A stretch of 64,000 bases of DNA, from assembly GCA_963787255.1 (NCBI GenBank), contig CAWBCJ010000001.1:1-64000 (forward strand), given 5' to 3'. The stretch comes from Methanobacteriota archaeon. GTDB lineage: Archaea; Methanobacteriota; Methanobacteria; Methanobacteriales; Methanobacteriaceae. Numbering within the stretch: position 1 is the first letter of the stretch; the number at the start of each line of letters is the position of its first letter. A model generated the notes under the pieces. That model was given only the letters and a program-made list of their open reading frames with translations. It did no database searches and had not been told where the DNA came from. This document shows, one piece after another, positions 1 through 64,000 of this stretch. The translations under genes were made by a program, and so were the position numbers.

Positions 1-88
1 CATTGAATGTCCTTATCAATTACTTGTAAGCTTTCAAAATTTTTTTATTGTAATAATTTACTACGCTATCTGGTAATGGCATACTCAT
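1..88 (-). CDS. N-terminus of probable major capsid protein (runs off window)
   Basis: AGGTG RBS then ATG at 88 (MSMPLPDSVVNYYNKK, then an apparent indel). Assignment is positional only, directly after the cement gene. Confidence 0.35.
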
Positions 89-98
89 TTCACCTACA

Positions 99-711
99 TT
101 ATCTTATTTTCATTGGCACGATATCTGCTGCATCGCCGCCTACTTAAGTATTCTCCAAATACTGTTTCTTCTTGTGTTTATTGTCAGCTAATTCCGCTTC
201 GTAAATCCTGCAGTTACTTCGGTTATTGTTTGGTTCGCTTCTGGATCGTTTCTTCATCAATTAATGCGTTTACTGCTGTGTTTATCTCTGTTCCTGTAGG
301 AGTAGCGCCTAAAGTTAGGTCTGGAAAGTCAGTTGCTGCTTTAGCGGTTAATGTTGGTGCTGTAAGTGCTGGTTTAGCTTGACCGTATCCTCTACCTGCT
401 GTACTTCCAGGGATACATTCCTGGCCTGCTGTAACAGTTGCACCTAATTTAACATAAACAGTACCGGAATCAAAGGCTGTTACTGTTTCGCCTGCTTTCC
501 AGCCTGTTCTTTTAACTATTCCTCCCGCCCCATCGGACACCATCATGTCTTCTGGCGGTATTGCAACGGCTATAGGTATATCCCCTGCACCTGCAAGGTT
601 TCATTTAGTTTTATCAGTTGCATTAAACTTTATTAGACTGTATGGGGGTATATCTTCTGCTGCTATAAGTTCTATTGCTATTTCATTTCCATAAAATGGT
701 TTTGGTCCCAT
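99..711 (-). CDS. Capsid cement/head decoration protein (DUF2190-like), frameshifted
   Basis: Reconstructed MGPKPFYGNEIAIELIAAEDIPPYSLIKF...AGAGDIPIAVA...AGETVTAFDSGTVYVKLGATVTAGQ...GGDAADIVPMKIR. Includes ORF 223-546; GAGGTGA RBS; lies after the scaffold. Confidence 0.55.
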
Positions 712-735
712 AACTAATCACCTCAAAAAATAATA

Positions 736-2231
736 TTATTCTTGGGCTGTGCCCATTTCCTCAATTTCTTTTCTAAGCTCATCAGATTCTTCTTTATCCT
801 TATCAGCCTGTTTTTTAAGTGTTTCATCATTAGTAAGTGGAATCTCCCCTGCAGGGATCTTTTTAAGCGCCTTTTCCATTATCTTGTTATAATTTTTAAT
901 GCAACTATCAGGATCTTCTTCAAGTTCTTCCTTGGAGAATTCAGTTTCAAGTGTCTTCATAAGCTCTTTTTCGTTTATGATTTCTGTTTCTTCATCGTAC
1001 TTTTTAGTTAGATCCAATGCTGTTTTTACAAGGGTTTTGTGCTCTTTTTCTGCTACAGATTGTATGGTGCCATACATATCCTTTTTGAGTTCGGTATTTT
1101 CATCTTTTAGTGTTTTAAGTTCTTTTTTAAGCTCTGTATTCTCTGTTTTAATGCCATCGATGTCTTTTTTCATGTTTTCAAGTCTTTTGAATATCGTCAC
1201 CGCTAGGATCTCCAGCTGAATCCGTTTCTGGATCTGGAGTCCTTCTCTTCAATTCCAAACAATCCTTTAAGGAACTGTCTTTACCTTATCTCCTGCGTAT
1301 TTAAGTTTTTTCATCTTGCTTTCTCTAATTCTACACCTTCAGGTATCTCTATATCAGTCAATTTACCGCCTCTAACATCTTTAAGCATTTCATCATAAAA
1401 TACGGCCATCTTTTCAACCCACTTATTATCAACTTCTGCGGGCTCACCAATCGCAACCTCCCCATTTTCATCAAGGCTGTATGGCACGGCATAGACTTTA
1501 TCTTCATCATAGGATTCAGCAATAACAGCATTCGGCCAGGTACACCTAACCCAAAACTTAGATTCTGTCGCCTATAGTGAATTTATCATTTATAGCAGCT
1601 CTTATCTTGCTACTAAGTGCCTCATAAGATTCGCTTTCATTCAAATCCACATTTTCCACTTCCTTCTCTATTTTAAAACCTTCATCGTATGACTTGAAAA
1701 TCGGAGCACATATCGGACAATCCTTAGTTACTGCCTGGGCTGTCCCCAGTGGTATCCCATGCTGCTGGCGTGTCGGTTAATGCTGCTTTAAAAATACGTA
1801 CACCATCAATCTTTCTCAGACCGTCACGGTGCCTTTTCAGATTTTGGTTGCTTTACCCTGTACGCTGCCTCCGAGATGTGAACCAGAATCAACAAGATCC
1901 TTTATAGTATCCCTCCATTCTTTACGTACACGGAGATTCCACCCATGACGTCTTTGTCTCTCAAGCCACGCATCAGTGACAGGCCCTATAATCGCTTTCA
2001 AGCCCTTCTGATGACTGTCATCGATGTTGACGCCTTTAAGTTTACTTCCATCACATTAATGCCTTTAGCCGGTTCCACCATTTCGCCCAGGGCCTTTTCA
2101 GTCATCTGATCCCCTTGAAGATGGGGCTGGAGCTGCTTATTCCAAGTTTAATATGATAATAACTGTCATCACCGTCGTAGCCTTTCATTAATGGCATTGG
2201 AAACTGAAAAGTCATTGCTTAAAATTGACAA
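736..2231 (-). CDS. Prohead protease fused to coiled-coil scaffold, multiply frameshifted
   Basis: Reconstructed fragments QGDQMTEKAL, NIDDSH, IIGPVTDAW, LGGSVQG and AALTDTPA match the HK97-type protease pattern. C-terminal ORF 736-1200 is a K/E-rich heptad coiled coil. GGAGGTGA RBS. Confidence 0.65.
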
Positions 2232-2659
2232 AAATTTTTCACCTCCGAAAAAAAATTAGTTTAAAAAAAAGTATATTAGTATTTGAAGCAATTTAATGCG
2301 ATTAAAGATTAAAACATTAATATAGGAGATAAAATTATTAAATTATTCAGATAGACAAAATAAGATAAAATTTAAAAATTATTTAGAAATCTTTAAACAA
2401 TTCAAGATTATATAAACTCAATTCAATTAATTAAAAACATAAAATGAATTAATCATACATACCCAACATAAATAAATATCATTATAAAAAAAATCATTAA
2501 AATGATGAAAAACTATATAAAATCCCTATAGTAGTTTTTACAACATCCCGCGAAGAAGAATGAATAAAATGTTATTGATTTGGGGTGTAAGTACATATAA
2601 CAATACCCCTGAGTTTGTGGGGGTTGAACACATAATGAAACAATTAAACAAATTATAAA

Positions 2660-3107
2660 TCACCATATGACCAAGCATGTAACCATAGTCCAAAATTCCT
2701 CAATAGACTTAACCAGTTTAGAAATGGTTAAAATCAATAGGCTTAACAATATAACAATTTAGCATGCATATCATAAGCCCTCTTAACTTCAACCGCCTCA
2801 TCGGAAGTACCCAAAATAATAAGAAGGAATTTTCTTCAACTCATCATCATCCTTAATTAACTCTAAAATATGCATTCCCCCACCTTTGGGCATTTTCAAA
2901 TTCCAAAACAATAATATCCGGCAAAGAAACACCCGTATATGCTCCTTTTTGATATAAATAATCCAATGCCAGGGCACCATCACTAACATGCCCAATTTTA
3001 ATATAAGATTTGGAATCTTTAAAGAAATCTTTGAAAAAGCGTGCATCACCGGGATTATCCTCAACCAACAAAACCTTCATGGTTTTATATTCTCCTATCT
3101 TATCCAT
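2660..3107 (-). CDS. Single-domain response regulator (Rcp1-like), frameshifted
   Basis: VLLVEDNPGD...DGALALDYLYQ...LPDII; C-terminal VKSIEEFW in another frame. Confidence 0.8.
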
Positions 3108-3275
3108 TAATCCACTTTAATAACTGTATAACTTTAGGAATCGAATGTTTTTTGTGTGACAAACTTATAATCATTAATTTCTAAATTAAATTATTAAAAT
3201 GACCTTTTATCATTAACATGACATTATTACCATATTAATCCCTATTTAAGAACCGTCCCCCCCACAATTTTAGGG

Positions 3276-5375
3276 TTAAAGGAAATTGTGAAATAAAAAG
3301 TAGAACCCACACCAAACCTTGACTCCACCCAAACACGGCCACCATGCACGCTCAACTATCCTTTTAACTATAGCTAATCCTATTCCAGTACCTTTATATA
3401 CCTCTCGCGTATGTAAACGCTGGAATATTATAAAAATACGCTTCTGCATACTGTGGTTCGATACCAATACCATTATCAACTACTGAAAAAAGATATTTCC
3501 TTTTTCTTCGTCTTTGCGGGCGGATAATATGGATTTTTGGATGTTCATCTGGCTTTTTAAACTTAATAGCATTCCCAATAAGATTTTGGAACAATTGAAC
3601 TAACTGTGTTTTATCAGCAGTTATAGTTGGAAGCTTATCAACTGTGATTTCTGCATGACATTCTTCACTTGAAGTTTTAAGATTAGATAAGACACTATCC
3701 AACACTTCTTCTGTATCCACTTCCTGGAATTCTTCTCCTTGTGTTGCTACTCTGGAATATTGTAACAAATCATTAATTAACTGCTGCATACGTTTTGCCG
3801 CTTCTACAATGTAATCCATGAATTCGTCAGCATCAGAATCTAATTTACCTTTATAACGCCTTTCAAGAAGTTGTGTGAAGCTTGCAATAGTACGTAATGG
3901 TTCTTGTAAGTCGTGACTGGATACATAAGCAAATTGTGTTAATTCTTCATTGAACGTTTTAAGTCACTTAATAAGGTTTCAATTTCATCTTCAGCTTTTT
4001 TACGTTCTGTAATATCTCTAATAATTGCTAAAATACCTATGGATTTACCTACATTATCTTTAAGCATTGTTGTTACGGCTTCTATCCTTATTCTTTCGCC
4101 ATTCTTCTTTACATGGATATTTTCACCGCGCCAATATCCTTTAGTCATTAAATCATGACTTGAAATTTTCTCATCTTCAGGTTTAACCCATTCAAATGTG
4201 TAAGCATCAGTAAGAAATTTATTTATTACCTCTTCCTTTTTAAGTCCATAAAGGCGTTCAGCTCCTTTATTCCAGTAAGTAATCCTATAATCATTATCGA
4301 TCGAAATTACAGCATCATTGACTTGAGACAATATCTTCGGCTTGTATTCTAAGTTTCTCGGTTCTTTCTTCTACTTTTAACTCTAAAGTATCGTAGTTCT
4401 TGTAAGGCTTCTTCAGCTTTTTTACGTTCAGTTATATCTCTTACTACGGAAACCGATCCAATAATGTTTCCAGTGGCATCTTTTATTGGATTAGAATAAC
4501 TTGACGATGGCGTAATTCTCCAGTAGTCAGAATCCGAACGATTTCCCTTGATTCTTAATAACTTCTCCTTTAGGGCGCATAAAGGGTGGAGCTTCCTCTA
4601 CGGGGCGTAGCGTACCACATCAGGGCGGTACACTTCAGCACTGCCAGCGATTTTTTCAACATCATTATCTTTAAAAAGTCATTACCAAACCCACCTACAA
4701 CCGCAGGGTTAACTATTCTAAATTTTTATTAGCATCAGCAAACCAGACCTCATCAGGAATACTATTTAATAGACTTGAAAGCTTGTCCTTCTCCTTCTTC
4801 CAACCGAAGCCAATAATTCTTGTACATTATCCTCAGCTTTTTTACGTTCTGTAATTTCGGTTATAATTATGCGGTATTTTTCATCAAGCTTATCATATAT
4901 TGGTATAATTTGCATTTGAACATAAAATAGTGATTTTTTCCCTTTTTTTAACTGTAGTTCAACTTCTTGACTTCATGCTTAACCATTGCATCTTTAATAG
5001 AACGATAATATTTAGTCTGGTAATCTTGAGGTATGAATAGGATGAAACCAAACCCAATAATCCTGTCTTTTTCTAATCCGAAGCAATTCTGCCCCTTTAA
5101 TGTTCACATTTCTTACATTTCCTTTATTATCCAATGAAAAGTATCCTACAGGCGCTTCATTGTACATTTCATGGTATTCATCGTAAAGATTTGATAATTC
5201 CTCTTGAGTCTCCCTTAGTTCTTCATTCTGCATTTCCAGCTCTGTTTGATGAACCTGAAGCTCATGCACCAACTCAGCAGTGCTTTCAGGGATATTGCCT
5301 TTTACTTTGGCATCTTGCATCTCTTTTTCTGCACGCTCATGCGTACAAAGAATCAGTTTTTTTTATTTAACCCAT
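3276..5375 (-). CDS. PAS-domain sensor histidine kinase, frameshifted
   Basis: ORFs 5012-5320, 3939-4331, 3394-3819 and 3276-3479 give coiled coil, PAS, H-box (SHDLQEPLR), N-box (NLIGNAIKF), DNGIG and GTGIGL. Confidence 0.85.
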
Positions 5376-5654
5376 CTTCAGACTCTAAATGTGCTAGATA
5401 TTCTATAACTTAATCTTTGAATAATCATTTGGTTTCCATAACCTATTCTTTATCATAAAAAAAAGGATATGCATGTGATTGATTGAATATTTCCCGGAAT
5501 TCATCCCCGATCTGACGTTTCCAAGGTCTTTTCTATGCTTTTTATTTAGGTTAGTGTTCCATTGTCCATTTAAAAAACACCTTGAAACTTATATAATTTA
5601 ATTATAATTATATTTCTTATGATTTAATTTTTCACAAATATTATTAAAAAAAAT
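4830..5654. repeat. Long direct repeat, copy 1 (kinase 5' end plus upstream region)
   Basis: Highly similar by eye to 20440-21241, ending in CACAAATATTATTAAAAAAAAT. Confidence 0.9.
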
Positions 5655-5685
5655 GAAAAATTTAGACATACGGTTTTAAACAACC

Positions 5686-6993
5686 CTAATTTCTTCCAAT
5701 CATTACACCACCAAGATTAGGTGAGAAAATAAATGGTTTATCAAGCCATTCACGGATATCTGGCTGGCTAAATGCACCTGTAGCCCAGACCGAACTGATA
5801 ATCTGGGCTGCTTCAAGTAAATTATTTGCAAGAAAGGGGTTATATTCAACTTCTAATCTGCCCTCGGTTATTTCATTGCATTTCTGAGCATGTTTACTCA
5901 CTTGGCAATATCTCAATGATGGGTGTGTGAACAAAATTCCGTGATCCCTTTTCTAGCATGCTGATAAAAGTTTCTGCAAGAGTACGAATGTATCGCGGTT
6001 AACATACTGTGAAACATGAGTAGTGGCATGGGTACTCTTTGTTTGAAACTATAGACTTTCAAGGCTTGATTTTTCAATTTCGCCTAGTTTAACTTCTTTT
6101 CCTCCGAAGCTGGCTTCTATTACTTTTTGCCAGTCATAAACTGCTACGGTTCCGCCGGTTTCTTCTTGTCGGCGGTAAAATTGGGCAGTGTCATCTAAAT
6201 AATTTTGAGCTTCATTAACATCTTCTTTGATTTTCTTTCCATATTCACTTTCAGCGATCTTTTCGGTGTCAATTTCAATAACACGGAAAAGATTAGCATA
6301 TTTATGTCCAAGTCGGTCGCGGTAGTGGGGGAATCTTGCAATAGTCCTTAAATCGGTTATGCTGTTCATTAAATCAGAATTACCATAAGGGCTGTATCTT
6401 GTCATAGGGTTATTAGTGGAATAAATTATACGTTCAGCTTCCAGGGTAACTGGCTTGTTTTACGGTCCACGGTAGGTGCATATTGTTCGTATGTTTTGGT
6501 GCCTGTGGTATCGGCCATAACTTCTCGGATGCTCTTATCGGTTAGTGTCATGGGGTTTATACAGTCTATTCCCATTACCTTCTCTTTGGGGCTGTAATAG
6601 AATCCCCCACTTTTATCATAGGTTTTAACTATGCTGGATCTTCCAAGTACGCGGTAAAATACTGCGTGTTGTATCATTGTGGTGTAAAAATCAATTTTTT
6701 TAAAGAATTTTTCTGTAATTTTCTTTGCTTCCATGCCGGATTCTTCATCTTCAAATCCTACAGGTTTAAGCTGCCAGCCTACACCAAGTTCTGCATAGAC
6801 TTTTAAATCAATAAATGGTCCTGCAGCTCCACGTCAGATAATGCAGGAGCAATTCATTATCCGATGCAATGGGGAAGTCTGTTATTTGGCGTATTGAATA
6901 ATTTATAAAGTGTGGATCATATCTTCTCATGGCCTGCATAATCCGGTCATTGGGATCATGGCTCATGATGGGCAAACTATTTTTATTTGTCAT
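5686..6993 (-). CDS. Portal protein, frameshifted into four or more pieces
   Basis: ORFs 6808-6993, 6426-6734, 6049-6405 and 5686-5934 directly after TerL; YSPYGNS motif and terminal DIREWL motif typical of portals. Confidence 0.7.
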
Positions 6994-8383
6994 GCTTTAC
7001 TTCTCAATGTTGGATTAAATTTAACCCGGTCCTTCTTATCTTTAATAGGGTGTAGCTTGTTAATTATTAATGATAAGCTGTCAATACGGTCATCGTGCTT
7101 TGTTTCTTCATCATCTTCTTTGATTTTATCAAAATTGGGGAAGTTAATCGCCTGTTTAGTGAAAATATCCAGGTAAGGATTTTTAGGGTCATCTAAAAAT
7201 AGTAACTTTCCTTCGTTAATTCTTGGCACTAATCGGCCTGCACGTATAACCTTATTCTTAAACACTGGCACCATGGTGACATTATAATCATTAAATTCGT
7301 TTAGCCAGTGATAATCAACAATGTCTCCTGCTGCTGCGGGCTGATGCTCAATCCACTGTTCAACCTCAAGGCCATCTACTGCCATGGTTACTTTCATCCG
7401 CTTTTCTAGGTGACCCGGTAATTTCTTAAAGGATTCCTGTTTAACCACAACTTCCAGGTCATTTTTAAATACCATTAACAAGTGTTGATGCAGTGTAATC
7501 GTTATGTTTTTTATCAGTGGCAGCTATATCCCATCCCCTGATCATCATTAATAATTCATTCTCTTTTAATATCTCCTTGTACTGTTTTAGATTGATTGTG
7601 GCTTTATCAATCATTTCAGCATCAAATATATCCCCTGATTTAGGTGTGTAATGCCAATCACCATCTTTCTGGTATTTACGATCCATAAATGTAAGGTTAT
7701 CAAGCGTTTTACTATACACTACTTTGTTAATAAAAGGGTTATGCCGCCAATCTAATGGAAAATAGGGTTTATTCCCATCAACGTATGTTTCTCTTAGGTA
7801 TTCTGTACTGGGACCTCCAGGATTGGAGAGATTGATCATTGCAATATTTATTCTTGCGTCAAGGGCATTTCTGAGGGATCTAAATAGAAAAGTTAAAATA
7901 TTTGGATCTAATTCAGAAGCTTCATCATTAATAATCCGGTCGTAAGATTCACTTTTGACTTTACCTTTCTTTTTAACATTATCAAATGCTTTAAACCAAA
8001 CTTTAGCTCCATAAGGTGAAGTAATTCTTAGTTTAGATTCATTTGCAGTGCAAGCTAAATTCTTTAATCGTTCTTCATCGCAGGCCCAGGCTTTTAGGTT
8101 TTCCCATATACTGTCTTCACCGGTTAATTCAGCATAATTAAGCCGGGTGACCAAGCAGCTGTAATCAGGAACATCTAGGTATTGGCTTGCAAGCATTGTG
8201 CCAAGGAAAGTTTTTCCCCCATAGCCCCCCGCACCGATGAGGGCTGTGTTGGCTTCATTATCAACTAAAGGTTTATTTACTTGGAATATGGGCCATGACT
8301 GCCTTGGATATGGCTTATAGTAAAATATAATCGTTTTTGCAGATGCTTTCATCAAATAATAATAAATCGTGTTTAGTAAGCAT
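6990..8383 (-). CDS. terL: Terminase large subunit, frameshifted
   Basis: Walker A GAGGYGGKT, Walker B IINDEASE, coupling motif SNPGG, RNase H nuclease WDIAA..DYTA and HDDRIDSLS. Confidence 0.92.
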
Positions 8384-8384
8384 G

Positions 8385-8909
8385 TTACTTTGGAATTTTT
8401 TGATTATCATCTGTATCATTGCTCACTTCAATATATTGCAGGAGCTTATCTACACGAGTAAAAACTGTTTCTGTTTCAATTTTTCCAGAGTATTCATGTT
8501 TCATGGATCCTTTTTGTTCAGAGATGTCTGTAGGTTGATTCTGGATCAATAAGCTCGTTTTAATTAAACGCACCAAATCTTGACTATGTTCAATAGGAAT
8601 GGGCTCCCTGGTCTTATTATTAACTTCATCAATATATTTATTTAAAGAAAAATGAATAATACCAAGATATTTAGCCTTATTATCAACAATAGTGGCATTT
8701 ATTCTCTCCTCTAAAGAATTTTGAACGCTAACGTCTCTTATGGCCATTTTATTTTCCCAATCAAATTTTGTACGCCATCGCCTAACAGTCCTATCATTCA
8801 CACTAAAAGTGTTAGCAACTGACAAAACGCTTTCAGCGACACTCATACCTTCATTGAGTTTAAGGTAGTAGTGTTCGAATGCGTCTTTGTGTCTATACTG
8901 TTCTTTCAT
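8385..8909 (-). CDS. terS: Terminase small subunit
   Basis: N-terminal HTH (VANTFSVNDRTVRRWRTKFDW), helical core and HEYSG tail, immediately upstream of TerL. Confidence 0.75.
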   Translation of the reverse strand: MKEQYRHKDAFEHYYLKLNEGMSVAESVLSVANTFSVNDRTVRRWRTKFDWENKMAIRDVSVQNSLEERINATIVDNKAKYLGIIHFSLNKYIDEVNNKTREPIPIEHSQDLVRLIKTSLLIQNQPTDISEQKGSMKHEYSGKIETETVFTRVDKLLQYIEVSNDTDDNQKIPK

Positions 8910-8916
8910 AATAATA

Positions 8917-10198
8917 TCAACTAATTAGATTATTTTTTTGGTTTGCTTTTTGTCCTGTGAATTCTTCCCACCGCTTAATTATTAAGTCACAGTAATGAGG
9001 GTCTAATTCCATCATGTAGCAGGGTCGGTCTGTTTGTTCACAGGCGATGAGCGTAGTGCCACTTCCTCCAAATGGATCAAAAACTTTTCCTTTATTACTG
9101 GTTCCGTATAAAATAAATTTACTGCATAATTTTAATGGTTTTTGTGTAGGATGCCCTACACGCTCAGTACTGGATTGCATTGCTGCATACTTCATCACTG
9201 TTTTAGGGTAACGCTCCCCAGTTTCATTTACCTTGTCTGTACGTTTCATGCCATTAATGGGTGATACACCATGTCCTTTTAGTTTGTAGGGTTCTCCTTC
9301 ATCCATCACTAGATCCAGATTTGTGGTCATATCCCTTACCCTACTCCTTTTTCGTTTAAACAGGTAGATGTTTTCATGATTCTGTTGGAATCGGCCCTCT
9401 ACGAAGTTTGCAAATTGGGGTTTTTCCCAGATGCATTCCTGCCAAAAATCAAAATCAATTTTTGTGAAGCTGTTTATTATATCATTTCCAAAGGGTAATT
9501 TACAGAAAATATGAATTTGCCCCGTAGGAGTTAATAATTCATTAAATAACTGTGAGAGGGCATTCCAGTTTAATTTAACATCCCAATCTTGCGCTATTTG
9601 TCCATAAGGAGGATCTGTAAAAATTAAATCAATCAACTCATTCTCTAAAACTTTGTTTATATCTTCATTATCTGTAGAATCTCCACACATCAACCGATGC
9701 CGGCCTAGTTGCCAGATGTCTCCTATTTTACATGTGGATTCAACTTCTTTTTCACCGGGATTGAAATTATCTTCTTTAATACTGGTTTTATCCGCTATTT
9801 TTGTTTCAATTTCTTGTAATTCTGTTTCATTAAAACCAGTTAACATTACATCAAAGTTTGCAAGTTTCAAGTCAGTGTTTAGTGTTTGTAGTTTTCCATA
9901 ATTCCAATCTGATTCTTCACCTAATTTATTATCTGCTAGCATATATGCAACTGCTTCAGGAGCTGTCATGCATGTGTTTCATGCGTCTAAATGGAACTTC
10001 CTCTAGTTTTAGTACATTTTTTGCTGCTAGGTATGCGCCTTCACCTGCTAGAATGTAATTATCATGGCTGATAATTATGGGCCTTCCCCAATCCAATTCC
10101 TTGATACTTTTAGCAATTTTTTGTATTTGTTCTTCACTATGATCTCTTGGATTTTTAGGGTGGGGCTTTATATCCTTGATTTTAATAAATTCCTTCAT
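8917..10198 (-). CDS. ParB-like domain fused to N4/N6 DNA methyltransferase, frameshifted
   Basis: IKPHPKNPRDH...YILAGEG (ParB), ADNKL, DPPY catalytic motif, HPTQKP, DPFGGSGTT SAM motif; a common neighbour of TerS in tailed viruses. Confidence 0.88.
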
Positions 10199-10223
10199 TT
10201 TTTTCACCCATTTACATAAAAAT

Positions 10224-10496
10224 TTATAATCCTTTTCCTTTTGCAATTTCTTTTAATTGTTCTAAAAATTCTTTAAATTCTTTTTTATCACTCATTTCAC
10301 CATTAAGAGCCGCTATCCATCTTAACATAAAATCTACTTTTGTTTCAAGCCGTGCTATACTTTCTCCACTTTTAGGGTCAACACATTCTTCTACTTTAGC
10401 AAGTCTTTGAAGTGCATTAACAAGAAATATCCCCAAAACAATTGATGGACCTAATATTATTCCAGTTATGGTTATCAACAATTCCAGATTGTCCAT
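10224..10496 (-). CDS. Small membrane protein with coiled coil (holin-associated type)
   Basis: One N-terminal TM helix then IARLETKVD coiled coil; in the viral operon. Confidence 0.55.
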   Translation of the reverse strand: MDNLELLITITGIILGPSIVLGIFLVNALQRLAKVEECVDPKSGESIARLETKVDFMLRWIAALNGEMSDKKEFKEFLEQLKEIAKGKGL

Positions 10497-10537
10497 AAAA
10501 ACAACCCCCCCCTAGAAAGTGGAAAAAAAAGCGTTCA

Positions 10538-10849
10538 TTAGGGTTCGTCTACAATCACATTCTCTTCAATTAATGCATCTTTAGGTACCGGCATGTACAG
10601 TTTTTCCCTTGCAAGGGCCGTACTGGTCGTATAATTGTAAACATAGACTATTACCGCTACCATTACACCTATACCAACTAATGCTATTTTTACTATGCCT
10701 TGATATTCAACAGGTACAATTACAATTAAAACTCCACCTATTTGGTTGATTCCTTCTTGTAAGCTTGGGAATATTTGATTTAAAAATGCAAATAATCCTA
10801 TCATAGCTGCAAGGAATGCTGTTAATTTATTTGCAAAATCCTTATCCAT
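10538..10849 (-). CDS. Holin-like membrane protein
   Basis: 103 aa with 2-3 hydrophobic helices and a charged tail; GGAGG RBS; first gene of the packaging operon. Confidence 0.5.
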   Translation of the reverse strand: MDKDFANKLTAFLAAMIGLFAFLNQIFPSLQEGINQIGGVLIVIVPVEYQGIVKIALVGIGVMVAVIVYVYNYTTSTALAREKLYMPVPKDALIEENVIVDEP

Positions 10850-11171
10850 ACATAATTCCTCCTATTAATAGTCAATAAAAAAAAAGATAAGTAATCCCCC
10901 TTTAGGTGTAAACTCCCAAAATAGTGTATTTTTTTTACGATTCCAAGTTCAATAATAACTGGTTAGAACTCCCACAAAAAAAATAGAGCAAAGAAAGGGA
11001 AAAAAATAGCCTTTACTCATTTTTTTCGTAATTTCACTCAAATGGAAGGGAAAACCTGGCTAAAGTTTCAGTAAAATGAGTAAAATTAAAAAAAATAGAC
11101 CCCTAAAGGAATTCACCATCAATGGAGGGGGAAAATTTTTTCTCCCTTCAATTCTATATTCTGGTTGTCAT

Positions 11172-12050
11172 TTAATGTGGTGATTTTAACCCCATTTTTT
11201 GAAGCTTAAACCGGATCATGTTTTCATAAGCATTCCAATCATATTCTCCATTCTCATTAACCGGAATAGCTGGAACATTATCAGTACCCACACCAAATGT
11301 TCTTTTATTTAAAGATCCTGATGAATATAAATCTCTCATATTGTTAGCATGCTCAAATTTATCCCTATTTTTAATAATCACCTGATTAATTTTGCGCATA
11401 TTCCTTTTACGGGCTTTAACAGAACATAAATCAGTGCAATACTTCTTCCTGCCTTTGGTATTCTTTAAAAATAAACCATCACATATGGGACAAAACTTTA
11501 AAATACTACGCCTTGGATAATATTTAACTCCGTTATGAATTTTCCACCGCGGAACAGTCATAATAGTCCCTCCCAGGGAATTTAGTGTCTTTAAATTTTC
11601 ATGTACTAAGCCGCATTTAGGACAAAATGTTTCTCCACGTTCGTAATCAGCTGCAATATCCTGGCATCCGCATTCACAAGGTTCGCTTTTAATAATTTTA
11701 AATAAACCATAAGTTTTATTTCCACGGCCCATTACTGCAGCTTCCTCTTCATTAATTTCACTTTTAAGATGTATCTGTATACTAGCACCAAAATCAATCT
11801 TATAATCAGTAGAAAAGTTACTGAAAAAGGAATTAACTACATCGTTGTTAACTTTTAAAACTCTTGTAAATTCACCTTTATCAATTCCTTTCTTTTTAAC
11901 GATCTTGTATTCGTTTTTAGGCTTTAATTTCAGTTTCTTATGCTTGATCTGTGTATGGCAGTATGGGCATGTGCCTATATCCGTTGCAGGCGCATGACAA
12001 TGGGCACATCTAAGTCTATCCGCTTTAATCTTAACATGTAAAATCTCCAT
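11172..12050 (-). CDS. Multi-zinc-ribbon protein containing a TFIIB-type Zn ribbon
   Basis: CAHC..CPYC, CECGCQDIAADYERGETFCPKCGLV and CPIC..KKYCTDLC. GGAGG RBS favours start 12050 over 12194. Confidence 0.7.
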   Translation of the reverse strand: MEILHVKIKADRLRCAHCHAPATDIGTCPYCHTQIKHKKLKLKPKNEYKIVKKKGIDKGEFTRVLKVNNDVVNSFFSNFSTDYKIDFGASIQIHLKSEINEEEAAVMGRGNKTYGLFKIIKSEPCECGCQDIAADYERGETFCPKCGLVHENLKTLNSLGGTIMTVPRWKIHNGVKYYPRRSILKFCPICDGLFLKNTKGRKKYCTDLCSVKARKRNMRKINQVIIKNRDKFEHANNMRDLYSSGSLNKRTFGVGTDNVPAIPVNENGEYDWNAYENMIRFKLQKMGLKSPH

Positions 12051-12195
12051 AGGTATTCCTCCAAAAAAAAGTTTTTTTTTAGTAGAGGAACAACTATGCC
12101 TGATTAAATCAATGAAAAAATAGGATTGAATTAGGATACTATCTATAAAATAAGATATTTTCTGTTTTATCTGGTTTTTTGGAATTTCCTTCATT

Positions 12196-12330
12196 GTGGT
12201 TGCCGCCCTCTAATTATAAATTCCACTCTACTGGTTGTATTTGTTTTCATTGATTAAATACTTTAAAAAAAATATTTATAATAGAACATAATAAATTCTG
12301 AATGGGGATCTAAAAGAGTGGTTGCCGCCC
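12196..12330 (-). promoter_or_regulatory. Two copies of the GGGCGGCAACCAC motif (12196-12208, 12318-12330)
   Basis: Exact 13-mer repeated in AT-rich DNA; also at 23606 and 24377. Confidence 0.6.
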
Positions 12331-12616
12331 TCTTATTTCCCCCAAACTTCAAACTTATATTAATATAAAATATATATTAATGGCCATTCACTTTCCGTTA
12401 AATGAGTAATATGGCCTGTTACTGTTTTTAATCTAAAAAAAGTTATTTATGATGGTAATTTGACCATTAGTCCAAAATCCTTCAATTGACCTAACTATTT
12501 CTAAAAAAAATGAATGAAATGGGGCTTAGAATTATTTTATTAAAATGACTTTTTTATCACTAAAAAAGATATTATTACCCTATTGATCCCCTATTTATAG
12601 AACCAACTTTTTAGGG

Positions 12617-14548
12617 TTAAAGGGGAATTGTGAAATAAAAAGTAGAACCCAAACCATAATCTGATTCAACCCAAACACGACCACCATGATTGTCAATAAT
12701 CCTCTTAACAATTGCAAGACCTATTCCTGCACCTTGATATTCTCCAATGGCGTGTAATCTTTTGAATACTTCAAAAATTTGGTCTGAATATTGTGGTTCT
12801 AGTCCTATCCCGTTATCACTAATTGAAAATATATATTCATTATCTTCTTTTTTTGCTTTAATATGAATTTTAGGCTTTACACCTTCCCTACGGAATTTTA
12901 ATGCATTACTAATTAAATTTTGGAATACTCGGGTTATTTGGCTTTCATCTGCAACAATATTAGGAAGCTTTTCATGGGTTACTTCTGCACTTAGTTCCTC
13001 TATTGAAGATTTAAGATTAGTTAAAGCAGTTTCTAAAGCCTCTTCAGCATTAAACTCTTTTTCTTCTCCACTTGTTCCCATACGAGAATAATCCAGTAAA
13101 CCCTTAATTTGCTCTTTCATTCTTTCTGAACCACTAATCATATAATCAAGGAATTCATCAGCATCACTATCCAATTGGCCTTCATAACGCCTTTTTAAGA
13201 GTCCTGCATAACTGCCCATGGTACGTAATGGCTCCTGCAGATCATGGCTGGTAATATAAGCAAAACTCTGCAAATCCCTATTAGAATGTTCTAGTTCTTC
13301 TATTGTTTCTTTTAATTGTTCTTCTGCTTTTTTACGTTCTGTAATATCACGGACAACAGTAAGGGCAATTTTTTTACCTTTAAATTCCATAATGTGGTTA
13401 TTAACTTCAACTGGTATTCTACGCCCATCTTTAGCCATATGAATATTTTCAAAGATTGCGTATCCTTTGTTTCTGATTTCTTCTGCATTTTTACGCATTT
13501 CAGCACGCATTTCAGGAGCAACAATATCTTGAGGAGTCATATTTAGCAATTCTTCTTTTGTATAACCAAGTCTTTTAGTAGTTGCTTCGTTAGCTTCAAT
13601 TATTTTGCCAGGTAGACCATTTTCCTTCATTTCATTTAAGACTATTGAATCTTCGGCTTCATCAAATATCAAACGGAATTTTTCTTCACTTTCTTTTAAT
13701 TGTTCTTCTGCCCGTTTTCGATCAGTTATATCATGTGAAATTACTAAAATTGAATTGGGAATTTTATATTTTCTTAATATTATGGGATATGTTTCACCCC
13801 AGCGAACTTCACCATTTTTACCTTTTATTCTGGTCTCATAAGGCCTCACATGTGTTCCTACCAATAGTTTTAAAAAATTTTTAACATGTATAGGAATGTC
13901 CTCTTTAAAAAGCATATCTATTTCAGTAAAATTTGTTCCAATTAGCTCTTCTTTGGATTTAGAGAGAATTTCTAGGGCCGCCCTATTGGCATCAATGATT
14001 TTACCATTTAAACCTACATGAACAGTGAAATTAGGTGAAGCTTCAAAAAATTGTTTATACTTTTCTTCACTTTCCTTCAATGATTCATAAGCTTTTTTCA
14101 GTTCCGCTGTACGTTCTTCAACCTTTTCTTCAAGGTTATCACGTGTATCTTTTAGAGCCTCTTCAGTGTGTTTAAGCTCGGTAATATCTGTTCTAAGCAC
14201 AGCAAAATGATCATCGGGCATATTAAAACCAGAAATAATGAAATATCTATCTGTAGGGGCATAATATACCTCAAATCGTTTGAATTTACCTGTTACAAGA
14301 AAGTCATTAATTGCTTGGAAAATTAGATTTAAATAATCTAAACTAAATAATTCTGAAGCATTCTTACCGATAGCATTTTCTTGATTTAAATCCATAGTTT
14401 CAACGGTAGCATGATTCATATATTCAAGTTTAGCGTCAACTGCTTCCCCTTTTTCATTAAAAATTAGCTTATAAACTGATACACCTTCAAGCATATTTTC
14501 AAATGCCTTAAACTGATTTTCAATCAAAGATTCGTAAGCTTTTTCCAT
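12617..14548 (-). CDS. PAS-domain sensor histidine kinase (3 PAS + HisKA + HATPase), intact
   Basis: [38 protein letters not shown]. Confidence 0.95.
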   Translation of the reverse strand: MEKAYESLIENQFKAFENMLEGVSVYKLIFNEKGEAVDAKLEYMNHATVETMDLNQENAIGKNASELFSLDYLNLIFQAINDFLVTGKFKRFEVYYAPTDRYFIISGFNMPDDHFAVLRTDITELKHTEEALKDTRDNLEEKVEERTAELKKAYESLKESEEKYKQFFEASPNFTVHVGLNGKIIDANRAALEILSKSKEELIGTNFTEIDMLFKEDIPIHVKNFLKLLVGTHVRPYETRIKGKNGEVRWGETYPIILRKYKIPNSILVISHDITDRKRAEEQLKESEEKFRLIFDEAEDSIVLNEMKENGLPGKIIEANEATTKRLGYTKEELLNMTPQDIVAPEMRAEMRKNAEEIRNKGYAIFENIHMAKDGRRIPVEVNNHIMEFKGKKIALTVVRDITERKKAEEQLKETIEELEHSNRDLQSFAYITSHDLQEPLRTMGSYAGLLKRRYEGQLDSDADEFLDYMISGSERMKEQIKGLLDYSRMGTSGEEKEFNAEEALETALTNLKSSIEELSAEVTHEKLPNIVADESQITRVFQNLISNALKFRREGVKPKIHIKAKKEDNEYIFSISDNGIGLEPQYSDQIFEVFKRLHAIGEYQGAGIGLAIVKRIIDNHGGRVWVESDYGLGSTFYFTIPL

Positions 14549-14649
14549 TATTTTCAGCCTCTACGACTGATTTATAAGTATTATTATATACTGAATATGT
14601 ATTATTTATTATTTTCAAATAGAAATAAATTTTACTAATTAAATTCATT

Positions 14650-17090
14650 CTATTTATTAATTGGAATAGTAAAATAAAAAGTAGAACCCACACCAAACTC
14701 TGATTCAACCCAAACACGACCACCATGACGCTCAATTATCCTTTTAACAATGGCTAATCCTATTCCTGTTCCTTCATATTCTCCAATGGGGTGTAATCTT
14801 TTGAATACTTCAAAGATACGGTCAGTATATTGTGGTTCTAATTCCTATTCCATTATCCGTACACTAAAAATATATTCATTATCTGTCTTTTCGTGCTTTA
14901 ATATGAATTTTAGGTTTTACTCCTTCCCTGTGGAATTTTAATGCATTTCCTATTAAATTCTGGAATACACTTGTAATTTGACTTTCATCAGCAATAATCA
15001 CCGGAAGTGAATCATGAGTATACTTCAGCATGGCATTCTTCAATAGCAGACTTTAAATTGGATAAAGCATTATTTAAAGCCTCTTCAGCATTGAACTCAT
15101 TAAACTCTTCACCTCGAGTTCCTAACACGAGAATACTCCAGTAAACCTTGAATCATATCCTGTTTCATTCTGGTAGCGCCAGCTAACCATGAAGTCAATG
15201 AATTCATCAGCATCACTATCTAATTGGCCTTCATAACGCCTTTTAGAAGTTGAGCATAACTGGCAATACTCCGTAATGGTTCCTGTAGGTCGTGACTGGT
15301 AATATAAGCAAAACTTTGTAATTCCTTGTTTGAACGTTCCAATTCATTTACGGTTTCCATTAAATGCTCTTCTGCTTGTTTTATTTCAGTAATATCACGT
15401 GCAGCGGCAAATACTCCTATAACTTCACCAGATTCATCTTTATAAACTGTAGCATTGTATAAAACAGGTGTTATATATCCATCTTTATGCTTAATCTCCA
15501 GAGGATAATCACGCACAAAACCTTCCCTGAATACCTGCTTATATCCAGATCGGGCTTTTTCATGTTCAGTGAAATAGTCTGAAAAGTCAGTTCCAATAAG
15601 TTCATCCCTAGGATAACCAGTAACAGCTTCTGTAGAGCTGTTTACATCGTTGATTTTCCCATCAGGCCCAATAGTAACTAGAGGATCCAAACTGGATTCA
15701 ATCAAACTACGATTATAAATACTTGCTATTTCAAGTTCTTTATTCGCTACTTGAAGCTCTGCGGTCCTTTCATTTACTCGCACCTCAAGCTCATCATAAG
15801 ACCTATGAAGTTCTTCTGTTGTAGACTGCAGTTCTTCATTGGATACTTCTAACTCTTCATTTAATTGCTGTGTTTCGTATAATAAATTTTTAATTTGATT
15901 TCAGCTTTTCTGCGTTTAGTTATATCAGTAAAAAATGTGGCAAATTGTCCTTTTTGTGGGGAAAATGCCACGATATCAAAATATCTTATCCAAAGGTGGA
16001 GAATATTGTTCAAAACTAACTGGTTCCCCATTAATTAGCTACGTTACCATACTTTTCAATAAAATCTGATTCATTTATACCTGGAAGAACTTCTGTAACT
16101 CTTTTACCAATAATATCCTCAACTTTTAATTCTGTAAACCTTTCAAAAGCATTATTAGCCGCTAAAAACGTAATCAACAGGATTTCCAGCATTATCCGTT
16201 GTAATTTCATGCAGGGCAAATCCTGTAAGCGGATTATTAAATAATTCACGATAACGTTTTTCACTCTTACGAAGATCTTCTTCAGCTTTTTTACGCTCGG
16301 TAATTTCGATTTCAAGGTCTGTTTTGGAGGCGGTAATGGTCTTCAACCGAGCCGTCATCTGATTGAACGCCTGTGACAATTCTCCAAATTCATCGTCTTG
16401 TTCCTCTTCAATGGTATGATCAAGATTTCCTGAACCGATAATTCTTGTTCCAGCTTGTAAATTAGACATAGCTGTTAATGTGCGCCTGTAAATCAAAAAA
16501 TAATTGGTAAGAAGAAATGCAACAACAGTTCCCAACAGAGCAGAAATAAGCAAGATATTTAATTGATTCAGTTGAGCTTCTTCATCATGTAATTCCTGTG
16601 ATAGGCGTGAAGCATCAAAAACTATCCCTTGGGTTTGAACCCCTAGCCGGCTCGATGAAACCTGAGCAAATTCAGGGCTTAATGCGTTTAGTTGACCTGA
16701 AGATGTGTTTGAAGAGCTTGATACGATTCCTTCAAAGGTTTCTTTCAATCGTTGTTGATTTACCTTGATATTATTGATAATCACTTGCTGATCGGGATTA
16801 TTCGTTCTCAAATTCGATATATCACTGGAAAACGAAGAATATTTTGAATTCCATCGATCTATCTGCTGACTTTCACGATACAGAAGATAATCATTAGATA
16901 AATAACTAAGATCACCAGCTTTAAGTTCAACATTTTTTACAATTTCTTGCTGTTTATTTAACTGTTCTACTTGTTGATTTGTGATAATTACCGATGCAGA
17001 GATGATAAGCAGAGCTATGACAAAAAATACCATGCTAATAATCAATTGTGTTCTGATTTTCATAATATTATTCACTTCATCGTCATTCAC
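14650..17090 (-). CDS. Membrane HAMP-PAS sensor histidine kinase, frameshifted
   Basis: Two TM helices flanking an extracellular helical domain, HAMP ([13 protein letters not shown]), PAS domains, H-box, and HATPase fragments to 14650. Confidence 0.85.
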
Positions 17091-17091
17091 T

Positions 17092-18099
17092 TTAACTGAT
17101 TATGTTTACTGATTCAGGCTTTACTTTCTCAAGGCTGGCTGTGTATATATAATTTCGGAAGTCCGGTATTTTAGTTTCATTCGTTAAATTATTGGCAATC
17201 ATCCAGCGAGCTTCATCTTCCATGGCAAAGATAAGCGACTGGTCAAGCGATAGGGAGAATTGATTCTGCTTCCAGACCGTATCCATATATGCATCGCTGA
17301 GGTTCAGCCGTTTCTGCACGATGGCCCTGGATTCGGCAGGATGAGTGTTGACATACTCCTCAGCCTGTACTAGAGACTTAAGGAATCTGCTGGCAAGTTC
17401 AGGATGCTTTGTTATCCAGTCCTCTTTGCATATTATCAGCGCATAAAGGGGCTGATTACTTTGTGCAGGCCAGAAAACAGCGTTAGTGCCCAGACGATCT
17501 TTGGCAGAATTAGCATAAGGTTGGGCAGTTGCAATCGCATCAATGTCTCCATCCGCAACTGCATTCACCCATTCTTCTGGAGTCTTGACATCAACAAGAG
17601 TTATATCCTGCATATTCATGCCATGCAGATTGAGAAACCTCCCAAGATGGAATTCTGCTATCGTTCCTATGGTAGTTCCAACTTTTTTCCCCTTGAGGTC
17701 TGAAACATTCTCAATTCCCCGATCCTTCCGTGCAACAATATACGTGAACTCACCTTTATTGATGGTTCCAATTGTGCGAATTTTCTCTTTCTTGAACGCC
17801 TTTTTAACTAGTGGAAACTCGGTTACGCCCACAGTAAGGTCTGCTTCACCATTTATTACCCCATCTAATGAAGCTGCTCCAGAATCATACTTACGCATGG
17901 TTATATTGAGGCCATTATCCTTAAAGAAGCCTTGATCTTCGGCAATCCAAAAAAGTGCGGTGGATTCAAATGGCGAATACGCGACTGTGATTGAATCCAT
18001 ATTCGTGGAGCTTTTTTGAAAGTCGAAAAAAGTCAATATACTAAATCCTACAAGCGCTATTACGACAATGACAGCTATTATAACAACATTTTTTTTCAT
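17092..18099 (-). CDS. NMT1/SsuA-family substrate-binding protein
   Basis: N-terminal anchor, WIAEDQGFFKDNGLNI, DLKGKKVGTTIGT, GDIDAIATAQP. Confidence 0.88.
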   Translation of the reverse strand: MKKNVVIIAVIVVIALVGFSILTFFDFQKSSTNMDSITVAYSPFESTALFWIAEDQGFFKDNGLNITMRKYDSGAASLDGVINGEADLTVGVTEFPLVKKAFKKEKIRTIGTINKGEFTYIVARKDRGIENVSDLKGKKVGTTIGTIAEFHLGRFLNLHGMNMQDITLVDVKTPEEWVNAVADGDIDAIATAQPYANSAKDRLGTNAVFWPAQSNQPLYALIICKEDWITKHPELASRFLKSLVQAEEYVNTHPAESRAIVQKRLNLSDAYMDTVWKQNQFSLSLDQSLIFAMEDEARWMIANNLTNETKIPDFRNYIYTASLEKVKPESVNIIS

Positions 18100-18167
18100 T
18101 GTATCACTCTTTAATTAATTTCACAATTTGATGGTGAATAATTATTAAATTACAATGGAAATACCTC

Positions 18168-20981
18168 TCAATTTTCAACTAGCTCAACAGGTATTGTGAA
18201 ATAAAATGTCGAACCCTCACCTAACTCGGATTCAACCCAAACACGACCATCATGACGTTCAATAATCCTCTTAACAATCGCTAATCCAATTCCAGTTCCT
18301 TGATATTCTCCAATAGGGTGTAATCGTTTGAATACTTCAAAAATACTGTCTACTATATTGTGGTTCTATTCCAATTCCATTATCGCTTACTGAAAAAACG
18401 CATTCGTTATCCTTTTTTTGTGCAGAAATATGGATTTTAGGCTGAACACCTTTTTTACGGAATTTTAATGTATTTCCTATTAAATTCTGGAATACAAGAC
18501 TTATTTGACTTTCATCAGCAACTATATTGGGAAGATGGTCGTGGGTTACTTCTGCATGGCATTCTTCTATTGCATATTTCAAATTAGTCAAAGCATTATG
18601 GAGCGCTTCTTCACTACTAAATTCCTTGAATTTTTCTCCTTGTGTACCCACACGAGAATACTCCAACAATCCTTTAATCATATCCTGCAATCTGACTGCG
18701 CCACTAACCATATATTCAATGAAATCGTCAGCATCACTATCTAATTTACCTTCATATCGCCTTTTAAGCAACCCTGCATAACTTCCCATAGTTCTTAATG
18801 GTTCCTGTAAATCATGGCTGGTAATATAAGCAAAACTCTGTAATTCCTGATTAGAACGTTTTAATTCATTAATTGTTGTTTTTAATTGTTTTTCTGCTCT
18901 ATCACGTCTTGTAACATCATATAAAAATACTAAAACAGAAATAGAACCATCAGGATTATTTATAGGGGTGGCCAATACATCATAAGTTTTATTTGTCTTA
19001 AATCGATGTTGTTCCCATTCAACAATATTACCTTCGAAAGCTTTTTGAATTTTACAATTGGAACAGATATCTTGCTCATTATAAAAATATTCATAACATT
19101 TTTGCCCTTTAAAAAGTCCAAAATCTTTCTCTATTACGGAATTAATATATTCTAATTCATAATCGCTATTTAAAATGTATACTCCACTTTTCGTTGTATT
19201 AAGAATACTATTTAGATTATCTCTTTCTGTTTGAAGCTCTAATGCTCGCTCTTTAACTTGTTCTTCTGATTTTTTAAGTTCAGTAATATCACGTGCTGCC
19301 GCAAAAACACCAATAACCTCACCATATTCATTTCTATAAACTGAAGCGTTGTACAGTACAGGAGTTGGACTTCCATTTCTGTGTTTTATTTCAAGTGGAT
19401 AATCCCGAACTTCACCATCCCTGAACACTCTTTGATACCCCGATTTGGCCTTTTGGGGTTCTGTGAAATAATCTGAAAAGTCTGTACCAATCAATTCATC
19501 TCGTGAATATCCTGTAACCAGTTCTGTAGCTGTATTTACATCAGTTTATTTTTCCATCAGGACCAATGGTAACCAGAGGGTCTAAACTGGATTCAATCAA
19601 ACTACGGTTATAAATACTTGCCAGTTTTAAAGCTTCTTCAGCTTTTTTACGCTCAGTTATGTCACGTGCAGCGGCAAAAACTCCGATAACTCTACCAGAT
19701 TCATCTTGATAGACTGAAGCATTATATAATACAGGTGTAACATGTCCATCTTTATGTTTAATCTCTAAAGGATAATCAATCACCTTACCCTCTTTGAAAA
19801 CTTGAATATAACCTTTTTTAGCCTTTTCAGGCTCAGTGAAGTAACCTGAAAAATTAGTTCCGATAAGTTCATCCCTGCTGAAACCAGTGACCATTTCCGT
19901 AGCTGTATTTACATCTGTAATCCTTCCATCGGGACCAATGGTAACCAGAGGGTCTAAACTGGATTCAATCAAACTACGATTATAAGCATTCGCTAATTTA
20001 AGTTCATGTACGTTCCTGAACTTGTTCTTCAAGATTATCATGAGCATTATAGAGCTTCTTCAGGCTTTTTACGTTCAGTTAAATCATGTGCATATACAGT
20101 AGCACCAATCACTTTCCCATTTGAATCTTTAATAGAAGTATGAAATATTGAAAAATAACGACGATTCTTGAGGATTATCACCCGCAATTGATTCCATATG
20201 CACCATTTCCCCGTTGAATGCCTTATCAAAGTTTGCTTTGGCATTTTCACGGTCTTTAACGTTTGTGTGATAATCAAGTATATTTGCACCTATTTCAATA
20301 TCAGCATTATAGAGATTTTTCATTACTTTGGCATGTTGCGAGTTGAAGCTTGTATATCGATAATTACAATCAACAGAAAATATAGGTCCTTCTGCGCTTC
20401 CATTACAAATTAAGTATATTATGCTTCTGTAAAAGTTCTTCCTCAGCTTTTTTACGCTCAGTAATATCGGTTATAGTTATGCGGTATTTTTCATCAACCT
20501 TATCATATATTGGCATAATTTGCATTTGAACATAAAATAGTGATTTTTTCCCTTTTTTTAACTGTAGTTCAACTTCTTGAATTTCATGGTTAACCATTGC
20601 ATCTTTAATAGAACGATAATATTTAGTCTGGTAATTTGAAGGTATGAATAGGATGAAACCAAACCCAATAATCCTGTCTTTTTCTAATCCAAGCAATTCT
20701 GCCCCTTTAGTGTTCACATTTCTTACATTTCCCTTATTATCCAATGAAAAGTATCCTACAGGCGCTTCATTGTACATTTCATGGTATTCATCGTAAAGCT
20801 TTGATAATTCCTCTTGAGTCTCCCTTAGTTCTTCATTCTGCATCTCAAGCTCTGTTTGGTGAACCTGAAGCTCATGCACCAACTCAGCAGTACTTTCAGG
20901 GATATTGCCTTTTACTTTGGCATTTTGTATCTCTTTTTCTGCACGCTCACGCAATGAACCAGTTTTTTTATTTAACCCCAT
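18168..20981 (-). CDS. Multi-PAS sensor histidine kinase, frameshifted
   Basis: ORFs 20403-20981, 20129-20323, 19541-20047 and 18337-19494; H-box and HATPase motifs to [10 protein letters not shown]. Confidence 0.85.
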
Positions 20982-21241
20982 CTTCAGACTCCTAAATGTG
21001 CTAATTATAACTTAATCTTTGAATAATCATTTGGTTCCCATAACCTATTCTTTATCATAAAAAAAGGATACCCATGTGATTGATTGAATATTTCCCTGAA
21101 TTCATCCCCTTATTGGGGTTTAAGAGTCCTTTATGCTTTTTTTATTGGTTCTGTCCATTTAAAAAACACCTTGAAACTTATATAATTTAATTATAATTAT
21201 ATTTTATGATTTAATTTTTCACAAATATTATTAAAAAAAAT
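20440..21241. repeat. Long direct repeat, copy 2
   Basis: Highly similar to 4830-5654. Confidence 0.9.
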
Positions 21242-21303
21242 ATTTTACTTTTCAGATGCTCTTGCATTAAACCCATTAAATACAGCACTTACCGGTGTTA
21301 AAA

Positions 21304-21414
21304 ATGAACATGACAGATGCAAGAGTACGCAAATGTAAGAATGTATCGATTTTAATTGATAATAAGATGCAAGAACGCAGAATCGAACACGACAAATGTA
21401 CATTTTTATGCTAG
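21304..21414 (+). CDS. Unannotated small ORF, family copy A (MNMTDARVRKCKNVSILIDNKMQERRIEHDK...)
   Basis: GGTG RBS and ATG; synonymous differences versus copy at 61842. Confidence 0.55.
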   Translation: MNMTDARVRKCKNVSILIDNKMQERRIEHDKCTFLC

Positions 21415-21590
21415 ATAAAAATACTTCTATAATACGAGAGGGGTTAAATAAAAAAAATTAAAATTCAAAATTTTAGAACTGTATTAATCCTCTTCTTCAA
21501 ACTCGATTTTTATGCGGATATCGTCACAGATAGGTTTACATAACCTTTCCTGCAATAATAATCATATTATAATTGTAGGAGATATTTAAA

Positions 21591-22448
21591 ATGGAAGTTA
21601 TACTTCAACAGTTTGCTAATCTCAGTGTTTTAATATATATTGTTACCACTATGCTGTCTATGGGTCTTAATTTTTTCCCTAAACAATTTTTAGAACCTTT
21701 AAAGGATAAGAGTCTCATATTAAAGTCTTTAGCTGCAAATTTCATATTATTGCCCATCATAACCTATATTATACTGCAAGTGATTCCCCTAGAGCAGGGT
21801 CTTGCCATTGGCTTAGTTTTAATGGCTGCAGGGGCAGGATCCCCCTTCATGCTGAAATTGGTTCAATTTATGAAAGCAGATATGGCATTTGCAGTGGGGC
21901 TGATGTTAATATTATCCATAGTGACCTTATTTTATATGCCATTAGTACTTTCTATTTTGTTACCCGGTGTTTCGGTAAATCCCCTGTCTATTGCAGTTTC
22001 CCTATTGGTCTTGATATTTTTACCCTTGATCATTGGAACTGCTGTAAAGTCAAGGTATAGTGAAATAGCTAAAACTATTCAACCCACTTTTAACCAGATA
22101 TCTAATATATTCATCTTCGTAGTGATATTTCTATATCTGGGTCTTAACTACCAGGACTTTCTGGCAGTATTCGGTACAGGAGCATTGATAGCTTCTTTAA
22201 TATTTGTATTATCAGCTTTCTTAATAGGCTACTTACTAGGAGGCCCTTCCAAAAATACAAAATCAGTGCTAGGTATGGGGACTGCTATAAGAAACTCATC
22301 TGCCGCATTTGTGGTAGCAGTTACCAACTTTAGCTCAGAATACGACGTCATGGCCATGATAATCGTAGTTTATATGCTCAGCATAATTACAATGATGATC
22401 ATTTCAGGTGAGATGGGTAAAAGATCCAAAGGTTCAGAAACACTATAA
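21591..22448 (+). CDS. Bile acid:sodium symporter (BASS) family transporter
   Basis: MLSMGL, ANFILLP, AIRNSSAA; about 9 TM helices. Confidence 0.88.
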   Translation: MEVILQQFANLSVLIYIVTTMLSMGLNFFPKQFLEPLKDKSLILKSLAANFILLPIITYIILQVIPLEQGLAIGLVLMAAGAGSPFMLKLVQFMKADMAFAVGLMLILSIVTLFYMPLVLSILLPGVSVNPLSIAVSLLVLIFLPLIIGTAVKSRYSEIAKTIQPTFNQISNIFIFVVIFLYLGLNYQDFLAVFGTGALIASLIFVLSAFLIGYLLGGPSKNTKSVLGMGTAIRNSSAAFVVAVTNFSSEYDVMAMIIVVYMLSIITMMIISGEMGKRSKGSETL

Positions 22449-22467
22449 AAATACAGGCACCGCACTT

Positions 22468-23256
22468 TTATAATTTACCAAATCTAGTATTAGAACTTCT
22501 AATACTAGCAGAATCCACAGCTTCCCATCTCCCACTGTTAACAAACTCTAACCTACCTTCAATTACTAATTTATCAATGATTTCCTTAGTTTCCCATTCT
22601 CCTTCATTATTATTTGGAAGCTTTGCAATTTTGCGAACTTGATCCAAAGAAACTGCTTGACCTACATTCAACTTACGGTAAACAATAGCTGCTTTATCTT
22701 CACTCATTTTAAATGAAGTCAGTCCTCTAATTTGGATACGTTTCTCATAAAGTTCTTTTAAATCATCAGGAATATTCACAAAATTGTACCGATTCACTTT
22801 CCATAAATTAGTACCACAAATATTTTCAACTCTACCTGTTTCTCTTAACCGTTTACTCCAATGTTCTCTCCAAGCATATTTACTATCATTACCCGTAATT
22901 CTTTTGACCAATCTTTTTAGATAATCGGTGTTTACTTTATCCTTAAAATATATGGGTCCTTTATCAAATTCATCAAAAAATTCATTTTCAGCCATAGTCC
23001 TTTTTTCATAAGCAACAGTGGTGGTTAATTCCTCACGTATAGAACCTTCAGGTGGAAGTTTCAGTGGAATATCTCCATTATAATTTTGTGCCGTTTTATC
23101 TGCATCTACCAAATATCCGTGATTTAATAAGTTTTCTAATGCCTCTTCTAAACTTATTCTGGTAGAGCGCCATGATTGACCATGATAAAAATAAACTGCT
23201 CTTGCAAATCTTCTCCACAAATCAGCATTTACAGCAGGAGGCCTGACCCTTTTCAT
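22468..23256 (-). CDS. Hypothetical DNA-binding protein (RHH-like N-terminus, winged-helix-like C-terminus)
   Basis: VNADLWRRFARAV...SLEEALENLL and VSLDQVRKIA...KEIIDKLVIEGRL; GGTGA RBS before ATG 23256. Confidence 0.55.
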   Translation of the reverse strand: MKRVRPPAVNADLWRRFARAVYFYHGQSWRSTRISLEEALENLLNHGYLVDADKTAQNYNGDIPLKLPPEGSIREELTTTVAYEKRTMAENEFFDEFDKGPIYFKDKVNTDYLKRLVKRITGNDSKYAWREHWSKRLRETGRVENICGTNLWKVNRYNFVNIPDDLKELYEKRIQIRGLTSFKMSEDKAAIVYRKLNVGQAVSLDQVRKIAKLPNNNEGEWETKEIIDKLVIEGRLEFVNSGRWEAVDSASIRSSNTRFGKL

Positions 23257-23605
23257 AAGATCACCCATATAATTGCATTTGAACCTTTGCATATTTTCTT
23301 GAAAACGGGTCCTGTTTTTAAAAAAAAGACCTGTTTTCCGATATAATATTCATTTATATTATTATATTTATAAAAAAATAATAATATAATAATACCTAAA
23401 ACATGTTCATCTTTCCTAATCTCAAAAAAAAGAGGATAAAAACATCTAAAAAAGGTTCTAAAATGTAATAATAACTTTTTTAAGGAAAATAGACTTTTAA
23501 TATGTTTATTAATGTTGATTTTTTTAATATTTTCTATATTTCTTTTTATTTTTGTGGTGTTTTTACCACCACCTTTGCAGGTTTCTATATTAGTGTTTTT
23601 CATGA

Positions 23606-23618
23606 GTGGTTGCCGCCC
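23606..23618 (-). promoter_or_regulatory. GGGCGGCAACCAC motif, copy 3
   Basis: Within a 28-bp segment (23600-23627) identical to 24371-24398. Confidence 0.6.
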
Positions 23619-23631
23619 CCATTATATTATA

Positions 23632-24018
23632 TCAATTTTTTTTATTGTAGTGAATACCATAAACCTTAAATTTCTTTGAATATTTACGTTTTCCCAGCAA
23701 ACGATCCGATTGATTTAATATGTGCCCTAATTTACGCCCTTTATTATCTAATGATAAAAAGAAAGGAGCATTCACAATTAAATCATTACTATGAATAAAT
23801 TGCATTAATTCACGCGTTATAAAATCTTCCCCGTTCATTTCATTTTCTATATAATATAATGCAAGTTTTATGACATCCTTTTCGTATTTTAACTTCTTAT
23901 TCCAAGCCTCTTTCGTGTTATCACGTCCCCTATTCCATTTTTTTAAGTAATATCCAAAATTATAACCCCACATAAACAACTCCATTTTTAAAGCTTTAAA
24001 CTCTAAAAATAAAACCAT
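23632..24018 (-). CDS. Hypothetical basic protein, possible winged helix
   Basis: ITRELMQFI...RKLGHILNQS; start uncertain. Confidence 0.45.
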   Translation of the reverse strand: MVLFLEFKALKMELFMWGYNFGYYLKKWNRGRDNTKEAWNKKLKYEKDVIKLALYYIENEMNGEDFITRELMQFIHSNDLIVNAPFFLSLDNKGRKLGHILNQSDRLLGKRKYSKKFKVYGIHYNKKN

Positions 24019-24374
24019 TCTTCAGGTAACATTCCTTTAACTTGATTTTGTGCTTTAATTGCACTTTTTGTGTTAATTTTAATCTCTGCAGCATGACCCC
24101 ATTCATCGTATCTAATTGAATCTTGCACAGATTCTTCAGTAGGCAGTTTATAAAATTTTTTACTGCTTAAATTACAAAACAAAAAATTAATGAAACTATT
24201 TTTTAAAAATAAACGAATCCAATTATTCTTAAAATGATTCACTCGAAACTCTCGAAATCTTCGATTTCGAAGCGCGAAACATAGTTTCGCTGGCTTCGTT
24301 TCGATGCATCGAAAATCAAAGATTTTCGCATAATTAGGGAAGGGAAGAATTAATCCTCCCTTAAATTGATTCAT
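24003..24374 (-). CDS. Hypothetical protein containing a palindromic repeat insertion
   Basis: 123-aa ORF starting right after motif copy 4; GGAGG RBS suggests a later start is possible. Confidence 0.35.
   Translation of the reverse strand: MNQFKGGLILPFPNYAKIFDFRCIETKPAKLCFALRNRRFREFRVNHFKNNWIRLFLKNSFINFLFCNLSSKKFYKLPTEESVQDSIRYDEWGHAAEIKINTKSAIKAQNQVKGMLPEEWFYF
24241..24330. repeat. Stacked short-hairpin palindromic element (REP/MITE-like)
   Basis: TCGAAATC-ttc-GATTTCGA, GCGAAAC-ata-GTTTCGC, TTTCGATGCATCGAAA and CGAAAATC-aaa-GATTTTCG. Confidence 0.8.
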
Positions 24375-24376
24375 GA

Positions 24377-24389
24377 GTGGTTGCCGCCC
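24377..24389 (-). promoter_or_regulatory. GGGCGGCAACCAC motif, copy 4
   Basis: Exact 13-mer; flank also resembles the 12318 copy. Confidence 0.6.
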
Positions 24390-24474
24390 CCATTATATAT
24401 TTTCCCAAAACTTCTAATTTTATGTCTCGAACTAAGCTAAATTCTTTTTTTTTAGTTTGTGACCATGAACTATA

Positions 24475-24633
24475 TTATTTTATAATTTTGTGTTTTTCAT
24501 TTTCACACCATGCACTAATCGCTTCTACCGCACCCTTTGAGAGTTTACCTTGTTTATCTCCATATTTTTCCCGGGTTAAAAGTCTGAATGTTTCTTCCAG
24601 GTCATCAGGTAAGTTAAATGTTATTGCTGCCAT
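24475..24633 (-). CDS. Ribbon-helix-helix (CopG-like) regulator, 52 aa, absent from ORF track
   Basis: MAAITFNLPDDLEETFRLLTREKYGDKQGKLSKGAVEAISAWCENEKHKIIK; GGAG RBS. Confidence 0.75.
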   Translation of the reverse strand: MAAITFNLPDDLEETFRLLTREKYGDKQGKLSKGAVEAISAWCENEKHKIIK

Positions 24634-24820
24634 GCATAATTTCTCCACTAAATAGTCTATGTTCTTATTATATACTCATATTCATAGAGAGCATGTGAAA
24701 AGTAATAATTTTATGAATTCATAAATCATAAAAAAGTCAATTATGATTAAAATTACATTTCAAAAGTGGAGACTTGTCATTTATATTAAAGATATGAAAA
24801 TTAAAAGATTATATAAAGAG

Positions 24821-25474
24821 TTAAAGTTTATTTAAGGCAATTTTAGCAGCATTTTGCTCTGCTTCTTTTTTACTTCCACCACTACCAATCCCACAACTTT
24901 CACCATTAATCATCACCGCCATGGTGAAGGTCTTATTATGCGGCATTCCCTCTTCTTTAACTAACTCATAATTTACATCAAGACAGTCCTGATCACATAA
25001 TTGTTTTAATTCAGACTTATAATCATAAAAAAAGACATCCTCATTTTCTATATGGGGTATAACAGTTTTAAAAATAAATTCCTTGACAATATGCAAGCCT
25101 TGATCCAGATATAATGCCCCAATAAAAGATTCAAACACATCACTAATAATTGAATCAATTTCCCTTCGGGTTAATTCTAAACCTGCACCTAATTTTATAT
25201 ATTGATCTAATCCTAATTCCATTGAATAAACATAAAGTGCCTTTTTACACACATAATTAGAACGCATACGGGTTAACTGCCCTTCAGTTAACCCTGAATC
25301 TAGGTTATATAAAAATTCAGATACCACCAGATCCAGGACTGCATCGCCTAAAAATTCTAATCTCTCATAACATTTATTGAGGTCATTTTCATTGGAATAA
25401 GACTCATGAATAAAAGCCAGCTCATAAAGATGCGCATTAACTGGTTCAATTGAAAATTTTTTAAGTAATTGCAT
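24821..25474 (-). CDS. rnc: Ribonuclease III
   Basis: [11 protein letters not shown] signature, [16 protein letters not shown]-terminal dsRBD ([11 protein letters not shown]). Confidence 0.95.
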
Positions 25475-25604
25475 AATACTTCTATTTTATTATCCTGCAT
25501 ATTTATAGAATTTTAAATATTATACTGAAAAAGTATTGAACTAAACTTTACTTCTATTAAACCGCAATATAAGGCATCAAACAAAAAAAAAAACACTTCC
25601 ACAA

Positions 25605-25714
25605 ATTTAAGAGGCGTATTGACCGTTATGGTGGTCGTATTTGGGTGTAATCAGAATATGGAAAGGGTTCTACCTTTTTATTTCACTATAACTGTTAATG
25701 AATTAAAAAAATAA
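25605..25714 (+). pseudogene. Remnant of a histidine kinase C-terminus
   Basis: Reads DRYGGRIWV*SEYGKGSTF..FTI with no upstream gene. Confidence 0.65.
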
Positions 25715-25866
25715 AGAACTCATTAGTGTCGATGGAAAAAAAATATTACTCATTAACATCTAAAGATGAAAAAGAACTAAAAAGAAGCATACGAATATTT
25801 CTGCAACATTTTTCTATGATAGTTGAAGAAATGCTAAAATTCTGCAAATAATGTTAAAAAAATAAT

Positions 25867-26238
25867 TTAAAACCCAGTTATCAAACTTTTTTTAATATAT
25901 TCTATTAAAGGCATTGCATTACCATCTAAATTCAGTTTATAATACTTATCCTTAGAACGATTGTAAGACTCTACTATCTCCTGTTTTTTAAGTATACCCA
26001 GATTATATGAAATCAGATTTTGTTTTTCTTTTAATACCATTACTAATTCACAAACGCAGTAATCTCTTCTAAAAAGTAACATTATTATTTGCAACCTTAT
26101 AGGATTGCTTAGAATTTTAAGTAATTCTGCTATTTCGTTAATATTAGCATTTTTTAAAGAATCTAAGTCCTTTTGAAGTTCTGTTTCCCAAATTATTTTC
26201 ATATCCGGATCAATTGGGCAGCAACGATCGTTTTTCAT
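25867..26238 (-). CDS. ArsR/SmtB family regulator
   Basis: LKILSNPIRLQI, YCVCEL, ISYNLGILK; N-terminal CCP. Confidence 0.9.
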   Translation of the reverse strand: MKNDRCCPIDPDMKIIWETELQKDLDSLKNANINEIAELLKILSNPIRLQIIMLLFRRDYCVCELVMVLKEKQNLISYNLGILKKQEIVESYNRSKDKYYKLNLDGNAMPLIEYIKKSLITGF

Positions 26239-26465
26239 AAGAAAAGTTCTGTTGTTTTTATTATAAATATTTTGGATTTATAAATTCTGTTAATAAATAA
26301 TCATTTTTCATTTATTTTAAGACGGAATCGCGATATTATTCCATATAACCAATTATATTTGAATTCGAATTTTTTTGAAATGAGACTTTTCTATTTAAGT
26401 CATTCCCCAACACACTTTCTATTATACAATGAAATATTGTAATAAAAAAGGAGGAATGAAAAAAA

Positions 26466-26783
26466 ATGGAAAATAACCAAAAAAATGCTTTGGCATACCT
26501 TTCAGGAGGTTTAGGTCTTGTAATCTTGTTAGGAGGTGTATTTAACCTATATCCTGTCTTATACGGTTTGTTAGGTGCGTTAATTTTAGGCGTTACATCT
26601 GGCGCAATAAAAAAATCTTGGACATCAATTTTAGGCACCATAGGACTTATAATCCTACTTTCAGGAATATTAGGCATTTACACATTTGTGTATGGACTAT
26701 TAGGCGCGATTTTGATATGGGTGATAGCAGGATCCCTCAAAAAGTATCGTGGAGAAAATAACTTGGGAAACACACCCAACTAA
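26466..26783 (+). CDS. Small four-TM membrane protein with internal repeat
   Basis: GLIILL/YGLLGA repeated twice; GGAGG RBS. Confidence 0.7.
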   Translation: MENNQKNALAYLSGGLGLVILLGGVFNLYPVLYGLLGALILGVTSGAIKKSWTSILGTIGLIILLSGILGIYTFVYGLLGAILIWVIAGSLKKYRGENNLGNTPN

Positions 26784-26878
26784 TTTATTTATTTTTAGTA
26801 AAATGGAAAATCAGACAGGTTCTAAAAATGAAAAAAACTACTACTTGATTTATCTAAAAAAAAGGAGTATGTAAGAAT

Positions 26879-27370
26879 ATGCAAAAAATGGCTATAGCCC
26901 TGATTTTGATTATTCTCGGTTTAATAGTGATAGCTTTCCCCCTTTTAGGATTAATCCCGATTGCCGTCCTTTCTGGATTCTTAGTCCTTATGTTAGGTAT
27001 TGGTCTTATATTAACTGGAATATTTAAAATGGGCGAAAATGATGCGCCTGTGGGGATCCTCATGCTTATATTGGGAATTATTGCCCTGATTTTAGGAATT
27101 GTATTCATAGTTAACCCCGCACTATTCACTTGGATAGTTGGTTTTTTAGTCTGGATAATGGGTCTATTCCTAATAATCGAAGGTATTGCCAGAATTCTTT
27201 CAAGGACTAGGGACATATGTGGAGTTAAAAACATCATCCTAGGTATACTAATCCTATTCGTAGGACTATTCTTAGCTACCTATACATGGCTTTTAGTAGT
27301 TTTAATCGGCCTATGGCTGTTATCTACTGGCATAAGAATGATTTATCTTAGAATGAAAAACAGAATTTAA
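26879..27370 (+). CDS. HdeD/DUF308 family membrane protein
   Basis: Six Gly-rich TM helices, LIILGLIVIAFP repeat pattern. Confidence 0.75.
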   Translation: MQKMAIALILIILGLIVIAFPLLGLIPIAVLSGFLVLMLGIGLILTGIFKMGENDAPVGILMLILGIIALILGIVFIVNPALFTWIVGFLVWIMGLFLIIEGIARILSRTRDICGVKNIILGILILFVGLFLATYTWLLVVLIGLWLLSTGIRMIYLRMKNRI

Positions 27371-27419
27371 TCTCCTACAACAGGGAAATAATAAAAGAAC
27401 CATCTTAATAATCGTGAAG

Positions 27420-27555
27420 TATATGCTTCGAATTTTTAGTCCACTGGCAATTTCTATTAACATTCGTATTTTTAAGAAAATCTGATTCCTTTTTGAAGAT
27501 CACTTTCCCAAGCCATTTTTCAGGTTCAATATGTCAACAACGATTCTTTTTCAAA
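27420..27555 (-). pseudogene. Decayed copy of the arsR 5' half
   Basis: Aligns by eye to 26100-26238; followed by a copy of the 26250-26475 intergenic region. Confidence 0.6.
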
Positions 27556-27775
27556 AAAAAGCTTTGTCCTTTTTTTATAAATATTTTGGGTTTAAAAATC
27601 AGCTCAATCTAATTTTTATTATTTAATTTCAGGGACAAATTAGCCATTATTCGGATTCATACAAGTGATTATAACTGAATTCGAATTTTTTTGAAATAGA
27701 CCTTTCCTTTATAAGTCATTCAAAATCGCACTTAATATACAAGAGAGTACTTAACAAAAGGAGGAATGAAAAAAA

Positions 27776-28574
27776 ATGGAAAATGATATCAATTCAAATG
27801 ATACTGGTTCGGTGGCCAAGTGCGTCATTTTTGATTTTTTCGCTAATCATCTTGGTTCGACCGTTATACATCCTGGAGGACTTAAAGCAACCAGAAAGTT
27901 AGAAGATTCTTTAGAAATTGGCAGCAGTACCAAAGTTTTAGATATCGCATGCGGAAAAGGTTCAACTGCCTTTTATCTGGCAGAAAAATATGGTTGCCAA
28001 GTTGTAGGTATAGACGTATCAGAAGAATTAATTCAAGAAGCAAATGAATTATGTAAAAAGAAAGGGTTGAATAATCAGGTTAAATTTCAAGTAGGCAATG
28101 CAATGGACTTACCTTTTGATGATAACCAATTTGACGTGGCAATTTCACAGGGAATCCTGGTGTTTTTGTAGACGATAAACAAAAACCATAAATGAAGCCT
28201 CCAGAGTAATTAAAAATGGGGGAAAAGCCGGTTGGGTTGAGCTTAGCTGGAAAAAAGAGCCGAATAAAGATTTTTTAGATAAGGTTTTTAATGTACTTCG
28301 TGCATATTGCCTAACAAATGCCAGTACTTATGAAGGATGGAAAAAGGTTTTTGAAAGGGCTAATATTCATAATTTAGTTGTAATAAAAGGCGAAACCATA
28401 ACCAGCAATTTCTTTGATTCTCTAAAAGATGAAGGAATTGTAAACACAATAAAAATAATGTTTAACTCTATGAAAAACAGCGAAATAAGGAATAGGCTTA
28501 AAATAATGGGTAAATTTGTTAAAGATAACCATGATTATTTTGGTTATGGAGTATATGTGCTTGAAAAACCATAA
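27776..28574 (+). CDS. Class I SAM-dependent methyltransferase, frameshifted
   Basis: HPGGLKAT, VLDIACGKG, LPFDDNQFDVAI; continues in another frame to YGVYVLEKP. Confidence 0.85.
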
Positions 28575-28602
28575 TTTATTATTATCTAATTGAGGTGATT
28601 CT

Positions 28603-29193
28603 ATGGTAAAAGCAAAAATTTTATTCGTAAGCGTCCGCAATGCTTCCAGGACACAGATGGCAGAAGGTTTCTGTAAAGCTTTCTATGGGGATGAAATCGA
28701 TGTTTACAGTGCTGGAAGCAATCCACAAGAAATTGACCCTACAACAATACATGTCATGGATGAGGTAGGAATAGACATTTCCAAACAAACATCAAAGACT
28801 TTGCTGGACTTGAAAGACCTTGAAATTGATTATGTTATCATGATATGTGGAAATGAATATAATGTCTGCCCAATTTTTGTTGGAGGCATGAAATACTTCA
28901 AAAAACCACTCAAGGATATATACCCATTCAAAGGAACAGAAGCAGGAAAAATTGAGCTTTTAAGAGAAATAAGGGACGAAATAGGTGATTGGGTACAGGA
29001 CTTTCACTATTATATGAATGGTGAAGCTAAAATATTAACAGTTTCAGATTGCTGTGAGTTATTAGGCGCTGATGATGGCTGCTGTGATTTAGAAGGTGTT
29101 GGTGGCGGTAGCTGTTGTGATATAGGTGAAACTGATAGTGAATGCTGTAGTTTTGATTCATCTGATTCTACTCGAAATAAAGACTCTTCTTAA
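28603..29193 (+). CDS. ArsC/LMW-PTP family protein with P-loop Cys replaced by Ser and a Cys-Cys-rich tail
   Basis: FVSVRNASRTQMAEG, SAGS, ICGNEYNVCP; tail DCC/GCC/SCC/ECC. Confidence 0.85.
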   Translation: MVKAKILFVSVRNASRTQMAEGFCKAFYGDEIDVYSAGSNPQEIDPTTIHVMDEVGIDISKQTSKTLLDLKDLEIDYVIMICGNEYNVCPIFVGGMKYFKKPLKDIYPFKGTEAGKIELLREIRDEIGDWVQDFHYYMNGEAKILTVSDCCELLGADDGCCDLEGVGGGSCCDIGETDSECCSFDSSDSTRNKDSS

Positions 29194-29246
29194 TTTAAAA
29201 TATTAGGTTTTTTATCGTTAAGCATATAAGCAACTTCTACTATTAT

Positions 29247-29278
29247 ATCTATATATCAATATATGTCGATATATAGAT
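29247..29278. promoter_or_regulatory. Putative ArsR operator
   Basis: Perfect 11-bp inverted repeat ATCTATATATC-N10-GATATATAGAT about 65 bp upstream of arsR. Confidence 0.6.
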
Positions 29279-29341
29279 TTAACAAAATTAAAAATATAAT
29301 CTACAAATTAATAGTAGGAAATTTATGGTAGAGGAAGTTTT

Positions 29342-29698
29342 ATGAAAACTTGTGAAATTTCAGGCGAAGGTAGGCCTAATGAAAATCAAATAAAAAGAAT
29401 GAAAAAACTTATGGAATCATTACCTAATGATAATCAATTTGAGGGATATGCAGGTGAACTTAAAGCTTTATCTGATGCTACTCGACTTAAAATCTTATAT
29501 TTATTATCAGATGGAGAATTATGTGTCTGTGAGATAATATGCGCGTTAGATAAGCCACAATCAAGTATATCTCATCATTTAAATATTTTAAAAAATTTGG
29601 GTTATATTAAAGGACGTAAAGATGGTGTGTGGATTCATTACAGCCTTACAGACCCAAAAATTGCAGAATTGGTTAAAGAATTAATAGAAGTACTCTAA
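29342..29698 (+). CDS. arsR: ArsR arsenic-responsive repressor
   Basis: [31 protein letters not shown]. Confidence 0.9.
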
Positions 29699-29712
29699 TT
29701 ATGGTGATTTTA

Positions 29713-30213
29713 ATGGCAAAAGAAAGAGTTTTATTTATGTGTATCCATAATGCAGCCAGATCTCAAATGGCAGAAGGCCTATTCAGGCATTTATATAATG
29801 ATAATTTTGATGTTTACAGTGCTGGAAGCGATCCTCAGGCAGTCGACCCTTTAGCAATAAAATGTATGGAAGAAATTGGAATTGATATCTCTAATCATAG
29901 ATCTAAAAGTTTAAAGGAATTTGAGGGCCAGGTATTTGATTATGTTATAACTGTTTGTGGAAATCCATATAGTGCATGTCCTTTCTTTGCCGGGGGTAAA
30001 AAATACTTCAAACAACCTTTCGAAGATCCCTCAGCGTTTGACGGGACAGAAGAAGAAAAATTGGAATTATTTAAAAAAATAAGGGATGAATTAAAAGATT
30101 GGATAGAAGATTTATACTATTCATATATGATACCCAAAGACGGATGCTGCAATTTAGAAGATATTGAAAGATGCGGTTGCGGGCCAATTGATAAAGAATT
30201 CTCATGTAAATAA
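29713..30213 (+). CDS. arsC: Thioredoxin-type arsenate reductase
   Basis: CIHNAARSQMAEG, TVCGNPYSACP, FEDP. Confidence 0.9.
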   Translation: MAKERVLFMCIHNAARSQMAEGLFRHLYNDNFDVYSAGSDPQAVDPLAIKCMEEIGIDISNHRSKSLKEFEGQVFDYVITVCGNPYSACPFFAGGKKYFKQPFEDPSAFDGTEEEKLELFKKIRDELKDWIEDLYYSYMIPKDGCCNLEDIERCGCGPIDKEFSCK

Positions 30214-30227
30214 TTGGAGTTGAAAAT

Positions 30228-30883
30228 ATGTTAAACGTTGCAATAGCTACAGACGGACCATACGGTGAAAGAGCATTTGAAAATATTAAAAAAGAATTCA
30301 ATACAGAATTTGTTGAACTGGAACAACCTACATCAATGTTCATGGATGAAATAGACATCCCTGAAGATGCATTAACAAAAATAAAACAAGCAAATATCTT
30401 AATAACCTATACACAACACCCTGATCTTACATTAGACCTTGTGGACATGGTTAACAAGGATGTAGATTACATAATTGTCGCTGCATGGAGAGGAGAAGGA
30501 TTTAAAAACCAATTAGAAAGATACGAAAACGTAACTTGCCCATATATCATGTGCGAATTAGAAGAAAACGGCAATGAAGTATTCGATGAATTTACATCTA
30601 AAATTGGGAAGCCCAAAGTAGATATAAAACTTGAAGATGGTCAAATCGTTGATATTAATGTTATTAGGTCTTCTCCTTGCGGTTCAACATCATTTGTAGC
30701 AGATTACATATCAGATAAATATTCAAACAGTCTGATTTAGAAAATGTCCCTACTGAAGCAGGCCTTAAATTACAACATTATCCTTGCAGGGCTGCTAAAA
30801 TGAGACTATTTTCAGATGAAGAGTGTAAAAAAGAAATGGCATCAGGTTTTCATAGAGATGCATTCGAAGAAGCTCTCAAATAG
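30228..30883 (+). CDS. DUF166 family protein, frameshifted
   Basis: [29 protein letters not shown]; HYPCRA in a second frame. Confidence 0.75.
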
Positions 30884-30950
30884 TAGTAAAATGAAGTTTT
30901 TTGAGGATCGAAATCTACGATTTCAAATGCGTTAAAATAGAGGGAAAATT

Positions 30951-32055
30951 ATGGGTAAGAGCATACGGATCAAGTTACAAGTCAACTTTGCGGAGTTACA
31001 CGTCTTAGTTTTCTTGATAGATATTTAACTCTTTGGATTTTCCTTGCAATGGCTATTGGAGTTTCAATAGGTTATTTTATTCCGGAGTAGAATCATTTAT
31101 CGGCATGTTTTCAGTTGGAACAACAAGCATACCAATAGCCATTGGATTAATCTTAATGATGTATCCTCCACTTGCAAAGGTAAAATACGAAGAATTAGGA
31201 GATGTATTTAAAAACAAGAAAATTTTAGGGTTAGCTATTTTCCAAAACTGGGTTATAGCGACCTATTTTAATGTTTATATTAGCAGTAGTCTTCTTAAGT
31301 GGATTCCCAGAATTCCTTGACTGGTTTAATCCTAATCGGAATAGCTCCATGTATTGCAATGGTAATAGTTGGAATGAACTTGCCAAGGAAATACCGAATA
31401 TGCAGCAGGCCTTGTAGCATTTAACAGCGTATTTCAAGTACTATTTTACAGTGTTTATGCATATATCTTCATTACAGTGCTTCCACCTCTACTTGGATTA
31501 CAGGGAAGCGTTGTAAATTTCAGTATAACCCAAATAGCTCAGGTGTGTTTATTTATCTTGGAATTCCATTTTTAGCAGGAATTACAAGATTTGTCTTAAT
31601 AAAATATAAAGGCAAAAATGGTATGAAACTAAATTTATTCCTAAAATTAGCCCCATTACACTGATAGCGCTACTATTCACCATTGTGGTAATGTTCAGTT
31701 TAAAGGGGAACTTTATAATTCAAATACCCCTGGATGTAGTTCGTATTGCAATTCCACTGCTCATTTACTTCTTGATAATGTTTTTCATAACATTTTACTT
31801 AGGTTACAGATGGAGCGGATTACTCTAAAACAACTACAATATCTTTTACAGCCGCAAGTAACAATTTTGAGCTTGCAATAGCTGTTGCAGTGGCAGTTTT
31901 TGGAATAGGATCTGGAGTTGCATTTGCTACAGTAATCGGGCCTTTAATAGAAGTCCCTGTGCTTATTGGTTTAGTTAATGTGGCCCTATTATTCCAAAGG
32001 AAATATTTTAAGGATAGAACAATTTATAAAACTTATAAAATGGAGGAAGAATCAT

Positions 32056-32066
<11 letters not shown>
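30951..32066 (+). CDS. acr3: Acr3 arsenite efflux transporter, multiply frameshifted
   Basis: [55 protein letters not shown]. Confidence 0.9.
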
Positions 32067-32957
<891 letters not shown>

Positions 32958-32961
<4 letters not shown>

Positions 32962-33380
32962 ATGCTAAATTAAAAGAAAAGCAAAATAAAAAGTTTAAAG
33001 TTGAATTATGGAATAATTGGGCTAAACAAAACTCTAATCTATTTACTGACTTAGTTGATGGCGCTACTATAGCAATAGCTATGACAGAAAACAATGAAAA
33101 GTTAGTCTTTTTAGAAAAAGGAAATAATGATTTAAACATAAGTATAAAACCTCTAAAAGAATTAGAAAGTTCTAATGCAGATTTATTATTCGTTATCGAC
33201 GAAAAAGACATTGAAGAAATATTAAAAGATGATGATCCTTTAAAATTCGTAAATTTACTTTCTTCTAGGAGAATAGAAGTTTATGGACTTATGGATCATT
33301 TACAACTTATGGATAAAGGATACACGAAGTTTTTAAACAATTTAGGCATTAGTATAGGTGGAGGAAACTGCTGCGGTTAA
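32958..33380 (+). CDS. Hypothetical protein ending NCCG, possibly fused to the upstream gene
   Basis: 140-aa ORF overlapping the upstream stop (ATGA). Confidence 0.55.
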
Positions 33381-33415
33381 ATACCCCTTTTATAAAAATT
33401 TTGTAGGTAATTAAA

Positions 33416-33598
33416 TTGACTAAAGAAGAAAATAAACCAGTAATGGAAGGTAATCAGAATATTGGGCCCTTTTCAAATTGTGCTTGCATAAAACCTCAAA
33501 AGGAAGGCTTTATAGAAGCCATATGCGAAGTTTGTGATAAAGTATTTACAACAAATAAAGATGTTTATATCTGTCCAGAATGCCATGAAAAAAGCTAA
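33416..33598 (+). CDS. Small Zn-finger protein
   Basis: CEVCDKVFTTNKDVYICPEC. Confidence 0.65.
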   Translation: MTKEENKPVMEGNQNIGPFSNCACIKPQKEGFIEAICEVCDKVFTTNKDVYICPECHEKS

Positions 33599-34242
33599 AA
33601 ATATCTATCAGTAGGGAATTTATACGTTAAACTTTGAAAATAAAGTAAAATTTCGGTTGATGATAAACCAAAAGGTTGTGGATATGGATGCCAGTAACAC
33701 CAGAGCATGAAAAAGAATTTGAAAAAGCAGTAGAAGAGGATAAAAAGAAACGAAGCAAATGCAGTATTTTTAATATAATAAATACAAAAAGAAGCGGTGA
33801 AAGCGATAAATGAAGTTTGTGAGAGTATATTACAACAAATAAAGATGTTTATATTTGTCCAGATTGCCTTGGAAAACCAAGAAATAAATGTTTTTTTTTA
33901 TGTTAAAAGATATTAGATGGAACTAAAAAGTTAAATAAAGATGAATTGGTGTCAATCTTAATTATTTTTTTTATTGTTTTTAAAATATTTTTTTTTTATT
34001 ACAATTAATTCGAAAAAATGGGATTTAGTATTAAATTTTTAATACTTTTAATTATAAAAAACAAGTTCCAGTAATACCAAAGGAAACCTTTATATGATAT
34101 AAATTCAGACCCATATAGTGAGGTTAAAGGGTTATAGAGTATTTTTATAGGATTATTACGTTTTACCCTTAGAATTAGGGTTTTGTAATACTATATAATG
34201 AGTAATACTGACCCTTATACAAAATTAAGGAGGATTTAAAAG

Positions 34243-34887
34243 ATGCATATACCTGATGGTTTAATTCCATTTCCACAATACCTAATATATGGTATTATAT
34301 CTTTAATTGCAATATTCTTTGCTCTTAAATGGGCAAGAAGTAATCTTGATGAAAGAGCAATTCCATTATTAGCTGTTTTATCTGCCGGTATTTTCGCTAT
34401 ACAAGCCATGAATATTCCCATTCCCTTTGGAACAAGCGGACACATGGTGGGTGCGGCATTAGTAGCTATTGTATTGGGCAGTCCATGGGCAGCAGTCCTG
34501 GTCTTATCAATAGTATTAGTACTCCAAGGATTGTTATTCGGTGACGGCGGAATGACCGCCTTAGGCGTGAACATATTCAACATGGGAGTTGTAGGAGGAT
34601 TTGCAGGATTCTACACATACAAATCACTTAAAAATATTAATGGAAAGTTCGCAGTGTTTACTGCAGGATGGATGTCAATATTTATAGCTTCAATTGTCGC
34701 TGCATTTGAACTTGCAATATCCGGAGCTTTCCCACTGGATTTAGGCCTTTTATACATGGGAGGATTCCATGCAATGTATGGACTAATTGAAGGAGCAATA
34801 ACATTAGTAGTAGTTTTAGCAATACAAAATGTAAGACCCGACTTATTCTCTCTTGAACAAAAACCAAGTGAGGTGCCAGCAAAATGA
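34243..34887 (+). CDS. cbiM: Cobalt/nickel ECF transporter S component
   Basis: MHIPDG N-terminus, GTSGH, LLFGDGG. Confidence 0.93.
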
Positions 34888-35183
34888 GCCCAAAAAACAA
34901 AAAATTTCTACTAGGTGGAATAACAATTGCTTTAATAATAGCCATTCTTGCACCCTTTTTAGCTTCATCTAATCCAGATGGTTTAGACAGTACTGCTCAA
35001 AAAGTGATGGAGAATCCGGAAACAGAACCTGCATTTGAGTCACCATTTTCAGACTACACCATTCCCGCTTTAGGTGAAGAAAATCCATTAGGCGGTGTGG
35101 CAGCTTTAGTTCTTGGGACTTTACTGGTTCTTGGAATTGCATATGGCCTGGGAATAGGGTTAAAAAAAGAAAAAGTAGAGTAA
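34884..35183 (+). CDS. PDGLE-domain ECF accessory protein (NikN-like)
   Basis: [15 protein letters not shown], two TM helices. Confidence 0.85.
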
Positions 35184-35339
35184 TTCTACTTTTCTATCTA
35201 TTTTTTTTACAATTTAATTTTCAATTCACCCTAATTTCTTAGGAAGTGTTTGACACGTAATATCGACTAATTTTTTACCCACAATGGTCGCCATATTATA
35301 CAGGAAAGTGATTAATATGAAATCATATTGAAGTGATAT

Positions 35340-35576
35340 TTACCTCTTTTCACATTTAAAACATAAATTTGTGTCTCTGTTTGTTTTAAATACTTTTCCA
35401 CATTTTTGGCATGTAACCTGCTGGATACTAGATTCTTTTTTACAAAAATTCTTAAACATTCTAACGGAACAATTGTAATTATTGGCTTGGATTCCTGCTT
35501 TTGCTTTCCGGTCTAAAGCTTCTTCCTCATACTTCCTTCTAAGAGCTTTTTTCCTTTTTTGATCATCACTTGGCAT
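35340..35576 (-). CDS. Small Zn-finger protein
   Basis: CQKCGKVFKTNRDTNLCFKC. Confidence 0.7.
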   Translation of the reverse strand: MPSDDQKRKKALRRKYEEEALDRKAKAGIQANNYNCSVRMFKNFCKKESSIQQVTCQKCGKVFKTNRDTNLCFKCEKR

Positions 35577-35624
35577 TTATATCTCCAAATTTATAGAAAG
35601 AATATACATTATTTAGTATTAAAT

Positions 35625-36254
35625 TTATTTAACTCCTCTGATCACTACAAATGAACCTTCCCCGTATCCTTTCTTTACAGGTTCAATATCTTTTAATTTC
35701 ACTGATGACTGGAATAATGTCTGTCTAAAACTAAAATCTCTGAAATGGGCCTTTTCCATATATGAGACAACTTCTTTAACTGAATAAAATATTGCATCTT
35801 TGTAAAATGTGCTCTCATTTCTTTGTTTTTTATAGAATTTCCCCAGTAAACTATTGGCATCTATAAAACCGATTATTAGATAGCCTCCAGATTTAAGCAC
35901 CCTATTTGCCTCTTCTAACGATTTTTCAACATCATTGAGGAAACATATTGTTGTAACCATTAAAACAAAATCAAATTGGGAATCAGGAAAAGGAAGGGAT
36001 TCAGCAACTCCTTCAATGAATTCTATACCTCTTTTTTGGGCTATTTTTCCCATATTTTTGGATGGATCAATACCTAATTTAATTCCAAGCGGAGCTGCAA
36101 AGCGCCCACTTCCAACACCAATTTCAATACCGTTTCTACTTTTAGGTAATAGTTCTTTAACGGCTTGAAGCTCTGATTTATAAGAAGACTTGTTTTTATC
36201 AAACCATTGGTCATATTTTTCTGCATATTTTTCAAAAGGCTCAAATTTCACCAT
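35625..36254 (-). CDS. Class I SAM-dependent methyltransferase (type 11)
   Basis: EIGVGSGRF, AESLPF, RVLKSGG. Confidence 0.9.
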   Translation of the reverse strand: MVKFEPFEKYAEKYDQWFDKNKSSYKSELQAVKELLPKSRNGIEIGVGSGRFAAPLGIKLGIDPSKNMGKIAQKRGIEFIEGVAESLPFPDSQFDFVLMVTTICFLNDVEKSLEEANRVLKSGGYLIIGFIDANSLLGKFYKKQRNESTFYKDAIFYSVKEVVSYMEKAHFRDFSFRQTLFQSSVKLKDIEPVKKGYGEGSFVVIRGVK

Positions 36255-36396
36255 TATTTTCTCTCTTCTGTTCTTTAAACCATTTAATGCCATACTGTTA
36301 TTATATTTTTTTTATTAAATTGTAATTATTTCTTTGGGTAGTGCTTAAAAAAAAATTAATAATACTTAAATTATATATTATTAATGGTGAATTATT

Positions 36397-36978
36397 ATGA
36401 AAAAGACAATTGAAAATTTGGCAAAAGCTTTTATTGGTGAAAGCCAGGCAAGAAACAGGTACACAATGTATGCAAAAGTTGCAAAAAAAGAAGGATATGA
36501 ACAAGTTTCTGAAATCTTCCTGAATAATGCAGAAAACGAAAGAGAACATGCAAAATGGTCAATGAAAATGATCAACGGATTAAAAAAAGCAGGTGAGGTT
36601 CCAGACGAAATTATAGTTAAAGCAGACGCTCCAACAACCTTTGGAACTACAGTTGAAAACCTTAAAGCCTCGATTACAGGTGAACATTACGAATATACTG
36701 AAATGTATCCCCAATTTGCAGATGTAGCTGAAGAAGAAGGGCTAAAAGACATTGCTAAGAGATTAAGGGCAATTGGTAAAGTAGAAGAGCATCACGAAGA
36801 ACGATTCAAGAGAATTTTAGACCAAATAGAATCTGGTACAGTCTGGAAAAAAGATAAAGAAGTTGAATGGGTTTGCAGAAAATGTGGTTATGTGCATCGT
36901 GGAATGGAACCTATTGAAGAATGTCCTTCCTGTGATCACCCTAAAAAATACTTCCAGATCAAATGCGAAGAATATTAA
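36397..36978 (+). CDS. rbr: Rubrerythrin
   Basis: AFIGESQARNRY, ENEREH, EEHHE, CRKCG..CPSC. Confidence 0.95.
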   Translation: MKKTIENLAKAFIGESQARNRYTMYAKVAKKEGYEQVSEIFLNNAENEREHAKWSMKMINGLKKAGEVPDEIIVKADAPTTFGTTVENLKASITGEHYEYTEMYPQFADVAEEEGLKDIAKRLRAIGKVEEHHEERFKRILDQIESGTVWKKDKEVEWVCRKCGYVHRGMEPIEECPSCDHPKKYFQIKCEEY

Positions 36979-37050
36979 AAAATAATCTTTTTTTTATTAT
37001 TTAAAGTAATATTTACAGTGTTTGGAGCTACGAAATCTATGATTTCTACG

Positions 37051-37080
37051 GCCCACGACTTCAGTCGCGGGAGTATATCA
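37051..37080 (+). mobile_element. IS200/IS605-like terminal hairpin remnant
   Basis: GCCCACGACTTCAGTCGCGGGAGTATATCA resembles the subterminal palindrome of tnpB-type elements; no transposase nearby. Confidence 0.55.
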
Positions 37081-37084
37081 GAAG

Positions 37085-37456
37085 CTTCTATTGAACATTT
37101 TTTGAAGGTGAAAATCTTTAAATTTATCTTCAGGAATGAAATCAGTTATTTTCTTTCCAATCATCTTTTCTAGAGGAATTTTAGACATTGAGGCTAGTTG
37201 ACTGTTACAATAAAAAATAGAGTAATCAGGGGGCCAATATAGCTACTCCTTGGTTCATCCCTTCGATTAAAACCCGGTAAATATAGTCTGCACCCTTAAA
37301 TGTAAAAGTCTGAGCTCCTTCAGGAGTATTGACCAGTAGTGCATCTACTTCACTACTTCGGATAGCATCAAGAGTTTCTTCAGATTCGAGAAGTCTTATT
37401 TTAAGCTCATCTACTTCTGCAAGAAGTTCTTCTCTTGTCTTTTCCTTTTTTGTCAT
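37085..37456 (-). pseudogene. Truncated PAS sensor kinase N-terminus
   Basis: EETLDAIRSSEVDALLV...YRVLIEGMNQG; PAS continues in another frame and stops at the IS-like hairpin. Confidence 0.65.
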
Positions 37457-37833
37457 TTAAACTCCCTAAGATTAGTGGATTATTTTTTGTAATATTTGGT
37501 ATCTCATTCTTTAGGTGCAATTCTAGGAGGATCCTATCCTTATTTAAAACACTGCTATCTGGTTTGTTTGTATCTGGTTTATATCATCCTATATCTCTAT
37601 ATTTTCAATGATTAAAACTCAAGAATGCTACATAATTATCTGAATTAATTGCATTTAAATAAGTTGTGATTTAATTATAAAAGAAAAATGAAAACTTTTA
37701 AATATTATTTTATAGTAATTTTTATAATAATTTTGGTTCAAAAAATAATAGTTTTAAACACGTTTAATGCTACTTATAAAATCTAGTTTTAAAAATAGGA
37801 ATTTAATATCATAGTAAAATGGGGGTGTTAAAT

Positions 37834-38112
37834 ATGAGTAAATGGTTAAATAACGAAAACCCGATTTGGGAAAATGCAGTAAAGCCCTGTTTGCTTTTAA
37901 TGTTTTGTCCATACGGAAAATTAGCTGAAGAATTCCCAATAAGCGAGAATAAGAAAACCTGCGAAATCTTGGGACATGACTGCCCTGTATTTTACCAAGC
38001 CTCACATATAGTTGAAGGCGACGGTGAAAAAAAAGTGAATCAGGAAGAATTTGATAAATTCTTCAAGGAAATAGCAGCAAAATCTATAGGAGATAAGGAA
38101 CGAATTTCCTAA
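37834..38112 (+). CDS. Hypothetical Cys/His-containing protein
   Basis: KPC..FCPYG..EEFP..CEILGHDCPVFY; GGTG RBS. Confidence 0.7.
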   Translation: MSKWLNNENPIWENAVKPCLLLMFCPYGKLAEEFPISENKKTCEILGHDCPVFYQASHIVEGDGEKKVNQEEFDKFFKEIAAKSIGDKERIS

Positions 38113-38323
38113 AATACGACGCCCATTTTTGCTAAAGATATAATGGATAAAAAAAAGATGCATGAACATTGAAATATTATTTTTTTTCCAGTTTATTTTG
38201 GGAATGAAAAATAAGTGCATGAGCAATATAAAAGAATAATCTGATGGTTTAACCCATGCACCCCCTTAAATTCATGCAATTAAATATTCATGTGTTCCTA
38301 CAAAAATTTCCAGGCAGTATATT

Positions 38324-38788
38324 TTATGCTGTACCGCCGGTACATTCACCATTTTGAGCATCCACAAATATTTCACCAACTGTTATACCATCCTGGATTA
38401 CAGGAACAAAATATGTAGGTATATTAGCCATCATACCTAATACTGGTGTCCCAACAGAAAAAGAAGTGTCCCCTAAATGATTAGAAGCTACAACTTTAGC
38501 TTCTGAGGCGGATACCTTCACATTGGATGTATTCTTAGTAGATGTTTTCTTAGCTGTTGTTGAAACTGATTTAGGTGTTGCTGGTTTAGCTGTTGTTGAA
38601 ACTGACTTAGGTGGTGTTGATGCTGTTAAATTATTTACTGGAATAGAATTTTGAATAGGTTGGCTTTGATTAACAACCGATGCTACAGGAGTCTGAACGT
38701 TTTTATTCATCAAATTAGCAGCAGAATAACTAATACCCACCCCTATAACTGCAATTAATGTAAATACTACAATAACTTTTTTATTCAT
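38324..38788 (-). CDS. Secreted PepSY-like protein with Thr/Lys linker
   Basis: Signal anchor, PKSVSTTAK tandem repeat, VSASEAK...IFVDAQNG. Confidence 0.75.
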   Translation of the reverse strand: MNKKVIVVFTLIAVIGVGISYSAANLMNKNVQTPVASVVNQSQPIQNSIPVNNLTASTPPKSVSTTAKPATPKSVSTTAKKTSTKNTSNVKVSASEAKVVASNHLGDTSFSVGTPVLGMMANIPTYFVPVIQDGITVGEIFVDAQNGECTGGTA

Positions 38789-38984
38789 TATATGGCCCCC
38801 TCTCTGGTCATTTAAATGTTATTTAAAGCTAAGAAACAAAATTAAATTATTTTAGATAAAATGTATTCATCTTTTATATAATAACAATTATTTATAATTT
38901 TTTATTATAAAAAACAGAAAACTTTAAATATTACTTTTCAACTTTTGCATAATTCAAAAAGAAACAAACTAATAGTCAGAAATC

Positions 38985-39714
38985 ACTCATTCATTATAGG
39001 AATTGTAAAATAAAAAAGTAGAACCTTCACCTAATTTGAGGATTCAACCCAGATACGGCCGCCAATCAGCATCACTATCTAATTGACCTTTATAACGCCT
39101 CTCCAGTAGCTGCGTAAAACTAGCAATCGTTCGTAATGGTTCTTGTAGGTCGTGACTGGAAACATAGGCAAATTGTTGTAATTCAGCGTTGGAACGTTTT
39201 AAATCTTCTACAAGTTTTTTTGATTGTTTTTCTGCCTGTTTACGCTCTGTGATGTCCCGGGAAACTGTAAGATATGCGTTCCTTCCTTTGTAATTGATAG
39301 TATGACCATAAATTTCTACTGGTATCTTTTTACCTTCTTTAGTTACATGAACTATTTCAAAATTCATAAATCCCTTTTTATCTATTTCTACAGCATTTTT
39401 AGGCATTTCAACCCTTCTATCAGGAGCTACTATATCTGCAGGGCCCATATTTAACATTTCTTCTCGGGTGTAACCTAAATTCTTTTTAATCCAACTTCAT
39501 TTATTTCTATGTACTTTCCTGGCAAGCCATCTTCACTTATTTCACTTAAACTAATCATATCAGTTGATTTATCGAATAATAAACGGAATTTATCTTCACT
39601 TCCATATAACTCCTCTTCAGCTTTTTTAAGTTCAGTTATATCTGTTATTGTTATACGATATTTTTCATCACGCCTGTCATGTATGGGCATGATTTCCATT
39701 TTAACATAAAATGG
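38985..39714 (-). pseudogene. PAS histidine kinase with 5' truncation and internal deletion
   Basis: Starts mid-PAS; jumps from LDSDAD directly to GRIWVES/GEGSTF. Confidence 0.8.
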
Positions 39715-39732
39715 TGATTACAGGTGCTAAAA

Positions 39733-39842
39733 ATGAACAAAACCAATGCAAGGGTTTGTAAATGTAAGAATGTATCGATATTATGTTGATAAGAAGATGC
39801 AGAATAAGAACACGAAAAAATACATTAATATTCCTTGAATGA
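39733..39842 (+). CDS. Small ORF family copy B (MNKTNARVCKCKNVSIL..., disrupted)
   Basis: GGTG RBS and ATG; homologous to 21304 and 61842. Confidence 0.4.
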
Positions 39843-39925
39843 TTAACATGTGAAATTAGAAGATTAGCTATTTTCTTATTCTGATTTTTAATCTGTCTTT
39901 AAATTTAATATTGTGACATTATATG

Positions 39926-40538
39926 TTATAAGCCAAAGAATTTTAAGAAATTATTTCCAAGGTTCTTAAGCTCATTTAATACCGGACTTAAAGTATATCC
40001 AGAACCTGAATCATTATGCTGTCCAGAAGAATCGGGACTACCGGATGCGTTTCCAGTATGTGAATTGTTGGATGGTGTGGTCTTTCGAATCAGAACCAGT
40101 TTGATTAAAACCAGTTCTTTGACCAGAATCAGTTCGTTGACTAGAATCAGTTGTTTGATTGGAATCAGTTTGATTAGAACCAGTTTCTTCAACTATTATT
40201 CTACCTGAAGCACCAGAGTATCTATCACGATATGGATAAGTTCCGGGATTATCAAAGGTATAGCTGTAACTATTTAGTGGTCCTATATCTCCACTGCTGG
40301 GGAACTTACCATCAGTACTGGTAACAGTAAATACCACGCCACTAAAAATGTTACGATCAAAGTTTTCCCATGATACAGTGGTGCCAGGTTTAACAGTTGT
40401 AGAAGACGGGCTAAAAGAACCTCCCGCATCAAGTTTATCAAACACTACCACGGTTCCTGAGTTTAAAAAGGCACATCCAGAAATTGAAACCACAGCTAAA
40501 ATAGTTAGGGATATTATTAGTAATTTATAATCTTTCAA
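39926..40538 (-). CDS. Cupredoxin-fold lipoprotein with low-complexity repeat tail, frameshifted
   Basis: ISGC lipobox, FSPSSTTVKPGTTVSW, SYTFDNPGTYPY; canonical Cu ligands not evident; T(D/G)S(N/S/G)Q repeats. Confidence 0.7.
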
Positions 40539-40724
40539 TTATTATCACCAGTCTATATTATATGATCCTTAAATAATATAAATGTAATACTTATTTGAAA
40601 TAAAATATTATATGGAAAAATATAGTCAACTATTATTAAGCCAAATTACTTTCCAAACGCTCTCACACTAAACCCAATAAACATAAATCACTACAACTAC
40701 TGGTGATAAAATTGGATGTAACAG

Positions 40725-40877
40725 ATGATGATTGTAAGAAAATGCAAGAAAGTAACCATGATAATGGATAAGAAGATGCGAAGATGCAGAATAGAACACG
40801 ATAAATATGTTTATAATGTTAGACGAAAACACTTCTTTGAAGGCGTTATTAAATTTTCGCTTGCTGTCGTTGTCTAA
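40725..40877 (+). CDS. Small ORF family copy C (..VRKCKKVTMIMDKKMRRCRIEHDKYV..)
   Basis: Homologous to 61842; GGTGA RBS with TTG at 40712 (probable indel). Confidence 0.5.
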   Translation: MMIVRKCKKVTMIMDKKMRRCRIEHDKYVYNVRRKHFFEGVIKFSLAVVV

Positions 40878-41453
40878 AAGTTCTATATCATTTTTTTTAT
40901 CTGTTGTATCCATAAGAACTAACATTGCTTTGTTAATGCAGGAGGTGGCCAAAACTTTATAAGTGATGAAATAAAATGAACTAATTTACAAAAGTGAAGG
41001 TGATAGAAAATGGATTTAAATGAGATTAAAATATTTATTTATAATTTGCTTGATATTCGCAAAAAAAGGTAGTTTTGTATTTCATCATACCAAAATAGGT
41101 TAGGGGAACAGGCTTTCCTGCCTTTTTATCCATTTAATATTTCTATTATTTTAAAAATATTGTTAAAATGAGAATAAGCTCTTTTTGAATAGTCCTTTTT
41201 AGATATTGAATTATACATCTTTTTTTGGGTTTAATTTTGGTTAGATTAGTTAGTATGTTAATTGTTGAAATTTTAATCTATGGATCCTTTTATTGTTGTC
41301 TGTTTTTTTCTGTGTGGATGTATTCTACGATGGTGGTCATAACCTTAAGGCTTCAGTATTAGTAAGTAATATTAATTATGAAAATCATAATAATAGTGTT
41401 GTTTGGTTGAAAATTATGATGTTTTAAATTGCGTAGAAAAACGGGTGGTAGTA

Positions 41454-41684
41454 ATGAAAATAAGTGATGAATTGAAAGGAAAAGAAGTTATAGATGAAAA
41501 TGGGGATAAAGTTGGAGAAGTAAGCGATGTGGAATGGAATCCCCAAATGAATATGGTTGAATCTCTCCTAGTTTCTGAAGGAAAAGCAGCTAAAATTGGA
41601 ATGGGAGAAAAAAAGGTCATAGCATTTGAGGATATAGACATCATCGGAGAAAAAGTTCTTTTAAAACGATACATGCCTCGATAA
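41454..41684 (+). CDS. PRC-barrel domain protein
   Basis: ELKGKEVIDENGDKVGEVSDV...IGEKVLL. Confidence 0.9.
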   Translation: MKISDELKGKEVIDENGDKVGEVSDVEWNPQMNMVESLLVSEGKAAKIGMGEKKVIAFEDIDIIGEKVLLKRYMPR

Positions 41685-41761
41685 TACTATGTTATAAAAA
41701 AAATACTTAAATTACCTTTATATTTCTTTTTTGGAATGATTAAAGGGAAGGTATACAAAAA

Positions 41762-41851
41762 ATGGATGATAGAGGACAATATTCAATAATATATATCCTA
41801 GTGGTTATAGTAGTCATCTTAATAATATTGAGACTATTAGGTATCTTCTAA
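41762..41851 (+). CDS. 29-aa membrane peptide with class III signal-like RG/Q motif
   Basis: MDDRGQYSIIYILVVIVVILIILRLLGIF, purine-rich RBS. Confidence 0.55.
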   Translation: MDDRGQYSIIYILVVIVVILIILRLLGIF

Positions 41852-41967
41852 AACTAAACCCGGCTATGTAAAAACTACTAGTTATCTATTCATGCGTGAA
41901 AATCCTTAAATTTTTTTTTAGGAGACAATTAAAAATTGGTATGAAATTATAATTTGGAGGTGAAAAA

Positions 41968-42373
41968 TTGGATCGAAGATTTTTGGGATTGATTATAATC
42001 ATAATCGTTATAATCATAGGCGGGTGTATATCTCTTTACTTCTATGAACTTAAATCAAAATGCACAAGCTCCAGTTAATCAAAGTGGAACAAATGGCAGT
42101 GCAAATAATACAAACAATACAGTTGCAGCTACAATTAGCATTCAAAATGGAGCATTTAATCCTAATAACCTTACTGTTAAAACAGGTACTAATGTTCAGT
42201 GGATAAATAATGATAACGCATCGCATCAGATAATAAGTGATAGTGGAGCATTCCAGAGTCCTATGCTGAATACTGGGGGCGTGTATAATTTCTATTTCGC
42301 TAAATCTGGTATTTTCGGCTACTATTGTGGATTACATCCTACTGAAACAGGTACAATTACGGTAACTCCTTAA
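41968..42373 (+). CDS. Membrane-anchored cupredoxin (plastocyanin/amicyanin-like), frameshifted
   Basis: FNPNNLTVKTGTNVQW, H, YYCGLHP; TM anchor upstream from TTG 41968. Confidence 0.8.
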
Positions 42374-42548
42374 TTTTTTAGAGGATAAATTATATAATCC
42401 TCAAATTTTTTTTTATATTAAGGTAGTTGCATTTTTTTGTTTTTGTGATTATTGGTTTTTTTTATATAATCACAATATATTAAGTAATATTAAATATAGA
42501 AATAGTATTACTATTGTTCTTTTAAAAAATGAGGGAGGCCGATTTACT

Positions 42549-43004
42549 TTGAATGAAACCCAAAAAAGAATACCCAACAACATATTGCTGATAGAAGACA
42601 ATCCCGCCGATATAAGATTAATCAAAGAACTATTCAAAGATTATAAAACAGAAAATGAAATATACACCGTTAATGACGGCGTTAAAGCCCTAAAATTCCT
42701 ATATCAACATGGCCAGTATGAAGATACGCCCCGTCCAGATTTAATACTTCTTGATTTAGGTTTACCGCGTAAAGACGGTTTTGAAGTATTAAAAGAAATA
42801 AAAAACGACAAAAAACTAAAAAACATCCCTGTAATTATTGTAACTGTTTCTAATGACCCCGAAATTATTAATAATGCTTATAAACTCCAAGCTAATTGTG
42901 TAATTATTAAGCCATTAGATATTGATGACTTCAACAGATGCATTAAAAGTATGACTGATTTTTGGTTTAATATTGTTAAATTGCCCATTAGCATTCTTGT
43001 TTAA
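42549..43004 (+). CDS. Single-domain response regulator (Rcp1-like)
   Basis: EDNPAD, PDLILLDLGLP, KP. Confidence 0.93.
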   Translation: MNETQKRIPNNILLIEDNPADIRLIKELFKDYKTENEIYTVNDGVKALKFLYQHGQYEDTPRPDLILLDLGLPRKDGFEVLKEIKNDKKLKNIPVIIVTVSNDPEIINNAYKLQANCVIIKPLDIDDFNRCIKSMTDFWFNIVKLPISILV

Positions 43005-43036
43005 TAATAAAAATAATATATAAGGATTCTAAAAAA

Positions 43037-43471
43037 ATGGAAGAAAATCATAAAATCAATATTTTATTAATGGAAAATGAAGAACCTGATAAAAGCATTA
43101 TAAATTTATTAAAAAACTTTTCAAGTGAAAATCAGGTTAAATTATCCGTTTTTGATACTCCAGAAGAAACATTAGATCACTTAAAGCAAATCGTAGCATC
43201 TTCTGAATTTCAGGGACATAATATTCTGTTATTTTATTCAAAACCACCATTAAATGATGTTATGGATGTTATATGGGAAATTAAAGAAAGTCCAGATTTA
43301 AGGATTACTCCTGTATTTATTATAGCAGAATCATTAGAAGATGTAGATATTAATGAAGCTTATAAATGTCATTTAAATTGTTTTATTGCTAAACCTCAAG
43401 ATGTAGAAGGATTAATTCGGATTATAGATTCTTTTAAGGAGTTATGGCTTAAATATGTAAAATTACCCTGA
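43037..43471 (+). CDS. Atypical receiver protein lacking the phospho-acceptor Asp
   Basis: Rcp1-like C-terminus (AYKCHLNCFIAKP, ELWL) but ILLFY replaces LILLD. Confidence 0.75.
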   Translation: MEENHKINILLMENEEPDKSIINLLKNFSSENQVKLSVFDTPEETLDHLKQIVASSEFQGHNILLFYSKPPLNDVMDVIWEIKESPDLRITPVFIIAESLEDVDINEAYKCHLNCFIAKPQDVEGLIRIIDSFKELWLKYVKLP

Positions 43472-43660
43472 AAAAAATTGTTAAAAAAAGATTCACCTCA
43501 AAAATATCATGTTAGGCTTAAAGAAGTGGATAAGGGGATTGGATATTGATTTTTCTGCTTTTTTTTGCACTGTTTTTTTTAAATTTTGTATTATAATTGT
43601 TTTTTGCGTGTTTTAACTATCATTTACATAAGATTTAAATACTAAAAAGGTAATAAAATA

Positions 43661-43740
43661 AGTATGACTAGTATTACAAATTGTGGTCTGTTTTATGTTC
43701 AGCCCAGGGAAACAAGATAACCCTGGGCACCCCCTCCGTT
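43661..43740 (+). ncRNA. Candidate sRNA, copy 1
   Basis: TATA-like TTTAAATA at 43634; stem GCCCAGGG/CCCTGGGC then CCTCC; homolog at 52181. Confidence 0.4.
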
Positions 43741-43928
43741 AAAACTATATTATTTTTGATAAATAAGATAAAAACTAAACCACATTTTTTTTCTATTCAA
43801 TTTTTAACTTCCCATTTTTTTACTTAGAAAAAGTTGTATAATCCAATTTTATCATAGTATTATATTTTATATAATTTGTATTACAAATAGATAGTAATGA
43901 ATAAAAATAATAATATGGTGATTACTAT

Positions 43929-44276
43929 ATGAGTTTCGTGGAAATTGCAACAACAGATGAATTAATGGATGGTACTATGAAAATGGCTACAATTGAGGGG
44001 CGTGAAATCCTGTTAGCCCGAATTGGAGACAATTATTATAGCGCAGATAATCGCTGCCCCCATATGGGCGGTAACCTATCAATGGGCAAACTAAACGGAA
44101 CCGTAATAACATGCCCTCGACACCACAGCCAATTTGACCTAACCGATGGCCATGTAATCCGCTGGACAGACTGGACCGGACTAAAATTATCTATAGGTAA
44201 AGCATTAAAGTCACCTCGACCCCTTAAAACCCATGAAGTCAAAATAGAAGAAAATAAAATAATGGTCGACCTATAA
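43929..44276 (+). CDS. Rieske 2Fe-2S ferredoxin
   Basis: CPH and CPRH motifs. Confidence 0.92.
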   Translation: MSFVEIATTDELMDGTMKMATIEGREILLARIGDNYYSADNRCPHMGGNLSMGKLNGTVITCPRHHSQFDLTDGHVIRWTDWTGLKLSIGKALKSPRPLKTHEVKIEENKIMVDL

Positions 44277-44452
44277 AAAAAAAAGTTTTAGGGATTAAGC
44301 TTCCAAAGTTTCATTTATATATTCCATATCTTATTTGCTTGGAATTAATTCGTAATGATGCAAGTAGTAAACTCATGAATAAATCCCGTTATTAAATATT
44401 ATATGAAAAAAATTAATTAAAAAGAACTTAAAAGTTGGAGGTTTAAAAAAAG

Positions 44453-44755
44453 ATGAAGAAAATAGCTATAATAGTGGCTTTAATGCTAGTTTTAGGAGTA
44501 GTATTCATATCAGGATGCACTACAACTCCAACAAATACTACCGGAAACAATAGTGGACAAAATAAAAGTTCAGGCGTACCGGGATACAGCACAGGACAAA
44601 TAATAAGCATTGGATCAGAAAACATTGTATCTGACTTGAATCAGGAAAATCCCATGATTCATAGGGATACTAATCATTTAAACTTATATTCCCACTTTTT
44701 TTTGAAAACTAATAAAAAGAGAATCAATTTCAAAAACAAATACCAAAAAAAATAA
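44453..44755 (+). CDS. Lipoprotein N-terminal fragment
   Basis: ISGC lipobox and T/N/S linker; downstream sequence looks non-coding. Confidence 0.5.
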   Translation: MKKIAIIVALMLVLGVVFISGCTTTPTNTTGNNSGQNKSSGVPGYSTGQIISIGSENIVSDLNQENPMIHRDTNHLNLYSHFFLKTNKKRINFKNKYQKK

Positions 44756-44865
44756 TAGATAACCCAAATTAAAATTATAATCAACCCAATATAAGCATAT
44801 TATCCTATCAAAATGGTCTATTTAGAGCACTTAAAACTGGTAATAGTTAAGAGAATTAAATACAA

Positions 44866-46255
44866 TTATTTTTTGCGATAACGGTTTTTTGACATTTTTT
44901 CTAGATCAAAAAGATTGTCTGCCTCTTCCTTAGAAAGTATTCCTTTTAAAACAGCAATATCCTTTATTGGCTGATTTGTTTCCATCGCTTCTCTTGCAAG
45001 CTCTGCAGCACCTAAATAACCTATTCGGGGTGAAAGAAACGTTGCAAGAATTGGATTTATCCCCACAACCTTTCTTAACTGTTCCTCATTGACCTTAATA
45101 CCTTCAATGCAGCGAGACTGAAAAAGTGGAAGATAATTATTTAAAATAGATATTGATTCAAGTATATTAAATGTCATAATTGGAGTCATCACATTTAAAT
45201 CAAGCTGTCCAGCCTGGGCAGCAAGGGAAACAGTAGTATCATTCCCTATGATCTGGAATGAAATCATATTAAGACACTCGGCCATTACGGGATTAACTTT
45301 TCCGGGCATAATGGATGATCCTGGCTGGACTGGAGGGAGAATAATCTCATTTAAACCTGATGTGGGGCCTGATCCCATAAGACGAAGATCATTTGCTATC
45401 TTGATAAGTTCAAGTGCAAGTTCACGAAGAGATCCTGAAAATGCGGCCATTTGAGACCGGCTTTGTAATGCTTCTAGACTGTCACGTGCAGGAACAAGTT
45501 CAAGAGATGTTAATTCAGCAAGTTTTGGGATTACATTTTCCCTGTAAAATTTAGGAGAATTTATACCCGTTCCGGTTGCAGTTCCACCTATGGCTACCTC
45601 AAGAAGATCGTTTCTCCTTTCATGTATTCTTTTTGCGGCTCGTTTAATAGCACTACCATAGGCCAGGAATTCATCACCAATGGTAACCGGCACAGCATCC
45701 ATAAGATGAGTTCGCCCTGACTTAGGTGAATAAATATTTTCGCCTTTATTTTTAAATGCATGGGCAAGGTCTAAAATAACTTTTTGAAGGTGATCTGCTT
45801 TTAAAATGATGGCAATATGTGAAGCTGTGGGGAAAGTGTCATTGCTGGATTGTGATCTGTTAACATGGTCATTGGGGCTTAAATATTCATATTCTCCTCT
45901 TTTTTTTCCTAAAATTTCAAGTGCACGGTTTGCAAGCACTTCATTGATATTCATATTAAATGAAGTACCTGCTCCTGCTTGAAAAACATCAATGGGAAAT
46001 TGATCAGCGAACATTCCCTCAATGATCTCATTTGCGGCTTTTACGATTGCTCCTCCCCGTTTCTTTATCAATTATTCCAAGTTCCATATTAGTAAGTGCT
46101 GCTGCCTTTTTCACGAGCGCATATGCCCGTATAAGCTCGGAACGCTCCTTTATGCCGCTTACAGGGAAGTTTTCCATTGCCCGGAGTGTTTGAATACCAT
46201 AATATGAGTCATCTGGGATTTCTTTTTTACCTATCGAATCCATTTCCAAGCGCAT
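44866..46255 (-). CDS. aspA: Aspartate ammonia-lyase (class II fumarase superfamily), frameshifted
   Basis: YYGIQTLRAMENF, QAGAGTSFNMN, GRTHLMDA, GSSIMPGKVNP. Confidence 0.85.
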
Positions 46256-46257
46256 CT

Positions 46258-47034
46258 TCAATCATTTCCCCAACTTTTTTTTTTATCAGTCAATTTTTTT
46301 CGGGCTTTAGCAATTGCAGTTATGGGAGGAACACCTTTAGGACATACCTGAGCACAATTTCCGGAAGAACTCACATGACCACCATCCATCTGGCATATCG
46401 CCCAATTTCAGCCTTTCAGTTTCCCTTGCTTCCCGGGGATCAATAGAGAAACGATAAAGTTTAGCTAAAGCAGCAGGCCCTAGATAATCTGGATTTACGC
46501 TATCTACCGGACATGCACCAAAACAAGCCGCACAGAGAATGCAGTTAGTATATAATTCAAGTTCAGGTACAGCAGAAGGATCCATAAGCCTTTCCTTTTA
46601 AGGAGCAGGATCCCTTGGTCTAAAAACAGGGTCCACAGCCTGGTAATATTTGAAAAATTTGGTCATATCCACAATAAGATCCTTTATTACTGGAAGATGT
46701 GGAAGTGGCTCCACTAAAATCTCTTCTTCAGGATTCCAGGGTACCGTTATCTCTTCGATTGCAGAATAAGGAACAAGATTCATTTGTAGTTCTCCTTTAA
46801 GTAGAGATGCCACTTGTGTTCGGCAGGCAAGTCTTGGAACTTTGTTAATGAGCATTGCACAGGTACCACATACAGCACCCCTACAAGAATAATGGAAAGC
46901 TAAGGAATCATCAAATTTTTCTTGAAACTGAAATAAAGCACCCAATACAGTCAATCCCGGATTTAATTCAAGTTTAAAAGAATCATAACGAGGAGAATCA
47001 TTCCCTCATTGTATCTATAGACTTTTAGTTTCAT
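46258..47034 (-). CDS. sdhB: Succinate dehydrogenase/fumarate reductase Fe-S subunit, frameshifted
   Basis: SCRGAVCGTCAM..LAC, IKDLIVD, CILCAACFGACP, LGPAAL. Confidence 0.88.
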
Positions 47035-47035
47035 T

Positions 47036-48860
47036 TTAATAAACACGCTCCTGGGGTTGGAACATTCCCAATTTAACAGGACTAAAAGAAATATCAATAT
47101 CTCCATCCTGTAAATTGTAAATAGTATGTTTTAAGAAATGCTGATCATCACGCCCTGGATAATCGGTCCGTGTATGTGAACCTCGGCTTTCTTCTCTTTT
47201 AAGGGCGCCTCTAGCAACCACTTCAGCAAGTTGAACCATGTTTTCAAGTTCAAAAAATTGGAGGAGCGCCTGATTTACACGTCGCTCTTTATTACCTATA
47301 GAGATTTGCGAAATATTTTTCTTTATTTTTTTAATTTCTGAAAGTCCTTCATTCATCTTCTCTTTATCGCGAAATATGCCAAATTTATCGAACATCATCT
47401 GTGTCATTGCATCTCTCATGCTGAAGAGATGTTCTCCTTCTTTTCTTTCAAGTATCTGCCTGATTTTTACATTCAATCTCCTTGCATTGCAATTTTTATT
47501 GGTTCTAATTCGGGCCTTGGAACATTCTGTATATCTTCAATAATTTTATCGGCCACCATTCGTCCGAAGACCACCGTTTCTAGGAGTGAATTTCCACCAA
47601 GCCGATTTGCTCCATGAACACTAATACAAGAACATTCGCCAGCAGCATATAATCCTGTAAGTGATGTTAATCCATTAATATCTACATCTATTCCACCCAT
47701 AGAGTAATGTTGGCCTGGTTGAACCGGTATAGGATCCTGTATTATATCTACACCTGCAAAATCCATAGCAATCTGCCTTATTCCCGGCAACCGTTCCATA
47801 ATACGATCAGCACCTAGATGGCGAAGATCAAGATGAACATAACCACCCGGATAACCCCGGCCTTCTGCAATTTCTTGGATGATTGCACGTGCTACAACAT
47901 CCCTGGGAGCTAGATCCATAGAATTAGGAGCATAGCGTTCCATGAAACGTTCCTCGTTACAATTAACTAAAATTCCGCCTTCGCCTCTGGCTGCTTCACT
48001 TATCAGGATGTTAGTTCCGTAAAGTGTTGTAGGATGGAACTGGACAAATTCCATATCTTTAAGTGAGGCTCCTGCTTGAAGTGCGAGTGCCTGGCCATCA
48101 CCAGTATTAATTAACGCATTTGTGGACTTGCTAAAGAGTCTCCCAAACCCTCCCGTTGCCATTAAAACCGCCTTTGAAACAAACCCATGAATCTGTCCAG
48201 TCATGATTTCAATAGCAGTACATCCAATACAATGTCCATTGTCATTTACTAGTGATGTTACAAAAAATTCCTCATAAACCGGGATATTATTATCCTGTAC
48301 GTTTTCATAGAGTGTATGAAGCGCGTTGTGCCCAGTACGGTCCGCTGCGTAGCATGTTCTGGGAAATCCTGCACCTCCAAAGGGACGCTGCGCAATTTTC
48401 CCATTTTCTAGTCTTGACCAAACGGTTCCCATATGTTCCAATTCGAAGACCGATAGGGGAGCTTCACGACACATACATGCAACAGCATCTTGATCTGCTA
48501 GATAATCCGATCCCTTTACCGTATCATATGCATGCGCTTCCCAACTATCACTAGTGCCTTCTTCACCGGAACGTTTCCTAGAGAGGCATTCATACCGCCT
48601 TGAGCTGCAACAGAATGGGATCGCAATGGATGAACTTTGGTAACTACCGCTCCATTTAGACCGGCATTTGAAACTTGCAAAGCAGCTCGAAGTCCAGTTA
48701 AACCTCCTCCAATTATAATTACATCATGATAATGAATCAATGATAAAACAGGGTCATCCGGAGTTGAAGATGTGATTTTGGTTTCTTTTAATGATGGATC
48801 TTCTGATTTTTTTAATTTAGAAGAAGATGCTAATTTACTTTTTAAAAGTGCCATTTCCAC
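47036..48860 (-). CDS. sdhA: Succinate dehydrogenase/fumarate reductase flavoprotein, frameshifted
   Basis: [53 protein letters not shown]. Confidence 0.9.
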
Positions 48861-49008
48861 TTAATCACCTAATTATATTATTTATTATTTAAAAAATATT
48901 AATTTATTGAATTTTTTTATCATTTAAATTTAAATTATCGTACGATCATAATATATAGTAAGAACAGATGCAATCTTATTAAAAATTATAAATCCTGGAG
49001 GCATTACT

Positions 49009-50763
49009 ATGGCCAAGTACCGATGCACAGTTATGTAACTATGTTTATGATGAAGAAAAAATGGGCACAAAATTCGATGAACTACCAGATAACTGGAGAT
49101 GCCCAGTCTGCAATTCTCCAAAAAGCGTATTCATAAAACTAGATACAGAAGAATTCATACCTGCAGAAAGTACAGTTTCAGACATTATGATCGAACAAAT
49201 GGCCGAATGGGGCGTTAAATACGTTTTCGGAATCCCCGGCACATCCACACTAGGCGTAATCGATGCTATTAGAAAAAATGAAAAAATAAAGTATATACAA
49301 GTAAGAAATGAACAAACAGCAGCATTTATGGCATCAGCCTACGGCAAACTCACCGGACACGTAGCCGCATGCCTAACCGTAGCAGGACCCGGAGCAACAA
49401 ACCTCACCACAGGACTATACGATGCTAAACTTAGATCACGCACCCGTACTAGCATTAACAGGCCAAGTAGAAAGACATAGAATTGGTACAGGCGCCACTC
49501 AAGAAATCGACCAGCATTCCTTCTTTGAACCCATATGCGTCTATAACAAAACAATTATGTCTAAAGAACAGTCCACAATTCTAATTACTAAAGGCATTAA
49601 ACATGCCCTAATGGAAAGAGGAGTAGCCCGCATAGGAATACCCAACGACATACAAAAATTACCCTATAAAACTAAAATTAAGGCTTTTGAAGGTAATCTT
49701 GCCAACCTAGCCGTATTACAATCCCGAACATACCTCATAAATGCAGTGCAAGTAATCGATAACTCTAAAAGACCGGTAATAATAGCAGGATTTGGAGGTA
49801 TAAGGCAAGGAGACAACATAATTGAGTTTGCAGAGAAAATAACCGCACCCATTGTCACAACATTCAGGGGAAAGGGAGTAGTAGATGAAGATCATCCCCT
49901 CTACATGGGAAGTCATGGAGCTATAGGATCTACAGACTGCCTCCGAACTTGTGCAAAAATCAGACCTCTTAATAGTTATAGGTTCCTCATTTTCAGACCA
50001 AACAATGATTCCCAAAAAAAAGATAATACAAATAGATATTGATCCAATAATGATCGCTAAAAATTATCCCGTTGAAGTAGGACTACTAGGAAACAGTGCA
50101 GAAATCATTCAAGAACTATTAAGCCTGGTAAAAGAGCGTAAAGACAATAATTACCGCGAAGAAATGAAAAAATTAAAACAAGAATGGATAAAATTACTAG
50201 AAGAAGAAATAGACGCCGACAAAACGCCAATAAGGCCCCAATACATTATTAAAACACTTAATCAACGTTTGGATGATGATGCCATAATCGCTTTGGATGT
50301 AGGAGAAAATGCATGGTGGTTTGGCCGTAACTTCTGGATGACCAAAAAACAGGAAGTGTTATTGTCTGGTTATCTGGGATCTATGGGATTTGGTCTTCCC
50401 GCTGCAATGGCAGCACAACTTACATATCCAGATCGCCAGGTAGCATGTATAACTGGAGATGGTGGTTTTGTAATGGTTATGGGAGATTTTTTAACGGCTG
50501 TAAAATATGAACTTCCTATAAAAATATTTTTACTAAATAATAAGCAACTAGGAATGATCATGCAAGAACAAAAAGTTGAAAACTACCCTAATTGGCAGAC
50601 AGAACTCCATAACTGTGAATTTTCAAAATATGCAGAAAACTGCGGCGGTGTCGGAATAAAAGTTGAAAAAGCAGAAGAATTAGAAGAAGCAGTCGATGAA
50701 GCACTTAAACTAAAAAAACCAGTTATAGTAGATATTAATACTGATCCCCAGAGATTTTTATAA
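49009..50763 (+). CDS. Rubredoxin-fused TPP enzyme (pyruvate oxidase/AHAS family), frameshifted
   Basis: [24 protein letters not shown] then [35 protein letters not shown]. Confidence 0.88.
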
Positions 50764-50809
50764 AAAAAGAAATCTAAATCATTTTTTGTGGGATAAAGGA
50801 GTGATTATA

Positions 50810-51109
50810 ATGATGGATAAATTCGAGGAAAAACTTAATGAACTGGCACAAATGAGTGAAGAAGATAAGAATAGATCTCTAGAAGAAATTAAAGGAGATT
50901 GTGTATGTCCAATTTGCCCAACTTACAATGAATGTGCAGAAAAAGCCGATGAACTAATATTCTGTATAATGGGAAAAAGTAAAAATTGTATTAGTGAAGA
51001 AAGAAGTTGTATGTGTCCTAGTTGCCCCTTTGGACAAAAGCATGGAATTGGAGTTAAATATAATTTCTATTGCATACGTGATTCAGAAATGGAACAACGA
51101 AAAAAATAA
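50810..51109 (+). CDS. DUF2769 Cys-rich protein
   Basis: CVCPICPTY..FC..GKS..CMCPSCP..FYC. Confidence 0.85.
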   Translation: MMDKFEEKLNELAQMSEEDKNRSLEEIKGDCVCPICPTYNECAEKADELIFCIMGKSKNCISEERSCMCPSCPFGQKHGIGVKYNFYCIRDSEMEQRKK

Positions 51110-51279
51110 TATGACTTAAATAGCCAATACTAAATTCTTCTATTTGAGCTGATTAGATAAATTAACTAGTCAGCTCTTAAACTAATTATAAAATAGTATT
51201 ATTTAGCTTACTGTTAAACAATCCAAAGTATAATTAAAATGCAATTTAAGTATTAATAATGTCTGTTACTTCCCACTTT

Positions 51280-51543
51280 TTATTCTAATATGTTTTCTTC
51301 TTGAAATTTTCCATTTAGTTTTTTTCCTGCTTCATATTTTGCTCTTTTTAATCCTTTTTGTAATTCAAGACTTGCATTTAGATGATCTGCCATTAATTCC
51401 CTTGCTAATTCTTCATTATTAAGTTCTTCATCTGTAGTATATCCAATAATAGCTAATAATGATTCTTGCCAATCGTTATATTCTTTTGTATCTTCAAACT
51501 CTGTTGTTATGTTATCATTACTCATAAATAATACACGCTCCAT
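51280..51543 (-). CDS. Hypothetical acidic helical protein
   Basis: 87-aa ORF with normal composition. Confidence 0.6.
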   Translation of the reverse strand: MERVLFMSNDNITTEFEDTKEYNDWQESLLAIIGYTTDEELNNEELARELMADHLNASLELQKGLKRAKYEAGKKLNGKFQEENILE

Positions 51544-51652
51544 ACATTATATTCTAAAAAAATACTTTTCTTATTCATTCCTTAAACCTTTATCCACTAA
51601 CCTGCAAATAGATAAATAACATTACTCCCCGTAATAGAGCCATTCTCACCAT

Positions 51653-52066
51653 TCATAGTCCTATCAGGCATTGTATTTCTTCTTTTTCTACAGATATTTC
51701 ATTAACTCTCTTTGGAGTTTTCTCTGGAATTCTGTTATTGAATGAGCTTAAGCGTGTTTGTACATCAAATTTAATAAGGAGGTCCATGTCTTCTTGTATG
51801 AGTTTTATCCAGTCTTCTATGTGTTCTAAATCCATTGTGGGGTTGGGGGTTGAGCTTGGATTTAGAGAATCCTCTATTATATGTTTAACAACATTTAGGC
51901 TTTGGAAGGTTTCGTTATAGAATTTATCAAATTCTTTGAAGGGGAAGATGATTAGATCTTCATTTTTTTGGAATACTCCGGGATTGTAGAAGACTGTTTC
52001 ATTATCCTGGTATTTTATGACACTTAATCTCATACTAATTTGGACCTCCTTATTAGGTGATGTCAA
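51653..52066 (-). CDS. Hypothetical protein
   Basis: GGAGG RBS before MRLSVIKY. Confidence 0.55.
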   Translation of the reverse strand: MTSPNKEVQISMRLSVIKYQDNETVFYNPGVFQKNEDLIIFPFKEFDKFYNETFQSLNVVKHIIEDSLNPSSTPNPTMDLEHIEDWIKLIQEDMDLLIKFDVQTRLSSFNNRIPEKTPKRVNEISVEKEEIQCLIGL

Positions 52067-52180
52067 TCCATTATATTGAAACTAATTATTGGTAGTGGTT
52101 GTGGTAGAGAGCGTGTGAAATCTAATACTATTTCATGAAGTGTTATAAGAAGATATAAATACTTTAAAAGTAATAAATTA

Positions 52181-52248
52181 ACTAGAATGAGTGTTACAAT
52201 TCCATAGTATTTGTCCATGGGAAAGGATCTCTTGGACGCCTCCTTTTT
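52181..52248 (+). ncRNA. Candidate sRNA, copy 2
   Basis: TATAAATA at 52154; stem GTCCA/TGGAC, CCTCC, T-tract; homolog at 43661. Confidence 0.4.
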
Positions 52249-52458
52249 ACAATATTTTTTGCCAATTCCCTAAAAGGTAATCTATAAAATGAATTATTCT
52301 CCTTATTTTGGCATGTTAATTTGCTAGTTACAACTGTTTTAGCCCCAGAAAGCCTGTAATAATATAAGACAGATATTATGAATGTAAATTAACCTTAAAA
52401 TAGTACTAAAATTATATTACTTATTACTAATAAATTATATAATAATTAGGTGTTTTAA

Positions 52459-52689
52459 ATGGATAAAAAAAATGTACCAGATACAAAAGAAAACGCCAGT
52501 AAATGCCTCTGTCCAAGCTGTCCCACATATAATGAATGCATGGATAATAATAACGAGCATCTCTACTGTTCCCGTGGAAATACTGAATGTAAATTCGATT
52601 TGATACATTGTCTTTGCGGAGAATGTCCCGTATGGAAAGAATACGGAATAAAAAGCTTTTACTACTGCAAAAGTCCATTTAAACTATAA
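52459..52689 (+). CDS. DUF2769 Cys-rich protein
   Basis: CLCPSCPTY..LYCSRG..CLCGECPV..YYC. Confidence 0.88.
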   Translation: MDKKNVPDTKENASKCLCPSCPTYNECMDNNNEHLYCSRGNTECKFDLIHCLCGECPVWKEYGIKSFYYCKSPFKL

Positions 52690-52745
52690 AAATATTGAAT
52701 TTTAGAGTTAAATATCGATTTAAAATAAATAAAGGTGGATTAATA

Positions 52746-52976
52746 ATGAATGAAATAGTTCCAAATATAGATAAAAATGCAGAAAGATGTCTTTGCCCCG
52801 AATGTCCAACTCATAATGAATGCATGAAGAGCAATAAAGAGAAATTTTTCTGTTCTCGTGGAAATACTGAATGCGATATTGAAAAGCATGGATGTTTGTG
52901 TGGTAGTTGTCCAGTGTGGGCTGAATATGGACTGGATGATTGGTACTATTGTGAAATAGGACCTGCCCAAAAATAA
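52746..52976 (+). CDS. DUF2769 Cys-rich protein
   Basis: CLCPECPTH..FFCSRG..CLCGSCPV..YYC. Confidence 0.88.
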   Translation: MNEIVPNIDKNAERCLCPECPTHNECMKSNKEKFFCSRGNTECDIEKHGCLCGSCPVWAEYGLDDWYYCEIGPAQK

Positions 52977-53017
52977 AAACATTATATTATTATAAAATTT
53001 TTTTGGGGATGATTAAA

Positions 53018-53281
53018 ATGAGCGAAAAAAAAGTTGTGCCAGATACAAAAGAAAATGCTGATAGATGCCGCTGTCCCCAGTGTCCGGTATATAATGAATG
53101 CATGAAGGACAATGAAGAGAAATTTTTCTGTTCTCGTGGAAGTTCCGGATGCAGTTTTGAAAAAAGGGGATGTTTGTGTCTGCATTGTCCCAATGAAATT
53201 GAGTATAGGCTGAATAGTTTTGTTTACTGTGAAAAAGGTGCTGCTACAGAAAAGAATGTTGCTACTAAAACTTTAAAATAA
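53018..53281 (+). CDS. DUF2769 Cys-rich protein
   Basis: CRCPQCPVY..FFCSRG..CLCLHCP..VYC. Confidence 0.88.
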   Translation: MSEKKVVPDTKENADRCRCPQCPVYNECMKDNEEKFFCSRGSSGCSFEKRGCLCLHCPNEIEYRLNSFVYCEKGAATEKNVATKTLK

Positions 53282-53369
53282 ATATTTTTTTTTATTAATT
53301 TTTTCAAAATATATATTAACTTTTGTCTACATAAAAATAATAAAATATAAAAACTGGAGGTAATCTAAT

Positions 53370-53789
53370 ATGGCCAAAGGAGATGTTTATAAAGTTTTAA
53401 CAGAAGATCACGAAAATGTTAAGGAATTATTAAGGGAGACAATTGAAACTGGAAATACTTCTAAATTTCCAGAATTAAAAAAACAATTAGAAGCACATAT
53501 GACCGGTGAAGAAAGCTTCCTATATCCGCCAATGGAATTTGTAGAAGAAGAAATGGTTAAAAAGAATAGATATGAACATGAACTCGTCTGGGGAAAGCTT
53601 TTATATTTGGATAATTCCCAAGGTGATAAAGATTGGATGATGAATCTAAAAGAACTTAACGATATAATTTTAAAACATGTCGAACGTGAAGAAAATGCAC
53701 TTTTCCCTAAAGCATCTGAAGTATTAAGTGCAGAAGCAGAAGAAGACATTATGAAATTAATAGAAGAAACAAAAGCAGAAAACATCTAA
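53370..53789 (+). CDS. Hemerythrin/HHE domain protein
   Basis: EDH, HMTGEESFLYP, EH, HVEREENALFP. Confidence 0.88.
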   Translation: MAKGDVYKVLTEDHENVKELLRETIETGNTSKFPELKKQLEAHMTGEESFLYPPMEFVEEEMVKKNRYEHELVWGKLLYLDNSQGDKDWMMNLKELNDIILKHVEREENALFPKASEVLSAEAEEDIMKLIEETKAENI

Positions 53790-54004
53790 AAACATATAAT
53801 CATTTTTTTTAAGCAACATAGAATAAATTTAATCTTCTTTTTTTTTCATCCCACAAAAAAGAGTAATTCAAAAAAAATGGGCATTAACTTAGTTACCACA
53901 CATATATCCACAATTAGCGTCAAAGAATTATATTATAATCTTAATAATCCCCTTTGAACCCCATTTTATTTTATCAAACCATTCAACCTAAATATTCCAC
54001 CATT

Positions 54005-54562
54005 TTATTGGAATATTTGAGAACTAAATTTATAAATTTTAACGTCTGGATAAATCCAGCAATCGGCCGTAAGACCCGCTTTTACACATGTATTGTATAA
54101 AAACTCCTCAACATTCCATCCCCATTCTACAGCAACTTGAGGTAATAAAAGACCTTTGTAAGGCCCTCTTTCTATAATCAGCCCATCTTCACCTATTTTA
54201 ATCTTTTCCATATATTCTTCAGGCTTTTTAGCTTCTATAAGCACCGGTTTAGTAAGTACACTAACTTCTATTTCAAGATCATCCAACTCATTAATCGTTA
54301 CAGGTGAAAATCGCGGATCATTAACTGCTGCAGAGATAGCAACATCAATCACAGCTTTAACCAGAGGTTCTATAGGTTCTGGATATCCTATACATCCCCT
54401 GAGCAGACCATCTTTATTAAGAGTTACAAATACGCCCAATTCTTCCTTTAAACTATCGGGTGTGTTTTCAGGAACTTTCAATTTCTTTTTTTCTTTAATA
54501 AAAGTTTCAATAGTTTCCCGTGCAAGTTTTACCAAAAATTTTCCATCTTCTTCAGACAACAT
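54005..54562 (-). CDS. AMMECR1 family protein
   Basis: GVFVTL..LRGCIG, DPRF, GLLLPQV. Confidence 0.93.
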
Positions 54563-54645
54563 AAATAACGTTTACCCCTATTCTTTTTTTTCTAATTAAA
54601 TTCAAGCTTTATAAATCCGTTTAAATAACACGAAATATATCTTTT

Positions 54646-56019
54646 TTACATTACGCCGCCGACTGTTGCTTCGCTAACCCTTATATGCGGCCCCCCATCT
54701 CCAACTGGAGCTGTTTGACCTCCTTTACCACAGAATCCAATGCCCATTTTAAAGTCACTGCCTACTGCATCAACATGATTAAGAATTTCAAGAATATTTC
54801 CAGACAATGAAACATCCCTTAAAGGTGCTTTAATTTCACCATTTTCTACTATAAACGATTCTGCAGCATTGAATTGGAATATACCCTTCCCAGTATCTAC
54901 CTGCCCACCGCGGGAGCCTTTAAGATAAATTCCATCTTTAATATCTTCAATTATTTCTTCAAATTCTAAATTTCCAGGTTTAAGGTAAGTATTACTCATT
55001 CTTACAATAGGCTGATCACCCACCTTGGATCGGGCATTTCCTGATGAAGACATCCCAAATTTCGCTGCAGTCTCTCTTGAACTTAAAAGAGATATTAATT
55101 TACCATTTTCTACAAGCACGTTTTCAGCGGTCCCCACTCCTTCAGCATCATATGCATAATATCCAAAGGCATCCATACTAGCATCATCAATAATAGTTAC
55201 GAGATTTGATCCAATTTGAGTTCCCATTTTACCTTTAAGTATTGAATCATTTTGTAAAATTAGATCAGCTTCAGATGCATGGCCTAATGCTTCATGAATA
55301 AATACTCCAGTAAGTTCTGGATCCATTATCACGGGAAACTTTCCTGAAGGTGGAGAAGTTGCATTTAATAATCGGACAGCCTTCTCTGCTGCTTTTCTTC
55401 CAAATTTTTCAATATCTTCTTTTTGAAGCACTTCAAATCCGCGTGCTCCTCCAGTACTACCGTGTCCAAATTGAATTACATTTTCATTTGATGCTACTGC
55501 ATTTAGAAACATTCCCACTCTTGATTCTTCGCTGGTAATTGAAGTTCCTTCAGTGCTTAAAAATGCTCCAATTCCTTCTGCATCAACATAGCTAACGGTA
55601 GTGCTCACAATTTTTTCAATTGTTGCTGCATGATTAGCTTCAGTCATGATTTCCTTCTTATCTTCAATAGAAACATTCGAAGGGATTATTTTAGCCTTTG
55701 ATTTAACTTTATCTACTCGTGGTTCAATAGCAGCAAGTTCAACATCACTTTTAAGGGAGTTAACCAGTTTAAGCGCAGTTTCCACCATTTCATCCATTTT
55801 AGAAACTTGAGTTGTAAATGCTGATCCCCATGCACCGTCTTTTAATATTCTGATAGCACTTCCAAAATCAGATCCTGACCTAATTTCTTGAATTTTCCCA
55901 TCTTTCATTATAATAGATGTATTTTGGCTATCGCTTACTCTTATATCTGCATAATCCACTTTATTCTCAATTTTTGTCAGCATTGATTGAAATAAGTCAA
56001 GATCAATTTGATTTGTCAT
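54646..56019 (-). CDS. tldD: TldD metalloprotease
   Basis: [29 protein letters not shown]. Confidence 0.93.
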
Positions 56020-56358
56020 AATAATCTCCCTTTTTTTAGCTCAAATGTTAATCAATTATTATAATTTTTCAGCCATTTTTAAAACAGTAATATTCTTTTA
56101 TACTAAATATGATCTTAATGCAATATAAATCGTTTATAAGACTTTTTTCATAAACTGACCACAAAGGTAATACATCTTGAAATTCACGTTAATTTATCTA
56201 GTTATAGTTATAATATTAAATTAGCTAGCACGGCAATTTAATGCAGTATATACATATAGTTAAGTAAAAATTATATAATTAGAAATGATATTAATATAAA
56301 TTTAAAGATAATAATATTTAATTATTTTTTTTGGAAATACGGCACCGGAAGTGAATAA

Positions 56359-57913
56359 ATGAAGACAATTAAAGAGATTAACCAGAAAATCAAGGATGGA
56401 GATGCTATTGTTTTAACTGCTGCAGAGATGACACAGTATGTTGAAGAAAATGGACTTAAAAAAGCAGCAGATGAAGTAGATGTTGTAACAACTGGAACAT
56501 TTGGTGCTATGTGTTCTTCAGGTGCATTTTTAAATTTCGGTCATTCTGATCCTCCAATAAAAATGAACAAAACCTTCTTAAACAATGTTGAGGCATACTC
56601 TGGCCTTGCTGCAGTGGATGCATATATAGGGGCCACCCAATTAAACAAAAACCCACAAATAGGCATGGATTATGGTGGTGCTCATCTAATTGAAGACCTT
56701 ATCCAAGGAAAGGAAATTGAATTAGTAGTAGAATCTTATGGAACTGATTGTTATCCTGCTAAGGAAATAGAGACTATTATTGATATTGATAGTTTAAATC
56801 ATGCCACCATGATAAACCCACGAAACTGTTATCAAAATTATGCTGTTGCCACCAATTCAACTGATGAAACTCTTTATACTTATATGGGAACACTTCTTCC
56901 TAATTTTGGAAATGTAAGCTACTCAAGCGCAGGACAACTAAGCCCTCTTCTAAATGATCCCTACTTCGAAACAATAGGTCTGGGAACAAGAATATTCCTT
57001 TGCGGAGGCGAAGGATACATCATAGGCGAAGGAACACAACATTCTACAGAAGTTGAACGGCGAAATGGAGTGCCTGTAGGTCCTGCGGGGACCTTAATGC
57101 TCATGGGTGACATGAAAAAGATGAACAGTGAATTCGTTAGGGGTGCAACTATGCAAAAATATGGCCCAACACTTTATGTTGGAGCGGGAATACCCATTCC
57201 AATTTTAAATGAAGAAATAGCTAAACGAACCGCGATAAGTGATGAAGATATAACTTGTCGAATTTTTGATTATGGAGTACCACAGACGTAGCCGTCCTGT
57301 TTTAAAAGAAACCAATTATAAAGAATTGAAAACTGGAAAAATCGAAATTAACGGTATTGAAATAAAAACATCACCACTTTCATCCTATAAAAAAGCCGAA
57401 GAAGTGGCAGATGAACTTAAAAGCTGGATAAACCAGGGTAAATTCTTCCTTACAGAACCGGTTAATCATATACCTTCTAAAGGTTACACAGTTAATCCTC
57501 TTGAAATTAAGAAACCGTCTGTCCTTGTAAAAGACATTGAAAGCAAACCAGTTATAATTTCTTACCCTACAGATGAAATAAGCGACGTTGCCAAAAAACT
57601 AGTAGAAAATCAGATAAACCATCTACCTGTTGTAGATAATGAAGGTAAACTTATGGGTATTGTAACCTCATGGGACATAGCCAATGCTGTTGCCAAAGGT
57701 AGAGTGAAATTAAAAGATGTTATGACAAAAAAGGTGGTAATCGCAAGAGAAGATGAACCTGTGGACGTTATAGCTCGAAGAATTGATAAATACGAAATTT
57801 CTGGACTACCTATTGTTGATAAGGATAATAAAGTGAAAGGAATGATTACAGCAGAAGATATTTCCAGGTTAATCGGTGAAAATACAAAAAATAATGATGA
57901 GGTGTCTGTATGA
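56359..57913 (+). CDS. L-aspartate semialdehyde sulfurtransferase (DUF39 + CBS pair), frameshifted
   Basis: [25 protein letters not shown]; C-terminal CBS pair; MJ0100/MA1821 family. Confidence 0.9.
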
Positions 57914-58296
57914 GAGCATGGTTAAAGTTTTCACCAGATATAGTCAATAAATCAATAATTTCAGATGCAATGAAAAGATATAATATCACATTTAACATAT
58001 TAAGGGCAGATATAACTCCAAAGGGTGGTAAAGCCCTCATCGAACTTGAAGGTGAGGAAGTAGATAAAGGTATTAAATATATGGAAAGTAAGGGAATACA
58101 GGTAAATTCAATCCAAAAAGTCTTAAAAAGAGATGAAGAAAAATGTGTAGATTGTGGTGCATGTGTTTCATTATGTCCAGTTAAAGCAATTTGCATCAAA
58201 GAAGACTGGAGCATTGGAATAGATAATGAATTATGTATTGGCTGCGGATTCTGCACTGGTTCTTGCCCTATGAAAGCCATAACCATTGTGGAATAA
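57910..58296 (+). CDS. NIL-domain ferredoxin partner of homocysteine synthesis
   Basis: FNILRA plus two CxxCxxCxxxCP motifs. Confidence 0.9.
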
Positions 58297-58320
58297 AAAA
58301 CAACCTTTTTCCCCTTCTTT

Positions 58321-58698
58321 TTAGGTTTCTTTTAATTCTGGCATCTTCTCAAACTGGTTATTATCAAGAATCCAGATGTAGTCATCCATTTTTTTGCTTA
58401 AAACATAATATAATAAATAGATATCCAGATGAACATTTGCTAAATAGAATTTAGCTTTTTTTACGTCTTTTAGCGCATCATTTATTTCTTTTAGAGCATC
58501 TACATGAAATCCATTAATCTGTACATATTCCACGTTTTCAAATGACGTTTCAGGGATTTTTTCGAAGCTGTGTTGGTATAAAATGACACATTTGCTACAA
58601 TTACTTTCAATAATAGCTTTTAAGGCTATACTTTCATCATGAGCGGTTGTTACGAGGATACAATCATCCATATCTTCAAATGAGCGTTTTAAATCCAT
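58321..58698 (-). CDS. Hypothetical protein
   Basis: 125-aa ORF with AGGTG RBS. Confidence 0.65.
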   Translation of the reverse strand: MDLKRSFEDMDDCILVTTAHDESIALKAIIESNCSKCVILYQHSFEKIPETSFENVEYVQINGFHVDALKEINDALKDVKKAKFYLANVHLDIYLLYYVLSKKMDDYIWILDNNQFEKMPELKET

Positions 58699-58745
58699 TT
58701 TTATGACACCTTAAAAAATATAATTAATTATCCCAAATAAATGAT

Positions 58746-59202
58746 TTAAACAGGGATTTTACTGGGTAGTAGGGCAATATTAAACCAGAAATCATTAATA
58801 CCTTTAATGTACTTGTTGAATTCATCAATATCTAACGGTTTAATAAATACAGAATTAGCTTGGAGTCTATAAGCATTATTAATAATTTCTGGATCATTGG
58901 AAACAGTTACAATAATTACAGGGATGAGTTTTAAGTTTTTCATCGTTTTTTATTTCTTTTAATACTTCCCAACCATCTTTACGCGGTAAACCTAAATCAA
59001 GAAGTATTAAATCTGGACGAGGCACATCTTCATACTTGTTTTCTTGGTTTAGGAATTGTATGGCTTCAACACCATCATTAACAGTGTATAAATTCTTTTT
59101 TAATCTTATTCCTTTCAATGCTTCTTCAACTAACCTAATATCAGAAGGGTTATCTTCTACCATTAGTATATTCTGTTTGATTATGCTTTTGGTTCTATCC
59201 AT
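58746..59202 (-). CDS. Single-domain response regulator, frameshifted; close paralog of 42549-43004
   Basis: EDNPSD, PDLILLDLGLPRKDG, VTVSNDPEIINNAY. Confidence 0.88.
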
Positions 59203-59446
59203 TTTATATATCGCCTTTTTTGGAAAAAACAATTATACAATACTACTATTTTTGGATATAATACTATTTAATCATGTTTACTACTAATTAACAAATAATT
59301 AATACAAAAAAAAGTGTAATAATAATAGTAAAATAACTTTTATATAAATCTCTAACATCCGTATTATTTCCTGATTCGGATAAAATAAAAAATAGGAGTT
59401 GATTTAAGCACTGAATATTCCATTAACCATTAGATATAAAACTGTT

Positions 59447-61717
59447 TTATTTCCTCATTGAATCAATCTCAGTAGGTATAGTGAAATAAAAGGTAGAACC
59501 AACACCAAAACGAGGATTCAACCCAAGTATGACCACCATGACGTTCCACAATTCTTTTAATGATTGATAATCCAATACCTGTTCCTTTATAAACATCCCT
59601 TGTATGTAGACGCTGGAATATAGTAAAAATACGTTCAAAATATTGCTCTTCTATCCCAATACCATTATCAGATACGCTGAATACATACTCCTTTTCATCT
59701 TCAGACTTATAAGCAGATATATCAATTTTAAGCGGTTCTTCACATTTTCTAAACTTAATAGCATTTGAAATTAGGTTTTGGAACATCTTTTCCAACTGCC
59801 CTGCATCTCCCATTACATTGGGAAGCTCATCATATGTAATTTCAGCATCAGACTCCCTAATTAAAGTATGTAAACTTTTAATGATTTTATTTAATACCTC
59901 ATTAGTATTCACAAGCCCAAATTCTCCACTCTTTGTCCCAACACGTGAATAATCAAGTAAATCCTGAATTTGCTGTTTCATACGAATAGATGCCTCTACA
60001 ATATAACCCATAAACTCATCAGCATCACTATCCAAACGGCCTTTATAACGCATTTCCAAAAGTTGCGTGAAACTGGCAATAGTACGTAAAGGCTCTTGCA
60101 AATCATGACTAGAAACATAAGCAAACTGCCGTAATTCCTTATTTGAACGTTTTAAATCTTCTATAAGCTTCTTTTAATTGTTCTTCTGTTTCTTTACGTT
60201 CTGTAATATCACGATCTAAAATAATTATAGACTCAATTTCACCATTAGCATTAAATTCAGGTATTGCAGTAGTTTCTACGAATCTTAAGCCATTAATGGT
60301 GGAAAATTCAAATTCATAGTGTTGTATTTCACCAGTTTCAATTGCTTTTAGATTATGTTCCCTCCATATTGTAGCATATTCCTCTGGAATGCCTGCCTCC
60401 TCATAGGTCTTACCAATATAATATTCAGGTGATTGTCCAGTCATTTCAGTTATAACCGAATTAACATAAACATATCTTAAATTTTTATCCAACCGGATAA
60501 TGAAATCAGGAGAATTCTCCGCAAGCGTTCTAAAACTTTCTCTACTTCTATGAATTCCCTCTTCAGCTTCTTTACGTTCTGTAACATCATTCAATATTAA
60601 CACAACAGAAACAGAACCATCAATATTGATTATAGGAGTAGCTAATGCCTCATATGTCTTATCTAATCTAGAGGAATATTGTTCCCATTCAATTGTATCT
60701 CCTTGAAATGCTTGCTGAATTTTGCATTTCTGGCAGATTTCAGACCTACCATAAAAGTACTTATAACATTTATATCCTTTTAAGACCCCAAAATCCCTTT
60801 CCATCGCAGGATTAATGAATTCTACCTCATAATCATTATTTACCACATATATTCTATTTTTTGTTTTGTTTAGAATATTATTTAATTTATTTTTTTCTAT
60901 TTGAAGCTCTGCTGTACGTTTTTCAACCAGTTCTTCAAGATTATCGCGTGCACGCCTTAATTGTTCTTCTATTTGCTTGCGTTTAGTAATATCAGTGAAC
61001 ATGGCAAAAGAACCTGCAAATTCGCCCTCAGCATCTTTTTTAGGAGTAGCAGACACTAAAGCCCAACAAACACTCCCATCCTTGTGTTTTAATCGGAGCT
61101 CATAATCTCCATAAATGCCTTCTCGTCTCTGCATAACACGTTCTACATGTCCATTTAGATCTTCCTCAAAGAGAAAATCAGACATCGGCAGGCCAACCAT
61201 TTCTTCAACACTATATCCCAGCATGGCCGCCATAGTAGGATTAACATGTACAGTTATATAATGCTCATCAAATTCCCATATTCCCTCATTGGCAGTCTCT
61301 ACGATTCTACGGTACCTTTCTTCGCTTTCAGCTAATTTTTTATCAAGAGGATGTTTATAAAGCGCAGTTTCTATAGCACCGATTAATCCTTCATGGTTAA
61401 CAGGTTTAGTAAGAAATCCATAAGGTCTTGTTAATTTAGCCCTTTCAAAAGTTCTCCCATCAGAAAAAGCAGTTAAATAAATAACAGGAATATTAAAAAG
61501 AGTTTGGATATTTATCCGCAGCCTCAACACCGTCTATTTCTCCCTTAATCACTATATCCATCAGTACCAAGTCAGGTTTTAATTCTTCAGCCTTTTGAAT
61601 GGCTTCTTCCCCATTGGAAGCAGTTGCAACGACATCAAAACCATTGCTTTCTAATGTTCTTTGAATATCCATTGCAGTAATAGCTTCATCCTCAACAACC
61701 AATATTTTAATCTGCAT
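59447..61717 (-). CDS. Hybrid receiver-PAS histidine kinase, frameshifted
   Basis: KILVVEDE..PDLVLMDI, three PAS domains, [20 protein letters not shown]. Confidence 0.88.
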
Positions 61718-61841
61718 TCTAAACCCTTCAAAAAGAATATGATAGTAGATTGTAACGAACATATTATAATACTTTACTTTTTCAGATGCTCTTGCACTAA
61801 AACCATTAAATAAAACAGCACTTAGATTACCGGTGTTAAAA

Positions 61842-61970
61842 ATGAACATGACAGATGCAAGGGTACGTAAATGCAAGAATGTGTCCATTTTAATTGATAA
61901 GAAGATGCGAAGATGCAGAATTGAACACGAGAAATACATTATAATGTTAGAAAAACAATTCCTTATTTAA
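61842..61970 (+). CDS. Small ORF family copy D (MNMTDARVRKCKNVSILIDKKMRRCRIEHEKYIIMLEKQFLI)
   Basis: GGTG RBS, open 42-aa frame, homologous to three other copies. Confidence 0.6.
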   Translation: MNMTDARVRKCKNVSILIDKKMRRCRIEHEKYIIMLEKQFLI

Positions 61971-62577
61971 ATGATTTAATTTTTATGATTACCACTTAAT
62001 TCTTTTTAATCCCTGAAACTTCAAGGGTCGGTTATTTAATCATAATTAAACTTATTGCGTAAATTAAAATCCCACATATAACCACACTGAATAAAACAAA
62101 TATTTTTAACTGTTTATCACTCATCACGATATCATTTAACCCCTGGAGCTTCTGTAAGCGCCTTTAAATTCATTATTATGGGTCCTATTAATATATTTTT
62201 CAAGTTTAGTCTTTTTTGGAGCTGTTAATTTGAATTTTTCAGTATGTTTTTTTTATTGAATTTAGGTTAAACAGATTATTTTCCATGAGACCACATTAAA
62301 ATATGCCCCGATTGATTTAATAATATTTTCAATGGATAACCAACATTATTACTATACTCCTATGAAACAGTTCATCAATTAGAAGATAAGCTAATGTAAT
62401 TAAAATAATATTGGATTTTCATACAAAAAAAATGGACAAGATGAAGTTAAGAAAAAGTTATAGATATAATACGCTACTAATATTTCCATAATTTATGAAA
62501 AAAAATCATTGAAAAATAGTATAAATAACTTTTTTACGAGCGAGGGAGATAGTGAAAGTAAAACTGAAAAAAGGTTT

Positions 62578-62781
62578 TTATAACCTTTTAACAGCTAATT
62601 CAATGTCTGATGCTTTTACAGTTTTTCTTCCGGTGTGTTTTGCAAGTTTAACGGATTCTGTAGCTATCATTTCGCCTTGTTCTTCTAAAAATTTTGTTAA
62701 AGATTCTTTTGCATCTTCACTTACTCTTTTGGCACCTGCATTTTTTATTATTCTTCCAACTGGAGCAATTGGTAATTCCAT
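62578..62781 (-). CDS. Archaeal histone (HMf type)
   Basis: [21 protein letters not shown]...[15 protein letters not shown]. Confidence 0.96.
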
Positions 62782-63244
62782 ATTTAATCACCTCATTTTT
62801 TTAGTAATACTTATTTTTATTTTAGTAATATAATCTCTATAAATAATCCCATATATATTTATCTTTTTTTCCTGTGATTATTTGGAAAATTATATGATTT
62901 TTGGTCATTTTAAGTCAATCCATATGATTTTTACAGTGTCACAAAGAAAATTAAAAGAAAAAAATTACATAAAAAAAAGCTATGATGAAAAACACTCCCT
63001 TCAAAAAGAAATGATCAAGTTAAAACTATTAGTAAAACTCATTTTGAAAAACTCGGTAACATGATCAAAATCACCAATAGAATGAAAGGGACAGCTTTAA
63101 AGATCAAGTAAGAAAACCTTGAAACAAATGAGGCTTATTCATGCTCTAAAAAAATTTTTTGATGGAAAGATGTTAAGTAATATTTAAATTGATCCTGCAT
63201 GATTATAATTAAATTAGATAATACATATCAGGAGGGTGGTTAAT

Positions 63245-63961
63245 ATGAAAAAGTATATTATTGCAGTTTTACTGCTTTTTGCAGTGGTAGCAGCATCAGG
63301 ATGCATAAATCAAGGCGCAACCGGATCAGGAAAAATAGTAAATGAATCAAGAAGTGTCAGTGGTTTTAACCAAATTGACCTTAGTGGAACTGGGGAAATT
63401 ATTATTACTCAAGGAAACACGGAATCGGTAACTGTAGAGGCCGATGATAACCTTATGCAATATATAAAGACTGGAGTAAACAATAACAAACTATCAATTA
63501 GCTTTGATAATGGCATGCCCCGGCCAACTAAAGGGGTTAAATTTTATATAACAGTTAAAGATCTAAACTCTATTAATACATCTGGAAATGGGAAAATTGT
63601 CTCTGACAATTTAAGGGTCAATAATTTAGCCATAAATACAAATGGTGCAGGTGATGGTAATTTAAATAACTTTAATGCACAAACACTGAAAATCATGATT
63701 TCTGGGGCTGGAAAAATGAATGTTGCTGGAACTGTAAATGAACAGACCATAACTATTTCAGGGGCCGGAGATTATAATGCCAATAGTCTTTCCAGTAAAA
63801 CAGCGAGTATATCCATAAATGGTGGCGGTAGGGCTACAATTAGAGTTTCAGATGCATTAAATGCAGTTATAAACGGTGGTGGACAAATATCATACATCGG
63901 CAGCCCTAAAATAACTCAACAGATAAATGGTGCTGGAAATATCAAGCAAGTGCAGGGATGA
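63245..63961 (+). CDS. DUF2807 (head GIN domain) lipoprotein
   Basis: ASGC lipobox, GSGKIVNESRSVSGF, VEADDNL, SGAG beta-helix repeats. Confidence 0.88.
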   Translation: MKKYIIAVLLLFAVVAASGCINQGATGSGKIVNESRSVSGFNQIDLSGTGEIIITQGNTESVTVEADDNLMQYIKTGVNNNKLSISFDNGMPRPTKGVKFYITVKDLNSINTSGNGKIVSDNLRVNNLAINTNGAGDGNLNNFNAQTLKIMISGAGKMNVAGTVNEQTITISGAGDYNANSLSSKTASISINGGGRATIRVSDALNAVINGGGQISYIGSPKITQQINGAGNIKQVQG

Positions 63962-64000
63962 AGTTTAAACTAATAAAAATTTCATCTTAATTCTTTTTTT

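Follow-up and report, generated by a model that had tools for sequence, protein, structure and literature searches.

Why should the head and packaging genes of a tailed virus alternate with PAS sensor-kinase genes at one end of a Methanobacterium contig? The window, i.e. the whole stretch of 64,000 nt analysed here (G000:C1:1-64000, G000 being the source assembly), has its position 1 at the contig start. The preliminary description had offered three readings: a decaying provirus used as a landing site, a virus carrying signalling cargo, or a domesticated module resembling a gene transfer agent. Most likely the locus is a crippled remnant, part of a viral genome lying in the Methanobacterium chromosome, where the draft assembly is rich in repeats and prone to error, and not a domesticated gene-transfer machine. 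For the locus as a whole, the best explanation is an integrated tailed archaeal virus that would later have been split by two blocks of host PAS-kinase genes, a reading to which we give about an even chance of being right. The genes named in the preliminary description were all found about where it had placed them, on the minus strand. The features are as follows.

1-81, minus strand: start of the major capsid protein gene (~20 codons, about 81 to 22, then a stop and the contig start)
95-717, minus strand: head decoration ('cement')-like gene (L025 homology; PHROG 563, E 4e-4)
748-2215, minus strand: protease-scaffold-like head morphogenesis gene, with at least 4 frame changes (tblastn homology)
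2216-2658: AT-rich non-coding spacer (22% GC, 0.4 kb) where relatives have a MuF-like gene
2659-3116, minus strand: response-regulator (receiver) gene, broken by frame changes (copy on C25)
3245-5362, minus strand: PAS-PAS-HisKA-HATPase sensor kinase, with at least 8 frame changes (Pfam PAS, HisKA and HATPase_c on pieces)
4830-5654: kinase 5′ end and upstream region, a 92% identical copy of 20440-21241
5643-5654: junction T-run of 12 nt (ATTTTTTTTAAT on the minus strand; three-way alignment)
5689-6993, minus strand: portal, full length, with at least 5 frame changes (94% identical to the intact relative P0001)
6990-8355, minus strand: TerL, the terminase large subunit, with one extra base near 7483 (PHROG 979 and Pfam)
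8385-8909, minus strand: TerS, the terminase small subunit (PHROG 6299, E 1.2e-9)
8917-10246, minus strand: ParB N-terminal domain fused to an N6/N4 DNA methyltransferase (Pfam and PHROG 498)
10224-10849, minus strand: two small viral membrane proteins (relatives in L003, L025 and C17)
11172-12194, minus strand: viral multi-Zn-ribbon protein (TFIIB-type ribbon, E 2.3e-5, under cut-off; relatives in L003 and L023)
12196-12330, minus strand: two copies of the 13-mer GGGCGGCAACCAC adjoining start codons (two more in the right arm)
12617-21241, minus strand: host-type block of three PAS kinases, an NMT1-type binding protein and an upstream region
12617-14548, minus strand: PAS kinase within this block, intact
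~14640-17090, minus strand: HAMP-PAS kinase within this block, broken
17092-18099, minus strand: NMT1-type binding protein within this block
~18170-20981, minus strand: multi-PAS kinase within this block, broken, with its upstream region
21591-22448, plus strand: SBF-family transporter at the end of the host-type block (Pfam SBF, E 3.7e-17)
22468-24398, minus strand: viral early arm, with a 274-aa protein, three small ORFs and 29-nt promoter-like repeats

On the minus strand, starting at 24.4 kb and ending at base 1, the early arm is followed by the 10-kb host-type block and then by the Zn-ribbon, ParB-methylase, TerS, TerL and portal genes; after the portal come a 3.0-kb unit of PAS kinase and response regulator, the protease-scaffold and decoration genes and the first ~20 capsid codons. 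The viral genes keep this order in the IMG/VR contig L003 (274-aa protein, Zn-ribbon, small membrane protein, TerS, TerL, portal, MuF, protease-scaffold, capsid), and the series portal, MuF, protease-scaffold, decoration, capsid is carried by L025, L023, L022 and L021. The relatives with the same gene order as the window are free of kinases, and the nearest relatives of the element are uncultured IMG/VR and metagenome contigs. The 274-aa protein of the early arm is 33% identical to L003:3730-4503; the label 'RHH' that had been attached to an early-arm protein found no match in Pfam, PHROG or PDB, with Atlas scores below 0.9.

The packaging genes are of the kind found in tailed viruses of the HK97 lineage (Caudoviricetes-type head module). 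TerL lies in two frames (7465-8355 and 6993-7523) that match PHROG 979 at E 2e-37 and 7.6e-16, and it has the ATPase and nuclease domains of a large terminase, Pfam Terminase_3 scoring above its cut-off and Terminase_6C just under. In a second copy of the element, on contig C17, TerL is uninterrupted across the point of the extra base (~7483). The ParB-methylase (Pfam N6_N4_Mtase at 1.2e-29, ParB_N at 1.6e-6) also has one extra base, near 9960, the relatives' contigs being without the base at 9959. The broken portal pieces have no Pfam or PHROG family match of their own and the portal is recognised via its relatives: one piece has 11 longer ones, the best of which, P0001, is intact, 437 aa long and 94% identical outside the shifted patches, and PF04860 (Phage_portal) is matched by four of the eight aligned relatives, with a best E of 2.7e-7. 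Every one of the portal breaks is an indel.

The head genes are identified in the same indirect manner. The protease-scaffold-like gene has homologues of 597-667 aa on three viral contigs; in tblastn, the proteins from L025, L022 and L023 gave HSPs in frames -1, -3, -2, -3 and -2, and a coiled-coil C-terminal part lies at 739-1248. The protease label itself is weak since a 'head maturation protease' PHROG match was obtained with one of the two relatives tested. The decoration gene is 51% identical (E 1e-41) to L025:12951-13544, the gene preceding the L025 capsid gene; a single in-frame TGA interrupts it at 601-603, and towards the 3′ end its frame changes at least once, the C-terminal GGDAADIVPMKIR sitting in another frame. 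The capsid N-terminus reads MPLPDSVVNYYNKKILKAYK followed by a stop and shares 42% identity with the L025 capsid protein over residues 1-19 of the latter. The relatives' capsid proteins match PHROG 264 and Linocin_M18, the window itself holding only ~20 capsid codons, and no capsid relative was found elsewhere in the source assembly. Beyond the known viral stretches of G000, the relatives' ORFs of at least 70 aa from seven loci, genes downstream of the capsid included, matched only three unrelated host genes, and those weakly. Since the contig ends in the capsid gene, tail genes may be missing through an assembly gap. With the window beginning at a contig end, the absence of integrase, tail and lysis genes may just reflect incomplete assembly.

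The preliminary description had placed ~3.4 kb of kinase and response regulator between TerS-TerL-portal and protease-cement-capsid, where a MuF-type gene often sits, and on both counts it was right. From the portal stop (5689) to the protease-scaffold start (~2215) the gap measures 3.47 kb, and a MuF-like gene directly follows the portal in all five distinct portal-family relatives with a scorable downstream gene (two short loci, which extend 560-760 bp past the portal, had no match and one locus is cut at the portal). The MuF label is weak, Pfam PF04233 reaching E 0.0073, under cut-off, in one of four MuF-like proteins tested. No MuF relic is present in the window and none was found in the source genome at E<=0.01, and neither holds the full head-morphogenesis set of the relatives. 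A virion would presumably not be viable without a MuF-like protein. Among the relatives, what lies between MuF and protease-scaffold varies, and in L022 this slot is filled by 2.6 kb of small reverse-strand genes.

The cassette itself consists of an A/T-rich upstream region, the kinase and the regulator; it is bounded by a T-run and co-oriented with the late genes. Its portal-side junction lies inside the 12-nt T-run, a run that follows the portal gene and also borders the kinase upstream region; a three-way alignment shows it at the 3′ end of the portal, in the C17 copy and at the 21.2-kb kinase locus. The kinase blocks are host-derived. The family counts 35-41 loci in G000, 35 of them by the kinase catalytic domain, and this domain has matches in 21 of 22 congeners, mostly 20-32 per genome. 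The stretch 2678-3099 is 91.5% identical to C25:19792-20210, an intact copy that matches Response_reg at E 5.8e-20, and the exchange is recent, given that both cassette ends match other host loci at 91-92% identity. The ~10 kb of kinases, binding protein and transporter reported to divide the early arm from the packaging operon corresponds to the block at 12.6-22.45 kb, which holds all of these; its SBF transporter has an 80% identical paralog at C1:126895-127743. Neither virus-to-kinase junction has independent read confirmation, the runs found holding at most 8% of the sampled words.

These data can be combined in the following model. A tailed virus of archaea, from a lineage hitherto seen in metagenomes only, would have integrated in this Methanobacterium genome. 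Later, two blocks from the host's expanded PAS-kinase family would have entered intergenic positions of the provirus, the 10-kb block between the early arm and the Zn-ribbon gene, and the 3.0-kb transcription unit of kinase and response regulator between portal and protease-scaffold, where it would have replaced the MuF-like head gene. A likely route is recombination at A/T-rich terminator/promoter boundaries. The element would then represent a neutral landing ground that has probably lost its viral function, and the kinase units, if working at all, would be ordinary host signalling genes. Since MuF is missing, ~13 kb of extra DNA is present and contig C1 has no integrase, the element is most likely a non-inducible remnant. 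Among the three readings offered before, the landing-site provirus fits best because the gene order is collinear with relatives, the inserts are host-derived and the MuF-like gene is lost; the qualifier 'decaying' stays unproven as the frameshifts may be assembly errors.

Indeed, the frameshifts are unreadable as decay because other window genes are broken too, dN/dS is ~0.07 and the assembly has at least one chimeric contig, and they raise the question of whether the locus itself is an artefact. A wrong path through repeated kinase genes might have joined separate viral and kinase pieces, or strains of a mixed sample, with uncorrected indel errors as the source of the frameshifts; we see a real though minor chance of this. 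The assembly consists of 29 contigs with 4.57% contamination. Its contig C17 is chimeric, the first ~900 bp, at 62-67% GC and with a bacterial-type WG-repeat protein, running straight into DNA of ~30-35% GC with the C-terminal half of an integrase gene, and C2 and C3, which start at the equivalents of 23924 and 24511 (where the C3 homology sets in), repeat parts of the window at 81-98% identity. Between two 98% identical stretches of the assembly there are 17 indel events for 65 substitutions, a high ratio. By our own tally, frame breaks number roughly 3-4 per kb in 1-7 kb vs about 0.3 per kb in 7-14.5 kb, a density that fits falling read depth at a contig end, and non-viral genes of the window (a fumarate-reductase-type flavoprotein and a TPP enzyme, both accessory paralogs) are each split over three frames. 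Kinase catalytic regions are frame-split at 11 of 35 loci, all on C1, the first 40 kb of C25 and small contigs, with no stop in congener kinases among the 150 matches listed. However, the core genes rpoB and mcrA on C29 are intact, and both cassette junctions lie at a repeat edge adjoining unique viral DNA rather than inside the repeat, so that a false path would still require viral DNA against kinase DNA on both sides. Moreover, the viral modules have exactly the order and orientation of their relatives, which random misjoins rarely give, and no MuF-like gene occurs anywhere in the assembly, in which C1:1-2677 is a single-copy stretch. Should the reading frames in fact be open, all of the viral genes could be functional.

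Such intact frames would also suit a functional temperate virus with host-derived, moron-like signalling cargo, for instance a two-component system sensing the state of the host or environment. The low dN/dS and the 94% identical intact portal relative fit recently functional genes, provided that the frameshifts are errors; the cassette looks self-contained, and L022 has its unrelated insert in nearly the same slot. We nevertheless consider this quite doubtful, as the conserved MuF-like gene is gone, the decoration gene has its in-frame TGA, the ~13 kb of extra DNA would need room in a head whose related contigs are about 38-39 kb long (L001, L003), and the close match of the cassette ends to host loci speaks for a recent exchange with the host. 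The cargo reading of the preliminary description gained no support: an insert travelling with the viral genome should recur in relatives, and a kinase was found in none of the eight related IMG/VR loci (7 distinct). Five virus-sized IMG/VR contigs (of 19) do have kinase-domain relatives, none of them matching the viral relatives' proteins, and L048, the single one opened, is a bacterial chromosome beside a Mu-like prophage.

A packaging module kept by the host, similar to a gene transfer agent or a satellite, is very improbable. It would agree with the lack of integrase and replication genes on C1, and with a peculiarity of the C17 copy, which is 81% identical to the window and carries half an integrase gene: both copies lose viral homology at the same T-run, ~40 nt past the portal stop, although their sequences are 19% different and have a dN/dS of 0.067-0.072 (frames are broken in both, possibly by assembly error). 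If the cut is ancestral, TerS-TerL-portal would therefore have been under selection after truncation. However, the two copies have unrelated flanks past their common breakpoint, an integrase gene survives in part on the C17 copy, virus-type early genes and the ParB-methylase are retained in the window, and the assembly has neither tail genes nor a full capsid gene. As the preliminary description had proposed, dN/dS was computed and TerL followed across Methanobacterium: 2 of the 20 other congeners have a relative (38-39% identity), as do 28 of the 200 genomes of the family, and those in another genus and in viral contigs are the nearest. This sporadic distribution, in place of vertical conservation at one locus across related species, leaves the gene-transfer-agent reading unsupported. 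The statement that integrase and tRNA genes are absent from this end held up. The integrase expected at one end of a provirus gave no match on C1, including the 22.5-24.4 kb arm (PF00589 has four matches in G000, on C26, C18, C24 and C17), and the window has no tRNA gene, no Rfam match and no flanking repeat as att site, the left end of the element being unassembled.

The closest known systems include the tailed viruses and proviruses of Methanobacteriales, with a related TerL and a head module of the same general kind. The best TerL matches among 50,697 phage records are nonetheless of low identity (MSTV1 of Methanobrevibacter smithii, 35.8%, E 6e-41; psiM2, 31.3%; PhiF3, 31.1%; psiM100, 30.6%), the same collection has no portal match, and the related contigs fetched lack the kinase genes that the window has inside its head operon. 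psiM100 is described as a defective provirus in PMC9796341.

The kinase and regulator unit recalls a moron in lying between two late genes with its own upstream region and bounding T-run, and in the different insert that a relative has in nearly the same slot. Morons are independent transcription units inserted between phage genes of temperate phages. They sit between intact neighbours, whereas the unit in the window replaces a conserved head gene and closely copies host loci; it is not known from any packaged genome. RcGTA and the VTA of Methanococcus voltae are gene transfer agents, with which the window shares head and packaging genes and the lack of integrase or replication genes in view. 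In contrast to their vertical conservation the element is sporadic, its head module is interrupted and without MuF, and it keeps virus-type early genes and a methylase, with part of an integrase gene in the sister copy. As a minor observation, the 29-nt promoter-like repeats of the early arm lie at 23599-23627 and 24370-24398, and the 13-mer has four matches in the window, all in the two viral arms, a number that none of 100 shuffles reached.

The first 24.4 kb of the window hold a tailed provirus of a metagenome-only lineage. It is collinear with its relatives, carries two host-derived kinase inserts and has lost the MuF-like gene, the head gene that follows the portal in relatives. The preliminary description of viral packaging and head genes interleaved with PAS-kinase blocks is borne out by the gene-by-gene anatomy of 1-24.4 kb. 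Since nearly all genes of the first 25.5 kb are carried by the minus strand, the viral operon runs from high to low coordinates, with the following parts:

24398-22468, minus strand: early arm, with three small ORFs and a gene for a 274-aa protein
22448-12617: host-type block (the second, ~10-kb kinase insert), with an SBF transporter, a multi-PAS kinase, an NMT1-type binding protein, a HAMP-PAS kinase and an intact 643-aa PAS kinase
12194-5689, minus strand: viral middle, with a Zn-ribbon protein, two small membrane proteins, a ParB-N6/N4-methyltransferase, TerS, TerL and portal
5654-2659, minus strand: cassette of a PAS kinase and a receiver-domain regulator
after the cassette: 0.4-kb spacer of 22% GC
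2215-1, minus strand: head genes, with a protease-scaffold-like gene, a decoration gene and the first ~20 capsid codons

The assembly (2.47 Mb in 29 contigs, 95% completeness, 4.6% contamination) has no sequence further left, base 1 being the start of contig C1, and the capsid gene runs for about 20 codons, followed by a stop and the contig start. The protease, cement and capsid genes proposed for this end are thus present, but the name 'protease' comes from the PHROG match of a single relative. At the other end, the IMG/VR contig L003 encodes a protein with 33% identity to the 274-aa protein; the Zn-ribbon protein, a small membrane protein and TerL also have relatives on L003, arranged as in the window. 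The earlier label 'RHH' for this arm found no support in searches: Pfam, PHROG and PDB gave no match, and Atlas scores of at most 0.86 give weak hints of plasmid Rep-type proteins that can serve as leads only.

The two viral arms share a 13-mer, GGGCGGCAACCAC, with two copies in the early arm (23606-23618 and 24377-24389) and two directly upstream of the Zn-ribbon gene (12196-12208 and 12318-12330), a number of copies reached in 0 of 100 shuffles. It is confined to these arms and a single further copy at C2:398. The repeat follows a TATA-like A/T stretch, and an ATG begins 2-3 nt after three of the four window copies and after the C2 copy. The right end of the element falls between the last promoter-like repeat (24398) and the onset of contig C3 homology at 24511. 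As already described for the stretch between the right arm and rnc, neither an integrase nor a tRNA was found at this boundary, and an att repeat was likewise sought there and not found. An Rfam search gave 0 matches and a crude search of the assembly detected no CRISPR arrays.

Relatives were gathered with TerL and with an alignment of portal relatives, the latter scan yielding seven loci, three of them duplicates of IMG/VR loci. A MuF-like gene directly follows the portal in all five distinct portal-family relatives that could be scored (L021, L022, L023, L025 and L039), and in the four with enough sequence it is followed by protease-scaffold, decoration and capsid genes. Two short loci extending 560-760 bp past the portal showed no MuF match and one further locus is cut at the portal. 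No relic of the gene was detected in the window or in the whole assembly. In L022, six small reverse-strand genes (8306-10662, 2.6 kb) are inserted between the MuF-like gene and protease-scaffold, almost where the kinase cassette sits in the window, which indicates that this slot is variable. The best isolate match of TerL was MSTV1 (35.8% identity), while the portal had no match in the phage collection. Neither a metagenome scan with P0001, an intact 437-aa portal relative, nor a genome-contig scan with a piece of TerL gave a match. The lineage has so far been seen in metagenomes only.

The kinases have a different provenance. The catalytic domain of the cassette-type kinase occurs at 35 loci in this assembly; 21 of 22 congeneric genomes have it too, most of them with 20-32 matches, so the family belongs to the host. 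The regulator end of the cassette is 91.5% identical to C25:19792-20210, and the kinase 5′ end with its upstream region (4830-5654) is 92% identical to window 20440-21241. Homology to this 21-kb copy ends at 5654 and homology to a second provirus copy on contig C17 begins at 5647. The two overlap in a T-run, ATTTTTTTTAAT (window 5643-5654), common to the portal 3′ side, the C17 copy and the upstream edge of the kinase. In soil-metagenome contigs a join of 18 letters links the same kinase edge (5653) to a different kinase's 3′ end (3284), which marks this edge as a natural unit boundary in kinase arrays; the kinase units in these relatives have fixed edges and are arranged in tandem. Host kinase DNA would thus have entered the provirus by recombination at A/T-rich boundaries. 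A dispersed 'non-coding repeat' beside kinase genes (window 21243-21423; C17 12521-12865) turned out to correspond to the 5′ portion of genes of a small family, with full 112-115-aa members on C17 and C6 and a 36-codon stub in the window. An ortholog of the NMT1-type binding protein, sought as a guide to a virus-free kinase block, was found in 0 of 22 congeners at E<=1e-30.

The second copy (C17, locus L043) is 75-81% identical in nucleotides to window 5647-10889 over positions 6753-12448, and is preceded by a ParB-like gene, an HNH/Zn-ribbon protein and the C-terminal half of a tyrosine integrase. An integrase fragment on C24 is unrelated to the provirus. Both copies lose viral homology at the same T-run (C17 12440-12460), about 40 nt past the portal stop, and continue into host-island DNA that is unrelated between them; on C17 this is a 115-aa gene that belongs to a multi-copy host family, then other island DNA. 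Between the copies, dN/dS is 0.068 for the portal, 0.072 for TerL and 0.067 for the ParB-methylase (dS 0.57-1.48), and values of about 0.07 indicate that they diverged as working genes. At the start of C17 (1-1410), a high-GC stretch is joined directly to the integrase half in DNA of ~30-35% GC; this stretch, the first ~900 bp at 62-67% GC, encodes a WG-repeat protein (Pfam WG_beta_rep, 1.6e-47). This break in GC and gene content means that the contig is chimeric or the join otherwise foreign.

Single-base indels are abundant in both provirus copies, and several observations speak against reading these frameshifts as decay. Two accessory genes outside the element, for a fumarate-reductase-type flavoprotein (47039-48860) and a rubredoxin-TPP enzyme (48992-50760), are each split over three frames. 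Splits affect 11 of the 35 kinase catalytic regions and are confined to C1, small contigs and the initial 40 kb of C25; congener kinase regions have no stops among the matches listed. Apart from the shifted patches, the window portal shares ~94% identity with intact P0001, and its breaks are all indels. Within the assembly, a comparison of C1:25818-29581 with C3:1095-4851 (98% identical) shows 65 substitutions and 17 indel events, of which 13 are single-base, and a tally places the frame breaks most densely within 7 kb of the contig end. Other findings favour real damage. The decoration gene has an in-frame TGA at 601-603 with conserved same-frame sequence on both sides, the sole break seen other than indels. 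Paralogs of both split accessory genes exist in the assembly, on C29 (42% identity) and C18 (64-67%), so that their breakage is no proof of assembly error, and rpoB and mcrA, core genes located on C29, are intact. A search for read runs listed five from two studies; none contained more than 0.08 of the sampled words, and an RNA run was not among them. Contigs from four of these soil-metagenome runs, with relatives at about 88-99% identity, are without the extra bases at 6835 and 9959; no listed piece bridges the virus-to-kinase junctions.

We consider it an even bet that the element is a non-inducible remnant serving as a landing ground for host DNA. Of the earlier proposals, a provirus used as a landing site best fits the collinear gene order and the host-derived inserts, but its qualification as 'decaying' does not follow from the frameshifts, which may be assembly errors. 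A chimeric assembly, for which the high-GC/low-GC join on C17 offers a precedent in the same genome, seems unlikely. Near-copies of the DNA around and beyond the right end (C2:1-1534, 89% identical to window 23924-25525; C3:1-1094, 84% identical to 24511-25605; and the 98% identical C3:1095-4851) and the four copies of the neighbouring rnc gene (on C1, C2, C3 and C18) may be strain variants or segmental duplicates. Rather improbable is a live virus with signalling cargo, against which the evidence counts: none of the eight related IMG/VR loci (seven distinct) has a kinase relative. A single-sequence scan of viral contigs detected no kinase; an alignment scan gave 19 loci, mostly on contigs >100 kb, and the five virus-sized contigs among them (L048, L057, L058, L061 and L065) had no match to proteins of the viral relatives. 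L048 (31% GC), the one of these five whose gene content was inspected, was rejected as evidence of viral kinase cargo, being bacterial chromosome (dnaN, recF, recQ) beside a Mu-like prophage.

The idea of a domesticated gene-transfer-agent-like module fared worst and appears very improbable. The distribution of TerL relatives is sporadic: across the family they turned up in 28 of 200 other genomes, and within the genus in 2 of 20, there with identities of 38-39%. The closest come from a different genus (63%) and from viral contigs (66-69%). Early genes and the methylase are retained in the element, and a partial integrase gene is present in the sister copy. This combination speaks against a domesticated, vertically kept module. 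Should the frameshifts be errors, the element could be a live temperate virus that swapped its MuF-like gene for a host PAS kinase and receiver, with three further PAS kinases. A bolder reading, suggested by the same breakpoint in two copies of one genome, has kinase islands repeatedly capturing TerS-TerL-portal modules at the post-portal terminator. Taken together, we give these two readings a slim chance.

A live virus would be an archaeal virus equipped to sense its environment by itself, and this might influence the choice between lysis and lysogeny. Two-component signalling borne by a virus would be a first among archaea if the kinases were true viral cargo, a reading that the evidence disfavours. 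The terms 'histidine kinase', 'two-component' and 'gene transfer agent' do not occur in PMC13573593. The case gives no support for an archaeal gene transfer agent, and the kind of finding is ordinary. Known Methanobacterium viruses are few, and TerL of the element is at most 36% identical to that of any isolate. The case also illustrates how a repeat-rich, indel-prone draft assembly can look like 'decay', and how an expanded host gene family could enter a provirus at terminator/promoter boundaries.
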